DNA from: an uncultured Gemmatimonadota bacterium | GTDB lineage: Bacteria; JAAXHH01 | DNA: 64,000 nucleotides | Assembly: GCA_964593235.1 (NCBI GenBank) | Contig: CAZQGS010000039.1 | Location: forward strand, 44,394-108,393 | Direction of reading: 5' to 3' | Shown: one piece after another, positions 1 to 64,000 of the stretch | Numbering within the stretch: the first letter of the stretch is position 1 | How the letters are laid out: each line of letters begins with the position of its first letter | The notes under the pieces: generated by a model | Database searches by the model: none | What the model was told of the DNA's origin: nothing | What the model saw: the letters and a program-made list of their open reading frames with translations, nothing else | Program-made: the position numbers and the translations under genes

Positions 1-156
1 CCATTCAATGTGTAATCCATGACTTTTAACAAACCTCTTTAAAAATTCAATTGTATTACTGCTTGGTGATCCAGGATAGCTTGTAGCCACAAAAACCCCA
101 GCTTGTAAAGCTCCATAAGCTACTGCCTGATCTCCAGAGATTTCAATTTTTCCCAT
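1..156 (-). CDS. 2-oxoacid:ferredoxin oxidoreductase alpha subunit (IorA/PorA-like), N-terminal fragment; gene continues beyond window start
   Basis: Reverse-strand translation from ATG at 156 reads MGKIEISGDQAVAYGALQAGVFVATSYPGSPSSNTIEF..., the typical N-terminus of OFOR/IorA alpha subunits (GxxAxAxGAxxAG...YPGTPS). It is open to the window edge. Confidence 0.55.
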   Translation of the reverse strand, partial: MGKIEISGDQAVAYGALQAGVFVATSYPGSPSSNTIEFLKRFVKSHGLHIEW

Positions 157-398
157 AAAGCGCTCCGAGGTATTCGATTTTACCAATAGGACCAGTTCGT
201 GAATATACGGTCTTCTTTCTAATTAGGTCAAGGTTTAACCATAAGATTAACTAAGTAGAAACCGCTTGCTAATTTTGATCAATCAGCTATATTTCACCTG
301 CTTATCATTTGACGTTTTCCTGCGTAAATTTAAGTCCTTTATTTTTTCCGTTCTGTTTTACTATTGAGCTTTCAATTGGTTAGTAATCTATAAAACAT

Positions 399-1661
399 AT
401 GAGGAAACTAATGCCTAGCTCCCCACAAGCTAATATTAAGGAAAATAAACAGCCGGTACAAATAGCAAAATCTATCAAAGACCTAGAAAAAATATTGAAA
501 AATGTGGGGCCTCCAGATGTTGATAATGAAAAATACTGGGCTGTAGTTCGAGCTCAGTTTCCATACCAAGGCTCTGACTTTTATACAAATAATGGAACTA
601 TTGGCATCTTACCAGATTTAGTATTACAGGCACAAATAAACACCCTAAAAAGTACCGAAATTCAAGACGGAACTTTATATGCAACTCCTAACCCGCAAGA
701 AGCCCATAAAAAACTAGCAGCCTTGATAAATGCTGATACACTTGAAGTTGCGATTACGAGAAACTCTACCGAGAGTATGAATATAATTGCCTTAGGGCTT
801 GATTTGAAATCACAAGATGAGATTCTAACAACTACTCATGAGCATTATGGTGGCTGGTCTTGTTGGCAAAACCGTAATGCCATTTTGGGCAATCCTATAC
901 GAAAACTCGATCTATACGATCCTCCGGAGGATGAGAATGAGATAGTAACTCTTTTTGAAGAAGCTATCCGACCGGAGACAAAAGTATTAAGTTTTTGCCA
1001 CGTTACATGCACGACCGCTTGGCGCTTACCTGTGCAGAAAATTTGCGAGATGGCACGCAAAAAAGGGATAATTACTGTAATTGATGGTGCTCAGTCGGTA
1101 GGTATGATTGATGTCGATGTGAAAAATTTAGGTTGTGATTTTTATGTAAGTAGCACACATAAGTGGCTATTCACACCTAAAGGGACAGGGCTACTCTATA
1201 TAGACGACGCGGCCCAAGGGAAAATAAAGTTCGGTTACTATACTGGTGGCGGACAGTTAACTGCTAGAAGATTTGAAAACAATGCTTCTCAGAGTGCAGC
1301 TCCTCTAGTTGGTTTTGCTACAGCTGTAGATTTTCATAATGCAATAGGAACTACCTTAATCGAAGACCACGGTGCAACCATGTCAAAGTGGTTAAAGCTT
1401 CGCTTGGCTGAGATACCGGGAGTACGAGTTTGGACCCCTATTAGTCGTTCACTTTCGGCCTCTATGGTCTCATTCTCTATTGCAGGGATGACTTCATCAG
1501 ATCTGGGGACTCCTCTTAGAGAACGGTATCATATTCAAAACCGAGGTCTTCATGAAGGTGGCTATCATGGAGCTCGTATTTCATGTGCAATTCATAATAG
1601 TTATGAAGAGATGGAAAAGGTTGTAGACGCTGTAACCGAGATTGCTGCAAAACGATGCTAA
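399..1661 (+). CDS. class V (fold type I) PLP-dependent aminotransferase, cysteine desulfurase / isopenicillin-N-epimerase-like
   Basis: 420 aa ORF. SSTHKWLFTPKGTGLLY is the PLP-lysine motif of class V aminotransferases. RBS-like gaggaa precedes the ATG. Confidence 0.8.
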   Translation: MRKLMPSSPQANIKENKQPVQIAKSIKDLEKILKNVGPPDVDNEKYWAVVRAQFPYQGSDFYTNNGTIGILPDLVLQAQINTLKSTEIQDGTLYATPNPQEAHKKLAALINADTLEVAITRNSTESMNIIALGLDLKSQDEILTTTHEHYGGWSCWQNRNAILGNPIRKLDLYDPPEDENEIVTLFEEAIRPETKVLSFCHVTCTTAWRLPVQKICEMARKKGIITVIDGAQSVGMIDVDVKNLGCDFYVSSTHKWLFTPKGTGLLYIDDAAQGKIKFGYYTGGGQLTARRFENNASQSAAPLVGFATAVDFHNAIGTTLIEDHGATMSKWLKLRLAEIPGVRVWTPISRSLSASMVSFSIAGMTSSDLGTPLRERYHIQNRGLHEGGYHGARISCAIHNSYEEMEKVVDAVTEIAAKRC

Positions 1662-1717
1662 TCAGGTTGGTTTTGTTCTCCACCTATGGATAGTTAGAAA
1701 AGCAATTTTATTTCGGA

Positions 1718-3379
1718 TTGGAGCAGAGGATATTGGATTCTAAATTAACCATAAAATTTCTTAAGGAACAACTAACTACTAGTTTTGCTGAAAAAGTAGT
1801 TTTACGAATAAAAAGGGATGGTAGGTATGTGGAGTATACTGGTAGCCAAGCAACAAGTTTGGCTGACAGTATCGCTACTCAATTAGCATCATATGGCCTT
1901 AAAGATAGTGCCCGTGTTGCATTGCTAGCCGACAATCAACCTGAGTGGGGGATTGCTTATTTGGCAATTGTCGGCCAGGGTATGACCGCAGTACCGATTG
2001 ACCGACTTTTGAAACCAGGTGAATACCAACGGATTATTGAAGATTCTGGATGCCGTGCTATTATCGTATCTGATACCTTTCGAGAGGATCTTATCTCTAT
2101 AAATAACAACTTGCCTGACCTGAAAAATATACTCAGCTTAGAAGAACTTATAAGTAATAAAACCGAAATCCCCCCCCCACAGAGCAAAGTTAATGAAGAA
2201 AATCTAGCAGTGTTAATATACACGTCAGGTACTACTGGAAAACCAAAAGGGGTAATGCTTTCTCATAAAAATATAATGTCAAATGTTGTTGCCTGTAGCG
2301 AAGTTATTTCAATCACAAAGCACGATAGTTTTGTTTCAGTTTTACCGTTACATCACACTTTTGAATGCACAGCTGGTTTCCTCGCCCCGATGTTTGTTGG
2401 AGCTACAGTCACTTACGTTGGAAGCCTCAAATCACGTGATATTGTAGAAGCCATGAAAGAATCAGAAGCGACGGTCATGTTAGCAGTACCTCTCCTTTAT
2501 GAAAAAATGTATACCGGCATTATGAGGAAAATTAGTTTACAACCTCTTATCACCAGAACTGTTTTTAAACTACTTAAAGGAGTAGTTATACTTGGAGAGG
2601 TGTTTAATAGCCGACTTGGAACAATCCTTTTTAAAAGCTTACGTGATAAAGGTGGACTTGGGGAAATTCGGTTTTTTGTATCTGGAGCTGCAGCCCTTCC
2701 TCCCGATGTAGCAAAAGGTTTTGATCGACTCGGCCTACGCATTCTTCAAGGATATGGCTTAACCGAAGCTTCACCAGTCGTTTCAGTACACAGGGTTAAC
2801 GAACCAGCTAATTTTGATTCTGTCGGACCAGTTATTAATGGTGTCGAAATAAAAATATTAGATCCTGATGAAAATGGCGTAGGTGAAGTAGTTGTTCGAG
2901 GCCCAAATGTGATGTTAGGTTATTATAACAATCCCGATGCTACTCAAGAGATCTTGAAAGATGGTTCATTATACACCGGCGATTCAGGTAAGATTGATAA
3001 TGCTGGTAACCTCCACATAGCTGGGCGGTTGAAAAATGTCATTGTCACCCGGGCAGGAAAAAATATCTACCCAGAAGAGATAGAAGGCGAGCTAGTTCTC
3101 AGTCCTTATATTGCAGAGGCTCTCGTTTTGGGAGCAAAGGACCCAAAATCTGGCGAAGAATATGTCCGCGCCGTAGTTGTCCCAGATTTTGAATACTTTG
3201 AGGAAAACAATCTTCCAATAGATGATAATTCACTAACTAATCGTCTTGATCAAGAGGTTCGTAAGCAATGTAATAACTTAGCAGATTATAAGCGAGTTAG
3301 GCAAATAGATCTTCGTAAACAGGAATTTTCAAAGACTTCTACTCGAAAAATCAAACGTTTCCTATTTGAAACTAAATAG
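1718..3379 (+). CDS. long-chain fatty acid--CoA ligase (AMP-dependent synthetase/ligase)
   Basis: 553 aa ORF. AMP-binding signature LIYTSGTTGKPKGVMLSHKNI, plus YGLTE and GDSGKID motifs. Confidence 0.85.
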   Translation: MEQRILDSKLTIKFLKEQLTTSFAEKVVLRIKRDGRYVEYTGSQATSLADSIATQLASYGLKDSARVALLADNQPEWGIAYLAIVGQGMTAVPIDRLLKPGEYQRIIEDSGCRAIIVSDTFREDLISINNNLPDLKNILSLEELISNKTEIPPPQSKVNEENLAVLIYTSGTTGKPKGVMLSHKNIMSNVVACSEVISITKHDSFVSVLPLHHTFECTAGFLAPMFVGATVTYVGSLKSRDIVEAMKESEATVMLAVPLLYEKMYTGIMRKISLQPLITRTVFKLLKGVVILGEVFNSRLGTILFKSLRDKGGLGEIRFFVSGAAALPPDVAKGFDRLGLRILQGYGLTEASPVVSVHRVNEPANFDSVGPVINGVEIKILDPDENGVGEVVVRGPNVMLGYYNNPDATQEILKDGSLYTGDSGKIDNAGNLHIAGRLKNVIVTRAGKNIYPEEIEGELVLSPYIAEALVLGAKDPKSGEEYVRAVVVPDFEYFEENNLPIDDNSLTNRLDQEVRKQCNNLADYKRVRQIDLRKQEFSKTSTRKIKRFLFETK

Positions 3380-3530
3380 AATAATTAATACCCAGGTCTT
3401 TTGATATAACAAAGATTAATCTTCGATACAACATATCCAGTGTTAATCTTCAGAAAACCACCCATTCTTCTCCTAGCTAGAGGGAAACCATAGCTGCAAT
3501 AGATTGCTATCCAACTAATAAATTATACCC

Positions 3531-4454
3531 ATGTCGAGAAATAAAGAACATACCCAATGGTTTAAGGCGATTTTACTCTTTGCTGGAACGGTATCAACAA
3601 CGCTATTTGCTGGTACTATAATGGAAAATAGTTCTGTTCCTCTATATTTCCTATTTTTGAATTTGCTGACACACCCTGGTATTCTAATTGACGGAATACC
3701 TTTTTCTATATCCGTCCTTGGGATACTTATGGCGCATGAAATGGGACACTATCTATATGCAAGGCGGTATAGAGTTGATACCTCACTACCTTATTTTATT
3801 CCATCCCCTTTCTTTTTTATTATGCCAAACCCAGGTACTTTAGGGGCTGTCATTGTCACTAAAGGACCCTACCCCAATCGCCAAGCCTTGATGGATATTG
3901 GTGCTGCTGGTCCAATTGCTGGGTTTATAGTAGCAGTGCCAATCATGGCTTATAGTCTTCTAGGCGCTAAAGTTGGTCTTATCCCCACTGATGGAGGGGG
4001 ACTGTATCTTGGGGAACCACTGATCTTTAAATTTCTAACCTACCTAATACATGGATCTATTCCTACCAATTACACCATTTATCTCGATTCTGTTGGATTA
4101 GCAGCTTGGTTTGGTTGCTTGGTCACAATGCTTAACTTACTACCTATCGGCCAACTAGATGGAGGTCACATCCTTTATGCATTTACTAGTGGTGATACCT
4201 CAGGTAGAAATATACAGAAACGAGTAGCCCTTGTAAGTTTCTTTGCCTTGGTTGTGCTAGGGATATTTTCACATGGGTGGTGGGTTTTTGGGGCTTTATT
4301 ACTACTTATGGCTAAATACACTGGCTTTAAGCATCCGATCCCTACCGATGATACTACTCCACTACCACTAAACAGCAAGATACTTGGTTGGTTGGCGATT
4401 CTAATTTTTTTCCAAACCTTTATGCCAATTCCAATTTCATTTAACGGATCGTAA
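3531..4454 (+). CDS. site-2 protease family (peptidase M50) integral membrane metalloprotease
   Basis: 307 aa ORF with multiple hydrophobic segments. HEMGHY (HExxH) lies in a transmembrane context, and LDGG is present downstream. Confidence 0.7.
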   Translation: MSRNKEHTQWFKAILLFAGTVSTTLFAGTIMENSSVPLYFLFLNLLTHPGILIDGIPFSISVLGILMAHEMGHYLYARRYRVDTSLPYFIPSPFFFIMPNPGTLGAVIVTKGPYPNRQALMDIGAAGPIAGFIVAVPIMAYSLLGAKVGLIPTDGGGLYLGEPLIFKFLTYLIHGSIPTNYTIYLDSVGLAAWFGCLVTMLNLLPIGQLDGGHILYAFTSGDTSGRNIQKRVALVSFFALVVLGIFSHGWWVFGALLLLMAKYTGFKHPIPTDDTTPLPLNSKILGWLAILIFFQTFMPIPISFNGS

Positions 4455-4465
4455 GCTAAAAGAGG

Positions 4466-5224
4466 TTAGTTAATTAGGAGCCTTTCTAACTTCTTATGAA
4501 TTCTTTTGTCATTCTCGTGAATTTTATGCGCCTTTAATAGTTCGTCTATTGCTCGAGTATTCTCCCCGATTATTTCGAAAATTGATCCCAAGGCGAGGTG
4601 TACTGAAAAATTTTTGGGGTCTAGGGCAAGCGCTTTCTGATACTCAACTACACTCAAACTCCATTTTTCCTGGCGAACATATATCTCCGCAATACTAATA
4701 TGAATATCTGTAAAATCATCCTTCCCCAATAAAATTGCCTGTTGATATGATATAATTGCTTCATCATACATAGCGCGACGCTTGTATGCCATCCCTAATA
4801 ACCTATGGGCTGCACTATCTTTGTTTGATCTCCGAACAAGTTCCCGAAAACAGTTAGTTGCTTTTTCAAGTTCTCCTAAACAATAATAACTGAAACCTAA
4901 ATCGCGAAAAAGATTATCGGTTCGGTATCCTCCCTCTAACGCTTTTAACATATAACCACAGGCTTCACTATAACATTCCTGCTTCATATATATAAGACCT
5001 ATATCATATTGTACCGCAATCTTTCGTGGATTTGCTCCTGCACATCTTGTTAGCCATTCAAAGGCCTCACTTGGTCGCCCGCTATATAAAAGGGCTAATC
5101 CCAGCGCTCTCAGTGTCCAGTAATCGGTCTGATCCGTTGCCACGCGTTTTAAGCACAAACTTATAATTTTTTCGTATTCTCTATTTCCTAATAAAAGTTT
5201 AAGCTTACGCGACCAGAACCACAT
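4466..5224 (-). CDS. tetratricopeptide (TPR) repeat protein
   Basis: 252 aa ORF with repeated 34-residue W/LG/Y/A/F/A/P-patterned helical repeats, e.g. ALGLALLYSGRPSEAFEWL and AIDELLKAHKI. Confidence 0.65.
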   Translation of the reverse strand: MWFWSRKLKLLLGNREYEKIISLCLKRVATDQTDYWTLRALGLALLYSGRPSEAFEWLTRCAGANPRKIAVQYDIGLIYMKQECYSEACGYMLKALEGGYRTDNLFRDLGFSYYCLGELEKATNCFRELVRRSNKDSAAHRLLGMAYKRRAMYDEAIISYQQAILLGKDDFTDIHISIAEIYVRQEKWSLSVVEYQKALALDPKNFSVHLALGSIFEIIGENTRAIDELLKAHKIHENDKRIHKKLERLLIN

Positions 5225-5546
5225 AATTTTTACTCTTCCTTATACCGATTAGTATCTCCATTAAGGATCTTATGGAGAAAAAAAACTCTAGATAAATCAC
5301 ATCAAAATTTTAATATACCATAGCTAAAATAGACTGTCAAGAAGCTGTAGTTATAGATCTAATATTACTTTAAGCAATCAAAACTTAACCATGATTCAGG
5401 TCCTGTTAAATTACTCATTTCTGAACTTAGAACTTCAGTTTTTTTGATTTACAATGAATCAAAAATGTAACATCTTCAGATTTAGATCAGCAAGTATTAA
5501 TTACTCTACTTACTTTTATATACTTGAGTATATCAGGGGGAGAATA

Positions 5547-6155
5547 TTGCTAAGAGAAGAAAGAGTTACTGGCATCATACTTGCGGGAGGTATGAGTAGT
5601 CGGTTTGGTTCTAACAAAGCACTTACCCGTTTTGATGGTGAAAAACTTATCCATCGACTTTATAAGAATTTAACAGCTGTAACTGACCAGATGATTCTAA
5701 TCACTAATACTCCAGAAGACTATGGTTTCTTAAATATAACAACTCAACACGATCTAATTCCTAATTGTGGGCCAATTGGTGGAATCTATACAGCCCTAAG
5801 TACTGCCCAAACCTCCCTAATATTTTGTGTTGCCTGTGATATGCCCTTCGTTAATCCAGCGTTTCTGGAGCATATGATACGGAGATCAAAGGGTTACGAT
5901 GTTGTTGTCCCTATACATAATGGACAAGAAGAACCTTTATGCGCTATTTATCGAAAAACCTGCCTTAAGACCATCTATGACCAAATTAGTTCGCAAAAAT
6001 TTAAGATAACAGAGTTCTACAAAAACGTCCGTGTACTTCGATTAAACCCAAGTGATTCTGGATTTTCCGAAAATGATATGTTCTTTAATATCAATTACCC
6101 AACCGATATTAAAGAAGCACTTAAAAGATTGAAGAATCAGCGACTATCTAGTTGA
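5547..6155 (+). CDS. mobA: molybdenum cofactor guanylyltransferase MobA
   Basis: [17 protein letters not shown] nucleotide-binding motif. The track ORF begins at ATG 5454, but a TTG at 5547 preceded by gggggag, only 2 codons before the GIILAGG motif, gives the canonical ~200 aa MobA length. The start is uncertain. Confidence 0.7.
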
Positions 6156-6847
6156 CAAACTGTTGAACATGCCTCTCCCGACTTTGGTTTCCCTTCTATA
6201 AGTAAAATAAACTCTCCCCGAAGCCGACGGCCTATTATCTCTTCTAAAAGCACCGATAAAAGGTTACGGTCTATTCTCTCATGAAGTTTAGTCAAGTCAT
6301 TCACTAAAGCTGCTTGGCGATCACCAAATACCTTTAACGCTTCCTCAATAAGCTTTTGGATTCGATGGGGGCTCTCAAAATAGATCAGTGTATCATCTTT
6401 TTTTGCATCCTCGAACAGATACCTAGATCTAGCAGCTGATTTACGGGGAGGGAAACCACAGAAAGAAAAACGGTGTACAGGTAATCCTGAAAGCACCAGG
6501 GCCATTATCAACGCACTAGGGCCAGGGGCCATAGTTACTTGGATGTTGGCATGTATAGCCGCCCTGACAAGCTGGTAACCAGGATCCGCTATACCAGGTG
6601 TTCCCGCATCAGTTACTAAGGCTAGGTCTTTACCTTTCTGCAGTGCTGCTATAGCCCTAGGGATCACTTTATCTTCATTATGCTCATGATAAGCCATTTG
6701 TTGAACGGTAATAGCATGATGTTTTAACATACGCCCTGTTCGTCGAGTATCTTCACTCAGAACAATATCAACATTGCGGAGAATCTCTAACGCTCGAAGG
6801 GTAATATCTGCTAAATGCCCTATTGGCGTCGCGACTAGGTAAAGCAT
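6137..6847 (-). CDS. rsmI: 16S rRNA (cytidine1402-2'-O)-methyltransferase RsmI
   Basis: N-terminus [37 protein letters not shown] is the tetrapyrrole-methylase-fold RsmI signature. It overlaps the mobA 3' end convergently. Confidence 0.9.
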
Positions 6848-6850
6848 AGA

Positions 6851-7927
6851 TTATTGTTTTTGCTCCGGGAATGGGGCTCGGATATCATATCGGCCCTCAA
6901 TTTCAACAGGTAGAGCCCCCTCTTCAACCATCAGATCCAATGGATTATCTTTTGTTATCAATGGAAGTTTGACCACATCTCTAATTCGAGCCGATTCATA
7001 GATTGCCATCATTAGTTCCATTGTTGATCGAGCAACAAAACCTTCATTTCGATGTGTGTCTATTTTTCCATCCATCCATAATATGAATTCATCATATTGA
7101 TCAAATTGGACTACTGGAGGTGTTATAGATTGCCAGTCATCAAACTGACGGTTTAGCAGCAGTACGGTTCCATCCATTCCTCGCTTCAGAATTCCCTCTG
7201 TTCCATAAATGACATCTCCTGGGAATCCTGGTTCTGGGAGATCACTCTCATAAGTACCTCTTATTCCATTCTCAAAAGCAATGATTGCACCACACCTATC
7301 TTCACACCTAACCCGACGTTCCCATCGATCAGTCTTACGAGTAACTTGACTGAGCACCCAAACCGGCTTAGGATCACCCAGTAGATACATCATCTCATCT
7401 AGTTCATGAGTACCCCTATTTAATAGTCCATAAGCATCCCTTCGCAGCATAGCCATTGGTTGCCCAATTTTACCATCCTTAATAAGGCGACGGACTTCTA
7501 CATTCTGCGGGTTGAACCGTCGCTGATGACCAATTGCCAGCTTAACCCCATGGGTTCGACAGGAATCCAACATGAGATCTGACTCACCAAGGCTACAGGC
7601 CATAGGTTTTTCACCCATAATTCCTTTTACACCAGCCTTTACGGCAGCAACTGTGACATCAGCTCGAACATTTTGCCAAGTAGTAATACTAACTATATCA
7701 CATGATTCGTCTTCCAGCATCTTTTCATATTCTGCATACATATTCGCACCAAATTCATCAGCTAATTGTCCTGCATTCCCTTCGTTTATATCGGCAACCG
7801 CTACAACACAGGTTTTAGATTTCTGTGTCCATTGGCGTGCATGGGAGCGCCCCATCCCCCCACACCCAATTATCCCTACCCGATATGCCTCAGACATATT
7901 AACTCCTTGAATAGTTGATTTGATCAT
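6851..7927 (-). CDS. Gfo/Idh/MocA family NAD(P)-dependent oxidoreductase
   Basis: 358 aa ORF. N-terminal Rossmann motif VGIIGCGGMGRSHA, with a C-terminal alpha/beta domain typical of the family. Confidence 0.8.
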   Translation of the reverse strand: MIKSTIQGVNMSEAYRVGIIGCGGMGRSHARQWTQKSKTCVVAVADINEGNAGQLADEFGANMYAEYEKMLEDESCDIVSITTWQNVRADVTVAAVKAGVKGIMGEKPMACSLGESDLMLDSCRTHGVKLAIGHQRRFNPQNVEVRRLIKDGKIGQPMAMLRRDAYGLLNRGTHELDEMMYLLGDPKPVWVLSQVTRKTDRWERRVRCEDRCGAIIAFENGIRGTYESDLPEPGFPGDVIYGTEGILKRGMDGTVLLLNRQFDDWQSITPPVVQFDQYDEFILWMDGKIDTHRNEGFVARSTMELMMAIYESARIRDVVKLPLITKDNPLDLMVEEGALPVEIEGRYDIRAPFPEQKQ

Positions 7928-8070
7928 ACCCAGTAGCTCGACTACCTATAATTTATGGGTTTTACCAAATTGGGGCAACATCTGAATATTGAAATGGATT
8001 TGAGCAATTTGTTATAAATCCTTATTATATTGATCCCTTACTTACTCAATTGTATTATATATGGTAAGGA

Positions 8071-9585
8071 GTGATGATAAATATGAATTATAATGGACTA
8101 ACCGTAGCAATCTTTGATAAATCTCTGAAAGATACCATTCGAGTGCTCGGGGGGAAGGCTGTTGTTTTAGATACAGATACTCCCGTTGGATGGGATAGTT
8201 TTATTAATAAACTAATCAGCAATGAAATCTGTGTATTATTACTTACCGAACCGAAACATATAGTCTCCTTATTTGCACGAGCTACCGCTAATGGAACCTA
8301 CAATCAAGTTCTACATTCCATCAGCCAAACTGTAATCGGGTCAGCAAGCAAAAATTGTACAGACCTTTGGAAACAACACAAACTTTCTGTAGACTTCGAA
8401 CCTAATACGGCTGGTATTAAAGAGCTTTTGACTGAAATAGCTCGATTAGCTTGCTACCTATTAGATAAAAAGCAAACCGCCGTTCACAGGGGAGCCGATA
8501 CCACATATTGGAAACACGTTGATATGCGATGGGGGTTAGATGAAGAAGCTGTCCAAAAACGGCATAAATCTCCTTTTCTGGCAGCATGTCGAAGAGAACC
8601 AACAGACTATACACCAATCTGGTTGTTACGACAAGCGGGACGCTACCAAAGAGCTTATCGAGAACTTAAGTCTGATTTAGATTTTTTAGAAATGTGTAAA
8701 AAATCTGAACTTACCGCTGAAATTACTTTGATGGCAGTTGAACGTCTTGGGGTAGATGCAGCTATTCTTTTTGCTGATATTTTACCTTTGCTACAACCAC
8801 TAGGATTTGACTTGGAATATATCCGAGGGCATGGACCAGTAATTCACAACCCAATCCGATCCGGAGCAGATGTAGATAGACTTGAAGAAGGAGTCAAGGA
8901 ATCTCAACATTTCGTATATGAGACAATACGAATGGTTTTACCTGCTCTGCCTCCCAATATTCCTCTAATAGGTTTTTCAGGTGCACCTTTTACATTAGCT
9001 GCTTATGCTATCGAGGGAGAAAGTACTAAAGAATTCAGAAATCTAAAGATCTTTATGCATTCTAACCCGGGCGCTTGGCATGCCTTTATGGAGAAATTAT
9101 CTAGAGCTATAATAGGATATCTAAACGAACAAATCTCGGCTGGGGTTCAGGCAATACAACTATTTGATAGTTGGGTTGGATGTCTTTCTCCGGATGATTA
9201 CAAAACCTTTGTATTACCTCATAACCGGTATATTTTCTCAAACCTTCCTCCTACTATTCCCAAGATACATTTCGGTACTGGAACCAGTTCCCTATTAGAA
9301 CTGATGAAGGAGGCTGGAGGAGAAGTACTAGGTTTAGATTGGCGCGTTGACTTATCTGACGCCTGGCATCGTTTAGACTATGACGTAGCGGTTCAAGGTA
9401 ATCTAGATCCGTTAATTCTTTTTACTTCTCCTAAGGAAATTAGGAAGCAGGCTTCTACTATTTTGGGAAAAGCAGGTGATCGACCAGGGCACATCTTTAA
9501 TCTTGGCCATGGGATACTACCTGGTACGCCTGAAGAAAATGTTACCGCACTCGTAGACATTGTCCATGAACTAGGAAATAAATAA
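8071..9585 (+). CDS. hemE: uroporphyrinogen decarboxylase HemE with ~150 aa N-terminal extension
   Basis: C-terminal 350 aa carry the HemE signature PTDYTPIWLLRQAGRY plus downstream conserved blocks. The frame stays open upstream to GTG/ATG 8071-8083, which sits directly behind a strong SD (taaggag). Confidence 0.85.
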   Translation: MMINMNYNGLTVAIFDKSLKDTIRVLGGKAVVLDTDTPVGWDSFINKLISNEICVLLLTEPKHIVSLFARATANGTYNQVLHSISQTVIGSASKNCTDLWKQHKLSVDFEPNTAGIKELLTEIARLACYLLDKKQTAVHRGADTTYWKHVDMRWGLDEEAVQKRHKSPFLAACRREPTDYTPIWLLRQAGRYQRAYRELKSDLDFLEMCKKSELTAEITLMAVERLGVDAAILFADILPLLQPLGFDLEYIRGHGPVIHNPIRSGADVDRLEEGVKESQHFVYETIRMVLPALPPNIPLIGFSGAPFTLAAYAIEGESTKEFRNLKIFMHSNPGAWHAFMEKLSRAIIGYLNEQISAGVQAIQLFDSWVGCLSPDDYKTFVLPHNRYIFSNLPPTIPKIHFGTGTSSLLELMKEAGGEVLGLDWRVDLSDAWHRLDYDVAVQGNLDPLILFTSPKEIRKQASTILGKAGDRPGHIFNLGHGILPGTPEENVTALVDIVHELGNK

Positions 9586-11007
9586 ATGAAAGTGGTTGTT
9601 GTTGGCGGTGGCATTGCTGGATTAAGTGCCGCACATAGACTTGTCGAATCAAATCACCCAGGTCTTGAAGTAATACTTCTAGAAGCTTCTGACCGACTAG
9701 GTGGAACTAACCGCACAGTCGAACACGAAGGCTGCATGCTCGAATTGGGCCCCGACGCATTCCTTTCATCCAAACCCTGGTTAACACAACTAGCGGAACG
9801 GTTGGGTGTGGAAGACCAAATCATCACCACAAATCATATCCACCGCAGAGCACAGGTGGTTTATCGGGGGAAACTTCATCGATTGCCTGAGGGATTTCTA
9901 GTTATGGCTCCCACTCGAGTCTGGCCTATGCTAACCACATCTCTTTTTTCCTTCACAGGCAAAATCCGTTGCGCCCTTGAGTTATTTCTACCTCGAAAGT
10001 CTGGAAGTAAAGATGAAAGCCTGGGCTCCTTTGTTCGAAGACGATTTGGCAGAGAAATACTAAGCCGGGTGGTACAGCCCTTAATTGGGGGGATATATGC
10101 CGGCAATCCTGACACGCTTAGCCTTAGAGCTACTATGCCCCGTTTCCTGGAAATGGAAGAAAAATATGGCAGTGTGATTCGGGGGATGTTAGCTCAACGT
10201 AATACAACCGTGAATACTAAAAAGAAATCGACATCTGGAAGTGGCGCTCGGTACGGGGAATTAGTGTCCTTTAACAAAGGGATGGAAACTATTATTCAGG
10301 CATTAAGTTCAAGCCTACCACCGGATATAACGCATACAAAGTCCCTAGTTGTTAGGATTAACCACGAATCTCAAAAATGGAAACTAATTTTAGGTGATGG
10401 TAGGTATTTCCAGGCAGATGCTATTATTCTAGCCCTACCATCTCCGAAAGCTGCTACCCTTTTTCGTGATATAGATAAGTCCCTGCACCGTGAACTATCG
10501 GATATCCCCCATAGTTCTTCAGCTGTTATGAATCTAGTTTATCACCGCTCTGACGTTCCACATCCTTTAGATTGTTTTGGTTTTGTTGTACCTTCCGCAG
10601 AAAAACGTAAGATTACTGCATGTACTTTTAGTAGCGTCAAGTTTCCGAATAGAGCGCCCCAAGAACTAGTTCTAATGCGGGTTTTTATTGGACAAGACTT
10701 GCTCCAAGATACACCCCAAGTTGATGACAAGAAGATTTTGGATGAAGTCCGGAAAGAACTCAAAATCCTTCTGGATATAAAAGTATGCCCGATACACTCT
10801 GTCTTAACTCTATATCCGGATGCTATGCCTCAATATCTTATTAACCATCTGGACAGAATTGAAAGAATAGATTTACTGCTTGAAAATTATCCAAACCTAG
10901 CCCTAGCTGGGAATGCCTACCGAGGAGTAGGGTTACCAGATTGTGTATATTCCGGTGAAAAAGCAGCTGACCGTATTTTAGCTAACAAGGCTCGGCTAGA
11001 GCTTTAG
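9586..11007 (+). CDS. hemY: protoporphyrinogen/coproporphyrinogen III oxidase (HemY/CgoX family, FAD-dependent)
   Basis: N-terminal FAD dinucleotide motif VVVVGGGIAGLSAAHRL. 473 aa. Starts 1 nt after the hemE stop. Confidence 0.8.
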   Translation: MKVVVVGGGIAGLSAAHRLVESNHPGLEVILLEASDRLGGTNRTVEHEGCMLELGPDAFLSSKPWLTQLAERLGVEDQIITTNHIHRRAQVVYRGKLHRLPEGFLVMAPTRVWPMLTTSLFSFTGKIRCALELFLPRKSGSKDESLGSFVRRRFGREILSRVVQPLIGGIYAGNPDTLSLRATMPRFLEMEEKYGSVIRGMLAQRNTTVNTKKKSTSGSGARYGELVSFNKGMETIIQALSSSLPPDITHTKSLVVRINHESQKWKLILGDGRYFQADAIILALPSPKAATLFRDIDKSLHRELSDIPHSSSAVMNLVYHRSDVPHPLDCFGFVVPSAEKRKITACTFSSVKFPNRAPQELVLMRVFIGQDLLQDTPQVDDKKILDEVRKELKILLDIKVCPIHSVLTLYPDAMPQYLINHLDRIERIDLLLENYPNLALAGNAYRGVGLPDCVYSGEKAADRILANKARLEL

Positions 11008-11089
11008 TTAGAGCAGTGCTAGAATACAAAGTTTCTTTGGGCCAGATGAAAAACATTAAAAAAACTCAAAAAGTAAAGTTTTTTACCAT

Positions 11090-12427
11090 TTATCTAACCA
11101 TCCTTCTAAAAGGCTCCTTTTTTAGGTCACACTCCAGGAGTTCTTCCAATGTACCTTGATCAAGTCCTTTTTTAATTACCCTAAAAACTTCATAGGCTAC
11201 CTCACCTAGTTGACAAATATCATCTTCATTGTGCGCCATAGTAACTCTAAAAGAAGTACCAGTATATATACCCCGCACAGACATTTCCTGAATAAATAAA
11301 GTCGAAGCTATAGGGATAAGTTCGGGGGCGGGAAGATCAAATAAAATTCCAGGATTATGTGGCAGACCGACACAAGAACCTGGTAAATCAGCACTAATTA
11401 AGGCTTTGTTTATTGTATCTCTGACTAATTTGCCCATAGAATCGAAGAAAGATACTGAACCACGACGTTTTAGTTCTCTTATTGTTGTTAATGCTGCGAT
11501 CAAACCGACATTATCACTCCAATAGGAACTAGATACAAACATTGACGCCGCTGGTGACATAGCCTCATAGGAACCTACTACAGCTCCCATAGCATAGCCA
11601 TTAGACATAGCTTTAGCTAACGTCGTCATATCCGGAGTCACTTTGGTTAATTCCTGCATACCACCAATCCGTATACGCCATCCACAGGAAACCTCATCAA
11701 AAATTAGGAGTGCCTCATGTTTATGAGTCAAATCCTTTACAGATTCTAAGTAACCTGTCGGTGGAATATCTGACCGAGCTGGTTCCATCATTACTGCTGC
11801 TACTCTCCCATCATATTTTTTCAGAAGGGTCGAAAGCATTTCCAGGTCACCATATTTAAAGGGTATTGCAGTGCCCGCCAAAACTTTAGGTACACCGATC
11901 GGTTCTATACCTGCAAACGGGTATTCGCCACTTTCTGGATCGACAAGATAGTTGGCGGACTGATACCAATCATGCCAACCATGATACCCACAAAAAAGGA
12001 TAATATCTTTTCCAGTAGTACCTCTGGCTATTCGAGCAGCTAATGCACATGTTTCACCACCCGCTTTAGCGTATCGAACCATTTGGGCGCTAGGGATACA
12101 TTGCACAAGTTCCTCAGCAAGTTCAATTTCAAGTGGACCATTTAAAGTATAAATACTACCTCTGTCGATTTGATCTTTAACTGCCTGATCTACCACATCA
12201 TCTGCATGGCCTAGAATAATGGCACTAACTGCATTTTCCATATCAAGATACTCATTTCCGTCCACATCAACGAATCGAGCTCCTTTAGCTCTTTCTGCAT
12301 AAACCGGACTAATCCCACTAGCATGTTGACTTGCCCTTCTACTAATTAATTGGGTACGTCCCGGTATTAATTCTCCAGCTCTTTTATACATAGCCATAGA
12401 TTTTTCCACAGTATACCTAACACCCAT
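11090..12427 (-). CDS. class III aminotransferase, glutamate-1-semialdehyde 2,1-aminomutase-like
   Basis: 445 aa ORF. LIFDEVSCGWRIRIGG...TPDMTTLAKAM aligns with the HemL-family PLP-lysine region. It could be hemL, but it is divergent and paired with a PhyH dioxygenase. Confidence 0.7.
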   Translation of the reverse strand: MGVRYTVEKSMAMYKRAGELIPGRTQLISRRASQHASGISPVYAERAKGARFVDVDGNEYLDMENAVSAIILGHADDVVDQAVKDQIDRGSIYTLNGPLEIELAEELVQCIPSAQMVRYAKAGGETCALAARIARGTTGKDIILFCGYHGWHDWYQSANYLVDPESGEYPFAGIEPIGVPKVLAGTAIPFKYGDLEMLSTLLKKYDGRVAAVMMEPARSDIPPTGYLESVKDLTHKHEALLIFDEVSCGWRIRIGGMQELTKVTPDMTTLAKAMSNGYAMGAVVGSYEAMSPAASMFVSSSYWSDNVGLIAALTTIRELKRRGSVSFFDSMGKLVRDTINKALISADLPGSCVGLPHNPGILFDLPAPELIPIASTLFIQEMSVRGIYTGTSFRVTMAHNEDDICQLGEVAYEVFRVIKKGLDQGTLEELLECDLKKEPFRRMVR

Positions 12428-12468
12428 CAGTTTATTCCTTTCAATATTGGTTTATTTAGTAATTTTAA

Positions 12469-13296
12469 TTAACAACGAGCTCTATACCAGGGTTTAAAAA
12501 GCGCCCGCTGATCGTCGTCCCAACGAGCGAACGTTCTGTCTGTTACAAATTGTGGCTCGTCCATAGTAGCAATATTTTGGGACATCATCCAATAAGGTCC
12601 ATATCCAACGTGTATTGTCTTTCGGACCTGATCTGACAAGTTAGTTATTCCACCATGTCTAAGATTTTCTGTAAACAATATTGCATCTCCAGCCTTTACT
12701 TCAAGAGCTATCATGCCTGGTTCATCATCTGGATGGCTGCCGTATGGACATGGTAACATTGTCTTGTGACTCCCGGGGACAACACAAAACGCTCCCTCAT
12801 TTCGAGATACATCATGAACAAAGTAGATCATACGTACCATCATACAATCAACTTTATTGGCTGTAAAATTATATTTGTACTTCTGATTCTCTTCTCGCAT
12901 TCCACCATGAGAAGGGCTTACATTACCACGAAATCTTATTCGGATTTCAGAATTATTTATTGTGACTCTTCCCTGGATAATTTTGTCGATATATTTCATT
13001 GTCCGAGTGTTGTTCACCAGTATATCAAAACGCGAGTCCGCATTCCAGAAATCTTCAATAATTAGACTACTTCCAGCTGTATTTGATCCATCTACGTGAT
13101 ATCCTAGTTCTGGATTTTGATGGTAGTCTGGGCCCCAAGGACTGATTTTTCTAGGCTCCTCACTCAAATTAATTATGGCGTGCTGTTCCAACTCATTTAC
13201 CGCTGATGATAAAAGCGAGACGTCATTTAAATCCAGTATGTCTCTGATAACGATGAAACCCTGTCGATCAAATTCGTAACTCTCGATTTCGTTCAT
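12469..13296 (-). CDS. PhyH-family Fe(II)/2-oxoglutarate-dependent dioxygenase (paralog 1)
   Basis: 275 aa ORF. N-terminal YEFDRQGFIVIRDIL, an HxD triad motif (GYHVDGS) and a distal His (PGSHKT). Good SD (aaggag) upstream. Confidence 0.7.
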   Translation of the reverse strand: MNEIESYEFDRQGFIVIRDILDLNDVSLLSSAVNELEQHAIINLSEEPRKISPWGPDYHQNPELGYHVDGSNTAGSSLIIEDFWNADSRFDILVNNTRTMKYIDKIIQGRVTINNSEIRIRFRGNVSPSHGGMREENQKYKYNFTANKVDCMMVRMIYFVHDVSRNEGAFCVVPGSHKTMLPCPYGSHPDDEPGMIALEVKAGDAILFTENLRHGGITNLSDQVRKTIHVGYGPYWMMSQNIATMDEPQFVTDRTFARWDDDQRALFKPWYRARC

Positions 13297-13668
13297 GGTA
13301 TCTCCTTAATTTCTCTACTTCCATGACAAGATCTTTCTAAAATTGCTGGTAATTGGTAAACCTTTTTAATATCTTCACAAGAGTCAGTGCTATAATATAT
13401 TATTAAACTTATGTCCCCTCAAAATTTTCTGCCAACTTTTTATAAAATACTATAAGACTAAAATGGTAACAATAAGATGTTCCATAATTTATTTAAACCT
13501 TCGTAAAATTGATGGCTAAACAGATAGTTGACGACTTAACCACAAAACCATATATATAGAGACTGACAGGATATTAATTATTGATCTAGCTCGATCTGGA
13601 TCTAACAAATCTTTAAATACTTCAGACCTTCAGTTAAGTAGATTTGTGGAAGACTTAGGTATAAGATC

Positions 13669-14823
13669 ATGAAAATAGGTATCCCAATTGAGACATGTGA
13701 AGGGGAGCGCCGAGTATCAATTACGCCAGCAGGTGTGACGGTATTGATAAAGGCAGGCTGCACAGTCCTAATTGAAGATAATGCTGGCTTAACGGCTGGA
13801 TTTAGTAATGCCTCTTATGAAGAAGCTGGGGGCAGAATTGTTTCAAATAGAGTTGACATTTTTAATGAAGCTAAAGTCATTACACAAGTTAGAGCTGGTG
13901 GAGCAAATCCTGATTCTGGACTAGCCGACATCAATCATTTGGATCAAGAACAACTACTAGTTGGTTTCCTAGAACCATTATCATCACCATCGGAAATTGA
14001 AATTCTCGCTCAACGACATGTCACTGCTTGCGCGATGGAATTTATACCTAGAACTTCCCGAGCTCAATCAATGGACGCTCTCTCATCTCAGGCCAATATC
14101 GCTGGGTACAAGGCTGGCTTAATGGCAGCCGAAAGTCTTCCAAAGATGTTCCCCATGATGATGACAGCCGCCGGAACGATTACTCCAGCTCATGTTTTTG
14201 TTGTAGGAGTCGGGGTTGCAGGGCTCCAAGCTATTGCCACATGTAAACGGCTAGGAGCAGTAATTCAAGCATATGATGTTCGTCCTGCTGTCAAGGATCA
14301 AGTCCAAAGTGTTGGAGCCCGTTTTGTAGAATTAGAACTCGATACTTCAGCATCGGAAGATGCTGGCGGCTACGCCCAAGCAATGGATGAAAACTTTTAT
14401 GCCAAACAGCGTGAAATGATGACTCGCGTTGTTGGATCAAATGATGTGGTGATCACAACTGCCGCTGTACCGGGGAAAAAAGCGCCGGTATTAGTAACGG
14501 AAGAAATGGTGAAAGGCATGAAAGCGGGGTCTGTTATAATCGACCTAGCTGCTGAACGTGGAGGCAATTGTGAACTAACAAACCCAGGAACCACTGTCAT
14601 CAAACATGGAGTGACTATAGTCGGAGAATTGAACCTTCCATCTAAAGTTCCCTTCCATGCTAGTCAGATGTATTCAAATAATATAGTAAACTTTCTTAAA
14701 TTGTTGATTAATGATGGCTCTTTGGATCCAGATGTTGATGATGATATCGTGCAGAGTTCGACCATAACCCGAAATGGAAAAGTGGTCAACGAACAAGTAA
14801 ATATCCTTCTTACTGGCACCTAA
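13669..14823 (+). CDS. pntAA: NAD(P) transhydrogenase subunit alpha part 1 (dI)
   Basis: MKIGIPIETCEGERRV... with an alanine-dehydrogenase-like NAD-binding fold (VVGVGVAGLQAI). Confidence 0.85.
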   Translation: MKIGIPIETCEGERRVSITPAGVTVLIKAGCTVLIEDNAGLTAGFSNASYEEAGGRIVSNRVDIFNEAKVITQVRAGGANPDSGLADINHLDQEQLLVGFLEPLSSPSEIEILAQRHVTACAMEFIPRTSRAQSMDALSSQANIAGYKAGLMAAESLPKMFPMMMTAAGTITPAHVFVVGVGVAGLQAIATCKRLGAVIQAYDVRPAVKDQVQSVGARFVELELDTSASEDAGGYAQAMDENFYAKQREMMTRVVGSNDVVITTAAVPGKKAPVLVTEEMVKGMKAGSVIIDLAAERGGNCELTNPGTTVIKHGVTIVGELNLPSKVPFHASQMYSNNIVNFLKLLINDGSLDPDVDDDIVQSSTITRNGKVVNEQVNILLTGT

Positions 14824-14863
14824 AAGCGCTGTCACGGCAACGACATAATCAAGGGGTGACATT

Positions 14864-15145
14864 ATGGGCGAAACAATTGCCGTCCTGACTATATTTATTC
14901 TAGCTATATTTGTTGGTTTTGAAGTAATTACCAAAGTACCACCGATATTGCACACACCCCTTATGTCCGGTTCGAATGCAATATCAGGTATTACAATTAT
15001 TGGTGCTATACTTTCAACGGGAACAGAGTACTCTACACTAACCACTATTTTAGGCTTCATTGCTGTTGTTTTTGCAACCCTCAATGTTGTCGGTGGTTAT
15101 TTGGTTACCAATCGGATGCTCGACATGTTTAAACGAAAGGATTGA
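14864..15145 (+). CDS. pntAB: NAD(P) transhydrogenase subunit alpha part 2 (small membrane dII fragment)
   Basis: 93 aa, three hydrophobic helices, located between pntAA and pntB. This is the three-gene arrangement seen in Rhodospirillum-type transhydrogenases. Confidence 0.75.
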   Translation: MGETIAVLTIFILAIFVGFEVITKVPPILHTPLMSGSNAISGITIIGAILSTGTEYSTLTTILGFIAVVFATLNVVGGYLVTNRMLDMFKRKD

Positions 15146-15149
15146 TCAA

Positions 15150-16541
15150 ATGTCAGCTGATATCATCCGGATAGCCTATTTGGTAGCCGCCTCATTTTTT
15201 ATCCTGGGGTTAAAAGGACTTTCCCACCCTAGAACTGCAGTCAGGGGTAATCGGCTCAGTGCTCTAGGAATGTTTATCGCGATTCTAGTTACCCTGATCG
15301 ATCAACAAATAGTCGGTTTCGAAGTCATTGCTGCAGGAATTATCCTGGGAGGCACCATTGGTGCCATATGGGCATTAAAAGTTCCTATGACTGCTATGCC
15401 CCAGTTTGTTGGACTTTGTAATGGATTTGGTGGGGGGGCTTCGGTATTAGTAGCTGGAGCAGCATACCTAGAAGCTTCTTCCAGTATCATGACACTGCAA
15501 TTTGGCATTTCAACTATGATCTCCAGTTTAATTGGAGGAATAACTTTCTGGGGAAGTTTAATTGCTTTTGGAAAACTACAAGGCCTCATTTCAGAAAAAG
15601 CTGTTCGTTTTGCTGGGGACCATTTTATAAAAGCCTTATTATTGGGCGGAACTGTAGTTACTGGTTTTCTTGGGATTTTAAACCCAGAAGATACTGAATA
15701 CTATTGGATCATGCTAGGCTTAGCGTCTATCCTAGGTATACTCCTAGTAACCCCAATTGGTGGCGCAGATATGCCTGTTGTGATCGCTCTATTGAATTCT
15801 TACTCTGGAATGGCAGCAGCAGCGACTGGCTTTGTTCTGTCCAACAATGTGTTGATCATTGCTGGGTCTCTTGTTGGGGCATCAGGGTTAATTCTCACAA
15901 GTATAATGTGCAAAGCCATGAATCGGTCGTTGACCAATGTGATTTTTGCTGGAGTTGGAGCCGAATCGGATTCGGAAACCTCTGGATCTGAAGATGACAT
16001 ATATGAAGGAAAAGTTAAATCTACAACTGCTGAAGAAATTGCCATGGTACTTGATAGTGCCCAACGCGTAGTTATTGTCCCAGGGTACGGGATGGCGGTG
16101 GCACAAGCCCAGCATGCTGTAAGAGACCTTGCCAACCAACTAGAGTCAGCTGACATTGAGGTCATTTTTGCGATTCATCCAGTCGCCGGACGTATGCCCG
16201 GACATATGAATGTCCTTTTGGCTGAAGCAGATGTACCCTATGATCAACTCAAAGAAATGGACGAAGCTAATGGCGGATTTGAACAGACTGACGTAACTAT
16301 TGTAATTGGGGCTAATGATGTAGTAAATCCACTAGCCCGAGATGCAGCCGACACCCCTTTAACAGGTATGCCAATTCTAAATGTTGATAAATCTCGAACA
16401 GTAGTGGTTATAAAACGTAGTTTAAGTCCCGGTTTTGCTGGGATTCCTAATCCGCTATTTGCTGCAGAAAACTGCCTAATGCTTTTTGCTGATGGTAAAG
16501 AGGCCGTTCAGGAATTATCAACAGCCATGAAAGAAATCTAG
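15150..16541 (+). CDS. pntB: NAD(P) transhydrogenase subunit beta
   Basis: The true start is most likely ATG 15150 (MSADIIRIAYLVAASFFILGLKGLSHP, the canonical PntB N-terminus), not the upstream ATG 15060 that overlaps pntAB. The C-terminal dIII NADP-binding domain is present. Confidence 0.85.
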   Translation: MSADIIRIAYLVAASFFILGLKGLSHPRTAVRGNRLSALGMFIAILVTLIDQQIVGFEVIAAGIILGGTIGAIWALKVPMTAMPQFVGLCNGFGGGASVLVAGAAYLEASSSIMTLQFGISTMISSLIGGITFWGSLIAFGKLQGLISEKAVRFAGDHFIKALLLGGTVVTGFLGILNPEDTEYYWIMLGLASILGILLVTPIGGADMPVVIALLNSYSGMAAAATGFVLSNNVLIIAGSLVGASGLILTSIMCKAMNRSLTNVIFAGVGAESDSETSGSEDDIYEGKVKSTTAEEIAMVLDSAQRVVIVPGYGMAVAQAQHAVRDLANQLESADIEVIFAIHPVAGRMPGHMNVLLAEADVPYDQLKEMDEANGGFEQTDVTIVIGANDVVNPLARDAADTPLTGMPILNVDKSRTVVVIKRSLSPGFAGIPNPLFAAENCLMLFADGKEAVQELSTAMKEI

Positions 16542-16593
16542 ATCTACAATACTAAAGATCTCTACAAACTGAAAAGTCAAGAAAGGAGTAAAA

Positions 16594-17775
16594 ATGGCCT
16601 CTATCGGGACGCCTTTGTCAGATACAGCTACAAGGATTTTGATGTGCGGTGCAGGCGAATTAGGTAAGGAAGTGGTCATTGAATTCCAACGTCTTGGTGT
16701 AGAAGTGGTGGCTGTAGACAGATATGCTAATGCACCTGCCATGCAGGTAGCACATCGTTCATATGTTGTAGATATGCGTGATGGAGCTGCGCTACGTAGA
16801 GTGATTGAAAAAGAAAAGCCTGATTTAATTGTCCCTGAAATAGAAGCAATAGCAACTGATGAGCTTTTAAAGTTAGAAGCTGAAGGTTTCTCTATAGTAC
16901 CTACTGCTAGAGCTGTCCACCTCACCATGAACCGTGAAGGGATTCGCCGTCTGGTTGCTGAAGAACTTGGTCTTCCTACGTCACCCTACAGATTTGCTGA
17001 AGTTTTTGACGAATATGAGCAAGCAGTTGAGCAAATTGGGATTCCCTGTGTTATAAAACCAGTAATGAGTTCATCAGGTAAAGGCCAAAGTACTATCCGT
17101 GATAGGTCAGATATAAATAGAGCCTGGCAGCGAGCTCATGACGAAACTAGGGGAGTTGCAAGTAAAGTAATTATTGAGGGATTGGTTGAATTCGATTATG
17201 AAATCACATTGCTGACTATTCGTCATGTTGATGGAACAAGTTTTTGTCTTCCGATCGGTCATCAACAAATAGCAGGAGACTATCGTTATTCATGGCAACC
17301 ACAACCTATGACTGAGAATGCTTGGGGAAATGCAAAAGACACGGCAAAAAAAGTTACCGATGCCTTGGGAGGTTATGGTGTTTTTGGAGTTGAATTATTT
17401 ATAAAAAACAACGATGTTTTATTTAGTGAAGTATCTCCGAGACCGCATGATACAGGTTTAGTAACCCTTATTTCACAGGATCTCTCTGAATTTGCACTTC
17501 ATGCAAGGGCGGTTTTAGGGCTTCCAATACCTAAAATACATCACCATGGTCCCTCTGCTTCGGCTGCACTGGTTGCTGGTGGTGATTCGCGACAGATTAA
17601 ATATAATAATTTAGAAGTAGCTCTTTCCCAACCAGATACCAACCTACTTCTTTTCGGGAAGCCGGATATTTCCGGCCATAGGCGACTAGGTGTAGCTATC
17701 GCACGAGGCTCAGATATTGATATAGCCCGTGCTAAGGCTGTCACAGCAATAGAATCTATACATATTGAACTTTAG
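16594..17775 (+). CDS. purT: formate-dependent phosphoribosylglycinamide formyltransferase (GAR transformylase 2)
   Basis: ATP-grasp protein of 393 aa. N-terminus [25 protein letters not shown] is the PurT signature. Confidence 0.9.
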
Positions 17776-17837
17776 CCGATCTTTTAAACCATAAAAAGAA
17801 GACCGTGACCTGATATCAGTATTGTTAAGGAGTAATA

Positions 17838-18695
17838 ATGCAAGCCAAAAAAGATTCCCCTATACAAATTGATAATCGTGAATGGGGCGTCCTTACTCAA
17901 GGTGACCGTATTAGAATGATTGAAGAGGAAGGATATTTAATAATCCCTGATTGGATAAACTCAGATCACCTGAAGGCCTTAAAACAAGAATGCGAAAAAC
18001 TAGAAACAGTTGGTAGAGACTATAGCGAAAAACAGAGGGGCTGCAATAACCCTCATCTTAAAAGCAGACAATTGGCTGATCTAATCGCTTATGCACCCAC
18101 AATTAATTTTCTGGAAAAACTTTTTGGAGATCAGCTAGTATTTCTTCATTATACCTATGACCGTTCGGACCCTGGTACTCCCGGAATAAGCCTTCACACG
18201 GATGGACAGCCCTACGGATCAAAAATATTTGGTTATGAAGGGAGCTGCCCAATTACTGTTAGAGTACTCTATTATCTTGATGACCTGACTCTTGATGTAT
18301 CACCTTTTCGGGTGATTCCAAGATCACACCTATGTATGCACTCGGATGCTAATCCATACAAAAGGTACGACCGGCATCCCGAAGAAGTTATTGTACCCTG
18401 TACCGCAGGTTCAGCACTATTTTTGAACCATAAAGTATTTCATGGTACATTACCTAATAAGGGTACTCGGTCAAGATCAATGTTGGCTGTTGCCTACCGC
18501 CCAAGCTGGTCAGGTCCTATTGTCAATGTCCCTTCTCGAAACTCCTCAGAACTTGACCAGATGCCTAAAAACGTCCTACCCTATATGGCTGATCCCAACA
18601 TACGATTATACGATTTTGATACCAATAATAAACCTCAAGGAATGATATCAGAAGCCCCTGGAATGAACCCGAGTAGGTGGCAAAGAAAAACTTAA
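17838..18695 (+). CDS. PhyH-family Fe(II)/2-oxoglutarate-dependent dioxygenase (paralog 2)
   Basis: 285 aa ORF with HxD (SLHTDGQ) and distal His. SD aaggag upstream. Confidence 0.65.
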   Translation: MQAKKDSPIQIDNREWGVLTQGDRIRMIEEEGYLIIPDWINSDHLKALKQECEKLETVGRDYSEKQRGCNNPHLKSRQLADLIAYAPTINFLEKLFGDQLVFLHYTYDRSDPGTPGISLHTDGQPYGSKIFGYEGSCPITVRVLYYLDDLTLDVSPFRVIPRSHLCMHSDANPYKRYDRHPEEVIVPCTAGSALFLNHKVFHGTLPNKGTRSRSMLAVAYRPSWSGPIVNVPSRNSSELDQMPKNVLPYMADPNIRLYDFDTNNKPQGMISEAPGMNPSRWQRKT

Positions 18696-18777
18696 ACCAA
18701 GAAAATTCTTACTACCGATTTCATAGTAGGTTAAATAACTAAAACCAAAATATTTTTTTAACTATGGGAGTACTCCA

Positions 18778-19422
18778 ATGCCAAAAGCTTTATTCGTCTG
18801 GGGAGGCTGGGAAGGTCATGAGCCCAAAGATACTCAGGACGTCTTCATTCCACTTCTGGAAATGGAGGGATACAAAATTACTCAGAGTGACAATCTTGAT
18901 TCCTATCTTGATTCCGAAGCAATGAAGACCTATGACCTCATCGTACAAACTGTAACCATGAGTACTATCACTGGGGCTCAGGAAAAAGCACTTTTAGATA
19001 CCATCGCGAGTGGTACTGGTTTTGGAGGGTGGCATGGAGGCCAAGCAGATGCTTTTCGTAATAACACTAATTACCAGTACATGGTAGGTGGTCAATGGGT
19101 GTCCCATCCTGGAGGTATAATTAACTATCAAGTCAATATTCTTGACCATCAAGATCCTATAACTGCTGGCTTGGATGACTTTGCAATGCATTCGGAGCAG
19201 TACTACATGCATGTTGACCCCTCTAATCATGTGCTAGCAACGACAACCTTTAGCGGGGATAATGATGCTTGGGTTGAGGGGACCGTGATGCCCGTTGCAT
19301 GGAAACGGAGATGGGGTAAGGGGAAAGTTTTTCATTGTACTCTCGGCCATGTTGCCGCCGATTTTAAAGTTACAGCAGCTAAAGAAATTGTACGACGTGG
19401 CTTGATCTGGTGCACACGCTAA
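18778..19422 (+). CDS. ThuA-like (type-1 glutamine amidotransferase-like fold) protein
   Basis: 214 aa ORF. The pattern [13 protein letters not shown]...[10 protein letters not shown] is characteristic of the ThuA / trehalose-utilisation family. Confidence 0.6.
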
Positions 19423-19540
19423 TTTTATTCTTTACTTTGTTGACTTAGATATATATCTTACTGGGGAAAATGTAGATTCAAGGCTACTTCATCTAATAAT
19501 ATATATTGATTCTAAATAATGAATAAGGTAGGAGGTTTTT

Positions 19541-20176
19541 ATGGGTTTACGGTTAATGGATGAAGCCCCAAATTTTACAGCGGCTAGCACCGAAGGGACT
19601 ATTCATTTTCATGAATGGCTTGGTGAAAGCTGGGGAATTCTATTTTCGCATCCGGCTGATTATACGCCTGTATGTACGACTGAATTAGGCTATATGGCAA
19701 GTATTTCCAGTGAATTTGCTAAACGAAACGTTAAGATTCTTGCCGTAAGTGTGGACCCACTTGATTCACACCAAGGATGGATAAGCGATATTAATGAAAC
19801 ACAGAACACCACGGTTAATTATCCACTGATAGCAGATCCAGACCAAACTGTTGCTCAGTTGTACGATATGATCCATCCTAACGCTAATGATAAGATGACC
19901 GTACGTTCAGTATTTGTGATTGGTCCAGATAAGAAGATCAAACTAATACTGACATATCCAGCATCCACTGGGCGCAATTTTGATGAACTCCTTCGTGTCA
20001 TAGACTCGTTGCAATTAACTGCTAACCATAAACTGGCAACGCCGGCAAACTGGACTGATGGCGAGGATTGCATTATTATCCCAGCAGTTACAGACGAAGA
20101 AGCAAATGAAAAATACAGTGATATTAGGCGGGTTAAACCTTACTTGCGTTATGTTGAACAACCCAAGAATGGATAA
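19541..20176 (+). CDS. 1-Cys peroxiredoxin (Prx6-like)
   Basis: HPADYTPVCTTELG peroxidatic-Cys motif. 211 aa. Confidence 0.85.
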   Translation: MGLRLMDEAPNFTAASTEGTIHFHEWLGESWGILFSHPADYTPVCTTELGYMASISSEFAKRNVKILAVSVDPLDSHQGWISDINETQNTTVNYPLIADPDQTVAQLYDMIHPNANDKMTVRSVFVIGPDKKIKLILTYPASTGRNFDELLRVIDSLQLTANHKLATPANWTDGEDCIIIPAVTDEEANEKYSDIRRVKPYLRYVEQPKNG

Positions 20177-20200
20177 AAATATTACAGAGCAAGACAGAAA

Positions 20201-20233
20201 AAAGACGCCTACCGCTGGGCGTCTTTTTTTTAA
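20201..20233 (+). terminator. rho-independent terminator downstream of peroxiredoxin
   Basis: Stem agacgcc/ggcgtct (7 bp, extendable by A/U pairs), an 8-nt loop, then a T-tract of at least 8 nt. Confidence 0.8.
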
Positions 20234-20449
20234 CTAACTTTTATTCCCCTGGTTCGTTTTATTTCTTCCAGAAATTTATGTTAATCTTTAACTAGTGAAT
20301 TTCTGTTATATTATTCTCAAAATTTGCTTTTTTTAACCAATATCCCTTAAAATACAATAATTACTTTGACAGATAACATGGTTTCAACTATCGTGCTGAA
20401 ATATGTTCGAAGGTTCTAATAAAAATACTAAGAGGATCTGGCGATTTAA

Positions 20450-21298
20450 ATGGATACGGCTCTCGAAAAATTCAACTCAGATGGATACTTAATCCTTAAA
20501 AATTTCTATCCTAATAGAATAATAGAAGCCGCTCGAGGAGCCGCAAGTGAACTAGTTGATAGAGTTGCTATTCGACTTTTAGAATCTGGAAAAATTTCAA
20601 AAAGTTACTCAGATCAGCCTTTCGAAAGTAGATTAGCTCGGATATGTGATGTTGTCCCAAATGATGTTCCCCATATATTTCGGAAAGAACTCCATCTACT
20701 AGGTATGTACGATGTATTTTTTTTCTCACCGCTGTTAGATATAGCCGAATCCCTACTTGGCCAGGAACTCCGGCTTTACCCAAACTATTCGATTCGCCCT
20801 AAGTTGCCTGACCACGCTCCTACTCATGTCCTCTGGCATCAGGATGGTGGATATACCTATAAACTCCATTTAGATGGAGATTATAACACCACAATTGTTG
20901 ATAGTTTAAAGATGATTAATGTATGGTCTCCTCTCGTTCCAGCTCGAGAAGAAAATGGTTGTATGCAGTTTATTCCTGGAACCCACAAGATTGGTATGGC
21001 TCAACACGAAGACCGGGAGTTTTACCTTGAGATAGCTCAGGATGACCTGGTACCTTTTTTGGATAAAGCTGTGTCGATCGAACTTGACCCTGGAGACATA
21101 GTCCTGTTTCATAATATGCTCTACCATCAAGCACTACCCAATCATTCTGACCATGTCCGGTGGAGTATGGATTGGCGATACCAAGATGCTCGTCAATCAA
21201 CCCTTCGCCCCACGCAAGGACATTTAGCGCGTAGTCAAATAAACGAAAGTCAGGTAGTATCAAGTGCTGTTGACTGGGCGCAAAGAGTCTTTGGATAG
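20450..21298 (+). CDS. PhyH-family Fe(II)/2-oxoglutarate-dependent dioxygenase (paralog 3)
   Basis: 282 aa ORF. FNSDGYLILKNF, HxD (LWHQDGG) and distal His (IPGTHKIG). Confidence 0.65.
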   Translation: MDTALEKFNSDGYLILKNFYPNRIIEAARGAASELVDRVAIRLLESGKISKSYSDQPFESRLARICDVVPNDVPHIFRKELHLLGMYDVFFFSPLLDIAESLLGQELRLYPNYSIRPKLPDHAPTHVLWHQDGGYTYKLHLDGDYNTTIVDSLKMINVWSPLVPAREENGCMQFIPGTHKIGMAQHEDREFYLEIAQDDLVPFLDKAVSIELDPGDIVLFHNMLYHQALPNHSDHVRWSMDWRYQDARQSTLRPTQGHLARSQINESQVVSSAVDWAQRVFG

Positions 21299-21496
21299 TC
21301 CCCACCTTCTTGGCCATACAAAACACTATTGTGTGTCGATTTCTACAAACTTCAGGATCAATAACACAAAATTACTAATAAATCTGTAATTAATAACTTA
21401 TGTGTTGCTCTATAACATCTAATACCATATATTCGACTAGTTTCTAAGAAAGTCTATATACCTATCTTTTTATTTTGCTCTTAGGCGCGACTAGAT

Positions 21497-22090
21497 ATGT
21501 CTCAAATTGCAAATAATCCTGTATTTGTTTTTCTAAGAGTAATGTTAAAAAGTCCCCGAAAAGTATGCTCTCTAGCACCCAGTTCAAGGACTCTTGCTCG
21601 TCGTATGGCTGCAGGTTTGGAAATTAAGCCGAATGAGACCGTCATGGAACTAGGACCAGGAACAGGAGCTCTTACGGAAGAAATTAAACCTATTTTATCT
21701 CATGATACTGGATACATTGGGATTGAATTAGAATCCAAATTCGTAGGTCTATTACAGACTCGGTTCCCTGAACTCCAATTTGAGCAGGAGAACGTCACAA
21801 GAGCGTTTGAGGTATACACAGAGTCGGGAGTCCCTCCAGTAAAAGCTATTATATCCGGTTTACCAATCTCAACAATGCCAAAAGTAGTAATAGATGATCT
21901 AATCGGGAATCTTGAACAGCTTCTGGAACCGGGTGCGGTTTTCCGTATGTTCCAATATGTTCATGCCTATTATCTACCATGCGCAGTCCGTTTTCGCCGA
22001 CGAATGTCAACCTCGTTTTCGAAATATCGATGTGAGGGGTTAGTAATAAAAAATCTCCCTCCGGCATTAGTTCTAACATGGACGAGGTAA
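21497..22090 (+). CDS. class I SAM-dependent methyltransferase (rRNA adenine dimethylase-like / PmtA-like small MTase)
   Basis: 197 aa ORF. Motif I VMELGPGTGALTEEI. The target is unknown. Confidence 0.5.
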   Translation: MSQIANNPVFVFLRVMLKSPRKVCSLAPSSRTLARRMAAGLEIKPNETVMELGPGTGALTEEIKPILSHDTGYIGIELESKFVGLLQTRFPELQFEQENVTRAFEVYTESGVPPVKAIISGLPISTMPKVVIDDLIGNLEQLLEPGAVFRMFQYVHAYYLPCAVRFRRRMSTSFSKYRCEGLVIKNLPPALVLTWTR

Positions 22091-22147
22091 ATGAAGACTA
22101 AAGAAAATTTCAATTCCTAAATACCCACGAAGTGGAATAATGTAGGC

Positions 22148-24898
22148 ATGTGCCTTAAATCTACCCCCCTTAATTTTGGTATTATTAAAAATATCTTGGT
22201 ATACTTTCTCAACTATCCTATACAGTACCTAAATATAAGACTTTTATTCCTAATTTCTTTTCTGCTGCTTCCTAATTTATTATTTGCTCAGAAAGAAAAG
22301 GTCCCTAACCTGAAAGCTGCCATAAGAACCGGTGATATTGCTATTGATGGCAGGTTAGATGAAGCAGCCTGGCTTGTAGCAGTTCCCACTAGAAATTTTA
22401 TACAACGAGAACCGCTTGAAGGAGCAAAACCTGAAAAACTTACTGAAGTTAGAGTGCTTTACGATAATCGTGCTCTCTATGTGGCTGCACGGATGTATGA
22501 TGACAACCCTAAGGCGATTGCCAAACAACTAGTCCGTCGAGATGAGGGCGGCCAGTTCGATTATTTTACTATATCTATCGATCCTAATAATGATAAGCGA
22601 ACCGGATATCAATTCAGAGTTAGTGCTGCGGGTGTTCAACGAGACGCTTATCTTTATGATGATGTCAGAAGAGATAATGCCTGGAATGCTGTATGGGCTT
22701 CTAGTGCTCGAATCGACGAAAAAGGCTGGGTTGCCGAAATCCGTATTCCACTCTCACAGATACGTTATGATGTTTCTGAATCTCCACAATCTTGGGGTAT
22801 CAATTTCACTAGACGATGTTTGGCTAATAATGAGACTGTGGACTTCGCATTACAATCTCGAGTTCAGTATGGGCGAGTGAGTGTTTTGGGCCGATTGGAT
22901 GGACTCACTCTAAACACCAAAAATCGCCGCTTAGAATTCCGACCTTTTATTCTTGGAAACGCTAGAACCGCCCCATCTGAAGATGACAATCCCTTTTTCG
23001 ACGGATCAGAATTTAACAAACGTTTTGGAATTGACATACGATATGGCTTAGGATCTTCATATACTCTAGATATGGCATTTAAGCCAGACTTTGGCCAAGT
23101 TGAAGTAGATCCTGCTGTCATAAACCTTTCTGAATTTGAAACTTTCTATCAGGAACGAAGACCATTTTTCGTTGAAGATGCTAAAATCTTCGACTTCAAT
23201 CTTTCAGGCAGAGATGAATTGATATACAGTCGCCGTATTGGGCGCCAACCAACTGGCCGAGCCCCAGGTGGTTCAACCTATTCTGACATTCCCCAAGAGA
23301 CCACCATTATTGGAGCTGCAAAAATTACTGGCCGGTCATTAAGTGGTACTTCTATAGGTGTATTAGCGGCTATAACTGGCCATGAAAAGGGTAAATCTTA
23401 CTCCAAGGAAGAAAACCTTATAACCGATTTTACTGTTGAACCTCGAGCAGAACACGGTGTATTTCGAATTCGCCATGACTTTAGAGATGGAGCCACCCAA
23501 TTGGGTGCAGTAGGTACTCTCCTGCATAGGAACTTACCCAATGATGGCTCTTTTAACCATCTTACTTCGAATGCTTTCGCTGCCGGGTTAGACTTTGAAC
23601 ATAATTGGGGTGGTGTTAGAAAACGGGATTGGGCAGTCTACGGATACATTGCTGGAAGCCATGTACGTGGAAGCTCCGAATCAATACTTAGAATCCAACG
23701 GTCAAGCAACCATTATTTCCAACGGCCTGATGCTACTGGATTTGCTGTGGATTCCACAGCAACATCAATAAATGGCGCTAACTGGCGTCTCCAGTTAGCG
23801 CGACGAGACACACGTAACTGGTCCGGTTCGATTTGGCTAGCAGAAATATCGCCAGGTTTTGAAATAAATGATCTTGGATTCTCACGATCTACTGAACGGA
23901 TCGATGGCGGAGCTCGAATTGAATATCGTAATTTTATACCTGGACGATTATTCCGAAACTATAGAATAAATCTGTCTACTTTTTATAATTTTAGTCACGA
24001 GGCTCTGGATAACCCTTGGTCTGTTTCTTCATGGCAACAAAACTATAAACGGGGGGCATTCAGTGGCTATGCCGACTTCGAACTCAAAAATTTCTGGGAC
24101 ATTGAAATCAGATCCCGGTATAGCCCGACACGTTTTAGTGATACTATGACACGGGGGGGACCAGTTATGAAATCCCCCCGATCCTTTTCAATTTACTCAG
24201 GAATTGAAACAGACCGAAGAAAAGCTATTACACTAGGATATGGCTTTGAGGCGGAATGGATACAAAATAATGGTTATGAATGGAGTACCGGATTCGATAC
24301 CACGATACGTCCAACTACTAACTTCGAACTTGAAATATCACCACGTTTTACCTGGGAAAAAAACCCAGCTCAATATATTACACAAACTGACGAGCTTTTA
24401 TTTGAACCTACCTATGGAACACGTTACATTTTCTCTGACCTACAAAGTCGTTTTTTATCTCTAGAAACCCGATTAAATGTGGCTTTTTCACCCAATTTTA
24501 CATTCCAATTGTATGCCCAACCTTTGCTTGCATCAGGTGACTATCTTAATTATAAACAACTATTAAAGCCCAATAGTTTTACTTTTGATATATTAGATGA
24601 AGGAACCCGTTCCTTTGTGGATCCAAAAGATTCCCAGAGACATCTTGACTTTAATGGGGACGGAATGACTGATATTAATTTTTCCGACCGAGATTTTAAT
24701 ATACAATCACTCAGAATGAATTTAGTTCTTCGGTGGGAATATAAACCTGGGTCCCGTGTCTTTTTTGTATGGCAGCAAAACCGTGATGAACGAGATGCTA
24801 CCGGGTCAGTAAAGATAGGGGAAGACCTAAAAAAATTACTCACGGCTAATTCCAGTAATAGGTTTATTATTAAGTTTAACTACTGGTTCGGCTTGTAA
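22148..24898 (+). CDS. large secreted DUF5916 / carbohydrate-binding-module-9-like domain protein
   Basis: 916 aa ORF. A signal-peptide-like LLFLISFLLLPNLLFAQ lies about 30 aa in from the called ATG, so the real start may be a downstream TTG. The N-terminal DGRLDEAAW...VLYDNRALYVAARMYD block is typical of CBM9-like/DUF5916 proteins of FCB-group bacteria. The C-terminus is beta-rich. Confidence 0.55.
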   Translation: MCLKSTPLNFGIIKNILVYFLNYPIQYLNIRLLFLISFLLLPNLLFAQKEKVPNLKAAIRTGDIAIDGRLDEAAWLVAVPTRNFIQREPLEGAKPEKLTEVRVLYDNRALYVAARMYDDNPKAIAKQLVRRDEGGQFDYFTISIDPNNDKRTGYQFRVSAAGVQRDAYLYDDVRRDNAWNAVWASSARIDEKGWVAEIRIPLSQIRYDVSESPQSWGINFTRRCLANNETVDFALQSRVQYGRVSVLGRLDGLTLNTKNRRLEFRPFILGNARTAPSEDDNPFFDGSEFNKRFGIDIRYGLGSSYTLDMAFKPDFGQVEVDPAVINLSEFETFYQERRPFFVEDAKIFDFNLSGRDELIYSRRIGRQPTGRAPGGSTYSDIPQETTIIGAAKITGRSLSGTSIGVLAAITGHEKGKSYSKEENLITDFTVEPRAEHGVFRIRHDFRDGATQLGAVGTLLHRNLPNDGSFNHLTSNAFAAGLDFEHNWGGVRKRDWAVYGYIAGSHVRGSSESILRIQRSSNHYFQRPDATGFAVDSTATSINGANWRLQLARRDTRNWSGSIWLAEISPGFEINDLGFSRSTERIDGGARIEYRNFIPGRLFRNYRINLSTFYNFSHEALDNPWSVSSWQQNYKRGAFSGYADFELKNFWDIEIRSRYSPTRFSDTMTRGGPVMKSPRSFSIYSGIETDRRKAITLGYGFEAEWIQNNGYEWSTGFDTTIRPTTNFELEISPRFTWEKNPAQYITQTDELLFEPTYGTRYIFSDLQSRFLSLETRLNVAFSPNFTFQLYAQPLLASGDYLNYKQLLKPNSFTFDILDEGTRSFVDPKDSQRHLDFNGDGMTDINFSDRDFNIQSLRMNLVLRWEYKPGSRVFFVWQQNRDERDATGSVKIGEDLKKLLTANSSNRFIIKFNYWFGL

Positions 24899-24940
24899 CC
24901 TCAGTTTCTCTTTTATTGCAACTTGACAATTCTAGATCTT

Positions 24941-24978
24941 GAGGCCCATATTAACTGTTTATGTGGGCCTCTTTGGTT
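24941..24978 (+). terminator. rho-independent terminator downstream of the DUF5916 gene
   Basis: 8-bp GC-rich stem gaggccca/tgggcctc, a 15-nt loop, followed by tttggtt. Confidence 0.6.
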
Positions 24979-25077
24979 AGGTCTATTTTTAAAAATTTCT
25001 GATAATATAAACCCTACATTGGATAACTCCTGTCTGATTTACTATGGAGTGCGATTCAAAGAACTACCATTAAAGCC

Positions 25078-27243
25078 ATGAAAATCAGTCCTAAGATATT
25101 AATATTCCTTGGAATATTATCCATTAACTTCCTTTTCACCCAGGTGGCTCATAGCCAAGTAGTTCGAACTGACTACATGGAGTCGGAGCTCATTGTTGAA
25201 ACAGAAACAATTCTACCAGGACATCCATTCTGGGTCGGGTTGCGGATGAAAATGGATAAAGACTGGCATACCTATTGGCGTAATCCGGGGGACTCAGGAC
25301 TCCCGACGGAAATAAATTGGAAACTGCCAAACGGTTTTCAGGTTGGACAGATTCACTGGCCTTATCCCAAGACAATAATACTAGAAATGTTAGGTAGTTA
25401 TGCTTATGAAGGAGAAACCCTACTTCTTGTTGAAATTACTCCACCCGCTACCTTGAACTCAGGAATGTTTGTTGATCTGCAAGCTGAAGCTTCTTGGCTT
25501 GTTTGTGCGGATATATGTTTACCTGGTGAAGCAAAGTACAAGGTAACACTGCCGGTTTCATCTAAAGTCCCGCAGATTAATGAAAAGTGGGCATCTCTTT
25601 TTACCCAAACGAGAAAGAATCTACCGGTTCTAATACCCGAGTGGATAATTGAGGCCTCGATTACGGACTCTACCATCGTATTTCATGCCACCCCACCCCA
25701 ATGGTTTGACGGTAAAATAACCAATGTTACATTTTTCCCTTACCATGAAACACTGATAGACCATTCAGCACCTAATAAATTAGAAAGAACAAAAGACGGT
25801 TACCTATTAACTATGAGTCGATCGGAGTTCTTCTCTGGTGAGTTGGATCAAATTACTGGGGTGCTCGTCTCCGAAAGCGGATGGCGGGGAATGAGTTCCG
25901 AACGTGCCTTAGAAGTTAACGCTACCTATGTATCTCAACATCCAAAAGCAATTCTTTCTAGCGTTATACCTAATATGCAACACCAATTACCTAATATTGG
26001 GCAAGCTATAATTTTTGCTCTAATTGGGGGGTTAATTCTAAATCTAATGCCCTGTGTGTTACCTGTCATATCTATCAAAGTACTTGGCTTTATTGGACAA
26101 GCGGGTGATAATTTTATAAGAGCTCGGTGGCATGGGCTTTTCTTTACAGGCGGTATCCTAGTTTCATTCCTGGCTCTCGCTATAATTTTAATTGCCCTCC
26201 GGGCTGGTGGTGAGCAATTAGGATGGGGATTTCAGCTACAATCTCCTACATTTATTATAATATTATCTACCATTATATTTATGATTGGACTCAACCTTTT
26301 TGGCGTCTTTGAAATTGGTAATTCCCTAGGTCGCCTTGGGGCAAATCTGGATTCACGAAGTGGATTTGGAGGTTCCTTCCTTAGCGGAGTATTGGCAACT
26401 CTTGTCGCTACTCCCTGCACAGCACCGTTTATGGGGGTTGCTCTTGGATATGCGTTAACTCTATCAACGATAAAAGCGCTTATAATCTTTTGTTTTCTTG
26501 GCCTAGGCATGGCCCTACCCTACATAATTCTTTGTTTCATACCATCGATGCTTAATTTTATACCCAAACCGGGGCCATGGATGGAATCATTTAAACAATT
26601 GATGGGCTTTTTGATGATGGTAACTGTTGTATGGTTACTTTGGGTTCTGAATCTTCAAACGGATCCTAACTTTCTTGCCCTAATGATGATACTTTTAGTT
26701 ATGGTTGGGGTAGCTACTTGGATCTTGGGCCGCTGGGGCTCAACAACTTCGAGCAACAAATCTCGGTTAACTTCCAGAATTACCAGCTTTTTCATCATTA
26801 TCACTGGGGTAGTTATTATGCTCAACCAAGTACCTAATCTAGAGCATGTTAGTAACAAAAAATTAAACCCAAGTAATAATAAATTAGAATGGAAACCCTT
26901 TTCGCAGACTCTAGTTGAAGAACTTCGAGCTTCAGGGAAAACCGTTTTTGTCGACTTTACTGCTGCTTGGTGTCTTACCTGCCAAGTAAATAAAAGAGTT
27001 GCACTTAACGACAGTCAGGTTGTTGAACAGTTTAAAAACCAAGGAGTTATACCTGTTCAAGCTGACTGGACATCGAGAAATCCTGAAATAACAGAAGCGT
27101 TAGCTGAATTAGGTCGGAATAGTGTTCCTTTATACGTTCTTTATTCTGGTGGGCCCCAAAATAACCCTAAACTCTTACCAGAACTGATCACACCTGATTT
27201 AGTTTTAAACGCATTAAAAAATGTTAAAACAGCAAATCAATAG
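25078..27243 (+). CDS. protein-disulfide reductase, DsbD/ScsB family
   Basis: The ORF has three parts: signal peptide plus an N-terminal DsbD-alpha-like domain (WLVCADICLPG); a CcdA-type membrane core with CVLPVISIK and ATPCTAPFMG; and a C-terminal thioredoxin domain WCLTCQ. Confidence 0.8.
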   Translation: MKISPKILIFLGILSINFLFTQVAHSQVVRTDYMESELIVETETILPGHPFWVGLRMKMDKDWHTYWRNPGDSGLPTEINWKLPNGFQVGQIHWPYPKTIILEMLGSYAYEGETLLLVEITPPATLNSGMFVDLQAEASWLVCADICLPGEAKYKVTLPVSSKVPQINEKWASLFTQTRKNLPVLIPEWIIEASITDSTIVFHATPPQWFDGKITNVTFFPYHETLIDHSAPNKLERTKDGYLLTMSRSEFFSGELDQITGVLVSESGWRGMSSERALEVNATYVSQHPKAILSSVIPNMQHQLPNIGQAIIFALIGGLILNLMPCVLPVISIKVLGFIGQAGDNFIRARWHGLFFTGGILVSFLALAIILIALRAGGEQLGWGFQLQSPTFIIILSTIIFMIGLNLFGVFEIGNSLGRLGANLDSRSGFGGSFLSGVLATLVATPCTAPFMGVALGYALTLSTIKALIIFCFLGLGMALPYIILCFIPSMLNFIPKPGPWMESFKQLMGFLMMVTVVWLLWVLNLQTDPNFLALMMILLVMVGVATWILGRWGSTTSSNKSRLTSRITSFFIIITGVVIMLNQVPNLEHVSNKKLNPSNNKLEWKPFSQTLVEELRASGKTVFVDFTAAWCLTCQVNKRVALNDSQVVEQFKNQGVIPVQADWTSRNPEITEALAELGRNSVPLYVLYSGGPQNNPKLLPELITPDLVLNALKNVKTANQ

Positions 27244-27330
27244 GCACTAACGTTGTAATTGTAAGCATTCATAATTTTTATTCAGCATGAGGCTAGGTGT
27301 CAAAATCTTTCTAAAAAAGGAGAAAATTTC

Positions 27331-27954
27331 ATGAAACAATTACTCCACATCGCACTATTAGTTACACTAACCCTGTTTCTGAATGGCAGCCCATCTGATC
27401 TTATTGCTGAGGAGAAAGCTAAGGTTGGCCAATCAGCTCCAGATTTTACACTTACTGATGTTAGTGGAAACACTATAAGCCTATCAGATTTTCGAGGTAA
27501 CTATATTGTTCTAGAATGGATCAACTATGATTGCCCATTCGTTGCTAAACACTATAACAGCAAGAATATGCAAAGCCTCCAAGATCACTATCGAAATCAA
27601 GGCGTACTCTGGCTTGCCGTAAACTCGTCAGCTGAAGGAAAACAAGGTCAATTTTCAAATGACGAGATTCGCAAACGGCTAAAAACCCATCAGTCCACGG
27701 TTGATGCATATCTTCTCGATAAAAATGGTGAGGTGGGACGCCTGTACGGTGCTACTCATACTCCCCACATGTATATTGTTAATCCAAAAGGAACATTGAT
27801 TTACAGGGGAGCTATCGATAGTATTCGATCTACCAATATAGCGGACATTCCTAAAGCTGAAAACTACGTCACTATGGCTTTAGATGCTGTTTTTGATGGT
27901 AAAAATGTTCCTGTAGAACATACCCGGGCGTACGGTTGCGACGTCAAATATTAA
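27331..27954 (+). CDS. periplasmic thioredoxin-fold (TlpA/redoxin-like) protein with a monothiol CPFV motif
   Basis: 207 aa with an N-terminal signal peptide. The redoxin layout is APDFTL.D..G..ISLSDFRGNYIVLEW, but the active site reads YDCPFV, a single Cys. Strong SD aaggag upstream. Confidence 0.55.
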   Translation: MKQLLHIALLVTLTLFLNGSPSDLIAEEKAKVGQSAPDFTLTDVSGNTISLSDFRGNYIVLEWINYDCPFVAKHYNSKNMQSLQDHYRNQGVLWLAVNSSAEGKQGQFSNDEIRKRLKTHQSTVDAYLLDKNGEVGRLYGATHTPHMYIVNPKGTLIYRGAIDSIRSTNIADIPKAENYVTMALDAVFDGKNVPVEHTRAYGCDVKY

Positions 27955-28085
27955 ATATCTTTGTTATGTTGGTCTGGTCACAATAGAAGTTATAATTCTC
28001 AATAGATTTTATCAAAATCAGCTAAAGGGAAAATTTAAGAGGTGTCAAATCAAGAAAGTATAGATGTATTAAAAAGGAGGTGGGG

Positions 28086-28970
28086 ATGGCTATGTTTGGG
28101 GACCCTGAAAACTTTATTGTAATGAGTGATCGTGAGAAATACCTATATGACCTTCAGGGCTTTCTTGTCGTCCGCAACTTTCTGTCCCAGGAAGAAGTGG
28201 AAAACTTGAACAATGCTATCAATGCTAATCTAGATAAGGCTAGCCAACATGATCCAGGTGGTACTCTTGATGGAACACCACTGGCCGGACCCAATGCCCA
28301 ATATATTCATTACAACGGAATGTTAACCTGGGAGCAACCCTGGTGTCAACCTTTCCGTAACTTACTAGCCCACCCCAAACTAATCCCCTACCTCAATACC
28401 GTGATGGGAAGAGGTTGGAAGCTTGACCATAATATCGATATACTGACTTCGAAGGTGGGAGCTCAAGGCACACCCTTTCATGGAAACAGTACTGGAATGT
28501 TTAATGGGTCCACCTATTATATGTATGACGATGGTCGAATGCGAAGTGGGTTAAATGTCTGTCAATTTTACCTGACCGATGTAAATCCTGGTGATGGAGG
28601 ATTAGTAGTAATTCCTGGAAGCCATAAAGCCAATTTCCCGATGCCGAGTTATGTCCGGCATTATGAAGACCATCCAGAAATTTATCACCATATTATTATT
28701 AAAGCAGGTGATCTTGTTATCTTTAATGAGGCTACTACTCATGGTGCACTACCATGGAAAAGCGATGAAGAACGTCGATGTGTGCTCCACCGCTACATTC
28801 CTAAATATATGCACTACGATGGTGGAATTTATGAGACCCAGATGCCCGAGTGGACTAAAGAACTTACTGAAGCTCAGCGAGCTGTCTTAGAACCCCCTTA
28901 TATTTATAATCGTCCCCTGATTGGAGATGATGGACAAACAATCGTGAAACCTCGGAGAGAGGGGTTGTAA
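28086..28970 (+). CDS. PhyH-family Fe(II)/2-oxoglutarate-dependent dioxygenase (paralog 4; first of tandem pair)
   Basis: HxD (LDHNID), GDGGLVVIPGSHKANF and AGDLVIFNEATTHGALPW. ATG 28086 is 5 nt after aaggagg; the GTG at 28080 is too close to the SD. Confidence 0.7.
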   Translation: MAMFGDPENFIVMSDREKYLYDLQGFLVVRNFLSQEEVENLNNAINANLDKASQHDPGGTLDGTPLAGPNAQYIHYNGMLTWEQPWCQPFRNLLAHPKLIPYLNTVMGRGWKLDHNIDILTSKVGAQGTPFHGNSTGMFNGSTYYMYDDGRMRSGLNVCQFYLTDVNPGDGGLVVIPGSHKANFPMPSYVRHYEDHPEIYHHIIIKAGDLVIFNEATTHGALPWKSDEERRCVLHRYIPKYMHYDGGIYETQMPEWTKELTEAQRAVLEPPYIYNRPLIGDDGQTIVKPRREGL

Positions 28971-29018
28971 AATTACTATTCATCTGAATTATATTACATC
29001 TAAAATCAACCTACTAAC

Positions 29019-29888
29019 ATGAACCAAGCCGGCTTACCCTACATTACTATGCAGCCGCACGAAAAATACCTATTTGATTTGCAGGGATTTATTGTAGTCC
29101 GTAATGCCCTCACTCCTTTGCAGGTTAGAGACCTTAATAGGGCTTTGGAAGCTAATGCGGATAAACGCGAACAGGACACTGCGTCTGACACCAGTACAGC
29201 CTTGAGAGGTAATCGGTACCGCGGCCTTTATGAAGGAATGCTTTCTTGGGAAAAGCCTTGGTGTTTACCCTTTCGTGAAGTGCTAGCTAATCCTAAAGTT
29301 ATTCCTTATTTGAATACATTATTAGGCCGCGGATGGAAATTGGATCATGAACCCTTTATCTTTACATCCAGTGCTGGTACAGAAGGGCTTCGTCTTCATG
29401 GACATGGGTTATCCGAGTATAGTGGCTCTAGATTTTATACTTATCAAAATGGGTCTATGCGTTGCGGGTTGATCAACTGTCAGTACCAATTAAATGATGT
29501 CAATCCAGGAGATGGAGGACTATGTATTATCCCAGGTAGTCATAAAGCTAACTTTAAACTTCCGACTGACATTTCTGGCTATGAAGAAAATCAGGATATT
29601 GTATATCACGTCCCTATGAAGGCAGGGGATCTTGTTATATTTAATGAATCAACCACCCACGGTACCCTGCCTTGGCAAGGTAAACAAGAACGTCGTTCTC
29701 TTTTCTATCGCTATACCCCTAAATATATGCATTATGCTGGGGGCATGTATAAAACTAAAAATCCAGCGTGGGTCAAAGAACTCACGGACGTACAACAAGC
29801 TGTTTTGGCCCCTCCATATGTCTACAATAGGCCATTAATCGACGATGGTGGTGTTTCAATATCAATGCCCCGTCGGGAAGGTGAATGA
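29019..29888 (+). CDS. PhyH-family Fe(II)/2-oxoglutarate-dependent dioxygenase (paralog 5; tandem duplicate of the preceding gene)
   Basis: Collinear with paralog 4, with the same motif blocks: LDHEPFIFTS, GDGGLCIIPGSHKANF and AGDLVIFNESTTHGTLPW. Confidence 0.7.
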   Translation: MNQAGLPYITMQPHEKYLFDLQGFIVVRNALTPLQVRDLNRALEANADKREQDTASDTSTALRGNRYRGLYEGMLSWEKPWCLPFREVLANPKVIPYLNTLLGRGWKLDHEPFIFTSSAGTEGLRLHGHGLSEYSGSRFYTYQNGSMRCGLINCQYQLNDVNPGDGGLCIIPGSHKANFKLPTDISGYEENQDIVYHVPMKAGDLVIFNESTTHGTLPWQGKQERRSLFYRYTPKYMHYAGGMYKTKNPAWVKELTDVQQAVLAPPYVYNRPLIDDGGVSISMPRREGE

Positions 29889-29898
29889 AAGGAATACT

Positions 29899-31533
29899 AT
29901 GACTGGCAATCAAGCCATAGCGAAAATACTTTCAATCGAGGGACTTGATTGGTTTAGTTGCTTTCCACATCATCCACTTATAGACGCCTGCGCGCTCGAA
30001 GGAATGCGCCCCATTCTATGCCGCCAAGAACGTGCTGGAGTAAATATCGCCGATGGGTTTAGTCGAATTAAAAATGGTAATACTATAGGTGTATTTATGA
30101 TGCAATCAGGCCCCGGAGCGGAAAATGCTTTTGGTGGAGTAGCCCAAGCGTATGCTGACTCTGTACCTATTCTTCTTTTACCAGGGGGGCCCCCAAGATC
30201 GCGAACGGGTTCCGATCTTACCTTCGAAGCGGTTAAGAATTATCAAGGTGTTACTAAATGGGTCTCTAATATAAATTCTGCTGCTCGCATACCCACGATG
30301 ATGCGTAAGGCATTCAGCTCACTAAAACAGGGCAAACCTGGACCGGTAATGCTGGAAATCCCATCTGATGTGGGCGAAGAAATAATCCCTGATCACTCTC
30401 TAGATTATGTACCCGTCAAACCTTTTAAAAGTGGTGCTTCCCAAGAGGATGTCCGTGATCTAGTCTCAGCTCTTCTTAGTGCCGAATGTCCCGTAATAAG
30501 TGCCGGTCAGGGGGTTTTATATGCTGAAGCATCAGAGGAATTAATTGATTTTGTTGAATGGACTAAGATACCTGTTATGACTACACTTTCAGGTAAAAGT
30601 GCGTTTCCTGAAACTCATCCATTATCACTTGGAACCGGAGCTGCTTCACACTCCCTGATGGTTGCTACCTACCTTAAAAAAGCAGACTTTTTCTTTGGCC
30701 TTGGTACGAGCATGACTTCTGGATTTAAGGCTGAGATCCCTAAAGGAGCAGTTCTTGCTCAATCTATCATAACTCATGAAGATGTTAATAAAGAACACCA
30801 AATAGAATATGGGGCTATTGGAGATGCAAGAATAGTATTACAACAACTTCTCGAAGAAGCTAAAAAACAGCTTGGAGGGAAACCTCGGTCCGATACCAAA
30901 GGCAATGTCCTCGAAATATCCCGGTTAAAGAAAATATGGTTAAACCAGTGGGAACCACATTTCTGCTCAAATGAGGTCCCTTTAAGTCCTTATCGAGTTT
31001 TCCGTGAAATTGCTAGCTTAGTCGATAATACTAGGTCAATTATTACTCATGATTCTGGGTACCCACGGGAACAATTAGCTCCTTTTTGGGAAACAGTCAC
31101 ACCACGGAGCTACATAGGTTGGGGAGCTTCAACTCAATTAGGTTACGGTCTGGGACTAGCTATTGGTGCTAAAATTGCAAACCCTGAGAAGCAGGTAATC
31201 AATATTATGGGGGATGCTGCCTTTGGCATGGCCGGGTTAGATATAGAAACGGCTGTGCGTTCGGAAATTCCGATTCTAACAATAATATTAAATAATGGTG
31301 TGATGACCCACTATGATCATCATATGGCTTATGCAACGAAACGCTGGGGCAGCAATAAATTAGGTGGGGATTATGCCACCATCTGTAAGGGAATGGGGGC
31401 CCATGCTGAAAAGGTTTCCTCTCCAAAACAGATAGGTCCAGCTATTCAACGTGCTTTAGCAGCAAATATTGAAGGGAAACCTGCAGTAATTGAAGCAATA
31501 ACTAAAGTGGAAGAAAACACTTCTCGGTACTGA
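29899..31533 (+). CDS. thiamine-diphosphate-dependent enzyme of the acetolactate synthase / oxalyl-CoA decarboxylase / 2-hydroxyacyl-CoA lyase family
   Basis: N-terminal Pyr domain (GNQAIAKIL...RQERAGVNIADGFSRI), a central domain, and a C-terminal ThDP-binding IMGDAAFGM...NNG motif. The start ATG 29899 (RBS aaagga) is 10 nt after the upstream PhyH stop; the track ORF begins earlier at 29845, inside that PhyH gene. Confidence 0.8.
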   Translation: MTGNQAIAKILSIEGLDWFSCFPHHPLIDACALEGMRPILCRQERAGVNIADGFSRIKNGNTIGVFMMQSGPGAENAFGGVAQAYADSVPILLLPGGPPRSRTGSDLTFEAVKNYQGVTKWVSNINSAARIPTMMRKAFSSLKQGKPGPVMLEIPSDVGEEIIPDHSLDYVPVKPFKSGASQEDVRDLVSALLSAECPVISAGQGVLYAEASEELIDFVEWTKIPVMTTLSGKSAFPETHPLSLGTGAASHSLMVATYLKKADFFFGLGTSMTSGFKAEIPKGAVLAQSIITHEDVNKEHQIEYGAIGDARIVLQQLLEEAKKQLGGKPRSDTKGNVLEISRLKKIWLNQWEPHFCSNEVPLSPYRVFREIASLVDNTRSIITHDSGYPREQLAPFWETVTPRSYIGWGASTQLGYGLGLAIGAKIANPEKQVINIMGDAAFGMAGLDIETAVRSEIPILTIILNNGVMTHYDHHMAYATKRWGSNKLGGDYATICKGMGAHAEKVSSPKQIGPAIQRALAANIEGKPAVIEAITKVEENTSRY

Positions 31534-31552
31534 AAAAGAGTAAAGGAGTATT

Positions 31553-32992
31553 ATGCTAAGAATTCTGGTAGGTACATATTTCCAAGAAACTAACGATTTT
31601 CACCCAAACCACACAATTTACGAGGATTTTAACGTTCTATACGGGCAAACAATGCTTAAAGATCCAGACGGCGTGGTTAAAGGAGCGATAGATACCCTTT
31701 CCTGTCGCTCTGGATTAGAAATCATACCAACATACAGTGCGGCTATGGGGGCTGGAGGAACTATAACTCAAGAGTGCTTTGAACGCATTTCTTCAGAATT
31801 ACTCAAAGCGATTTCAGACCATAATTCAAATATCGACGGAGTGTACCTTAACCTTCACGGGGCAATGGCTGCAGAGATAGAAAAAGATCCAGAAGGTTAT
31901 ATTTTACAAGAAGTAAGAGAAATTGTTGGCCCGGAAATTCCAATAGTAGCCTCTTTTGATATGCATGGAACGATAACACGACGGATGTTAACTCACATGG
32001 ACGGATGTAGTATACTACATACTTATCCCCATATTGATTGGTACGAAACTGGAGCTCGTGCCGCAGAGGTACTGTTACGTATCCTTGATGGTGCTCAGCC
32101 TGTAATTGCAAGCGTATATACTCCTACTATGGTTAGAGGTGATGAACTTAAAACTAGTGGTGGAGTCCATGGAACTTTTATCCGATATATTGAACGTTTA
32201 GAAGAAAGAGATGACGTACTGGCTGGTGGCATAATGCTTGGACATCCTCCAACCGATTGTCCGGAACAGGGATCTCGGATCATTTTAATTACAGACAAAA
32301 ATCGGATATTAGCTAAAAAGGAAGCATTGTACTTGGGGGAAACCTTCTGGCAGATGCGTTCATATATGCAATGTACAATGTATAGCGTTGAAGAGGGTAT
32401 TAAAATAGCTAGTAATGCTAAAGGTCCTATCGTGTTTGCTGATGCTGCTGACGCGACTAGTTCTGGAGCCCCAGGTACTAGCAATACGATATTAAAAGGG
32501 TTGCTGGAAAGCAATTATAAGGGGAAGGTCTTGTTTCCCATCTGCGATGAACCAGCGATAAAAAATGCCATGACGGCAGGGATTGGTCAGACAGTCACTA
32601 TTTCACTAGGTGGAACAAAAGATCCGCGTTTTACTCCGGTTCAAATTACCGCAACCATCGAGGTACTTGGTCAAAAAGATGGTGTTCCAATTGCCGTACT
32701 TAAATGCAAAAATATTATCTTATTTGTTGCAGCCTCTGGCCCTCTCCTCTGTGACCGTTGGATTTTTCCTGCCTTCGGTCAAGACCCAAAAGATTTTGAT
32801 ATTATCGTCAAAAAATTACCTCATACCCCTGACGAATGGTACGATGACTGGGCGGAACGAACCATCACCCTAGACACACCTGGTGCAGCAAGTCCTAATA
32901 TCCCGAGCCTAGGGCATCAATTTGTCACTCATCCAATCTATCCGCTTGATCCCAAAATGAGTTTCATTCCTGAAGTAGAGTTATACGAATAA
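31553..32992 (+). CDS. MlrC-like (peptidase M81 / DUF1485-DUF1446) hydrolase
   Basis: N-terminus MLRILVGTYFQETNDFHP plus LNLHGAMAAE blocks are typical of microcystinase-C family proteins. 19 nt after the ThDP enzyme. Confidence 0.7.
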   Translation: MLRILVGTYFQETNDFHPNHTIYEDFNVLYGQTMLKDPDGVVKGAIDTLSCRSGLEIIPTYSAAMGAGGTITQECFERISSELLKAISDHNSNIDGVYLNLHGAMAAEIEKDPEGYILQEVREIVGPEIPIVASFDMHGTITRRMLTHMDGCSILHTYPHIDWYETGARAAEVLLRILDGAQPVIASVYTPTMVRGDELKTSGGVHGTFIRYIERLEERDDVLAGGIMLGHPPTDCPEQGSRIILITDKNRILAKKEALYLGETFWQMRSYMQCTMYSVEEGIKIASNAKGPIVFADAADATSSGAPGTSNTILKGLLESNYKGKVLFPICDEPAIKNAMTAGIGQTVTISLGGTKDPRFTPVQITATIEVLGQKDGVPIAVLKCKNIILFVAASGPLLCDRWIFPAFGQDPKDFDIIVKKLPHTPDEWYDDWAERTITLDTPGAASPNIPSLGHQFVTHPIYPLDPKMSFIPEVELYE

Positions 32993-33040
32993 TATAGTCC
33001 GCTAACTCTTCTAAATATTATTTTCCATTAGGGAGAAGAA

Positions 33041-33964
33041 ATGAACCGGCATGTTACTAGCGGCCGTTGGGGGTTGGGGTTAATTCTAAGTTTATTTACA
33101 ATCTTAGTTTGGGGAAGCCTACCTCTTGTCCTAAAAATAATGCTTATTAGTTTAGACGCTTTCACTATGACATGGTACAGATTTATAATCGCTGCCATTT
33201 TAATGACGATAATTGTTTATCGAAAAAATTATTTCCCCTTAGTGAGAAAAATAAAAGGAGGATATATTCCTCTTTTTGTTTTCTCAGTGTTAGGGTTCAG
33301 TTGTGCCTACGTATTCTATCCTCAAAGTCTCCAGTACATTTCTCCTAGTGCTGCGCAGGTGGTTAGTCAAGTTTCGCTTCTCTTCTTGCTGCTAGGTGCA
33401 ATGTTTGTATTTCGCGAACGATTAACCTTAATACAGTTATTTGGAATTGGACTACTGATAGCTGGTATCTTATTGTTTTTTAATAAACAGCTGATTTTTT
33501 TGATTTCAGACACAAGTGACATGTTACCTGGAATTCTTTGGGTCACAGCAGCAGCTCTAGCGCTCTCTTTATATACCTTAACTCAAAAACAATTACTCCA
33601 GATACTCCCTACCTCCTTCATTATATGGCTAATTTATCTTGTAGGCTCTGTACTAATTCTTCCATTCATTCGATTTGAAACTCTTTTAGAACAGAACCCT
33701 CAAGAATTTATCCTCTTAAATATTTCAGCAGTTATTTCTTTGGTGGCTTTTATTACTTTAGTGGAATCTTTAAAACACTTGGAGGTATTTAGGGTGAGTA
33801 TGATTCTAGCAACTGTTCCTATAGTTACCATAGTAGATATGGCTATAATTTCACCATTAGTTCCTAACCTACTTCAACCAGAGAATCTAACCCTTTTAAG
33901 TATCTCAGGTGCTGTACTGGCTGTTATTGGATCTATTTTGGGCAATTTAAAGAAAACCAATTAG
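33041..33964 (+). CDS. DMT-superfamily (EamA-like) transporter
   Basis: 307 aa ORF with about 10 predicted TM helices and duplicated EamA-like halves. Confidence 0.65.
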   Translation: MNRHVTSGRWGLGLILSLFTILVWGSLPLVLKIMLISLDAFTMTWYRFIIAAILMTIIVYRKNYFPLVRKIKGGYIPLFVFSVLGFSCAYVFYPQSLQYISPSAAQVVSQVSLLFLLLGAMFVFRERLTLIQLFGIGLLIAGILLFFNKQLIFLISDTSDMLPGILWVTAAALALSLYTLTQKQLLQILPTSFIIWLIYLVGSVLILPFIRFETLLEQNPQEFILLNISAVISLVAFITLVESLKHLEVFRVSMILATVPIVTIVDMAIISPLVPNLLQPENLTLLSISGAVLAVIGSILGNLKKTN

Positions 33965-34044
33965 AGCAGCTAACTACTTTATCGCAATACTTTAGAAACA
34001 GGAAAACAAAACTTTTCATGTGGTCGTATTAAAGGACATATAAA

Positions 34045-34554
34045 ATGAAACCACTAATAGTGATGGGATTACGAACTCTGGCACATCTTGAGGCTAAAGC
34101 AACTCTGTACGAGGAAATTAACCAAAATACCATAACCGCTAGGCGGAGATTCCCTAAAGAAGATATGGAGTTACTGGTAGGTGCCGGATTTACCCTTGGG
34201 ATACTTTCGAGTCACAGTGTTCCCCGGAGTCAGAAAGTTATTGAATATCTAGATTTGGCTCATCTCTTTCCCGAACGTCATCTAATTTGCTCCAGTCCAC
34301 TAGACAGAAAAGAGGCTTTAAACTGGCAAGAATGGAGCCAAACTTTTAACAAACGTGGCCTATCTATTCATACAGTGATCGATATCGGAGATACATTAAT
34401 CCGAAACCTTGCTAGTTCCCCTAATTTTAAAGATATTGATAAATACTTAATTACAGATGACACCACAATAAAGATTGAGGGTGCAAAATGCCTTAAAACA
34501 TTAGATCAGATAGAAGCATATGATCTGGCCAAACAAAAAGGACACAACAATTAA
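34045..34554 (+). CDS. hypothetical protein
   Basis: 169 aa ORF with no recognisable motif. Followed by a strong terminator. Confidence 0.4.
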   Translation: MKPLIVMGLRTLAHLEAKATLYEEINQNTITARRRFPKEDMELLVGAGFTLGILSSHSVPRSQKVIEYLDLAHLFPERHLICSSPLDRKEALNWQEWSQTFNKRGLSIHTVIDIGDTLIRNLASSPNFKDIDKYLITDDTTIKIEGAKCLKTLDQIEAYDLAKQKGHNN

Positions 34555-34628
34555 CCTCACCCAAATATTTTTTATGGGGAATTTTTCGGTATTAGCATTG
34601 AGATCTTCTAAAACCAAATGCGCCATTC

Positions 34629-34662
34629 TCACCCGAGAGTAGAATATCTCGGGTGATTTTTT
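34629..34662 (+). terminator. rho-independent terminator
   Basis: Perfect 10-bp stem tcacccgaga/tctcgggtga, an 8-nt loop, then tttttt. Confidence 0.85.
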
Positions 34663-34767
34663 AAGTCGTTCCTTAGTAATGACAGATTGGGTTTAGAATT
34701 TGCTCCTATTTTAAAAAAAAGTATAAAAATAACGCTAATACCATCTTGTCTAGCCTAAAGAACCAAT

Positions 34768-36528
34768 TTACTTTTCCCAAGGGAAAGAAAAAGAAGGTCT
34801 ATTTGCATAACGCTTCATTGATACGTTGAGTGTACTACCACATCCTGGAGCTAGATGGACGGTAAAATTGGAATCGTCTACTGAAACCGCTCCGTTTTCG
34901 TCACTGACCTCCGTAATCTGATGCTCGCCATATGCTCCTCCATTAACGACCACAGTTCTTGCAGATACCTGATTCGTATTAACCAGTGTTAATGTGGCAC
35001 TTTCATCATGGAGTCCTTCTACCAAAGCTGCGACATCTTCCGGCATACCTGGACGATTTCTAGATGGATCAAAATAACGGAACCTGCAGTGTAACGGATG
35101 ACCAAAATGTTCTGTCGGCATCCCACCCAGCATAAGTTGAATCAGTGCATCCACGGCTGCTGGATTCGTACCATTCATATCATCAGACAACCGAGTGTCC
35201 GGTGAGGACAAGTCATCCTGCAACCGCTCCATTCGTGACCTAACTACGCCAATATCTTTCTGAAACGCTTCGACAGGATAATCAGGATTATTACCTTGTA
35301 GAAATCCAACCCAACCATCTTTGGGTAACCGTTCTAGATCACGCGAATCCATAGACCAGTAGTAAACCTGCAAAGCTCCGTTATCAAAAGGTTCAGGCTG
35401 GTAATCGTACCATCCTTCATCACCATGCATACGTGGATATAGAGTTTTTCCATCTTCCACCTTACTGTGATCATTAATATAATCTATAACGCCGCGCCAT
35501 GTATCTACGTACTTCTGATCACCTGTAAGCAATAATCCATTTCCAAAACTCCAATGAACTCGATGAAGGAAATAGGGACGATGAGCCAAAAGTCCCGTTT
35601 GGGGTACGATAGTAGAAAAGCCCCAGCCATACACACCCCCATACCAACGTCCACCAGCCGCCCCTCCTATAGTCCCATCCAGTCCTATATTAGTTGGAAT
35701 AATGCCGTTATTCTTTTCAGTCCGATCGACCCAGGCATCAAGATAATCTTTTGTCCAGTTACTATATTTTTCGTCCCCATCAATCATATAAGCATTTAAA
35801 GTCATTGTGGTTACACCCATATTTAATGGGTGATCGCCAGCAACATCATTATAATCTTTAAAATGAGCAATCATTTCCTCATAGTTTCGTTCACCATGCC
35901 CTGGCTTAAAACGGCCCTCTACTTCAAGTGAGTCCCCAGCCCAATCAAGCCCTGTTGCTTTACGTAACATAGAACCTCGGCTACCGTTAAACATACTCTT
36001 AATAACGCGGTGTTCTGGGATATAATTATCTGCGATAGGATCTTCTCCCATATAGAAACCCGAAAAACGCCTAGTACGATCGATAAATTTCTTATCTGTC
36101 GGATCACAGAGGCCCTGGAGAAAAAATGCTGTATAACCTTCTCCATTATGCATCCAATCGAACATGGTTGGGAATTCTTTAAAATACATCCCATCTCGGG
36201 CAAATTCTACTTCAGTTGTTTTTGCTTCTGAGTACTGTAAAAGGTGACCATCCCAAGCTTTTTTATAAAGTTCATAGACCTGATCCGAAGCACCTATAGC
36301 ATAAAGCTCCGGCCAGTTAGCAAAATTCTCCGCCGCATCATCAGGCCCATCATCACCACCCCAACGGGGAACACATAAGAGATAACCCCGTTCATCAAAA
36401 TAGTGGTTATAGAATGCTTCTATAGCTTCTTCTTGTTGTTTTATTAATGTTCTTTCTAGGAGTGCCCATGCAGGCGGCGCCATAGGTGAAGTAATACTTT
36501 TAGTTGTTTCTTTTAAAGCGGCAGCCAT
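34768..36528 (-). CDS. conserved hypothetical protein (586 aa), immediately downstream of lpxA on the same strand
   Basis: Long uninterrupted ORF, no signal peptide. Rich in W/Y/G/D (e.g. GHGERNYEEM, DGDEKY, WYGGVYGWGF). No family recognisable by eye. Confidence 0.5.
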   Translation of the reverse strand: MAAALKETTKSITSPMAPPAWALLERTLIKQQEEAIEAFYNHYFDERGYLLCVPRWGGDDGPDDAAENFANWPELYAIGASDQVYELYKKAWDGHLLQYSEAKTTEVEFARDGMYFKEFPTMFDWMHNGEGYTAFFLQGLCDPTDKKFIDRTRRFSGFYMGEDPIADNYIPEHRVIKSMFNGSRGSMLRKATGLDWAGDSLEVEGRFKPGHGERNYEEMIAHFKDYNDVAGDHPLNMGVTTMTLNAYMIDGDEKYSNWTKDYLDAWVDRTEKNNGIIPTNIGLDGTIGGAAGGRWYGGVYGWGFSTIVPQTGLLAHRPYFLHRVHWSFGNGLLLTGDQKYVDTWRGVIDYINDHSKVEDGKTLYPRMHGDEGWYDYQPEPFDNGALQVYYWSMDSRDLERLPKDGWVGFLQGNNPDYPVEAFQKDIGVVRSRMERLQDDLSSPDTRLSDDMNGTNPAAVDALIQLMLGGMPTEHFGHPLHCRFRYFDPSRNRPGMPEDVAALVEGLHDESATLTLVNTNQVSARTVVVNGGAYGEHQITEVSDENGAVSVDDSNFTVHLAPGCGSTLNVSMKRYANRPSFSFPWEK

Positions 36529-36596
36529 TAATAAATCCTTTCTTAGGTGTTCAACTAAAGTTAAAGTTAGTCCACAATCATTATGAAAAACTAAAG

Positions 36597-37409
36597 TTAC
36601 GATGTAAGTCCACGACCATCTTTTTGACTTCTGTAGACACTCTCCTTAATAAAGGAAATTAACGTTTTAACATCATTAGTTTGGTCTACATCCCGCACAA
36701 CTACTTTGATAGCTTGGGAAATATTAAGTGAAGATCGAAAAAGTATGCGATAGGCTTTTTTAAGGGCAGCTAAAGCTTCAGTAGTAAATCCACACCGGGT
36801 TAGACCAATTGTATTGAGCGAAACTGGTTTTAGAGGTTCCCGTCCATATTTAATATATGGGCAGATATCCTTAGAAACTTTAGAACCACCACTAACAAAA
36901 GCGTTACGGCCAATTTGAACGAATTGATGAACAGCAACGAGACCTCCAGTAATAGCAAAGTCCTCGATTTCGACATGCCCTCCTAACTGTGTACCATTAG
37001 CCAGAATAACATTATTACCGACTATGCAATCATGAGCTACATGGACATAAGCCATAATCAACGTGTCGCTACCAATTACTGTTTTACCCAAAGCACTCGT
37101 CCCCCGATTCAAAGTAGCAAACTCTCGAATTGACGTACGTTTTCCTATCTGTAAACTGGACTGTTCACCAACAAATTTCTGATCTTGGGGAATGGAACCA
37201 ACAACCGCACCATGATAAATTTTACATTCCTCACCAATGGTCGTATGGGCACCTATCAATGCACTTGACGCAATCTGGGCACCCGGTTCTATCACCACAT
37301 TATTTTCGATTATTGTGTACGGCCCAATACTACAACCTATGCCAACCTCGGCAGTGGGATGTACTATTGCTGTAGGATGAATAGTAGTTTGGGAAGACAA
37401 ATTTGTCAC
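36597..37409 (-). CDS. lpxA: acyl-ACP--UDP-N-acetylglucosamine O-acyltransferase
   Basis: Left-handed beta-helix hexapeptide repeats ([31 protein letters not shown]...). 270 aa. 4-nt overlap with lpxC/fabZ. Confidence 0.9.
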
Positions 37410-38803
37410 TTTGAAATCTCTCTGTCTGTAATCATCGCCATAAGTCCAGCTTCAGCGACTAATTCATCATCAACGTACGCTCTTCCTTCCATCTTGCAGG
37501 CCTGCATACGCATTCGGAGCATTTCTAATTCAAGACGAATTTGATCACCAGGTTTTACTAGTTTACGAAACCTAGCCTGATCTATTCCCATAAAATATGC
37601 CATTTTACTTTGTGGGTTGTCTATTGTATTAAGAAGTAATAATCCCCCAGCCTGAGCCATTGCTTCAATAATTAGGACACCAGGCATAACCGGGTGCCCT
37701 GGAAAATGACCAGAGAAAAACGGCTCATTGAAAGTTACATTTTTCAGAGCGACAACCCGTTTACCAGGTTCCATATCAATAACCCTATCTATAAGTAAAA
37801 AGGGATACCGATGCGGTAGGAGTTCCAGAATATCTTCGATATCAAGAACTTTTTCTGAAGAAGGCACTTCTTCAGATTGCTTCTTTACACAAACGTTTCG
37901 GATTCTTCTAACAAGCTCGATGTTCGCGGAATGAGAAGATCGAGCTCCAAAAATTTGAGCCTTAAGAGGTGCCCCAAGTAAAGCTAGGTCCCCGATCAAA
38001 TCTAAAGCCTTGTGTCGACATGGTTCATTGTCAAATCGAAGGGGTTGGGTGCCTACTATGCCATTTTCCCCGAGCTCTATTCTATCTTCTACTCCAAAAA
38101 GGTCTTTTAATTCGTCTAACTCCCCATCCGATAGATCCAAATCGGCTATTACTATAGCGCTTTCTAAACTTCCTCCCTTTATAAGACCTCTTTCTCGCAA
38201 AGTCTTGATGTCACTGAGGAATGTCCATGTTCTTGCGGGAGCTATCTCCGTAGCAAATTCATCTTCTAATGAATAAACAACGGTATATTGACTAGAAAGG
38301 TTAGATTTCTGATAATCGACCATATAAGTAAGATGAAAATCATCCGCCGGCATTGCGACAAGTTCTTTTAAAAGTCCATCTTCTTTTTCAGAATAAAGGA
38401 CTGGTTTGTCCAATTCTAAATATACCTTGGGCTTATTTTGCTCTATTATACCTGCCTCCAGCAATACATTAACAAATGGGGCAGCACTTCCATCACATAT
38501 TGGCGGTTCTGGTCCATCCAGTTCTATAATCAGATTATCGATCCCAAGTCCGGCCACAGCAGCAAGAACATGTTCAACCGTATGGACCCGAATACCATCC
38601 TTTTCAAGATTAGTTCCTCGGGTGGTATCTACCACATAGTCAATATCAGCGGGTATTTCTATGCTACCTGGACTATCTTTTCGAATAAATCTAATGCCCC
38701 CATTTCCATTTTCTGGATTAAACGTTAATTTCACTTCGGATCCAGTATGTAACCCTATACCCGTTACTGAAGCTGATTTTTTTATAGTACGTTGTTTAAA
38801 CAT
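37406..38803 (-). CDS. lpxC/fabZ: bifunctional UDP-3-O-acyl-GlcNAc deacetylase / 3-hydroxyacyl-ACP dehydratase (LpxC-FabZ fusion)
   Basis: The N-terminal 300 aa carry LpxC blocks ([19 protein letters not shown]). The C-terminal 150 aa carry the FabZ hot-dog signature [13 protein letters not shown]...[16 protein letters not shown]. Confidence 0.9.
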
Positions 38804-38809
38804 TTTGCC

Positions 38810-39859
38810 TTACTCCGAAGTCTCTAGTGCTTTGAGACGAGCGTCCATAGCTTTAATATGGTTATCTAGGTTTTGGATCTGCTGTAACAGCTCTGGTAGT
38901 CGTTTGAGTGCAACTTCAATCCTTCTTGCTTTGGTATGCGGGCGAGCTGGATAGCCTGAAACCGTTGATCCATCAGGGATGGATTTAGTCACACCAGCCT
39001 GCCCACCGATTTTAGATCCTTGGCCAACCTTAATATGATCTGAAAGTCCGGCTTGACCTCCGATTAAAGAACCAGATTCAACCACTGTGCTGCCAGCAAT
39101 TCCAACCTGTGCACATATGGTAACGTTGTTTCCGATTACAACATTGTGGCCAATTTGAACTAGATTATCAATCTTTGTTCCACTCCCTATTCGAGTCATT
39201 CCCATAGTTGCCCGATCAATTGTAGTATTAGCACCGATTTCAACGTCATCACTAATCTCTACACCTCCAACCTGTGGGATCTTTTTTGCAGAATTATCTT
39301 TGGGATAATACCCGAATCCATCACTACCTATAATTGTCCCGCTATGAATAATTACACGCTCTCCTATAGATACTCCATCATACAAGGTTACATTTGGGAA
39401 AATCCATGTACCTGAGCCAATGCGACAATTACTACCAACTATTACTCCCGACCCAATATTCGTTTTCCGGCTCACCCTAGTGCGAGGCCCAATTGATACG
39501 TAGGGTCCTATATCTACTTCTTCTTCAACTTCAGCAGAAGGGTGTATTTCTGCTGTCGGATGAATACCTTCTTCTGCGGGAATATGGCTGTCAAAAAAAG
39601 TCATTAATAATGTAACCAAGGCGTCTTCTGGCGATGCAACCCGCACAATAGGAATTGGTGCCTGTTTAATCTCAAGAGGAACGACAACGGCAGTAGCCTG
39701 TGTAGAATTTAGCCTTTTACCATGGCGGGCATTAATAAGCACCGCAATTGAACCCTTTTGAGCTTCTTCGAGAGGGTCAACACTTTTAATATCACAAGAA
39801 CCGTCACCAATTAATTCCCCTTGGATTAGTGTGGCTATATTTGTTAATTTATGATACAT
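38810..39859 (-). CDS. lpxD: UDP-3-O-(3-hydroxyacyl)glucosamine N-acyltransferase
   Basis: 349 aa ORF. N-terminal LpxD domain followed by extensive hexapeptide repeats. Confidence 0.9.
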   Translation of the reverse strand: MYHKLTNIATLIQGELIGDGSCDIKSVDPLEEAQKGSIAVLINARHGKRLNSTQATAVVVPLEIKQAPIPIVRVASPEDALVTLLMTFFDSHIPAEEGIHPTAEIHPSAEVEEEVDIGPYVSIGPRTRVSRKTNIGSGVIVGSNCRIGSGTWIFPNVTLYDGVSIGERVIIHSGTIIGSDGFGYYPKDNSAKKIPQVGGVEISDDVEIGANTTIDRATMGMTRIGSGTKIDNLVQIGHNVVIGNNVTICAQVGIAGSTVVESGSLIGGQAGLSDHIKVGQGSKIGGQAGVTKSIPDGSTVSGYPARPHTKARRIEVALKRLPELLQQIQNLDNHIKAMDARLKALETSE

Positions 39860-39866
39860 GGATCGT

Positions 39867-40397
39867 TTACTTTACTTCCTTCTGAAGTTCCTCAAGGACT
39901 GCCCCTGTGAGGTCTCGTGCCTTTAGAGGATCTACATATACAAGAGCACTGGCATCAAAGATATACGTGAAATTTTCAGCTTTAGCCAAGCTTTGCACCA
40001 CGTTGAAGATGCTCTCCTGCAACGGCCTAGTAAGTTCCACCTCTTGTTGGGCAAGCTGCATCTGCGAATTTTGAGCAAATTGCATTAATTCTTGTTCCTT
40101 CTGTAAAATATTCTGCTCATCCTGCTGTCGTCTGGCTGCAGTCAACATAGTTTTCCGGGCATCATATTGTTGCTTGAGGATTTCGACTTCTTGCTGCTTA
40201 TTTTGAACCTGTTCCTGGACTGCTCTGGCAGCTTTCTGAAAAACTTCCTCAGCATCCCTAAAACCTTGATACGATTGACGCAGCCGTTCCATATCAAGAT
40301 ATCCTATTTTTAGATCTTGCCCTTTAGCAAATTCTGGCAAAAGAAATATAACTACCGCAACAGTTACTATTTGAAACAATCTCTTCGATGTTAACAT
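39867..40397 (-). CDS. skp: OmpH/Skp periplasmic chaperone
   Basis: 176 aa ORF with a signal peptide, then a Q/E/K-rich coiled-coil (QEQVQNKQQEVEILKQQYD). Lies between bamA and lpxD. Confidence 0.75.
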   Translation of the reverse strand: MLTSKRLFQIVTVAVVIFLLPEFAKGQDLKIGYLDMERLRQSYQGFRDAEEVFQKAARAVQEQVQNKQQEVEILKQQYDARKTMLTAARRQQDEQNILQKEQELMQFAQNSQMQLAQQEVELTRPLQESIFNVVQSLAKAENFTYIFDASALVYVDPLKARDLTGAVLEELQKEVK

Positions 40398-40453
40398 TTT
40401 TCTTCCTCCTCAGATACGGGAGATACCCCCCGGAATCTCTATGAACAGATAAA

Positions 40454-42883
40454 TCAAAATACCTGACCAAGCTGAAAATGAGTATGCCATCCACTTCGTG
40501 ATTGTTGTAAAGCTTGGACTGGGTCTGAAGGTTTATTAAATCCGTAGCCTACATCAAATCCCAATAGCCCTACAAGGGGCATCACGACACGAACGCCAAG
40601 TCCTACTGATTTCTTCATATTACTAGGTATAGGTGATGCTTGCGATAGTTCTTCCCAAGCGTTACCAGCTTCAAGAAAAGCTACTGCATAAACAGGTTGC
40701 TGAGATTTTAGTTGATCGATAATCGGCACTTGATATTCCAAAGTAAGAATACTCATGACCCTACCACCATCCCGACTACTGGTACCATCTCCTAATTCAG
40801 TATAAGGACCCACTGAATTGTTCCCATAGCCACGAATCAGCCCGTCAAAACTGACTCCCCCAGGAAAAAAGCGTTCAAAAAATGGTACCTCTCTATCATT
40901 AAATGGGTTCAATGCCAAAGCATATCGTCCTTTAAAAGAAACCGATGTACCCTTAAAAACTGGTATATAATACGATGACTCCAAGGTCTGCTTTAAATAT
41001 TTGACGTCCCCTCCTACACCTGCTACATCAGTCCGGATTGTATGGCGCATCCCTTTGGTAGCAAATTGGGGAAAATTACGACTATCCCGGGTTACTCCAA
41101 AGGATATCTGGCTGGTTAGACCACTGTTAGATATAAGTGATTCTCGCTGTTCTATGTTTCCATTAATAGCTTTTATTTGTGCATCGGTTAGGGTAGTATC
41201 TTCTAATGCAGACGCAAAATAACGTTCACCAAAACCACTATAATTTAAATCGAAAAATCTATAAGACCCATTGATACGCCAGTAAGTTCCACGGAAACGT
41301 CTTCCCATCGAAACTCCAAAGCCCTGTTGAATGATATTAAATTGTCTGAACCAATGTCTATTAGTTCGAAATATATCGATTCCAGCACTGGTAGGCGTAT
41401 CAAATAACCAGGGTTCTACAAAACTGGCCGAAATTGAATTACGCCTATTTCCAAACTCCCAATTGAAATTTAAATTCTGTCCGTTACCTAGAAAATTAGG
41501 CACTATCATAGAAATAGTACCTACAAGGCCATCGAGCCCACTATACCCTCCTCCAGCGTTTGCAGTTCCAGTAGGTTTCTCAAGAACTGTAAACGAAATA
41601 TCTACATCGCCATTGGGTAGGGGTTGAAGGCTAGGTTGAACATCTTGAAAGTAATTTAGCTGAAATACATCTCGTTGACTCCTCATTAATAAAGATCTAC
41701 GGAAAACCTGGCCAGGTTTTATTAAAAGTTCCCGCCGAATCACCTTATCTTTAGTTTTAGTATTACCTAAGATATCAATACGATGTACCTTGGCCGGCTC
41801 TCCTTCGTTAACTGCAAAATTCAAGTTGATTGTAGAATCGTTAACCGCGGTTTCCCTTGCTACTGGGGTAGCATAAAGGTAGCCCAATTCTCCATAAGCT
41901 TCATATATAGTCGAAATACTCTCTTGGTATTCTTCTTCGTTAAAAGGCCTGCCAGTATCGATTTTGATTAGACTCGACAATTGGTCACTTGTAAACTTGG
42001 TGTTCCCTTCAAAATTAACCTCTCCAAGATAATATTTCTTTCCCTCATTAATTTTAATTTTGAGGTACATTCGTTTCCCATCATCACTAAACCACAAAGT
42101 ACCCTCCCCAACCTTGGCATCACGAAAACCATATTTGCGGTATTCCTGAACTATTTTTTCAAATTGATCCAACAACCGTTCTCTTCTCAGGTCGCCCTCT
42201 TTCCAAAAATGTTCCTCCTCTGTATCCGACTTTTCACGAAATGCTTTTTGCAAAAGTTTTTCTTCAACTGAAGTATTGTTTTCTACAAAAATTTCGCCCA
42301 ACTTAACTTTTTCACCTTCCTCAATTTCTACCCGCATTATAGCATTATTTCTTTCCACAAGTACTCGAATATCAATTGTTACGAGGAGGTAACCCTTTTC
42401 GTAATAGGCTTGCGTAAGATTATCCTCAACACTTTTTTTGCGGAAGGGACTTAATGCCTGCCCCTGGAATATACCTGATAACCGGTCAAGCTCGTCATCC
42501 TTAAGTTTTTTATTACCATTAAACTCAATTCGGTCTAACAATGGATATTCTTTAACATTTACTGTTACTACAAGACCGTTAGCTGCCATCCCTACATATA
42601 TACGTATATCTTCGAACAAACCTAACCGGTAAAGTTGTTTGATGGTAGTGGCACCATCCCGTGGGTTATATGGATTACCAACTTTAAGGGCGATCATTGA
42701 TTGAATTAGGGGTTCATCAACATTGGCATGGCCCTCGATAAGTATGCTGCCAATCAACGGTTGTTGTTGTTGTTGTCCAAATCCATTGCTGGGGGTTAGG
42801 ATAGTACTACATATCCCCACCACCCAAAAAAGTATTAGGCAGGATTTAACGTACCTGGAAAAAAATTGAGACACAGAGAACAC
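40454..42883 (-). CDS. bamA: outer membrane protein assembly factor BamA
   Basis: 809 aa ORF. Signal peptide, five POTRA-like repeats, and a C-terminal Omp85 beta-barrel ending in an aromatic residue (…LGQVF). Confidence 0.85.
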   Translation of the reverse strand: MFSVSQFFSRYVKSCLILFWVVGICSTILTPSNGFGQQQQQPLIGSILIEGHANVDEPLIQSMIALKVGNPYNPRDGATTIKQLYRLGLFEDIRIYVGMAANGLVVTVNVKEYPLLDRIEFNGNKKLKDDELDRLSGIFQGQALSPFRKKSVEDNLTQAYYEKGYLLVTIDIRVLVERNNAIMRVEIEEGEKVKLGEIFVENNTSVEEKLLQKAFREKSDTEEEHFWKEGDLRRERLLDQFEKIVQEYRKYGFRDAKVGEGTLWFSDDGKRMYLKIKINEGKKYYLGEVNFEGNTKFTSDQLSSLIKIDTGRPFNEEEYQESISTIYEAYGELGYLYATPVARETAVNDSTINLNFAVNEGEPAKVHRIDILGNTKTKDKVIRRELLIKPGQVFRRSLLMRSQRDVFQLNYFQDVQPSLQPLPNGDVDISFTVLEKPTGTANAGGGYSGLDGLVGTISMIVPNFLGNGQNLNFNWEFGNRRNSISASFVEPWLFDTPTSAGIDIFRTNRHWFRQFNIIQQGFGVSMGRRFRGTYWRINGSYRFFDLNYSGFGERYFASALEDTTLTDAQIKAINGNIEQRESLISNSGLTSQISFGVTRDSRNFPQFATKGMRHTIRTDVAGVGGDVKYLKQTLESSYYIPVFKGTSVSFKGRYALALNPFNDREVPFFERFFPGGVSFDGLIRGYGNNSVGPYTELGDGTSSRDGGRVMSILTLEYQVPIIDQLKSQQPVYAVAFLEAGNAWEELSQASPIPSNMKKSVGLGVRVVMPLVGLLGFDVGYGFNKPSDPVQALQQSRSGWHTHFQLGQVF

Positions 42884-43022
42884 TTTCTAATTATTCTGGT
42901 TAATTAGGGCTGCAAATGTCGCCCTAGGTACAATACTCCTTGGAAATTCCATCCATGACTTCTATACACGTTTCAAAATACTCTAGATCAATCTAGGGGG
43001 AACTACAATCAGACTGCCAAAC

Positions 43023-45497
43023 TCATACTTCTGACTCAGAAAGAACAGGAGTTTTATTTGATGCTGAGCGCTCTGATTTATAGAACGTCAAGTTATCTCC
43101 CTTCTTCCCTACCCTAATTTCGTCGCCATCATTGAACTTCCCTTTTAATAATTCTTCAGCGAGAGGATCTTCAAGCATACGTTGAATCGTTTGATTCATA
43201 AATCTCGCGTTATAAATTGGATCATATCCTTTTTCTGACAAAAGATCTTGAGCACTCTGTGTCAAAGAAATAGTTATGCCCCGATCTGCCATTCTTACGT
43301 TGATCTCTTTAAGCTGAAGTTCAATAATTCGAGAAATATCTGATTGATCCAGTTGACGGAAAACTAACGACTCATCTAACCTATTTAAGAACTCAGGGTT
43401 AAAAAGCTGTTTAACCTCTTCTTTGACTTTAGCCTCCATCTTCGCAAAATCAACATTGGAACCATCCTGTTGAAAACCAATCCCACCAGCCTTTTTTATA
43501 TCTCGGGTGCCTAAGTTTGATGTCATGATTATTATGGTATTACGAAAATCTACACGCCGCCCATTACTATCGGTCAAAGTCCCTTCATCTAAAATCTGCA
43601 GAAGAATATTGAAAACATCAGGATGAGCTTTTTCTACCTCGTCCAAAAGAATAACTGAGTACGGTTTCCGCCGTACTTTCTCTGATAAATGCCCACCCTC
43701 GTTGAATCCAACATAACCCGGAGGAGCACCAATCAACCTAGAAACATTGAACTTTTCCATATATTCTGACATGTCGATAAAAACCAGAGCTTCGTTATCC
43801 TGAAAAAGTAGAGATGATAGAACTTTGGCTAGTTGAGTCTTACCCACCCCAGTTGGACCAAGAAAAAGGAAAGAACCAATGGGGCGATTGGGATTTTTCA
43901 ATCCAGAACGTGACCGTCGAATTGCTTTACTTAGAACCCGGATCGCCCTATCCTGGCCAATAATAGATTTTTTAAGTTCCTCTTCCATCCCCAATAGGTT
44001 TCTAGATTCGTGTTCTTCTAGCCGGAACAGAGGAATTCCTGTCATACTAGAAATAATCTGAGCCATATCGTTTTCTGTTACTGTTACAACCTGCTCGTTT
44101 GCTTTCTCCCGCCATGCCATAAAGGATTGATCATACTCGCGCTGGAGCTCTTCCTGCCTATCGCGCAAAGCTGCGGCCCGTTCAAACTCCTGTTGCTGGG
44201 CTGCCCCCACCTTCTTATCCTGAATAGCTTTAAGTTGTCCTTCTATATCTCGAATCTCGTCAGGAACCGTCATCTTCGACAGTTGGGCCCTCGACCCTGC
44301 TTCGTCAATAATATCTATTGCCTTGTCAGGTAAAAATCGGTCCTTAATATACCGATCAGATTGTTTGACTGCGAACTCTAAGGCGTCATCCGTATATTTG
44401 ACGTGATGGTAATCTTCAAATCGTATCCGTAATCCCTTAAGCATATCTATTGTTTCATCAATGCTTGGTTGATCAACAATAACTTTTTGAAATCGACGTT
44501 CAAGAGCACCATCTTTTTCGATATGCTTTCGGTACTCATCAAGGGTTGTTGCTCCAATGCATTGGAGTTCACCTCTGGCAAGAGCTGGTTTAAAAATATT
44601 TGAAGCATCAAGACTTCCCTCTGCACCTCCAGCACCTACAATAGAGTGTAGTTCGTCTATAAAAATGATAACATCATCCGATTTGGTTATCTCTGCCGTG
44701 ATTGATTTTAAACGATCTTCAAATTGGCCACGATATTTCGTCCCAGCTACTATGGAAGCCATGTCGAGAGTAATAACTCTTTTATTTTCTAAAATCTGGG
44801 GCACGCTTCGCTGAATAATCCGCTGGGCAAGCCCTTCGGCTATTGCTGTTTTACCCACCCCTGGCTCACCAATCAATGCTGGATTGTTTTTCTTCCGGCG
44901 GCTAAGGATCTGAGTAACCCTTTCGATTTCCTTCTCACGTCCAATTACTGGATCTAATTCACCGCTTCGTGCCATTTCAGTAAGGTCTCGGCCAAAATGA
45001 TCAAGAAAGGGAGTCCGACTACGTTGCTCTTCCTTTTTCGTCACAGACCGATCACTTTGGATATTTTGAATTTCTTCCTTGATCTTCTCGAAGGTGACAT
45101 CATAAGTAGAAAGGATTTGAGAGGCGATTCCTTGTTTATCACGTACTAACGCAAGTAAAAGATGTTCAGTACCAACAAACTTTGATTTCATACCGTTAGC
45201 CTCGTGGGCCGCGATCTCAAGAGCCTGCTTCGCCCGTGGGGTGAAAGGAACCTGCCCTATCGTTAACGCGTTTGATTGAGACACGGTAGCTTCCTCTATT
45301 GCTTGGCGAAGATCTTCAAGATCGATCCCCATATTCCTTAGCATTGCTGCCGCTGTTCCTTCGCTATCTTGGATAAAAGCTAATAATAAATGCTCCGTAG
45401 CGATATAGTCGTGTTGAAGTCTCGCGGCTTCTTCACGAGCAATGTGCATGACGCGCTTGAACCTTTCTGTAAACTTATTGTTACTTCCCTGATTCAT
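43023..45497 (-). CDS. clpC: ATP-dependent Clp protease ATP-binding subunit ClpC (class III stress ATPase)
   Basis: 824 aa ORF. Two Clp-N repeats, Walker A GEPGVGKT, an embedded UVR-like coiled-coil, a second AAA+ with GPTGVGKT, and the sensor-2 region. Confidence 0.9.
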
Positions 45498-45570
45498 TTC
45501 GGTCTTCCTCCCCTTACCATCTCTTTCATTTATAGACGTGATAATTATAATTATATTAATCGAAATTACT

Positions 45571-46638
45571 TTATAATCCCATGTTTTCCCTTATTAGTTT
45601 AGCACGCTGCTCTTCAAGTTCTTCTCCCGGCAAGTAGCAACCACTAGTCAGCTGTAAATGGGCTGGCTGAATTGAAATTAATAACCGGTTAAAAATAGTT
45701 GCATCAATACTATGGTTAAGACCTAAGTATGTACCCATTCTAAGTACAGAAAGGGAAGCTAAGGCTTCACTCTCACCCAGGAGCTGGGCGTTGGTTAACA
45801 AACCAAATGCCCGAGCTACTCTATCTTCGGTTTGGAGCCTTTTCTGACTGATTAAAGCTTCACAGACGCGTTTCTCGTAACCAGCTAATCGCCGGACTAC
45901 TCGATCTAACCTTGTAACTATTTGGTCTTCGGTGTAACCAAGCGTCCACTGATTGGAGACTTGATACAAATTCCCTGCTTTTCCTGTACCCTCACCGTAC
46001 AAGCCTCGGACTGTAAATCCTATTTCCTCAAGAGCCTGGCCCACATGAGCCATCTGACCCCCTAGAGTTAACCCCGGAAGGTGAATTAGGACAGAAAGGC
46101 GCATGCCTGTCCCTGTATTACTTGGACAAGCTGTGAGATAACCAAAATCATCTGAGAACGCAAAATCAAGTGTTTTACTCAACTCGGTATCGATTCTGTC
46201 TGCTTTTTGCCAGGCAGCTCGTACCTGTAATCCCCCTAATATTGTCTGAAGCCTAAGGTGATCTTCCTCATTAACCATTAAACTGTAGGTTTCGCCGGGG
46301 CCAACAAAAACTCCGGCGGGACGAGTCCCACTAGCTAATGCTGGACTTATGAGACGCCTTTCGACTAACATCTGTCGGTCTAATTCTGAAGTATCTAATA
46401 AAGAAAGGTATATGGATTGGTCTACATTGTTACTTCCTTGAACGGCCTTATCAACTTGTTCAATGACCCGATTTCGTTCATTTTTAATCGTTCGATGTAC
46501 AAAGGGTAAAGTAGTCAGGTTGCGAGCTAACCTTGCCCGGCTACTAACTACAAGATCAGCAGGCTCACCATCTGGCCCGCACCACTTAGGCAAAGATTTT
46601 ACCAAATCAGAATATAAATTTTTCACGTTGTTATCCAA
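45571..46638 (-). CDS. mcsB: protein arginine kinase McsB (ATP:guanido phosphotransferase)
   Basis: Phosphagen-kinase active-site motif CPSNTGTGMR. 355 aa. 16-nt overlap with the upstream mcsA-like gene. Confidence 0.85.
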   Translation of the reverse strand: MDNNVKNLYSDLVKSLPKWCGPDGEPADLVVSSRARLARNLTTLPFVHRTIKNERNRVIEQVDKAVQGSNNVDQSIYLSLLDTSELDRQMLVERRLISPALASGTRPAGVFVGPGETYSLMVNEEDHLRLQTILGGLQVRAAWQKADRIDTELSKTLDFAFSDDFGYLTACPSNTGTGMRLSVLIHLPGLTLGGQMAHVGQALEEIGFTVRGLYGEGTGKAGNLYQVSNQWTLGYTEDQIVTRLDRVVRRLAGYEKRVCEALISQKRLQTEDRVARAFGLLTNAQLLGESEALASLSVLRMGTYLGLNHSIDATIFNRLLISIQPAHLQLTSGCYLPGEELEEQRAKLIRENMGL

Positions 46639-46955
46639 GCATCTTGGGATGCCATTCCTGTACCCCGCTCTATCTCATTTATACGATCTCGAATTTCAGC
46701 AGCTTGCTCATAGGATTCCTGGCTAACAGCTTTCTTTAGTGCCCGTCTAAGATCTATAAGAGTACGACTAGTTTGTTGTTTTGAAGGATCGGTGACCGGC
46801 ACCTTCCCCCGGTGAATATCATGACCATGAACCTGTTTAAAAAGTGGCACCAGGGTTTCCTTAAAAAATTTGTAACAGACAGCACATCCTAACTGACCTG
46901 ATTCACCAAATTCAGCTGCTGACATTCCACATTGGGGACAGTTTGTCGAGTTCAT
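46623..46955 (-). CDS. mcsA: McsA-like activator (zinc-finger + UvrB/UvrC-motif protein)
   Basis: 110 aa ORF. CPQCG...CAVC zinc-ribbon pairs and a C-terminal UVR motif (ESYEQAAEIRDRINEIE). Confidence 0.6.
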   Translation of the reverse strand: MNSTNCPQCGMSAAEFGESGQLGCAVCYKFFKETLVPLFKQVHGHDIHRGKVPVTDPSKQQTSRTLIDLRRALKKAVSQESYEQAAEIRDRINEIERGTGMASQDAWITT

Positions 46956-46964
46956 GCTCCGTAC

Positions 46965-47714
46965 CTATGCTGCAACAGAGGTCAACAGACCATCTTCCAG
47001 GCAATAGACCCTATCTGATCGAGACCCAATAGCTTCATCATGGGTGACTACAACAAATGCTTGCTCATACCGACTAGACATATCCCACATCAAGTCTAAT
47101 AAAGCACTTCCATTATCACGGTCTAGTTTACCCGATGGTTCGTCTGCTAGTATAATACTAGGACGACTTACCAAGGCTCGAGCAACAGATACTCGCTGCT
47201 GTTCTCCCCCTGACATCTCTTCAGGTTTGTGTGCTAACCGATTCTGTAACCCAACGTCAAATAACAAAACTTCAGCTCGTTCACGGGCCTCTTCCCACAA
47301 ACATCCCCCGACTAAGAGAGGCATCATAACATTTTCAAGAGCTGTAAACTCTGGGAGTAAATAATGAGATTGAAATACAAAGCCTACAGTTCGGTTTCTA
47401 AATGTAGCTAGCTGGTCTTCTGGCAGATCAAAAACATTAGTATCTCCAATAAAAACTTCGCCTGACGTCGGCTTATCAAGTGTTCCAAGAATATGTAGCA
47501 GAGTACTTTTCCCAGCCCCAGAAGCACCTTGAATTGTTACTATTTCTCCTCGACGGATATCAATGTTAATTCCCTTCAAAATATCTAGACGATTAGTACT
47601 ATTCGAAAAGCTCTTTGTTAATCCTCTTGATTTCAACACATTAAGCGATGAAGTCCTCTCAAAACCATAATCTCCGGAAGTTTTATTTTTTTTTATTGAC
47701 CTTGTACTACTCAT
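46965..47714 (-). CDS. lolD: lipoprotein-releasing ABC transporter ATP-binding protein
   Basis: Walker A GASGAGKST, ABC signature LSGGEQQR and Walker B ILADEP. Start chosen at ATG 47714, which overlaps the lolC/E stop (CATGAGTAG). Confidence 0.8.
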   Translation of the reverse strand: MSSTRSIKKNKTSGDYGFERTSSLNVLKSRGLTKSFSNSTNRLDILKGINIDIRRGEIVTIQGASGAGKSTLLHILGTLDKPTSGEVFIGDTNVFDLPEDQLATFRNRTVGFVFQSHYLLPEFTALENVMMPLLVGGCLWEEARERAEVLLFDVGLQNRLAHKPEEMSGGEQQRVSVARALVSRPSIILADEPSGKLDRDNGSALLDLMWDMSSRYEQAFVVVTHDEAIGSRSDRVYCLEDGLLTSVAA

Positions 47715-49032
47715 GACGAATCGCCTCAACTGGAACCAGGCCTGCAGCTTTTCTAGCTGGATAAATTGCCGCTAATACACAAATTAACATAGACCCTATA
47801 GCTACACTAACAAAATCAATTAGGTTGATTTTAACCGGAAGAGCATCAATAAGGTAAATCTCAGCTGGCAACGAAATCAATGCAAAAGTCATCTGTATCC
47901 AGCAAAGACCATATCCAATAACACATCCCAGTAGAGTCCCTATAATTCCTACGATAGAACCCTGAATAATAAAAACCTTAGTTATACCGATGGAGGTAGC
48001 TCCCATAGACTTAAGTATACCGATATCTCTAGTTTTTTCTAATACCACCATAATCAGAGTACTAGCTATGTTAAACGCTGCTACTAAAACTATTAAATTC
48101 AGAATTGCAAACGAGCCCCATTTCTCAAGGGTCATCCATCGGAATAAACCTTTATGTTGCTGCATCCAGTCTACCGTAAAATACGCGACTGGGGCCCCTG
48201 ACGCAATAGGTGTTTCTTCCTGACCATCAAGGAAGTGATTGAGATCCTGTTCGATCAAGTCACCTAGACGTCGTGCTTCCTCCCGGTCGGAAATTTTTAC
48301 AGCGATTCCATTGACTCCACTCCCTAGTTTGAATAATTTTTGGGCTTCATCCAAACTAATGTAAACCGAGGTTGCATCATATTCGAAAAACCCAGTTTCA
48401 GAAATCCCAGTTACCATGTATGGTCGAATGTAGGGAGTCAATGGTGACGTTAGTGACAACCCTTGAATATTGCCCAAAGCAATCCGATCACCAACAATAG
48501 CACCGAGTTGATCTGCCAGTCCCCTTCCAAGGACAACACCAGCTATTGGCTGATTTTCTACCTGGCTGCTATCTGTAACAAATCCGAGATCGGCCCTTCC
48601 AAAAACAATATTTTCAATCAGGTTCGTCGCTATACGCCCAGAGTTGATATCAATCCCATGAACCATGACTCCGGCTGTAGAATTCCTTTTGACTGGCACT
48701 GAGGTACAAAATGCCTTTTCTAAAACATACGGAGCTGCTGACACCACTCCCTCTATTAAGAGAATACGTTGAATTAGTTGATCATAATTGATTATAGGCT
48801 GCTCTCGATAAAGCGAATACACGTTAATATGAGCCCGTTGTCCAACAATGCGTTCCCGAACCTCACTTTCGAAACCATTAAATAGTGAGAGAACTATAAC
48901 TAATGCAGATACTCCGACCAGGACTCCGCCTACAGATATGTAAGTGATAATGGATACAAAACGAGTTTGCCGCTTTGAACGAAGGTATCGGACAGCAATA
49001 AACCATTCGTATGACCATGAATCTAAAGCCAT
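47707..49032 (-). CDS. lolC: lipoprotein-releasing system permease (LolC/LolE, FtsX-like)
   Basis: 441 aa ORF. N-terminal TM, a large periplasmic domain, and a C-terminal FtsX-type 3-TM bundle. Confidence 0.8.
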   Translation of the reverse strand: MALDSWSYEWFIAVRYLRSKRQTRFVSIITYISVGGVLVGVSALVIVLSLFNGFESEVRERIVGQRAHINVYSLYREQPIINYDQLIQRILLIEGVVSAAPYVLEKAFCTSVPVKRNSTAGVMVHGIDINSGRIATNLIENIVFGRADLGFVTDSSQVENQPIAGVVLGRGLADQLGAIVGDRIALGNIQGLSLTSPLTPYIRPYMVTGISETGFFEYDATSVYISLDEAQKLFKLGSGVNGIAVKISDREEARRLGDLIEQDLNHFLDGQEETPIASGAPVAYFTVDWMQQHKGLFRWMTLEKWGSFAILNLIVLVAAFNIASTLIMVVLEKTRDIGILKSMGATSIGITKVFIIQGSIVGIIGTLLGCVIGYGLCWIQMTFALISLPAEIYLIDALPVKINLIDFVSVAIGSMLICVLAAIYPARKAAGLVPVEAIRHE

Positions 49033-49099
49033 TCTGTATCCCTAGCTTATAAACATCTTGAAATTAGGATCCTTCTTCCCACTCATCGAATTTATTTTC

Positions 49100-50623
49100 T
49101 CATTTACTACTGTCTAAATAACCATCCGAAGAGTTCCCCTCACTTAATTCATTATCAAAAGATTCCTTACGTAGATGTGGAAACAGAAGAACATCTTTTA
49201 TATTAGCAGAGTCTGTTATTAGCATGGCTAAACGATCAATTCCTAAACCGCAACCACCCGTCGGAGGCATGCCATATTCCATCGCTCGTAAAAAATCTTC
49301 ATCCATGGAATGAGCTTCACCATCACCCTTCTTTTGCATTTCTACTTGCTGCTCAAAACGGTGACGTTGATCTATCGGATCGTTTAACTCAGAAAAGGCA
49401 TTAGCAAATTCACTACCACATATGAAGAGTTCGAATCGTTCTGTCAGATCAGGGTTATCTTTTCGCCGCTTAGCCAGAGGAGACATTTCTACCGGATAAT
49501 CAGTAATAAAGGTGGGATTAACAAGATGTTCCTGGACATAATTTTCAAAAAGCTCATCTATAATTTTACCAAAACCCATCGTTAGGTTTATATCAAGTTC
49601 TCGCTCCTTACAAATAGAAACTAAGTCCTCATTAGTCATATCAACTATGTCTATACCGGTATGTTCGCGAATAGCATCGAGCATAGATATTCGGGGCCAC
49701 GGTGGAGTAATATCAATAGCCGTGCCCTGATACGTGTGGCTCAGTGAACCATTAACATCCTGAAAAATAGCAACAAAAAGGTTTTCAACAAGATCCATTA
49801 TGTATTGGTAATCAACATACGCTATATAGAACTCCATCATAGTAAATTCAGGGTTATGAGTCCGGTCAATCCCTTCGTTCCTAAAATCATGACCAATTTC
49901 GTAAACACGTTCCATGCCACCTACAACCAATCGTTTAAGATACAATTCATCAGCGATTCGCATAAAAAGAGGCATATCTAGAGCCTGGTGATATGTCTTA
50001 AAAGGTTTTGCTAATGCACCTCCATAAAGAGGTTGGAGGATAGGTGTCTCTACTTCTATAAATCCCTCAGCATCCATGAACTGCTGAATTGATCTTATAA
50101 GGCGAGACCGCTTAAGAAAAACCTCCTTAACTTCAGGATTGATTATCAGATCAACATATCGCTGCCGATATCTGGTTTCGATATCCCGGAGTCCATGCCA
50201 TTTTTCAGGCAGTGGCCGAAGTGACTTAGATAGCAATATTAACTCATCAACTTTAACGGTTATTTCTCCAGTTCGGGTTTTAAACACTGTACCCTTGACA
50301 CCCACGAAATCCCCGACTTCGATAAACTGATCATATAATTCAAAATTTTCAGATCCAAGTCTATCAAAACGGACATAGATCTGGATTTTACCTGTCCGGT
50401 CAAGAAGGTGGCCAAAGCTTGACTTTCCATGCCCACGCTTGGATAGAATTCTCCCAGCTATTGTGACTGGGTTCTCGGAATCAATTAAGTCCTCAGCCTG
50501 GTTAAGTATTGACTCTGCTGGATGTGAAACATCAAAGCTTACAGGGTACGGATCAATTCCACGACCACGCAGTTCGTTGAGTTTATTATGTCGTTGTTTG
50601 TTAATTTCGCTTGGGCTGGTCAC
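49100..50623 (-). CDS. lysS: lysine--tRNA ligase (class II)
   Basis: N-terminal OB-fold anticodon-binding domain. Class II motifs FRNEGIDRTHNPEFTMMEFY and GGCGLGIDRL. Confidence 0.9.
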   Translation of the reverse strand: MTSPSEINKQRHNKLNELRGRGIDPYPVSFDVSHPAESILNQAEDLIDSENPVTIAGRILSKRGHGKSSFGHLLDRTGKIQIYVRFDRLGSENFELYDQFIEVGDFVGVKGTVFKTRTGEITVKVDELILLSKSLRPLPEKWHGLRDIETRYRQRYVDLIINPEVKEVFLKRSRLIRSIQQFMDAEGFIEVETPILQPLYGGALAKPFKTYHQALDMPLFMRIADELYLKRLVVGGMERVYEIGHDFRNEGIDRTHNPEFTMMEFYIAYVDYQYIMDLVENLFVAIFQDVNGSLSHTYQGTAIDITPPWPRISMLDAIREHTGIDIVDMTNEDLVSICKERELDINLTMGFGKIIDELFENYVQEHLVNPTFITDYPVEMSPLAKRRKDNPDLTERFELFICGSEFANAFSELNDPIDQRHRFEQQVEMQKKGDGEAHSMDEDFLRAMEYGMPPTGGCGLGIDRLAMLITDSANIKDVLLFPHLRKESFDNELSEGNSSDGYLDSSK

Positions 50624-50807
50624 CCACTGCTCCGGAGGTCTGGTGTTTGTTATTGTATCTGTGAAGGTGCTGCCTTGTCAATCTCGCAATCACCTCGTCA
50701 AAATAGGTCAACACGGGCATAAAATATAGCTACTTTATGTCTAAATGTCAACTAAAAAGGTCTATCCTCCAGAGAGGACTGTATTGGGGAATTTATTGAA
50801 TAGTAAT

Positions 50808-51932
50808 TTACGAACATTCCATGGAATCCCCATTGCGAAGATAATTTTCTATAAAAATATCAAGCTCTCCATTCATAACAGACTGTATATTACCAATTTC
50901 TGTTCCAGTACGATGATCCTTAACCATCGTATAGGGATGAAAAACATAGGATCTAATCTGACTCCCCCAAGCTATTTCTTTTTTGTCGCCTTCTAAACGC
51001 TCACGTTTTTCTCGGATCGCCTCCTGCCTTTGTTGATAAAGACGAGACATCAATACCTTCATAGCACTTTCCCGGTTTCGATGTTGTGAACGTTCTGATT
51101 GACACTGAACAACAATACCAGAAGGTTTGTGGGTTAGACGCACCGCTGACGACGTTTTATTTACATGTTGGCCGCCAGCTCCACTTGCCCTATAAACATC
51201 AATTTCCACATCAGATTCGTTAAGATCAAGTTCACCTGGATCATCTATTTCAGGCAACACAGAGACCGAAGCAAATGAAGTATGCCGTCGATGGTTAGAG
51301 TCAAATGGGGAGATCCGCACAAGCCGATGAACACCTGCTTCCGCCTTAAGATATCCATACGCGTATTCTCCAGAAACTTCTATAGAGATACTTTTTATAC
51401 CTGCCTCATCACCAGGTTGTAGGTCTAAAGTGTCAAATGCATATCCTTGAGACTCCATCCACCTTAAGTACATACGCATTAACATCTCAGCCCAATCTTG
51501 TGACTCTGTCCCACCAGCCCCGGGGTGAATAGATAAGATGGCATTTTTAGTATCATCAGGCCCAGATAGTAAACTTTGTAATGTTGCTTCTTCTAATAGC
51601 TTATCAAGGACTTTAACCCCAACTTCAATTTCCTCTAAGACATCCTGATCACGTTCCTCGCTAGCTAATTCATAGAGTGTTTCAAGATCTTCGGTTTTGC
51701 CTTCCATCACATTCCATTTTTCAATAATCTTCTTATGATCGCTAATTTGTCTACTTATTTGTTGAGCTTTTGCCTGCCGTTCCCAAAATTCAGGAGTAGC
51801 CATCACTTCTTCAAGTTGGGCCACCTCCTCAACCCGTTTTTCTAGGTCAAATCCCCTCGAGAGAAAAGTTAGCTGCTCTCGATAATTCTCCAAGGTTTTC
51901 TTTATTTCAGACATCTCCATCATTTCTATCAA
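50808..51932 (-). CDS. prfB: peptide chain release factor 2 (single uninterrupted ORF, no +1 frameshift site)
   Basis: RF2-specific SPF tripeptide (RISPFDSNHRRHTSF) and GGQ (GAGGQHVNKT). The N-terminal region is in frame through the position where many bacteria carry the CUU-UGA shift site. Confidence 0.9.
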   Translation of the reverse strand: MIEMMEMSEIKKTLENYREQLTFLSRGFDLEKRVEEVAQLEEVMATPEFWERQAKAQQISRQISDHKKIIEKWNVMEGKTEDLETLYELASEERDQDVLEEIEVGVKVLDKLLEEATLQSLLSGPDDTKNAILSIHPGAGGTESQDWAEMLMRMYLRWMESQGYAFDTLDLQPGDEAGIKSISIEVSGEYAYGYLKAEAGVHRLVRISPFDSNHRRHTSFASVSVLPEIDDPGELDLNESDVEIDVYRASGAGGQHVNKTSSAVRLTHKPSGIVVQCQSERSQHRNRESAMKVLMSRLYQQRQEAIREKRERLEGDKKEIAWGSQIRSYVFHPYTMVKDHRTGTEIGNIQSVMNGELDIFIENYLRNGDSMECS

Positions 51933-52045
51933 TTCTCCCTATACATAATTTTTTAACCAGGGCTGGCTCCAACCTTCCTAAAGATAAAATACTAAGTTAA
52001 TACCCGAAAGGAGGCTTTGATACACAATCGTTCCTTTAATTTTTC

Positions 52046-53089
52046 TCAGAACCTTCTGAATACCTCCTCTACAATTTCTAAATCTCGAATCGAATTGGAG
52101 CCAGAAGGGTTTACGGGATTACCTGTTTGGATAGATTCTATAAAGTGTTCAGCCGCACGACGGAAAGCCCATCCCCAATCAGACTGAGGCTGTATATGTT
52201 GTTGTATTGATCCTGCTTTATAGACGGATACTTTTGCTGGCACATTTCTCAGCAATGGCGGAGGGGATTGAACTTCTACCCAACCATCCTCAAAATAAAC
52301 CTTAAACCCCTCCTCCCAAAAATTTGCGGTAACACTTCCAAGTTCTAAAATCACATCATAGCCATCCATATTAAGAACCATTAGTTTTGTCGGGCTATCT
52401 AAATTAGCAAATTTTAATGCACCCACTTCTCCTAGCAAATAGCGGGCCAGATTAATGTTATGGCAATAAACGTTATTAAATTGGTAAAATTCTTGTATCT
52501 GGTTTCTAGGCAACCATTGGGGAACTCGAGATTCAATTTCTGGATAGGACTCGTTGGTGGTTTCTGCTCGTCCCACACTACACACCCAATCTCCTTTGAA
52601 ACAATAGCCCCTAACATGGGTTATTAATCCTAGTTCATTTGTCATTCTTAATTCATCAAGTATTGAACGAGCTAATTCGATCCCTGGATCAAACCGTTTC
52701 ATATAACCTATCATTAACTGACGATTTCTAGATTCAGCAGTTTCAACCATACGGCGAGCATCAGTCAAATTAGTGGCCATAGGTTTTTCTGTATAAACAT
52801 GTTTACCCGAGTTTAACGAGTCAATTGATATCGGCGCATGCGCATCATCTGAGGTAATATGAACAATCGCATCTATTGAGGAATCCGCACAAAGTTCCTC
52901 ATGTGAGGCACAGAATTTCGGAATACTATATCGATCGGCGACACGAGAGGCTAGGTCTATTCTATAGTCAGCCAATGCAACAACTTCACAATTAGATATG
53001 TCTGTAAAATTAACTAAGTGGGCTAATTGACCCATAAAACCAGCCCCAACAAAACCAATTTTAATCGGTTTTTTTATTTTCCACACCAC
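52046..53089 (-). CDS. Gfo/Idh/MocA family oxidoreductase (second paralog)
   Basis: 347 aa ORF. N-terminal Rossmann motif IGFVGAGFMGQLAHL. Confidence 0.75.
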   Translation of the reverse strand: MVWKIKKPIKIGFVGAGFMGQLAHLVNFTDISNCEVVALADYRIDLASRVADRYSIPKFCASHEELCADSSIDAIVHITSDDAHAPISIDSLNSGKHVYTEKPMATNLTDARRMVETAESRNRQLMIGYMKRFDPGIELARSILDELRMTNELGLITHVRGYCFKGDWVCSVGRAETTNESYPEIESRVPQWLPRNQIQEFYQFNNVYCHNINLARYLLGEVGALKFANLDSPTKLMVLNMDGYDVILELGSVTANFWEEGFKVYFEDGWVEVQSPPPLLRNVPAKVSVYKAGSIQQHIQPQSDWGWAFRRAAEHFIESIQTGNPVNPSGSNSIRDLEIVEEVFRRF

Positions 53090-53174
53090 CTTCCAACAAA
53101 TGTTATTACTCTATATCATTAGAACAAATTCATATCGCCAAAATTACAAAACTTTTGTACATACATTTCTCAGA

Positions 53175-55211
53175 TCATACGTTGTGTTTTGGATTTAGGA
53201 GGTTACTAACCTGGACCGCCTGAAATAACGCAGCTGGTTCAATCTGAGGGCGCAAAGATCTTCGCCTAGGAAACATTGTAATTTCTCCCAACATTGGCGG
53301 GGCAACCACAACTTCTACAACTCCAGGATTTATTCTAATATTTCCCTTGGGGCACTTGGGCCAAATAGAATGGATGCCTCTGAAAGCCATAGGAATGATT
53401 ACGACATCTGGCGGGATTTTGCTAAATAAACCGTGTTGCAAAGGGATCGATTGGATATCAAATGCGGCCGTTGTTCCTTGAGCATAAATGATACCCGGAC
53501 GTTCTTCGAGTAAACTTGAAAAACGTTGGGTAGCGTTGTTAGTATCTCCTGTTCGAGGTAGCACCACGTACCCATCAACTTCTTCAAGCAAACGATCAAA
53601 TTCTCCAGCATTCACTCCAAACATTGTTGTACTCCAAGAACCCAATCTCAGAGTCACATATTCAGTCAAACCAGATCGAGACAAGATGGTACATGGTTGT
53701 GATTTTTCCCATCCTAGAGCATCTAACAAAGCTTGTGTCTGGAGTACTTGATACATGACCGGATGATCAAAGACACTTTGATGAGTGGGGAAGAACAGGA
53801 TCTTATAGCGACCTTCATGGAGTTTTAGATCCTTTGCAAGTTCTTTTACCATCGGATCAACATGAACTTTGACAGAAATTCCAAATATTTTCAGAGTGTT
53901 TTCAGCCCAGTCAAGACTATTTTCCCAGGCAACTTCAAGCCTATCCTTTTCGTTCACATAATCCTTTTCGATTTGAATTTTGTTACGTACATAGTGCCAA
54001 GATGTTCCAATCCACCTTGTTAACCTAAAGGCTCTTTGTATTGCTGAATATCGAGCATTTCGACCGACGTTTGGATATTCCAAAAAACGGCCAAAAGCCT
54101 TGCGATTTAGTAAGGGGGGAGTTCTGATCGGAGTTAGAATACCAACCAACTCATCTGGCAAACTAAAATTCTCCGCACTATCTTTAACATGATGGCTTAT
54201 TTTTTTTATAAGGAAATTACTCTTCTCAACCAAAACACCAGAGAGATCAATCATATCTCTGGTCAGTGAGGTATAATGGTGCCCATACCAATAACCAGTT
54301 GGTTTAAGTTGGGCAGGATTTTCCTGATGAGCCTGAAAAAACTCCACCATCATAGCCTGGCCAAGTCTAATATCTCCCAACAATTCCTCTAGTTTATGAT
54401 GAATATATTTATTCTTCACATTTCTACGGCAAAATTCAGCAAGCAATTCGGCATCCGTAATTATTTTCCATATCGCTGATCCAAAATAGGCAAAATTAGT
54501 ATAGGTATTGTATCTAACGGCGAGTAATTCTCCGGCGGCAAGGTAATCCAAGGTTTTTTTAGCAGTATATTGAAATATGTTTCTAAGTGAAGATTTCGTA
54601 CTATTATCATCAAGTTGAATTTGGTAAAGCATTTCCCATAGTGGATCATCTTTCGACACTATGTTTTTTAGTTTCTCCGCAACTGGTTGGGCATGAGATA
54701 GAGGTACACGGGACAAACGAGCACCAGCAAGAGCTGCTTCACCGTCATCTGGAGTAAAAAGATTACTTGCTCGCAGAACTTCAACGTACACTGTCTGATA
54801 AAGTTCTAAAAACTGACCAGCAGTATTCTCATTTTTTTGAAGAAATTGTTCTCTAACCTGACTATATACCTTAATAGCGTGGTAATATTCAGTAGCTACA
54901 CTCTGAAGTTTATCATATGCCTCTCCCATTCGCTGATCACGGAGCTGGGGCACACCTTCATATATTGCACCAATCAAGCGAGCCCGATAACATAAACCCT
55001 TAAAATCAATCGGACCTTGAGGGGTAACTCCAAGTGGCCATTTCAATAAATCAGCGCTGGTTCCTTCAAAATAGCCCTCGGTATTAGCTACATCTAATAC
55101 CCCTTGGGCAACTTGGTCATAGACAGTCTGAAGTGTTTCTAGGTTTTTAATCAGACTCTTATGATCAAACCAGGTTGCAGTAATATCCAATTCGTTTGAT
55201 GGAGATCCCAT
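53175..55211 (-). CDS. large protein with C-terminal PlsB/PlsC-type (GPAT-like) acyltransferase domain and ~450 aa N-terminal domain of unknown function
   Basis: 678 aa ORF. Acyltransferase block I HQSVFD (HxxxxD) is followed, with appropriate spacing, by YAQGTTAAF (block III-like) and VVIIPMAF (block IV-like). The N-terminus is alpha-helical and unassigned. Confidence 0.5.
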   Translation of the reverse strand: MGSPSNELDITATWFDHKSLIKNLETLQTVYDQVAQGVLDVANTEGYFEGTSADLLKWPLGVTPQGPIDFKGLCYRARLIGAIYEGVPQLRDQRMGEAYDKLQSVATEYYHAIKVYSQVREQFLQKNENTAGQFLELYQTVYVEVLRASNLFTPDDGEAALAGARLSRVPLSHAQPVAEKLKNIVSKDDPLWEMLYQIQLDDNSTKSSLRNIFQYTAKKTLDYLAAGELLAVRYNTYTNFAYFGSAIWKIITDAELLAEFCRRNVKNKYIHHKLEELLGDIRLGQAMMVEFFQAHQENPAQLKPTGYWYGHHYTSLTRDMIDLSGVLVEKSNFLIKKISHHVKDSAENFSLPDELVGILTPIRTPPLLNRKAFGRFLEYPNVGRNARYSAIQRAFRLTRWIGTSWHYVRNKIQIEKDYVNEKDRLEVAWENSLDWAENTLKIFGISVKVHVDPMVKELAKDLKLHEGRYKILFFPTHQSVFDHPVMYQVLQTQALLDALGWEKSQPCTILSRSGLTEYVTLRLGSWSTTMFGVNAGEFDRLLEEVDGYVVLPRTGDTNNATQRFSSLLEERPGIIYAQGTTAAFDIQSIPLQHGLFSKIPPDVVIIPMAFRGIHSIWPKCPKGNIRINPGVVEVVVAPPMLGEITMFPRRRSLRPQIEPAALFQAVQVSNLLNPKHNV

Positions 55212-55256
55212 AATCCTACCACCCTGCTAATTTCAAAAATATCAGGTTAGGCTACA

Positions 55257-56708
55257 CTATTCTTGAGGATATAATTTTCTGCCAAGTTTATGATATACAA
55301 TATTATCGGGGTCATGAACACTTGGTTCGGTTACTACGTGTATTGATCCTGCCCATGGTTCAAACCCAGCTCTAAAATGTGCTGCTGATTTCACTCCAAT
55401 ATATTTCATCTTTCGAGGATCTAAACCAAGGGATTCTGAGAATGCTGTATCAAATGGCTGTTCACGGTCAGTAACAAGGACAACATGGATTCCCAATTGA
55501 CGAATATGAGCCGATGGGCCCATGTTACCCTCAAGCCCTTCTAGCATGGGGCCATGATATCGAAAACCACCATCTGATAGTCCTAATACTTCTACAGTCA
55601 TTGTTACAGGTTCTCCTTGTAAGGGAGAAGATTTTCCACCAATATCCAAAGTAATTGTAGCACCCACACCTACATCCATACATTGTCCTACAGCGTCTGG
55701 ATCAACAATATATAGAATACAAGCGTCCTCAAGATCAGCTTGGATAAACGTCCGTAACATCCCTGTACTATCGCCAGGAGACCCACCCCCAGTATTATCA
55801 TTTCGATCTGCAAATATAACTGGCAATTCATTTTCTTTATGGATTATTTTTAATGTATCATGGGTCGATGGCATCGGCAAGTGCCAATCTGACCTACGAT
55901 CGAAGAGATATTCACCAAGTTCATCTGCATATTTTTGAGCCATATCCTGGTTGTTATCTGTTACTATGTACACAGACGCTCCCATATGCGGTATATCTGC
56001 GAGTGGAAAACATGTTGCGATTGATCCACACACTACCCCAGGCCGATTTTCGATATCATGGAGGTATTCCATCGCTTCCTTCATGGGGTGAAGTGCTGTA
56101 ACCTGGTTCATTCCCCAAACCATAGGTATTTGGTGAAGTGCCATAGTTGGTTGGAGGCCACTTCGAAGGATTTGGATAAGTACATCAGCACATTCTCGGC
56201 CTCGAACTGCCATATCTACCTCTGGGTATGATTCTCTACCGATCAAAACATCAGCTAATTCAACCATTTCCGGCGAAATGTTTGAGTGGATATCTAGTTG
56301 TGCTACAATAGGTATGTCGCCTAGTAAATTACGTACTGCGGCAAGAATATATCCTTCACCATCATCAATACCTTCAGCAACCATCGCACCGTGGAGTTCT
56401 AGTAATACTCCATCTATCTGTCCAGCATTTCGAAATCCTTCTAACATTTCTTGGATTATTTCTTCAAATAGTGTACGGGGAGTGGGGCCGCTCGGATGGG
56501 GTTCTGCTACTATTGTGGGAATTAGTTCAAAATTATGCTCTTCTGCTCCCTCAATAAACCCACCCGTGGGTTTATTAGTACCCCGAAAAACTTTTAAGAT
56601 CTCCTTGCCTCGAAGATTTCCATAACGTTCTTGATAGTTTTTTCGGGTCGTTTTAACAGGAGTAAAGGTACTTGTTTCATGGGCAATGATCCCGGTAACA
56701 ATTCGCAT
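55257..56708 (-). CDS. MlrC-like (peptidase M81) hydrolase, second paralog
   Basis: N-terminus MRIVTGIIAHETSTFTP and an LELHGAMVAEG block. Collinear with the 31553 paralog. Confidence 0.7.
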   Translation of the reverse strand: MRIVTGIIAHETSTFTPVKTTRKNYQERYGNLRGKEILKVFRGTNKPTGGFIEGAEEHNFELIPTIVAEPHPSGPTPRTLFEEIIQEMLEGFRNAGQIDGVLLELHGAMVAEGIDDGEGYILAAVRNLLGDIPIVAQLDIHSNISPEMVELADVLIGRESYPEVDMAVRGRECADVLIQILRSGLQPTMALHQIPMVWGMNQVTALHPMKEAMEYLHDIENRPGVVCGSIATCFPLADIPHMGASVYIVTDNNQDMAQKYADELGEYLFDRRSDWHLPMPSTHDTLKIIHKENELPVIFADRNDNTGGGSPGDSTGMLRTFIQADLEDACILYIVDPDAVGQCMDVGVGATITLDIGGKSSPLQGEPVTMTVEVLGLSDGGFRYHGPMLEGLEGNMGPSAHIRQLGIHVVLVTDREQPFDTAFSESLGLDPRKMKYIGVKSAAHFRAGFEPWAGSIHVVTEPSVHDPDNIVYHKLGRKLYPQE

Positions 56709-56725
56709 TACTTCCCCTCTCTATA

Positions 56726-57094
56726 TCAAGATCGATAAATTCCATAGGCTAAAATAAGCCAACCAAAAATGAAAGCAACCCCACCCACAGGCGTTATAAA
56801 ACCCAACCATTTAATTCCAGTTAGGCTTATTAGGTATAAACTCCCAGTAAATAACATTATACCTAATATAAATGAGACACCGGCTATATTAAAGATCGAA
56901 TCTTCCCACCGTGAAATAGCCCACGCCACAAATAGAAGGGCCAGAGCATGGTAAATTTGGTACCGAACTCCAGTCTGGAAAACTTCCAGGGATTCGGGAA
57001 CCATTAGATTCTTTAAGCCATGTGCAGCAAATGCGCCCGCCAAAACCCCCATAAGGGCTGCTATACAACCTACTATAGCAAAAACTTTATCCAT
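56726..57094 (-). CDS. DUF423 (YgdD-like) small membrane protein
   Basis: 122 aa ORF with four TM helices. N-terminal pattern GALAGAFAAHGL. Confidence 0.55.
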   Translation of the reverse strand: MDKVFAIVGCIAALMGVLAGAFAAHGLKNLMVPESLEVFQTGVRYQIYHALALLFVAWAISRWEDSIFNIAGVSFILGIMLFTGSLYLISLTGIKWLGFITPVGGVAFIFGWLILAYGIYRS

Positions 57095-57097
57095 AGT

Positions 57098-57898
57098 TTA
57101 CCAAATCGGCGCTAACCAGCCACCATCTACAGGCAGTGCTGTGCCAGTGATCCATTCCGCATCATCCGAAGCAAAGAACACACAAGCCCGTCCGATATCC
57201 TTGGGTAATCCCAATCTGGGGAGAGGCGTTTTATCTCGAACATTAGATATTTCTTCCTCCGTCAAATAATCCTGAATCGGAGTTTCAATATAACCTGGGC
57301 ATATTGTATTGGCTGTAATACCATGCGGTGCTAGATCTATAGCGACATCGCGAGTAAGATTGACCAAACCTGCTTTGGAGGATGCATATGCCTGCCCTCC
57401 ACCTCCGTGAAATGCATGTACAGATGCAATATTTATGATTCGACCGCCTTGAGATTGCTTCAGGTAAGGTACGGCAGCTCGGGTTGTGAGGAAACTTGCT
57501 CGCATATTTACCCCCACGATCTGATCCCAAGTCTTAACTGAAAGAGTTTCGATATCCCCTGGAACGAAAATTCCAGCGTTATTAACTAGAATATCCAAAT
57601 CACCAAAAGTCTCTATCGTTTTGTTTACTACCTCATTAACTGCAATTTCTTTAGATACATCCGCCTGGACGAATAGGGCCTCCTTTCCCTGAGACTTTAA
57701 TAGTTCAACTGTAGGAACCATTACATCTCTGTCATGATATTTCCCTTGTTTGGGTTGCTCAATAATATCACAAACCACTACCGTCGCCCCTTCTCTTGCT
57801 AACTCAACACATATGCCCCGACCTATTCCAGAACTACCCCCTGTAACAATAGCAACTCGTTCTTTAAGTTTCACATTGACCTCTATTGTTTTTAGCAA
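57098..57898 (-). CDS. short-chain dehydrogenase/reductase (SDR) family oxidoreductase
   Basis: VAIVTGGSSGIGRG cofactor motif and NNAG. A Y-x3-K catalytic pair (YASSK) is present. Confidence 0.85.
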   Translation of the reverse strand: MLKTIEVNVKLKERVAIVTGGSSGIGRGICVELAREGATVVVCDIIEQPKQGKYHDRDVMVPTVELLKSQGKEALFVQADVSKEIAVNEVVNKTIETFGDLDILVNNAGIFVPGDIETLSVKTWDQIVGVNMRASFLTTRAAVPYLKQSQGGRIINIASVHAFHGGGGQAYASSKAGLVNLTRDVAIDLAPHGITANTICPGYIETPIQDYLTEEEISNVRDKTPLPRLGLPKDIGRACVFFASDDAEWITGTALPVDGGWLAPIW

Positions 57899-58006
57899 TT
57901 AATTATTACGAGTTTTTTATTCTGATTTTAAATAGTTAAATAAAAGTCACAGTAGTAATATAAACTTCACTCACAGTCCAAACCATACTTTTGAGAGGAA
58001 GAGCTG

Positions 58007-59266
58007 ATGAAAATTAAATATGCAAAACGAATTGCTCTAAATATTCCTTTTTATTCTGACCATGTGGACCATGCCATGGCACGGGCAAATACTCATAACG
58101 AACGAGTCTGGATCTATCAATTAGAAACTGATAACGGCCTGGTGAGTATAACTGATGGCCACGCACCTGCCGATACAGCTAGCTTAATCGGGAAGGATCC
58201 TTGGGCTCTTATTTGGAATGATGACATTGGTTTTGGTCCGCAGATAGCAGCTTTTGATCTATGCGGGAAAGAAGCTGGCGTACCTGTCCATGCTTTATTG
58301 GGGAAAAAATTAAGGGATCGTTGTCCCATTTCATGGTGGGACATTGATATGTCACCCGAAGATTGGGTAAAGGAAGCCAAAGAATCTATCGCTAGAGGAT
58401 ATACCTGTTTTAAAATGAAAGCTCGACCATGGCGTGATATTGTTGCTCAGATTGACGCGGTGAGTGAAGTTGTCCCCACCGACTACAAATTTGATGTTGA
58501 CTTTAATGGGTTTTTACTCACCCAAGCTAAAGCGGAACAAATTCTTTCGCAACTTGATCAGCGGATCAATGTAGGTATGTATGAAAGTCCTTTTTATTTA
58601 CGAAAAGATCTTAAAGGTGCACAATTACTCAGGGAACGTATTCAAAAACCTATTGTCGAGCACTTTGGGGAAGATGTCTGGCATGAAGAAGCTAGTGATG
58701 GATTCGTAATTGGTGGAGGAGCTTCTGGTACGATGCGTCAAGGAATTATGGCAGGCGCTCTCAATAAACCATTCTGGCTTCAAATGGTCGGATCAGGACC
58801 AACTACAACCTTCGCAGCTCATATCGGTTCTGTACTCTCACATGCCCAACTACCATACATTACCTGCCATGAACTCTGGAAAACTGACTTACTTAAAGAA
58901 CGTATTGATGTAGTAGATGGATACATGCCAGTGCCCGACAAGCCAGGTCTCGGAATTGAAGTCGATGAGAAAGCTATTGAAAAATATACTGTTGAGGATG
59001 ATGAACCTACTTCAGGTGAAATCTACCGTAGCAAGAAACGAATCCTTCGGGTAGTCTGGCCAGGTACGAACGGCCAGTCACGGGTGTGGGAGTTTACTGA
59101 CGAAAGTATATATCAACCCGAATTTTACAAAGGCAATCTTCCAGGCTTTGAATCTGGTGTTCATCTTGAAATTATCGAAGACGATCACAGTGCTGCCTTT
59201 GCCAAGAAGCATGGAGAGTTAGCGTGTCGAGAGGCTGGTGTAGCTCGAGCCCCTATGGGAATTTAA
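58007..59266 (+). CDS. enolase-superfamily enzyme (mandelate racemase / muconate-lactonizing enzyme-like)
   Basis: 419 aa ORF. N-terminal capping domain with ALWDLCGK-like AAFDLCGKEAGVPVHALLG, followed by a barrel domain of matching length. Confidence 0.6.
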   Translation: MKIKYAKRIALNIPFYSDHVDHAMARANTHNERVWIYQLETDNGLVSITDGHAPADTASLIGKDPWALIWNDDIGFGPQIAAFDLCGKEAGVPVHALLGKKLRDRCPISWWDIDMSPEDWVKEAKESIARGYTCFKMKARPWRDIVAQIDAVSEVVPTDYKFDVDFNGFLLTQAKAEQILSQLDQRINVGMYESPFYLRKDLKGAQLLRERIQKPIVEHFGEDVWHEEASDGFVIGGGASGTMRQGIMAGALNKPFWLQMVGSGPTTTFAAHIGSVLSHAQLPYITCHELWKTDLLKERIDVVDGYMPVPDKPGLGIEVDEKAIEKYTVEDDEPTSGEIYRSKKRILRVVWPGTNGQSRVWEFTDESIYQPEFYKGNLPGFESGVHLEIIEDDHSAAFAKKHGELACREAGVARAPMGI

Positions 59267-59273
59267 AGGGATT

Positions 59274-60554
59274 TCACAGGTGGTTCTGGGAACGTTTAAA
59301 CGTATCTGGAATCACCTGACTTACTCCATTGATGATATAATCTTCGACTTCAATAGTAAAACGATTTGGCAACCCAAAATAAACCGTTGCATCACCACCT
59401 TCATACCCTCCCTCTTTCCAAACTCGGCGAGAGGGGATATACCCTGGTAGATCGTTTGCGTAAGCACCTATCCAAAGTCGATCCGGATCATATATTTTTC
59501 TAAGAATTCGGGCGTAATCGGCAACCACTTCCCCTGCTAGAAAAAGAATCACTAGGTTGTCTCCGAATACCCAGGTTTGGATAGGATATCTGAGAGATTT
59601 GGGTAACTTCTGTCCAGACTGTAGATGAGCTAGCCAATAACGGGCATGGTAACCAATTGGCCCTTCTTCATTAGCCTTTGCCAACCACTCTTTTTTCGAC
59701 GGCATATCATCGTAGGGCAATAAGGTATGGTTCAAAAAGCTATGAGGATTATGAGGCAATATTCGTCCAGACGTGCAGAGTAACCGGTCTACTTCCCTTG
59801 CTATATCAGCACCATGACGACGAGCATGAGACAGTCCTGTACGAGGGAATGGATTGGCATTCCCTGCACATCCGATACTAACAAATGCTGAGACTCCAGG
59901 ATGGTTCTTTTTTATAATTTCCACAGCGAATCCAGCCCAATCACTACAAATGAAGTTATCCGATGGTCCCAAGGTTGTGCAATGACAGGCATAACTAATC
60001 CATACTGCCTTAAGATTACCCTTGGAATCTTCAACTCGTAACATGGGCATTACATGATCAACCGGACCAATCTGTGAACGACGATTCACAGCAAATCCTG
60101 CATGCCCCTCGAAGTAAGTCAGACGACTAGCTTGTCTATTTGCAAGAGCCTTTATTCCTACATCTATCAGAGATTCTATCACTTTCTCTGTGTAGCATTC
60201 TATATTTTTTTTATGATCAAGTGGAAGATCAGTACTGAACAAAAGAGGAGCCACCCCCGATAACATAGGGCCATTATGAGTATGAGTAAAACACACCACT
60301 ATCTGTTCTTGCTTCAGTCCGGTACGGATTTCTAATTCTTTTGTAACTTTTTCCGTGATAGTACCTGAAACTCCACAATTATCTAGAGCCAAAAGCAACA
60401 CTGGCCTCTTGGATCCTATCGCCAGAGCACGAGCGTATAATGAACTAATTGTGCTACAAGTCTCTTCTCGACGGGCGCCATATCCACTTAAACGTATCGG
60501 ATGATCGGGCGTTATATCTGATTCTGATATACCTACAGATACAAGTTTATCCAT
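59274..60554 (-). CDS. neutral/alkaline ceramidase-like hydrolase (N-terminal domain family)
   Basis: 426 aa ORF. N-terminus SVGISESDITPDHPIRLSGYGARRE...LYARALAIG and a later FTHTHNGP resemble the nCDase N-domain blocks. The assignment is tentative. Confidence 0.45.
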   Translation of the reverse strand: MDKLVSVGISESDITPDHPIRLSGYGARREETCSTISSLYARALAIGSKRPVLLLALDNCGVSGTITEKVTKELEIRTGLKQEQIVVCFTHTHNGPMLSGVAPLLFSTDLPLDHKKNIECYTEKVIESLIDVGIKALANRQASRLTYFEGHAGFAVNRRSQIGPVDHVMPMLRVEDSKGNLKAVWISYACHCTTLGPSDNFICSDWAGFAVEIIKKNHPGVSAFVSIGCAGNANPFPRTGLSHARRHGADIAREVDRLLCTSGRILPHNPHSFLNHTLLPYDDMPSKKEWLAKANEEGPIGYHARYWLAHLQSGQKLPKSLRYPIQTWVFGDNLVILFLAGEVVADYARILRKIYDPDRLWIGAYANDLPGYIPSRRVWKEGGYEGGDATVYFGLPNRFTIEVEDYIINGVSQVIPDTFKRSQNHL

Positions 60555-60697
60555 TTATATCGTTATATTTTCTCTTAGTTTAATTAATGTTGTATCAGTT
60601 TAAAGTACCGCAAAGTTATAAATTATTCTAGGTTGCTATATCGCTGTTTTTGGTGAGAATTATATTAGCTCTCTGCACTTTTACTGGTTGATCTAAA

Positions 60698-62152
60698 TTA
60701 GTTTTTGGGAGGAGGTGGTTTAGATGTTGTATGAATCATTTCTTTATAGATGTCCGCATAAGTTTTATCTCGAGGAACACAACCCACGGGAAACTGACCA
60801 AGCGCATTATGTTTACCACGCATCAGAGCCGTACAATAGCTGACGGTGATGCAACTTTTTTTGCTTAACATTTCGCCATGCTCAGAAATGTCTTTAGCAA
60901 AATCAGGATAGGCTAGGGCTCCTCGCCCCGAACCCATAATTGTAACTCGCTGATCCCGTATATTAGCAGCACCGGCATTAACCATGTATTTTTGTAACCA
61001 GCTGTATCCGGTACCTACAATGTTAAGCCCAGGACAGGCATTCTTAATTGCTGTTGTCGCACGAAAGTGCCTAGCAACACCGAAGAGTGGATGTTCGGGA
61101 GCCTCATAACCATCGACAGGGGATCGTTCCGCTGGCCTACCTAAATGAGGATTATAGTAGGGACTTCCCATTGTAACATTAATCATCTGAACACCTGCAT
61201 CTCTCAACAATCCAGAAATTGCAACTGGTTCCGCGAGATTCTCATTAAGCGGATCATTAGCGTCAACTCCGAAACCAGCGAGACAGGGCTCTGGATATGG
61301 CAATCGGGGGATTCCTTGGCCGCTATCAACATCAGTTATATAGGGAATACCATCATAGACATTCATTCGGCTGGCAAGAAGTAGTTGGTCATTAGTTTCC
61401 TCACGAATTCGGCCAATAACATTACGTACCAGCCGGGTTCGATTCTCCAGACTCCCTCCATATGGGCCCTTTCGTAATTTTGCAGCTAATAGTTCAGACA
61501 GCAAGTAACGATGGCACTGTTTAATATCAACAAAGTCAAAACCCACTTTCCATGCCAGAAGAGCAGTATTTACTATAGCATCCTCTACTCGGCTAAGATC
61601 GGAATCAGACAGTATAGGATAGTCGTTAGTAATAGGAATCTTTCGTTTTTTATCTACCCAGGTGACTGGATCGACTGCTGGATCATGAAACACTATTAGA
61701 GGTTTTTTGTAGCTATATCGGCCTGAATGAGTAAGTTGCAAACCAACAACTAAATCATCATTAGAACCATAGACTTTCTTATGAGCAGACCGAGTTCCCT
61801 CAAGCAATTTTTCGAAGGAACCGACGTTCTGATCGTTAAGCCAAAGTTGACGGGTATTCGCCCGAGCCTCTTCTAAAACGGCTGTCGCTTCTCCCCAAAT
61901 TAATTTTGCCCCACCTTCACCAAATAATCTCCAACGGCGGAAAACCAGTTCATCAGGCGATCCATCAAGCTGCCCATCACATCCCTCCATAGGATTTACT
62001 GCTATAGAATTTCCGATGGTACGAGAACCAAATTGCACCGGGTTCCAGAGAGGACTTAGGTCAGTCTCTAAAGGAATCTCATTGTTTAGACCAAGTTTAT
62101 CAATATCTTTTTGAAGATCATCAAGTGACCTATAACGAAAATGTTTTGGCAT
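60698..62152 (-). CDS. Old-Yellow-Enzyme-like FMN oxidoreductase (2,4-dienoyl-CoA reductase / NADH:flavin oxidoreductase family) with Cys-rich C-terminal extension
   Basis: OYE blocks GGAKLIWGEATAV...LQLTHSGR and FDFVDIKQCHRYLLSELL...YGGSLENRTRL. The ORF is 484 aa, longer than classic OYE, with a C-terminal C-x5-C...C cluster. Confidence 0.6.
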   Translation of the reverse strand: MPKHFRYRSLDDLQKDIDKLGLNNEIPLETDLSPLWNPVQFGSRTIGNSIAVNPMEGCDGQLDGSPDELVFRRWRLFGEGGAKLIWGEATAVLEEARANTRQLWLNDQNVGSFEKLLEGTRSAHKKVYGSNDDLVVGLQLTHSGRYSYKKPLIVFHDPAVDPVTWVDKKRKIPITNDYPILSDSDLSRVEDAIVNTALLAWKVGFDFVDIKQCHRYLLSELLAAKLRKGPYGGSLENRTRLVRNVIGRIREETNDQLLLASRMNVYDGIPYITDVDSGQGIPRLPYPEPCLAGFGVDANDPLNENLAEPVAISGLLRDAGVQMINVTMGSPYYNPHLGRPAERSPVDGYEAPEHPLFGVARHFRATTAIKNACPGLNIVGTGYSWLQKYMVNAGAANIRDQRVTIMGSGRGALAYPDFAKDISEHGEMLSKKSCITVSYCTALMRGKHNALGQFPVGCVPRDKTYADIYKEMIHTTSKPPPPKN

Positions 62153-62218
62153 GTATTGTCCGTTTCTAGATTAAATAGGAAAAGAGGCCTGTTAACACCC
62201 ATTTTTGAGACACGTTCA

Positions 62219-63331
62219 TTACTTTGAATACCAACGTTTTAAGACCTGTTCCGCTTCTTTATTTTGTGGGCTAAATTCTATTAGTGTTTGGGTTATATGG
62301 TCTGGATTAGAGAACCACTTCCAGATGAACAAACCCCGGAACCAACTTAGATTACCAACAGTTCTAAATAATGCTTCATATGCATTGACTTGTTCCTTTT
62401 GGCCAAGGTCATGATCTCCCGCACCAACTTTAGTAATCGCTTGACGGTTATTCTTTGGCCATTCCCATGGTCGAATCGTTGTCCCAGGTGAGTTTTTATA
62501 CCCCACCTCGGTAAAGATAACAGGCTTAGAATACTGGTGAGATAGCTGGCTAATACGATCAATATGAGGTTTCCAACCAGCGATAATGTCCGACACACTC
62601 GGTGCTTCTTGATCTGTTAGAGGGAAATATGCATTTATTCCGATATAGTCAAGATCTAACCATAGATTGATAAGATCATAATCCTCATGCCAATTTGCAG
62701 CATATGTGAGTTTTCCTGAATAAACCTTTCTAACTTCTGCAATGAGAGCTTTCCAGTAAAAGGGTCGGGAACGCACAGGTTTAGATAGTTCAGTTGCTAT
62801 ACAAAATATGTTAACTCCTTCTTCCTGGGCTAGTCGAGCATAATGCAAGATAAACTTTGTATAATCCCGTTCCCATTGCTGCCACTCAGCAACAGATTTA
62901 AAATTAATAATACCAATCCAGCCTTTTTCTACCGAATTAGTCAACCAAAGATGGGGTTTAAGCATCACCCGGAAGCCTATTTTTTTTGCTTTCTTGATAG
63001 TTTCACGTAGAGCCCTATCATATTTGCTTTTGGATTTGGGGCGATAATTTAACCTTATTGAAGGGCTCTTATGATCTACCATAAAGCCGAAAGGAGTTAA
63101 TCCTAACCAGTTAATACCGAGGTCCTGAGCAGCTTCCAAAGCACTATCAGGAATTGGGCGTTGTCCACCCACCCAGGACACTCCCTTATAAAAATTTTTT
63201 AAAGCAAATGATGGTTTTTGAATAGGTGGCGCATGTTGGGAAAATACTTTTGTGCTTCCTGCATTGCCAACTTGATCACAGCCGAGTAAAAAGTAAGAGA
63301 TCAAAATTATTACAAATCTATTAACGGTCAT
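62219..63331 (-). CDS. lipoprotein glycoside hydrolase, clan GH-A-like TIM barrel
   Basis: Lipoprotein signal (…LLGCDQ). Candidate acid/base N-W-H-E and nucleophile in VIFTEVGY, spaced as in (beta/alpha)8 GH-A enzymes. The family is not assignable by eye. Confidence 0.45.
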   Translation of the reverse strand: MTVNRFVIILISYFLLGCDQVGNAGSTKVFSQHAPPIQKPSFALKNFYKGVSWVGGQRPIPDSALEAAQDLGINWLGLTPFGFMVDHKSPSIRLNYRPKSKSKYDRALRETIKKAKKIGFRVMLKPHLWLTNSVEKGWIGIINFKSVAEWQQWERDYTKFILHYARLAQEEGVNIFCIATELSKPVRSRPFYWKALIAEVRKVYSGKLTYAANWHEDYDLINLWLDLDYIGINAYFPLTDQEAPSVSDIIAGWKPHIDRISQLSHQYSKPVIFTEVGYKNSPGTTIRPWEWPKNNRQAITKVGAGDHDLGQKEQVNAYEALFRTVGNLSWFRGLFIWKWFSNPDHITQTLIEFSPQNKEAEQVLKRWYSK

Positions 63332-63340
63332 ATTGCTAAA

Positions 63341-64000
63341 TTACCTTTGATCAAGAAATTGATCTGGACCCTTAGCTATAAGTGTTCCTAGGTTTTCACC
63401 CCGACATAGACGCTCCATTGACCCTGACGATTTAAAGTTGAATACATGAATTGGCAAATTGTTATCTCGAGCCAAAAGGACAGCGGCCTGGTCCATTACT
63501 TTTAGGTTATTCTGAATTACTGAATCATAGCTAATTACCTCATATCGCCTAGCATCTGAATTCTTTTGAGGATCACTTGTATAGATCCCATCCGTCCCGT
63601 TTTTAGCTGATAGTAATACTTGTGACCGCAATTCCAAAGCTCGGAGGACCGAGGGATAATCTGTAGTTACGTAGGGATTCCCCGATCCTGCTGCGAGAAG
63701 AACTATACTACGTCTTTCCAGGTGTCGGATTGCACGAAGTCGAATATAGGGTTCAGCAACCGAGTTAATAGGAATAGCTGTCATAACTCTGACATCAACA
63801 TCCCCACGGGAAGTCAGAGCACCTCGAAGCATCATGCTATTTATAACCGTTGCTATCATCCCTATATTATCAGCTTCGGCCCTCTCAATACCCCACCCTT
63901 GGCCAAGTTCTCCTCTGAATATGTTGCCTCCTCCAATTACAATACCGACTTCTACTCCTGCCGCATGTAAAGTCATAACTTCGTTAGCTATTGCCTCTAT
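63341..64000 (-). CDS. pyrH: UMP kinase, C-terminal portion (N-terminus lies beyond window end)
   Basis: GIVIGGGNIFRG, MIATVINSM...L and TTDYPSVLRA are PyrH blocks. The frame remains open to the last base of the window. Confidence 0.85.
   Translation of the reverse strand: MEAIANEVMTLHAAGVEVGIVIGGGNIFRGELGQGWGIERAEADNIGMIATVINSMMLRGALTSRGDVDVRVMTAIPINSVAEPYIRLRAIRHLERRSIVLLAAGSGNPYVTTDYPSVLRALELRSQVLLSAKNGTDGIYTSDPQKNSDARRYEVISYDSVIQNNLKVMDQAAVLLARDNNLPIHVFNFKSSGSMERLCRGENLGTLIAKGPDQFLDQR

What the first reader, a model, noticed from the sequence alone, without database searches (positions are those of the whole stretch)
12469..29888. Five PhyH-family Fe(II)/2OG dioxygenase paralogs within 17 kb
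The five ORFs are at 12469-13296 (-), 17838-18695, 20450-21298, 28086-28970 and 29019-29888. All carry the His-x-Asp...His facial-triad pattern and the family-typical N-terminus (Y.FD..G(F/Y)(L/I)(V/I)(L/I)(R/K)N). The last two are a recent tandem duplication with collinear motif blocks. The others are diverged and each has its own good SD, so they are independently expressed. This density of one oxygenase family is unusual and suggests an oxidative metabolism of diverse small substrates, such as branched lipids, osmolytes or other dissolved organic matter.
Basis: seen in the sequence. Interest (0 to 1): 0.55.

Follow-up and report, generated by a model that had tools for sequence, protein, structure and literature searches.

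The report
Five PhyH oxygenase genes, three HygX-type
Five real iron/2-oxoglutarate oxygenase genes of the PhyH family sit within 17 kb of a marine bacterial chromosome; three have a rearranged iron-binding site so far described only in the antibiotic enzyme HygX, but crowding of this gene family is already documented in related marine and sponge-associated bacteria.

Summary
The five ORFs exist at the stated coordinates. All pass Pfam PhyH (PF05721), and the window holds no other copy. The description of them is only partly right.

- **Iron site:** only two (17838-18695, HTD; 20450-21298, HQD) have the canonical His-x-Asp...His triad. The other three (12469-13296 HGG, 28086-28970 HGN, 29019-29888 HGH) lack the acidic residue. 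They carry an invariant Glu four residues before the distal His instead. This is the H-x-G...E-x3-H arrangement published for HygX, which is also their best solved-structure match by sequence and, for the two modelled, by fold.
- **Tandem pair:** it is old, not recent. The two copies are 56% identical, and each has its own 76-83% ortholog in related genomes.
- **Setting:** the genes lie among housekeeping genes. Four are kept in synteny in Gemmatimonadota-labelled MAGs. The fifth sits at a synteny breakpoint that joins two ancestral blocks.
- **Density:** it is high but not unique. The same strain has two more copies 7-9 kb past the window. Four of 80 related 20-kb loci hold five or six. PhyH is published as the most abundant Pfam domain in Poribacteria.

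Substrates remain unknown, though gene context favours polar, sugar-like compounds. I rate these as new members of a known kind, of moderate interest.

The parts
12469..13296 (-). P1: PhyH-fold oxygenase of the HygX type (H130-G-G ... E210-x3-H214, R225)
   Evidence: PF05721 at 52.9 bits. Motif residues are invariant or at least 90% conserved in 29 homologs of 60-78% identity (A3). HygX is the best PDB sequence hit. AF2 model has pLDDT 89, and its top 16 Foldseek hits are all HygX chains (E 1e-17, TM 0.64-0.76). HygX Lys137 aligns with the invariant R155.
11090..12427 (-). HemL-like class-III aminotransferase, 41 nt downstream of P1 on the same strand (probable co-transcription)
   Evidence: PF00202. 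NCBIfam hemL models score 220-242 bits, below their cut-offs of 486-527. The P1-aminotransferase pair is kept in L087/L088 but not in more distant P1 homologs L089 and L090.
17838..18695 (+). P2: canonical PhyH oxygenase (H-T-D ... H, Arg), between purT and a ThuA-like gene
   Evidence: PF05721 at 57.2 bits. Triad columns read HTD/H/R. A 285-aa PhyH gene occupies the same PurT-PhyH-ThuA-Prx position in L087/L088 (its identity to P2 was not measured). Only weak PDB hits (SptF, E 1e-3).
20450..21298 (+). P3: canonical PhyH oxygenase (H-Q-D ... H, Arg), a stand-alone gene at a synteny breakpoint
   Evidence: PF05721 at 93.1 bits. Best PDB hits are PtlH, SnoK and PHYHD1 at E 1e-7 to 1e-6. It is absent from the corresponding positions in L087/L088 (Prx is followed by Band_7) and in L007/L008 (an ABC-2/CAAX gene precedes the methyltransferase).
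28086..28970 (+). P4: HygX-type PhyH oxygenase (H132-G-N134 ... E215-x3-H219, R230), first gene of a co-directional array
   Evidence: PF05721 at 73 bits. H132, G133, E215, H219 and R230 are invariant in 37 homologs while residue 134 varies (A2). HygX is the best PDB hit for the single sequence (E 2e-8) and for the profile (E 1e-15), with E-x3-H aligned to HygX LNEALMH. AF2 model has pLDDT 81.5, and its top Foldseek hits are HygX. Strong SD AAGGAGG.
29019..29888 (+). P5: HygX-type PhyH oxygenase (H-G-H ... E-x3-H, Arg), an old tandem paralog of P4
   Evidence: PF05721 at 61.1 bits. 56% identical to P4. Its own orthologs are 76-78% identical in L007/L008. No SD; 48 nt after P4.
29899..31533 (+). 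TPP-dependent enzyme (NCBIfam PRK06154 family). Its start is 10 nt after the P5 stop, and an AAGGAA overlaps that stop.
   Evidence: NCBIfam NF004807 at 681 bits against a cut-off of 607. It is about equally distant from BbmA, glyoxylate carboligase, 2-hydroxyacyl-CoA lyase/oxalyl-CoA decarboxylase and acetolactate synthase in the PDB (E 1e-52 to 1e-43). Junction sequence read directly.
31553..32992 (+). M81/MlrC-family metallopeptidase homolog, in the same array
   Evidence: PF07364 and PF07171. The order P4-P5-TPP-MlrC-EamA is kept in L007/L008 at 74-83% identity.
33041..33964 (+). EamA-family transporter, in the same array
   Evidence: PF00892. Syntenic in L007/L008.

Best explanation
The stretch holds five functional PhyH-fold Fe(II)/2-oxoglutarate oxygenase genes from four deeply diverged subfamilies. 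They are scattered among housekeeping genes of a low-GC marine bacterium whose nearest named relatives are Gemmatimonadota-labelled MAGs.

Two of them (P2, P3) bind iron through the canonical His-x-Asp...His triad. Three (P1, P4, P5) belong to a clade conserved across phyla. In this clade the Asp position is non-acidic (G, N or H here), and the carboxylate ligand is inferred to come from an invariant Glu four residues before the distal His. That arrangement has so far been described for the orthoester synthase HygX.

All five keep the Arg that binds the C5 carboxylate of 2OG. Each should therefore decarboxylate 2OG, form a ferryl species and oxidise its own substrate.

The clustering is not one pathway. 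It results from three things:
- an old tandem pair (P4-P5), apparently co-transcribed with a TPP enzyme, an M81 peptidase homolog and an EamA transporter;
- two further resident copies (P1, P2) in a second ancestral block;
- one copy (P3) at the junction where the two blocks were brought together.

All this sits in a genome and an ecological guild where PhyH genes are generally expanded.

Substrates are inferred, not shown. Polar, sugar-like, sugar-acid-like or amino compounds from dissolved organic matter are the most likely.
For: Family membership:
- Pfam PF05721 for all five.

Iron site:
- Over 162 PhyH ORFs from the window and 86 loci, the 61 with D/E at the HxD position have no Glu at -4 of the distal His, except 4. 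Of the 101 without D/E there, 99 have E-x3-H.
- H, G, E, H and R are conserved in both families (A2; A3).
- E-x3-H aligns with LNEALMH of HygX.
- The HygX motif is described in PMC13374393.
- Foldseek puts HygX at the top for both models.

Age and inheritance:
- P4 and P5 are 56% identical, with separate orthologs in L007/L008.
- P1 and P2 are syntenic in L087/L088.
- GC and GC3 of the five genes are mostly within the window norm (|z| at most 1.1, apart from GC3 of P4 at z = 1.97).
- P3 lies between the two synteny blocks.

Array:
- Intergenic gaps are 48 nt (P4-P5) and 10 nt (P5-TPP), then 19 and 48 nt by the ORF coordinates, and the order is conserved in relatives.

Expansion:
- Kamke 2014.
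- 5.5 extra PhyH per 100 kb in 1.47 Mb of flanks, with up to 6 copies per 20 kb.
- Two more copies 7-9 kb past the window in the same strain.

Context:
- SDR, GFO/MocA, enolase-superfamily and TPP genes recur next to clade members. The enolase-superfamily gene is directly upstream in about 20 loci.

Organism:
- LysRS is 77-80% identical to that of Gemmatimonadota MAGs.
Against: - No activity, metal content or substrate was or could be tested.
- I could not inspect model coordinates, so Glu ligation in P1, P4 and P5 rests on alignment, covariation and analogy with HygX.
- HMMER places the HxG His of HygX about 9 residues out of register with H132 of P4, because a loop differs in length. That equivalence rests on the family-wide alignment with canonical members.
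- Gene context differs between lineages and is often plain housekeeping, so the substrate inference is weak.
- The whole-genome PhyH count for this lineage is unknown.
- Operon structure is inferred from spacing only. The promoter and terminator scans were at chance level.
Confidence: 0.75

Rival explanations
1. One reading: five canonical HxD...H dioxygenases, including a recently duplicated pair, each independently expressed. Together they form an unusual local arsenal for branched lipids, osmolytes and other dissolved organic matter.
For: All five are PF05721. Three have strong SD sites. The density is far above that of most bacteria: Kamke 2014 reports under 0.049% of genes outside Poribacteria.
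Against: Three lack the Asp. The pair is 56% identical and has separate orthologs in relatives. P5 has no SD and abuts its neighbours. Comparable densities occur elsewhere. No acyl-CoA ligase or lipid genes lie next to any copy. The EctD model scores 23-25 bits against a cut-off of 336.
Confidence: 0.1
2. P1, P4 and P5 are tailoring enzymes of a secondary-metabolite pathway. Like HygX, they would catalyse oxidative cyclisation, such as orthoester formation, on a glycoside.
For: HygX is the closest solved relative by sequence (P1, P4, P5 families) and by fold (P1, P4) and shares the relocated carboxylate. P1 keeps a basic residue (R155) at the position of HygX Lys137.
Against: Identity to HygX is only about 20%. 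No glycosyltransferase, PKS, NRPS or aminoglycoside genes lie nearby; the neighbours are PntAB, PurT, peroxiredoxins, DsbD and Lpx genes. Both families are 55-78% conserved across several phyla, which fits central or catabolic functions better than specialised products. The Lys137 equivalent in P4 is Val.
Confidence: 0.07
3. P1 (H-G-G), and perhaps P4 and P5, are Fe/2OG halogenases. The vacated Asp site would bind halide as in SyrB2 or WelO5, which would be relevant in a halide-rich marine setting.
For: An HxG/A motif at the triad position is the hallmark of Fe/2OG halogenases (established knowledge). The review notes that HygX is 'reminiscent' of them. Weak NCBIfam hits to 'chlorinating enzyme' for P3, P4 and P5, not P1.
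Against: The invariant Glu at -4 of the distal His restores a carboxylate ligand, as in HygX, which is not a halogenase. TIGR01762 scores 20-47 bits against a cut-off of 226. Position 134 is often bulky (H, Y, W, F, M), which does not fit a halide pocket.
Confidence: 0.05
4. P4/P5 plus the adjacent TPP enzyme form an alpha-oxidation-like module. It would resemble PHYH followed by 2-hydroxyacyl-CoA lyase: 2-hydroxylation, then TPP-dependent C-C cleavage.
For: The TPP gene starts 10 nt after P5. 2-Hydroxyacyl-CoA lyases are among its better PDB hits (E 2.5e-48). TPP enzymes occur within 10 kb of clade members in 14 of 80 loci.
Against: The TPP enzyme is no closer to HACL than to BbmA or glyoxylate carboligase (1e-52), and it belongs to the uncharacterised PRK06154 family. 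No acyl-CoA synthetase lies in the array. Human PHYH is a weak hit (E 1.6e-4). The other TPP neighbours are only about 27% identical to this one, and many of those loci share synteny, so they are not independent.
Confidence: 0.08

Closest known systems
HygX (Streptomyces hygroscopicus hygromycin B orthoester synthase; PDB 4XC9, 4XCA, 4XCB, 4ZPI)
   Same: PhyH-type double-stranded beta-helix fold. H-x-(non-acidic) in place of HxD. The carboxylate is supplied by E-x3-H. N-terminal Y.FD..GF motif. Best solved-structure match for P1 and P4 by sequence and by fold, and for the P4/P5 family profile by sequence (motif from PMC13374393).
   Different: Only about 20% identical. HygX sits in an aminoglycoside gene cluster, whereas these genes lie among housekeeping genes and are conserved across phyla. 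The loop after the first His is 9 residues shorter in P4. HygX Lys137 corresponds to Arg in P1 but to Val in P4. The vacated position is N or H in P4 and P5 rather than G.
PhyH-domain expansion in Poribacteria (Kamke et al. 2014, PMC3909097)
   Same: Many diverse PF05721 genes per genome, mostly of unknown function, in marine and sponge-associated bacteria. Poribacterial homologs of P4 are 55-64% identical.
   Different: That report concerns another phylum and does not discuss the iron-site variant in the passages read here. The organism here is a free-living, low-GC pelagic relative of Gemmatimonadota-labelled MAGs.
PtlH, SnoK and PHYHD1/FJS (canonical PhyH-family hydroxylase, carbocyclase and 2'-O-methyl-nucleoside demethylase)
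   Same: P3 shares the canonical HxD...H...R site and matches them at E 1e-7 to 1e-6. PHYHD1-like activity is reported to be widespread in PF05721, including a poribacterial enzyme (PMC12709175).
   Different: The PHYHD1 and SnoK matches cover only the C-terminal third of P3, and the PtlH match about 170 residues. All NCBIfam equivalog scores are far below their cut-offs. No orthology is shown.
TlxI/TlxJ heterodimeric PhyH-family dioxygenase (PDB 7VBQ)
   Same: Two paralogous PhyH-fold proteins encoded side by side. TlxI is a weak hit for P1, and TlxI/TlxJ chains appear in the fold searches for P1 and P4.
   Different: Heterodimerisation of P4 and P5 was not tested. Both keep a full set of catalytic residues.

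Membership tests
Pfam PF05721 PhyH / Fe(II)-2OG oxygenase | Match to the family HMM above the gathering score | tested here: met
   All five score 52.9-93.1 bits against a cut-off of 22.
Pfam PF05721 PhyH / Fe(II)-2OG oxygenase | Canonical His-x-Asp/Glu ... His facial triad | tested here: not met
   Met by P2 (HTD) and P3 (HQD) only. P1 is HGG, P4 is HGN and P5 is HGH.
Pfam PF05721 PhyH / Fe(II)-2OG oxygenase | Arg about 10-11 residues after the distal His, binding the C5 carboxylate of 2OG | tested here: met
   Invariant column in all five and in families A2 (R230) and A3 (R225).
Pfam PF05721 PhyH / Fe(II)-2OG oxygenase | Double-stranded beta-helix fold | tested here: met
   AF2 models of P4 (pLDDT 81.5) and P1 (89.1) match PhyH-family structures at E 1e-12 to 1e-17. 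P2, P3 and P5 were not modelled.
Pfam PF05721 PhyH / Fe(II)-2OG oxygenase | 2OG-dependent oxidative turnover | not testable with these tools
   Needs an enzyme assay.
HygX-type relocated-carboxylate subgroup | Non-acidic residue at the Asp position of HxD | tested here: met
   P1 has G132, P4 has N134 and P5 has H. The family column is S, A, N, G, H, W, Y, T, M or F.
HygX-type relocated-carboxylate subgroup | Glu four residues before the distal His (E-x3-H) | tested here: met
   ENLRH, EATTH and ESTTH. The Glu is invariant in A2 and A3 and aligns with HygX NEALMH. It is mutually exclusive with HxD/E in 158 of 162 ORFs.
HygX-type relocated-carboxylate subgroup | Glu actually ligates the metal | not testable with these tools
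Needs a structure or spectroscopy.
HygX-type relocated-carboxylate subgroup | Lys137-equivalent basic residue filling the vacated site | tested here: inconclusive
   In the phmmer alignments, HygX K137 pairs with R155 of P1 (invariant in A3) but with V158 of P4.
HygX orthologs (orthoester synthase in an orthosomycin or aminoglycoside cluster) | Location in a glycoside antibiotic gene cluster and close sequence similarity | tested here: not met
   About 20% identity. The neighbours are housekeeping genes.
Fe/2OG halogenases (SyrB2/CytC3 type) | HxA/G with no protein carboxylate ligand, and a match to the chlorinating-enzyme model | tested here: not met
   E-x3-H is present. TIGR01762 scores 20-47 bits against a cut-off of 226.
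Ectoine hydroxylase EctD | Match to the TIGR02408 equivalog | tested here: not met
   23-25 bits against a cut-off of 336.5.
Phytanoyl-CoA 2-hydroxylase / alpha-oxidation module | Close similarity to PHYH, with an adjacent 2-hydroxyacyl-CoA lyase | tested here: inconclusive
   PHYH (2A1X) matches P4 at E 1.6e-4. The adjacent TPP enzyme is equidistant from HACL, glyoxylate carboligase and ALS.

The most novel reading that the evidence does not exclude
The relocated-carboxylate (H-G-x ... E-x3-H) PhyH clade is known biochemically only from HygX. It may in fact be a large, cross-phylum family of primary or catabolic enzymes in marine and sponge-associated bacteria. On that reading it would carry out non-hydroxylating chemistry, such as oxidative cyclisation or C-O bond making or breaking, on sugars or sugar acids from dissolved organic matter. 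The hypervariable residue at the vacated Asp position would set reactivity or specificity. Conserved tandem pairs such as P4/P5 would act as heterodimers or in consecutive steps.
Probability: 0.2. Interest if true: 0.6.

Novelty: new member of a known kind. Interest (0 to 1): 0.35.

Why it matters
PhyH-family genes are among the most expanded and least understood enzyme families in sponge symbionts and some marine heterotrophs. Three of these five genes, and most of their relatives sampled here, use the HygX-type iron site rather than the textbook triad. This changes how they should be annotated and which chemistry to expect, since HygX cyclises rather than hydroxylates.

It also gives concrete, well-conserved targets (P1 and the P4-P5-TPP-M81-EamA array) for finding what these bacteria oxidise in dissolved organic matter. 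The gene crowding itself is not new, and it does not point to a single pathway.

Tried and rejected
- **Promoter and terminator scans** over 11-30.9 kb were at chance level (53 found against 51 expected; 17 against 16) and say nothing about transcription units.
- **Rfam** found nothing in the window.
- **Conserved operon across phyla for the P4 family:** neighbourhoods differ by lineage. The recurring Caldilineaceae block is housekeeping (MurJ, a pyridine nucleotide-disulphide oxidoreductase, an amino-acid kinase and an aminotransferase), so it gives no functional link.
- **P1-aminotransferase pairing as a general rule:** it holds only in close relatives.
- **Naming the organism from cluster members:** no names were returned. 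LysRS and the locus titles point only to MAGs labelled Gemmatimonadota. The described marine order Palauibacterales has 52.8-71.7% GC, which does not match the 41% here, so I made no order-level assignment.
- **McCulloch et al. 2015 (HygX structures):** not held in the library. The motif is cited from a 2026 review instead.
- **Whole-genome PhyH count for this lineage:** not obtainable.
- **Horizontal acquisition:** considered and rejected for P1, P2, P4 and P5, because their GC and GC3 are mostly within the window norm (P4 GC3 z = 1.97) and synteny is conserved.

Full report
**Observation**

Each matches Pfam PF05721 (PhyH) above the gathering score, at 52.9 to 93.1 bits against 22. I built an HMM from these proteins and their homologs and iterated it over every ORF of at least 120 aa in the window. 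It recovers exactly these five and nothing else in the 64 kb. I call them P1 (12469-13296, minus strand), P2 (17838-18695), P3 (20450-21298), P4 (28086-28970) and P5 (29019-29888). Apart from P4 and P5 (56%), pairwise identities are 20-29% or undetectable, so at least four old subfamilies are present.

**The iron site**

The claim that all five carry His-x-Asp...His does not survive alignment. P2 reads H-T-D and P3 reads H-Q-D. P1 reads H-G-G, P4 reads H-G-N and P5 reads H-G-H. The distal His and the Arg about 11 residues after it are invariant in all five.

- In P1, P4 and P5 there is a Glu four residues before the distal His (ENLRH, EATTH, ESTTH). P2 and P3 have His or Asn at that position.
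- The best solved-structure match for P1 and P4 is HygX (4XC9, 4XCA, 4XCB, 4ZPI). This holds for single sequences (E 2e-8 and 8.5e-7) and for family profiles (E 1e-15 and 4.5e-11). The E-x3-H segment aligns with HygX LNEALMH.
- Among 37 homologs of P4 (54-82% identity), H132, G133, E215, H219 and R230 are invariant. Residue 134 is N, H, D, S, E, Y, P, T or A.
- Among 29 homologs of P1 (60-78% identity), H130, E210, H214 and R225 are invariant, and G131 and G132 are at least 90% conserved.
- I aligned 162 PhyH ORFs from the window and 86 loci to one HMM. Of the 61 with D/E at the HxD position, all but 4 lack Glu at -4. Of the 101 without D/E there, 99 have E-x3-H. This mutual exclusion is the strongest evidence that the carboxylate has moved rather than been lost.
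- AlphaFold models of P4 (pLDDT 81.5) and P1 (89.1) have HygX chains as their top Foldseek hits (E 1e-14, TM 0.52-0.65; and E 1e-17, TM 0.64-0.76).
- Two caveats apply. HMMER puts the first His of HygX about 9 residues out of register with H132 because a loop differs in length. I also could not read the model coordinates. Glu ligation is therefore inferred.

**The tandem pair**

P4 and P5 are 56% identical. That is no closer than P4 is to homologs in Poribacteria or Caldilineaceae, at 54-64%. Two related genomes, L007 and L008 (the latter labelled Gemmatimonadetes), carry both genes in the same order. Their P4 orthologs are 82-83% identical, and their P5 orthologs are 76-78%. The duplication is old.

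**Expression signals**

P1, P2 and P4 have AAGGAG 6-9 nt upstream of the start. P3 has only GAGG, 14 nt upstream. P5 has nothing at either possible start. P5 follows P4 by 48 nt. The next gene, a TPP enzyme, starts 10 nt after the P5 stop, with an AAGGAA overlapping that stop. The MlrC/M81 and EamA genes follow after 19 and 48 nt. Consensus promoter and terminator scans were at chance level.

**Surroundings and history**

The window is core chromosome. It carries hemE, a PPO-like gene, pntAB, purT, peroxiredoxins, dsbD, lpxA/C-fabZ/D, bamA, clpC, lysS and prfB. GC and GC3 of the five genes are mostly within the window norm (|z| at most 1.1, apart from GC3 of P4 at z = 1.97).

- L087 and L088 come from 3.7-Mb genomes whose P1 ortholog is 77% identical. 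They keep hemE...aminotransferase-P1...pntAB-purT-PhyH (a 285-aa gene at the P2 position)-ThuA-Prx, and then continue with a Band_7 gene.
- L007 and L008 keep methyltransferase-DUF5916-DsbD-Prx-P4-P5-TPP-MlrC-EamA...LpxA. That block is preceded by an ABC-2/CAAX gene.
- P3 lies in the 1.3-kb interval between these two blocks and is absent from both sets of relatives.

The five-in-17-kb pattern is therefore two ancestral blocks with two resident copies each, brought together, plus one copy at the junction.

LysRS is 77-80% identical to that of MAGs labelled Gemmatimonadota. The samples carrying identical contigs are marine: Tara, GEOTRACES and Station ALOHA data sets.

**Is the density unusual?**

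For bacteria in general, yes. For this guild, less so.

- Kamke et al. 2014 found PF05721 to be the most abundant Pfam domain in Poribacteria. It made up more than 1.9% of genes, against under 0.049% elsewhere at that time, with 305 sequences in 193 clusters (PMC3909097).
- The genome scan found more than 600 P4-like stretches. These were mostly in Poribacteria, Latescibacterota, Caldilineaceae and Gemmatimonadota MAGs, many of which appear from their isolate names to come from sponges.
- In the 1.47 Mb flanking the 80 best loci there are 80 further PhyH genes, or 5.5 per 100 kb. Four loci hold five or six copies in about 20 kb. L090, from a 7.4-Mb genome, holds six.
- L093 is the same strain as the window (99.96-100% identity) and extends 9.3 kb past its right end. 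It carries two more canonical PhyH genes beside an SBP_bac_5 gene. That makes seven copies in about 76 kb.
- Using the 2 copies in 58.8 kb outside the flagged stretch as background, five or more in a given 17.4 kb has P = 4e-4. About 0.08 such stretches are expected per 3.8 Mb.

The cluster is a local excess within a PhyH-rich genome. A whole-genome count could not be obtained.

**Function**

No NCBIfam equivalog model is reached. EctD scores 23-25 bits against 336. The chlorinating-enzyme model scores 20-47 against 226. PtlH and PhnY* are far below their cut-offs.

- The A2 profile finds 1,544 50%-identity clusters at E up to 1e-10 in 1.84 billion representatives. Most of the best 150 have the relocated motif.
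- Across the 80 loci the recurrent neighbours are enolase-superfamily proteins (27 loci; directly upstream of the PhyH gene in about 20), SDRs (17 loci), GFO/MocA oxidoreductases (16 loci) and TPP enzymes (14 loci). The window itself has members of all four families. This favours polar, sugar-like or sugar-acid-like substrates, in keeping with HygX acting on a glycoside. Many of these loci share synteny and are not independent, however, and some conserved contexts are plain housekeeping.
- The TPP enzyme after P5 belongs to the uncharacterised PRK06154 family (681 bits against 607). It is equally distant from glyoxylate carboligase, 2-hydroxyacyl-CoA lyase and acetolactate synthase. A PHYH-plus-HACL style alpha-oxidation module remains only a possibility.

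**Mechanism: shown and inferred**

- Shown: family membership, conservation of the His/Glu/His/Arg set, the fold of P1 and P4, synteny and the age of the paralogs.
- Inferred: each enzyme binds Fe(II) and 2OG, decarboxylates 2OG to form a ferryl intermediate and oxidises its own substrate. In P1, P4 and P5 the Glu at -4 replaces the missing Asp as ligand. P4-P5-TPP-MlrC-EamA is one transcription unit. The residue at the vacated position is conserved within orthologous groups (HGN in all P4 homologs of at least 67% identity) and differs between them. It may therefore tune specificity.

**Comparison and verdict**

These are new members of the PhyH family. Three belong to the HygX-type subgroup but are not HygX orthologs: identity is about 20%, there is no antibiotic gene cluster, and Lys137 is not conserved in P4. 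The gene crowding matches a published phenomenon. The useful correction is that the majority iron site here is the relocated-carboxylate one. That matters for annotation and for predicting chemistry. Interest is moderate.

Noticed in passing
whole window versus L007, L008 and L087: The window has 41% GC. The syntenic stretches of its closest relatives (60-84% amino-acid identity, same gene order) have 60-63% GC. This is a drop of about 20 points in the pelagic lineage.
   Followed up: partly
L093:425-2094 (equivalent to about 71.2-72.9 kb, past the window's right end): The same strain carries two more adjacent canonical PhyH genes (HQD and HHD) next to an SBP_bac_5 solute-binding protein gene.
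   Followed up: yes
window:20177-21496: P3 sits exactly at a synteny breakpoint. The block shared with L087/L088 ends at the peroxiredoxin gene, and the block shared with L007/L008 begins at the methyltransferase gene.
   Followed up: yes
window:8071-12427: A HemL-like class-III aminotransferase scores below all hemL cut-offs. It lies directly downstream of P1 and near hemE, a PPO-like amine oxidase and a tetrapyrrole methylase. The URO-D protein has an unmatched N-terminal extension of about 165 aa.
   Followed up: no
window:43023-46638: A McsB-like ATP:guanido phosphotransferase gene lies next to clpC in an organism with BamA, OmpH and Lpx genes. To my knowledge this pairing is better known from Gram-positive bacteria.
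   Followed up: no
window:37406-38803: Fused LpxC-FabZ protein (PF03331 and PF07977).
   Followed up: no
window:52046-63331: A second M81/MlrC paralog, 30% identical to the one after P5, lies among GFO/MocA, SDR, enolase-superfamily, ceramidase-like, OYE-like and GH113 genes. This looks like a catabolic neighbourhood without any PhyH gene.
   Followed up: no
L061-L084, around position 8500-10000: In about 20 Poribacteria and Latescibacterota loci, an enolase-superfamily (MR_MLE_C) gene ends just before the HygX-type PhyH gene on the same strand, often with GFO/MocA and TPP genes nearby. This is the most consistent functional association found for the clade.
   Followed up: partly
L090:4802-13546: A 7.4-Mb genome has six PhyH genes within 9 kb, interspersed with AcnX, an alcohol dehydrogenase, transposases and an integrase.
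   Followed up: no
window:61497-61622 versus L093:11710-11796: The only stretch that does not align between two otherwise 99.96-100% identical contigs falls inside the OYE-like gene (60698-62152). Genes are called differently there in L093.
   Followed up: no
window:22148-24898 and 34768-36528: Large conserved proteins of unknown function, CBM9+DUF5916 (916 aa) and DUF8034 (586 aa), are kept at 65-84% identity in L007/L008.
   Followed up: no

What the first reader, a model, noticed from the sequence alone, without database searches (positions are those of the whole stretch)
28086..33964. Operon of two tandem PhyH dioxygenases + ThDP-dependent ALS/HACL-family enzyme + MlrC + EamA exporter: candidate bacterial alpha-oxidation / 2-hydroxyacyl cleavage module
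- Linkage seen in sequence: five co-directional genes are packed with 48, 10, 19 and 48 nt gaps, so they are almost certainly co-transcribed.
- What the pairing means in eukaryotes: there, phytanoyl-CoA 2-hydroxylase (PHYH, the founding member of this dioxygenase family) is followed in the pathway by 2-hydroxyacyl-CoA lyase HACL1, a ThDP enzyme of the acetolactate-synthase / oxalyl-CoA-decarboxylase family. Together they shorten 3-methyl-branched and 2-hydroxy fatty acids by one carbon.
- Supporting context: a long-chain acyl-CoA synthetase (1718-3379), a ceramidase-like protein and a dienoyl-CoA-reductase-like protein are elsewhere in the same window.
- Why it matters: bacterial alpha-oxidation of chlorophyll-derived isoprenoid acids (phytanate/pristanate) is essentially uncharacterised. 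A duplicated hydroxylase feeding an HACL-like lyase would be a compact, testable pathway.
- Open points: the MlrC (M81) and EamA partners are unexplained and could indicate a different substrate class, such as a modified peptide or amino acid.
Basis: partly seen in the sequence, partly recalled or inferred. Interest (0 to 1): 0.72.

Follow-up and report, generated by a model that had tools for sequence, protein, structure and literature searches.

The report
Uncharacterised oxygenase–thiamine enzyme–peptidase operon
A real, tightly packed six-gene operon from an uncultured marine or sponge-type bacterium combines two unusual iron oxygenases, a thiamine-dependent enzyme of unknown function, a zinc hydrolase and a membrane transporter, but the tests run here do not support the proposed fatty-acid alpha-oxidation pathway.

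Summary
Five co-directional genes sit at the stated coordinates with gaps of 48, 10, 19 and 48 nt. The unit probably extends to a sixth small ORF (34045-34554) and a terminator-like hairpin (34629-34656).

The alpha-oxidation reading is not supported:
- **PhyH paralogs.** They belong to a conserved environmental subfamily that lacks the canonical HxD motif and carries the HygX-type relocated acid ligand (H-G-x...E-x3-H). Their nearest solved relatives act on glycosides and terpenoids, not on CoA esters.
- **ThDP enzyme.** It is a member of the uncharacterised family NF004807/PRK06154. It is equidistant from HKA synthases, glyoxylate carboligase, HACL/OXC and ALS. Three of the four arginines conserved in HACL/S for acyl-CoA or ADP binding are missing at the aligned positions.
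- **Context.** No CoA-activating gene is linked.
- **Conservation.** Of 80 species genomes carrying this ThDP family, only the two closest share the cluster. One more divergent metagenome contig keeps PhyH-B, ThDP, M81 and EamA with two inserted genes.

Best reading, with moderate confidence: a lineage-restricted catabolic module in which oxygenases or dehydrogenases create a carbonyl and the ThDP enzyme cleaves next to it, acting on a polar, non-CoA substrate. The substrate is unknown.

The parts
28076..28080 (+). Shine-Dalgarno-like GGAGG, 5 nt upstream of the PhyH-A ATG
   Evidence: Read directly from the sequence. It supports the ATG at 28086 over the mechanical GTG at 28080.
28086..28970 (+). 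PhyH-A: Fe(II)/2-oxoglutarate oxygenase of a HygX-like variant-triad PhyH subfamily. It is a lineage-specific duplicate with the 'FHGN' motif.
   Evidence: PF05721, 72.9 bits. Invariant residues are H132-G133, E215-x3-H219 and R230. Best PDB match by sequence and by fold is HygX. It is 56 % identical to PhyH-B. Orthologues at 75 % identity or more occur only in the close lineage.
29019..29888 (+). PhyH-B: paralogous oxygenase of the same subfamily ('LHGH' motif). This is the widespread type.
   Evidence: PF05721, 61.1 bits. Most metagenome relatives score best against PhyH-B. A 71 % orthologue sits in the L119 cluster.
29899..31533 (+). ThDP-dependent enzyme of the uncharacterised family NF004807/PRK06154
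31553..32992 (+). M81 (MlrC-like) zinc hydrolase, probably active; not a microcystinase orthologue
   Evidence: PF07364 244 bits and PF07171 93 bits. The MlrC equivalog model scores 115 bits against a cut-off of 999. Zn-site residues E12, H102, D136, H138 and H160 match MlrC E56/H150/D184/H186/H208, the last four with the same spacing (the Glu lies 4 residues closer). Best PDB match is 3iuu, E 1e-44.
33041..33964 (+). DMT-superfamily (EamA) inner-membrane permease; transport direction unknown
   Evidence: PF00892, two repeats, 109 bits. It is conserved with the block at 61 % identity in L119.
34045..34554 (+). 169-aa ORF with no known family, probably the last gene of the operon
   Evidence: No Pfam, NCBIfam or PDB match. 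It holds the same position in L008/L009, L015, L017, L018 and L104 (about 190 bits) and is absent from L119.
34629..34666 (+). Terminator-like hairpin plus T-run; probable end of the transcript, possibly bidirectional with the convergent DUF8034 gene
   Evidence: 10-bp stem with 6 GC pairs, 8-nt loop, followed by TTTTTT.

Best explanation
**What it is.** A six-gene operon (28086-34554) of an uncultured marine or sponge-type bacterium. Public records label its closest relatives Gemmatimonadota or Latescibacterota. It most likely encodes a cytoplasmic catabolic module for a polar organic substrate that is not a CoA ester.

**Proposed order of events (all inferred)**
1. The EamA permease moves the compound, or a product, across the inner membrane.
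2. The M81 zinc hydrolase opens an amide or peptide-type bond.
3. The two Fe(II)/2-oxoglutarate oxygenases, PhyH-B and its duplicate PhyH-A, hydroxylate the substrate and further oxidise a carbon next to a carbonyl or carboxyl group. In relatives an SDR appears to do the second step.
4. The ThDP enzyme decarboxylates or cleaves the resulting 2-oxo, alpha-hydroxy-carbonyl or 1,2-dicarbonyl unit.

**Shown**
- Gene order, spacing and operon borders.
- Family memberships.
- Intact cofactor and metal motifs in all four enzymes.
- The variant HygX-type iron site.
- Conservation of the PhyH-B/ThDP/M81/EamA block in a divergent contig.

**Inferred**
- Direction (catabolic), order of steps, chemistry and substrate class.
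For: **Operon**
- Gaps of 10-80 nt, a Shine-Dalgarno sequence, a terminator-like hairpin, and synteny breaks exactly at both ends.

**Functional coupling**
- L119 keeps the order PhyH-B, [ceramidase-like], ThDP, M81, [SDR], EamA, with unrelated flanks.
- L010-L012 have a ThDP orthologue at 77 % identity flanked by an SDR and three other PhyH genes.

**Oxidoreductase-plus-ThDP logic recurs for this ThDP family**
- In SAR202 the order FAD_binding_2, NHL/SGL, ThDP recurs: NHL/SGL lies 22-43 nt upstream in 6 genomes and within about 800 nt in 11 (14 of 73 loci in all), with FAD_binding_2 upstream in 8.
- ThDP and GFO_IDH_MocA overlap or lie within 4 nt in 4 genomes (98 nt in a fifth).

**The PhyH subfamily recurs next to oxidoreductases and glycoside hydrolases**
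- A specific SDR on the same strand: 7 of 70 loci, plus L119.
- GFO_IDH_MocA: 10 of 70 loci.
- GH43/32/130-like and GH26-like proteins.

**Other points**
- SDR present where PhyH-A is absent (L119), and the reverse in the window, fits substitution of the second oxidation step.
- Cofactor sites are intact.
- M81 orthologues elsewhere sit beside GH123-like, GlcNAc 2-epimerase and sulfatase genes, which points to glycoconjugate-type substrates.
- The nearest solved oxygenase, HygX, acts on an aminoglycoside.
- No CoA-handling gene is in the operon.
Against: - No enzyme of these exact families has a known substrate, so every chemical step is inference.
- The association is confined to one lineage (ThDP at 74 % identity or more). 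78 of the 80 genomes sampled with the ThDP family, and about 68 of 70 loci with the PhyH subfamily, lack it.
- PhyH genes are so dense in these genomes (5 of 51 ORFs here) that some adjacencies, such as L010-L012, could be chance.
- EamA-family proteins are often exporters.
- The nearest structural neighbours of both enzyme types (HygX, SnoK, AndA; BbmA/CsmA) are biosynthetic. That fits a biosynthetic reading as well.
- The central domain of the ThDP enzyme scores marginally best against HACL/S (61.6 bits, against 57 for BbmA and 54 for Gcl).
Confidence: 0.4

Rival explanations
1. Small biosynthetic cluster. The ThDP enzyme acts as a carboligase, making an acyloin or alpha-hydroxy-beta-keto acid from 2-oxo acids. 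The two oxygenases tailor the product, M81 trims a precursor, and EamA exports it.
For: - The nearest folds of PhyH-A are natural-product tailoring oxygenases: HygX, SptF, SnoN/SnoK and AndA.
- The best NCBIfam matches of the EamA protein are exporters, all below cut-off.
Against: - There are no core biosynthetic genes.
- The PhyH subfamily and the M81 orthologues sit beside glycoside hydrolases, sulfatases and ABC importers.
- Similarity to BbmA is no greater than to HACS, ALS or Gcl.
Confidence: 0.15
2. One reading: bacterial alpha-oxidation. The PhyH enzymes 2-hydroxylate a branched acyl-CoA, and the ThDP enzyme, acting like HACL, splits it into formyl-CoA and an aldehyde one carbon shorter.
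For: - PF05721 and the ThDP DC-family fold are present.
- One 66 %-identical homologue lies beside two CoA_transf_3 genes on the opposite strand.
Against: - The PhyH paralogs lack HxD and are HygX-like. Human PHYH scores only E 1.6e-4 and is absent from the top 50 fold matches.
- The ThDP enzyme belongs to NF004807, and no Oxc or HACL model is among its top 25 NCBIfam hits.
- Arg260, Arg276 and Arg400 of HACL/S align with Ala, Ser/Asp and Ala.
- The operon has no acyl-CoA ligase, aldehyde dehydrogenase or formyl-CoA-handling gene.
- The AMP-binding gene is 25 kb away among housekeeping genes.
- M81 and EamA have no role in this model.
Confidence: 0.06
3. Operon of convenience. The genes are co-transcribed but do not act on one substrate. 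The PhyH adjacency reflects the very high density of PhyH genes in this lineage.
For: - 5 of the 51 ORFs in the window are PhyH-family, and there are two M81 genes.
- Expansion of PhyH genes to about 2 % of all genes is documented for Poribacteria (PMC3909097).
- The ThDP, PhyH and M81 orthologue groups each occur mostly in other contexts.
Against: - The four-gene core recurs in the same order in L119 despite unrelated flanks and two insertions.
- Gaps of 10-48 nt are maintained across relatives at about 80 % identity.
Confidence: 0.12

Closest known systems
HygX and the orthosomycin oxygenases (AviO1, EvdO1/2), PhyH-fold Fe(II)/2OG enzymes
   Same: - Best PDB match by sequence (E 2e-8) and by fold (Foldseek E 1e-15).
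- Shares the relocated acidic ligand: E-x3-H before the distal His, and no Asp/Glu conserved two residues after the first His.
   Different: - Only about 20 % identity, with TM-scores of about 0.6-0.7.
- The third motif position is variable (N, H, S, E, D) rather than Gly.
- HygX is a biosynthetic oxidative cyclase in an antibiotic cluster. Here the enzymes sit in a small operon with a ThDP enzyme and a hydrolase.
Eukaryotic peroxisomal alpha-oxidation (PHYH plus HACL1)
   Same: Both have a 2OG oxygenase of Pfam PF05721 next to a ThDP enzyme of the decarboxylase (DC) superfamily. The general logic of hydroxylating and then cleaving with ThDP may be shared.
   Different: - No HxD triad.
- The ThDP enzyme is outside the HACL/OXC family and lacks three of its four conserved Arg residues.
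- No CoA-activation or aldehyde-oxidation genes.
- The M81 and EamA partners are foreign to that pathway.
NF004807 / PRK06154 'thiamine pyrophosphate-requiring protein' (uncharacterised)
   Same: Full-length match above the curated cut-off (681 against 607 bits). Homologues are 47-65 % identical (mostly 56-65 %) across SAR202, Latescibacterota, Poribacteria, Entotheonella, Gemmatimonadota, Spirochaetia and Acidobacteriota.
   Different: Only the subclade at 74 % identity or more is linked to PhyH and M81. Elsewhere the partners are NHL/SGL-like, FAD-dependent and GFO_IDH_MocA oxidoreductases.
Ring- or diketone-cleaving ThDP pathways (IolG/IolE/IolD of inositol catabolism; cyclohexane-1,2-dione hydrolase)
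   Different: No IolD model is among the top NCBIfam hits. Here oxygenases rather than IolG-type dehydrogenases sit beside the ThDP enzyme. The resemblance is analogy only.
Microcystinase MlrC (M81)
   Same: Both Pfam domains and all five Zn-site residues are present, the last four with the same spacing (the Glu lies 4 residues closer).
   Different: 115 bits against an equivalog cut-off of 999. There are no mlrA, mlrB or mlrD genes. The closest solved protein is the uncharacterised 3iuu.

Membership tests
Phytanoyl-CoA 2-hydroxylase (PHYH) orthologues | PF05721 double-stranded beta-helix domain | tested here: met
   72.9 and 61.1 bits against a cut-off of 22.
Phytanoyl-CoA 2-hydroxylase (PHYH) orthologues | Canonical His-x-Asp...His iron triad (human H175/D177/H264, from my own knowledge) | tested here: not met
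   The motif is H132-G133-N134 in PhyH-A and H-G-H in PhyH-B. The third position varies across 120 homologues. The invariant acid is E215, four residues before H219.
Phytanoyl-CoA 2-hydroxylase (PHYH) orthologues | PHYH is the closest characterised relative | tested here: not met
   HygX scores E 2e-8 against 1.6e-4 for human PHYH 2a1x. The Foldseek top 50 are HygX, SptF, SnoN/K, AndA and similar enzymes; PHYH is absent.
Phytanoyl-CoA 2-hydroxylase (PHYH) orthologues | Binds an acyl-CoA substrate | not testable with these tools
   No coordinates or docking are available, and no CoA-bound PHYH structure exists to map residues from.
HygX-type variant-triad 2OG oxygenases | H-X-G...E-X3-H metal motif (PMC13374393) | tested here: inconclusive
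   E-x3-H is invariant and aligns with that of HygX. The first His is followed by an invariant Gly, but the third position is N or H rather than G. phmmer aligns the first-His region of HygX nine residues off, so the equivalence rests on spacing and predicted strands.
HACL / oxalyl-CoA decarboxylase (ThDP, CoA-ester) family | Three-domain ThDP fold with a catalytic Glu and a GDG...NN motif | tested here: met
   TPP_enzyme_N/M/C are all present. E44, G438-D439 and N465-N466 are invariant. This feature is shared by the whole DC superfamily.
HACL / oxalyl-CoA decarboxylase (ThDP, CoA-ester) family | Profile membership in an Oxc or HACL model | tested here: not met
   The best model is NF004807 (681 bits). 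The next are ALS 288, Gcl 239 and Xsc 211. No Oxc or HACL model is among the 25 listed, the lowest of which scores 181 bits.
HACL / oxalyl-CoA decarboxylase (ThDP, CoA-ester) family | Conserved Arg260 and Arg400 (ApbHACL/S numbering) that bind acyl-CoA (PMC11271303) | tested here: not met
   Arg260 aligns with Ala in 'GTGAASH', a position that varies across the family. The 'DIGR' Arg of 8vzj aligns with Ala in 'EQLAPFW'. Caveats: identity is about 26 %, and an invariant Arg390 lies four residues upstream.
HACL / oxalyl-CoA decarboxylase (ThDP, CoA-ester) family | ADP-binding Arg156 and Arg276 in the central domain | tested here: not met
   Arg276 aligns with Asp or Ser in 'ADFFFGLGTSMT'; the family has an invariant G-T-S there. 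Arg156 was not examined.
HACL / oxalyl-CoA decarboxylase (ThDP, CoA-ester) family | Genomic link to CoA ligase, CoA-transferase or formyl-CoA handling | tested here: not met
   None is present in the operon or in 78 other genomes. The only case is two CoA_transf_3 genes on the opposite strand beside a 66 % homologue.
NF004807 / PRK06154 ThDP-requiring protein | Full-length score above NCBI's curated cut-off | tested here: met
   681.3 bits against 607, covering residues 14-561 of the protein and positions 15-562 of the 565-position model.
Biosynthetic acetolactate synthase (AHAS) | Score above the equivalog cut-off, with an adjacent small regulatory subunit | tested here: not met
   TIGR00118 scores 288 bits against a cut-off of 538. 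No ilvN/ilvH-like neighbour is present.
M81 metallopeptidase (MlrC-like) | DUF1485 and MlrC_C domains plus Zn-site residues (E56, H150, D184, H186, H208 in MlrC) | tested here: met
   244 and 93 bits. E12, H102, D136, H138 and H160 are present; the last four keep MlrC's spacing (the Glu lies 4 residues closer) and all five are conserved in 113-115 of 115 homologues.
Microcystinase MlrC (equivalog) | NF041767 score above cut-off, with mlrA/B/D context | tested here: not met
   114.9 bits against a cut-off of 999. No mlr neighbours are present.
DMT / EamA transporters | Two EamA repeats in a protein of about 300 aa | tested here: met
   PF00892, two stretches, 109 bits. Transport direction and substrate were not testable.

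The most novel reading that the evidence does not exclude
The operon is a first handle on two large 'dark' enzyme groups of marine and sponge-associated bacteria: the expanded PhyH oxygenases of the Poribacteria/Latescibacterota type, and the NF004807 ThDP family common in SAR202. On this reading they form a CoA-independent oxidative C-C cleavage route. HygX-type oxygenases or an SDR make an alpha-oxygenated carbonyl on a host- or algal-derived amide or glycoconjugate fragment, and a new ThDP lyase or decarboxylase shortens it.
Probability: 0.2. Interest if true: 0.7.

Novelty: new variant of a known kind. Interest (0 to 1): 0.42.

Why it matters
- **Open questions it touches.** PhyH-family oxygenases make up about 2 % of genes in Poribacteria, and their role has been unknown since 2014 (PMC3909097). 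I found no literature on the NF004807 ThDP family, although it is 47-65 % conserved across at least seven phyla of marine heterotrophs and sponge symbionts.
- **What this operon offers.** It physically couples a member of each group with a hydrolase and a transporter. That gives a compact, expressible system for finding a substrate.
- **A direct finding.** A whole environmental PhyH subfamily (322 clusters at 50 % identity with E <= 1e-30) shares the relocated acidic iron ligand. In the literature I read, that arrangement is described only for HygX. This can be tested by mutagenesis.
- **What it is not.** It does not provide evidence for bacterial phytanate alpha-oxidation.

Tried and rejected
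- **Literature.** Searches for PRK06154, for BbmA/CsmA and for 'thiamine pyrophosphate-requiring' with SAR202 found nothing usable. DUF1485 returned only a microcystin paper.
- **A single conserved partner of the ThDP family across 80 genomes.** None dominates. The best is NHL/SGL-like, in 14 of 73 loci.
- **M81 orthologue contexts in four genomes.** No PhyH or ThDP is nearby.
- **The small ORF and DUF8034.** Neither has a significant PDB, Pfam or NCBIfam match.
- **RNA elements.** No Rfam family, including any riboswitch, is found anywhere in the window.
- **Promoter upstream of PhyH-A.** The sigma-70-type scan found nothing there and was not enriched over shuffles.
- **Readings rejected.**
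  - Microcystin degradation: the score is far below cut-off and there are no mlr partners.
  - Phosphonate catabolism of the PhnY/PhnZ type: only 21 bits to the PhnY-type model and no HD-domain gene.
  - Ectoine hydroxylase: 23 bits against a cut-off of 336.
  - Acetolactate synthase: 288 bits against a cut-off of 538.

Full report
**1. Observation**

The ORF list shows five + strand genes at the stated coordinates. The gaps are 48, 10, 19 and 48 nt.
- PhyH-A starts at the ATG at 28086, which a GGAGG at 28076-28080 precedes.
- The ThDP gene starts at 29899. A 100 %-identical 544-aa protein is in the public collection, and homologues are 544-548 aa long.
- Pfam confirms PF05721 twice, TPP_enzyme_N/M/C, DUF1485 plus MlrC_C, and EamA twice.

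I add two features. A sixth ORF (34045-34554, 169 aa, no family) follows after 80 nt, and a terminator-like hairpin with a T-run lies at 34629-34666.

In relatives with about 80 % identical proteins (L008/L009, L015, L017, L018) the six genes stay together. Other genes are inserted immediately upstream (an M78 peptidase and DUF6338) and downstream (an M20 peptidase). The operon borders are therefore 28086 and about 34660.

Two caveats apply. All genes from 13.7 to 34.6 kb are on the + strand, so co-directionality alone means little. PhyH genes are also very dense here: 5 of 51 ORFs, together with two M81 genes.

**2. The two PhyH paralogs**

They are 56 % identical to each other. They belong to a subfamily that is 55-65 % identical across records labelled Latescibacteria, Poribacteria, Chloroflexi and Chthonomonadaceae. 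A full HMMER scan of 1.84 billion cluster representatives finds 322 clusters at E <= 1e-30 and 1551 at E <= 1e-10.

An alignment of 122 members shows the following:
- The canonical HxD motif is absent.
- The first His (H132) is followed by an invariant Gly and then a variable residue: N in PhyH-A, H in PhyH-B, and S, E, D, Y or A elsewhere.
- The motif E215-x3-H219 is invariant, as are R230/R231.

Spacing supports the equivalences. H219 to R230 is 11 residues and H132 to H219 is 87. From my own knowledge, human PHYH has H175/H264/R275, which gives 89 and 11.

A 2026 review describes exactly this arrangement, H-X-G...E-X3-H with the acidic ligand relocated, as the peculiarity of HygX (PMC13374393).

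HygX is also the closest solved relative.
- By sequence it scores E 2e-8, against 1.6e-4 for human PHYH.
- By fold it is the top match, using an AF2 model with pLDDT 79 and Foldseek E 1e-15. It is followed by SptF, SnoN/SnoK, AndA and TlxIJ. PHYH is not in the top 50.

PhyH-A orthologues at 75 % identity or more exist only in the close lineage. PhyH-B is the widespread type. So these are probably functional Fe/2OG oxygenases of a variant-triad clade, and they are not PHYH orthologues.

**3. The ThDP enzyme**

NCBIfam places it in NF004807 (PRK06154, 'thiamine pyrophosphate-requiring protein') at 681 bits against a cut-off of 607. The next models are ALS (288), glyoxylate carboligase (239) and sulfoacetaldehyde acetyltransferase (211). 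No Oxc or HACL model is among the 25 listed.

Comparison with solved structures does not discriminate.
- PDB sequence search gives BbmA 1.4e-52, Gcl about 1e-51, HACL/S 2e-48 and AHAS 1e-43.
- The central domain alone scores marginally best against HACL/S (61.6 bits, against 57 and 54). A longer fragment puts Gcl first.

HACL/S enzymes conserve R260 and R400 for acyl-CoA binding and R156 and R276 for ADP binding (PMC11271303).
- In the printed alignments R260 falls on Ala ('GTGAASH') and R276 on Asp or Ser ('GLGTSMT').
- The 'DIGR' arginine falls on Ala ('EQLAPFW').
- The family consensus has no Arg at these columns either.
- The caveats are about 26 % identity and an invariant R390 four residues upstream.

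The catalytic Glu44 and the GDA...NN motif are invariant, so the enzyme should be active.

**4. M81, EamA and the small ORF**

The M81 protein has both Pfam domains. It also has all five Zn-site residues reported for MlrC (E56, H150, D184, H186, H208; PMC12474180), here as E12, H102, D136, H138 and H160; the last four keep MlrC's spacing and the Glu lies 4 residues closer. It scores 115 bits against a cut-off of 999 for the microcystinase equivalog. Its best solved relative is the uncharacterised 3iuu.

EamA is a standard two-repeat DMT permease. The 169-aa ORF has no detectable relatives of known function.

**5. Conservation and context**

- Only L017 and L018 (79-81 % identity) carry the cluster. 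The other 78 have no PhyH-A/B-type, M81 or EamA neighbour.
- The recurrent partners elsewhere are oxidoreductases and a lactonase-like protein.
- In SAR202 the order is FAD_binding_2, NHL/SGL, ThDP. NHL/SGL lies 22-43 nt upstream of ThDP in 6 genomes, within about 800 nt in 11, and near it in 14 of 73 loci.
- In 4 genomes the GFO_IDH_MocA gene overlaps ThDP or starts within 4 nt of its end; in a fifth the gap is 98 nt.
- UxuA-like TIM barrels also occur nearby.

*PhyH subfamily.* A metagenome scan with a PhyH subfamily alignment kept 79 loci.
- One of them, L119, has PhyH-B (71 %), a 432-aa protein weakly similar to the window's ceramidase-like gene, ThDP (76 %), M81 (72 %), an SDR and EamA (61 %).
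- Its flanks share nothing with the window.
- L010-L012 have a ThDP at 77 % identity, an SDR and three non-orthologous PhyH genes.
- The link therefore holds within the ThDP subclade at 74 % identity or more and survives rearrangement, but it is lineage-restricted.

*PhyH partners elsewhere.* In other contexts the PhyH subfamily sits beside:
- a specific SDR on the same strand (7 of 70 loci);
- GFO_IDH_MocA (10 of 70 loci);
- GH43/32/130-like and GH26-like proteins;
- an Opp-type ABC importer, a fucosidase, a sulfatase and an amidohydrolase.

*M81 orthologues.* Those at 56-67 % identity in Poribacteria and others sit beside GH123-like, NHL/SGL, Ldh_2, SDR, GlcNAc 2-epimerase and sulfatase genes.

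**6. Interpretation**

The shared theme is an oxygenase or dehydrogenase next to a ThDP enzyme, in genomes and neighbourhoods rich in glycoconjugate- and amide-processing enzymes and lacking CoA-handling genes. I therefore favour a catabolic module for a polar, non-CoA substrate, with confidence 0.4.

The proposed steps are transport (EamA), amide hydrolysis (M81), hydroxylation and further oxidation next to a carbonyl (PhyH-B, then PhyH-A or an SDR), and ThDP-dependent cleavage or decarboxylation. L119 has an SDR and no PhyH-A, and the window has the reverse. That fits, but does not prove, substitution at the second oxidation step. All chemistry is inferred.

| Rival | Confidence |
|---|---|
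| Small biosynthetic cluster | 0.15 |
| Operon of convenience | 0.12 |

**7.

- The AMP-binding enzyme (1718-3379) lies among an aminotransferase, an M50 protease, URO-D and a protoporphyrinogen-oxidase-like gene.
- The ceramidase-like gene (59274-60554) and the OYE-like gene (60698-62152) belong to a second cluster. That cluster also holds M81 #2, an SDR, an enolase-superfamily protein and a GFO_IDH_MocA gene.
- None of these is linked to the operon.

**8. Novelty and score**

The components belong to known superfamilies. The exact families (NF004807; the HygX-like PhyH subfamily; this M81 clade) have no known function in the libraries and literature searched here, and I found no description of this combination. 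I rate it a new variant of a known kind, namely a small oxidative metabolic operon.

Interest is 0.42. It is a useful experimental entry point to the long-noted PhyH expansion in sponge symbionts (PMC3909097) and to an abundant marine ThDP family. It has no demonstrated chemistry, and the headline alpha-oxidation claim is not supported.

Noticed in passing
window 12469-13296 (-), 17838-18695 (+), 20450-21298 (+), 28086-28970 (+), 29019-29888 (+): Five PhyH-family genes among 51 ORFs in 64 kb. Only 20450-21298 has the canonical WHQD (HxD) motif. The density matches the PhyH expansion reported for Poribacteria (PMC3909097).
   Followed up: partly
window 52046-62152 (mostly - strand): A second cluster reuses the same toolkit: GFO_IDH_MocA (52046-53089), an unknown 678-aa protein (53175-55211), M81 paralog #2 (55257-56708, 30 % identical to the operon copy), a 122-aa protein (56726-57094), an SDR (57098-57898), an enolase-superfamily protein (58007-59266, +), a ceramidase-like protein (59274-60554) and an OYE-like flavoprotein (60698-62152).
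   Followed up: partly
window 17838-19422 (+) and 11090-13296 (-): One PhyH gene sits directly upstream of a ThuA-like (trehalose-utilisation family) gene. Another sits next to a class-III aminotransferase on the same strand.
   Followed up: no
window 34768-36528 (-); locus L132 1205-3930: The convergent DUF8034 gene (586 aa, no PDB match) stays next to the operon in all close relatives. In metagenome contig L132 a DUF8034 homologue directly follows a PhyH-B-type gene on the same strand, so it may belong to the same functional set.
   Followed up: partly
proteins P0363, P0365, P0366, P0369, P0377, P0379: Fused double-PhyH proteins of about 500-580 aa exist in this subfamily. The N-terminal domain has lost the first His (motif 'GG[GN]EP'). 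In five of the six read, the distal His is also lost (P0363 keeps one), while the C-terminal domain keeps both. This suggests tandem PhyH pairs may work as heterodimers with one degenerate partner.
   Followed up: partly
loci L019-L056 (SAR202) and L030, L038, L040, L041, L094: The NF004807 ThDP gene forms apparent operons with FAD_binding_2 plus an NHL/SGL-like gene in SAR202. In Latescibacterota, Gemmatimonadota and Chloroflexota it pairs with a GFO_IDH_MocA gene that overlaps it or starts within 4 nt in four loci (98 nt in L038).
   Followed up: partly
window 36597-42883 (-): An outer-membrane and lipid A cluster holds lpxA, a fused lpxC-fabZ gene (37406-38803, 465 aa), lpxD, ompH and bamA. 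The LpxC/FabZ fusion is conserved in the relatives.
   Followed up: no
window 8071-9585 (+): The uroporphyrinogen decarboxylase ORF is 504 aa, but the URO-D domain covers only residues 166-500. Either the mechanical start is too early or there is an N-terminal extension of about 165 aa.
   Followed up: no
window 1-64000: No Rfam family reaches its gathering score anywhere in the 64 kb. No riboswitch and no other RNA family in Rfam, tRNA or rRNA included, is found (no separate tRNA scan was run).
   Followed up: yes
loci L002/L003 11821-15148: A 66 %-identical ThDP homologue lies beside an epimerase and two CoA_transf_3 genes on the opposite strand. This is the only CoA-related neighbourhood seen for the family.
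   Followed up: no
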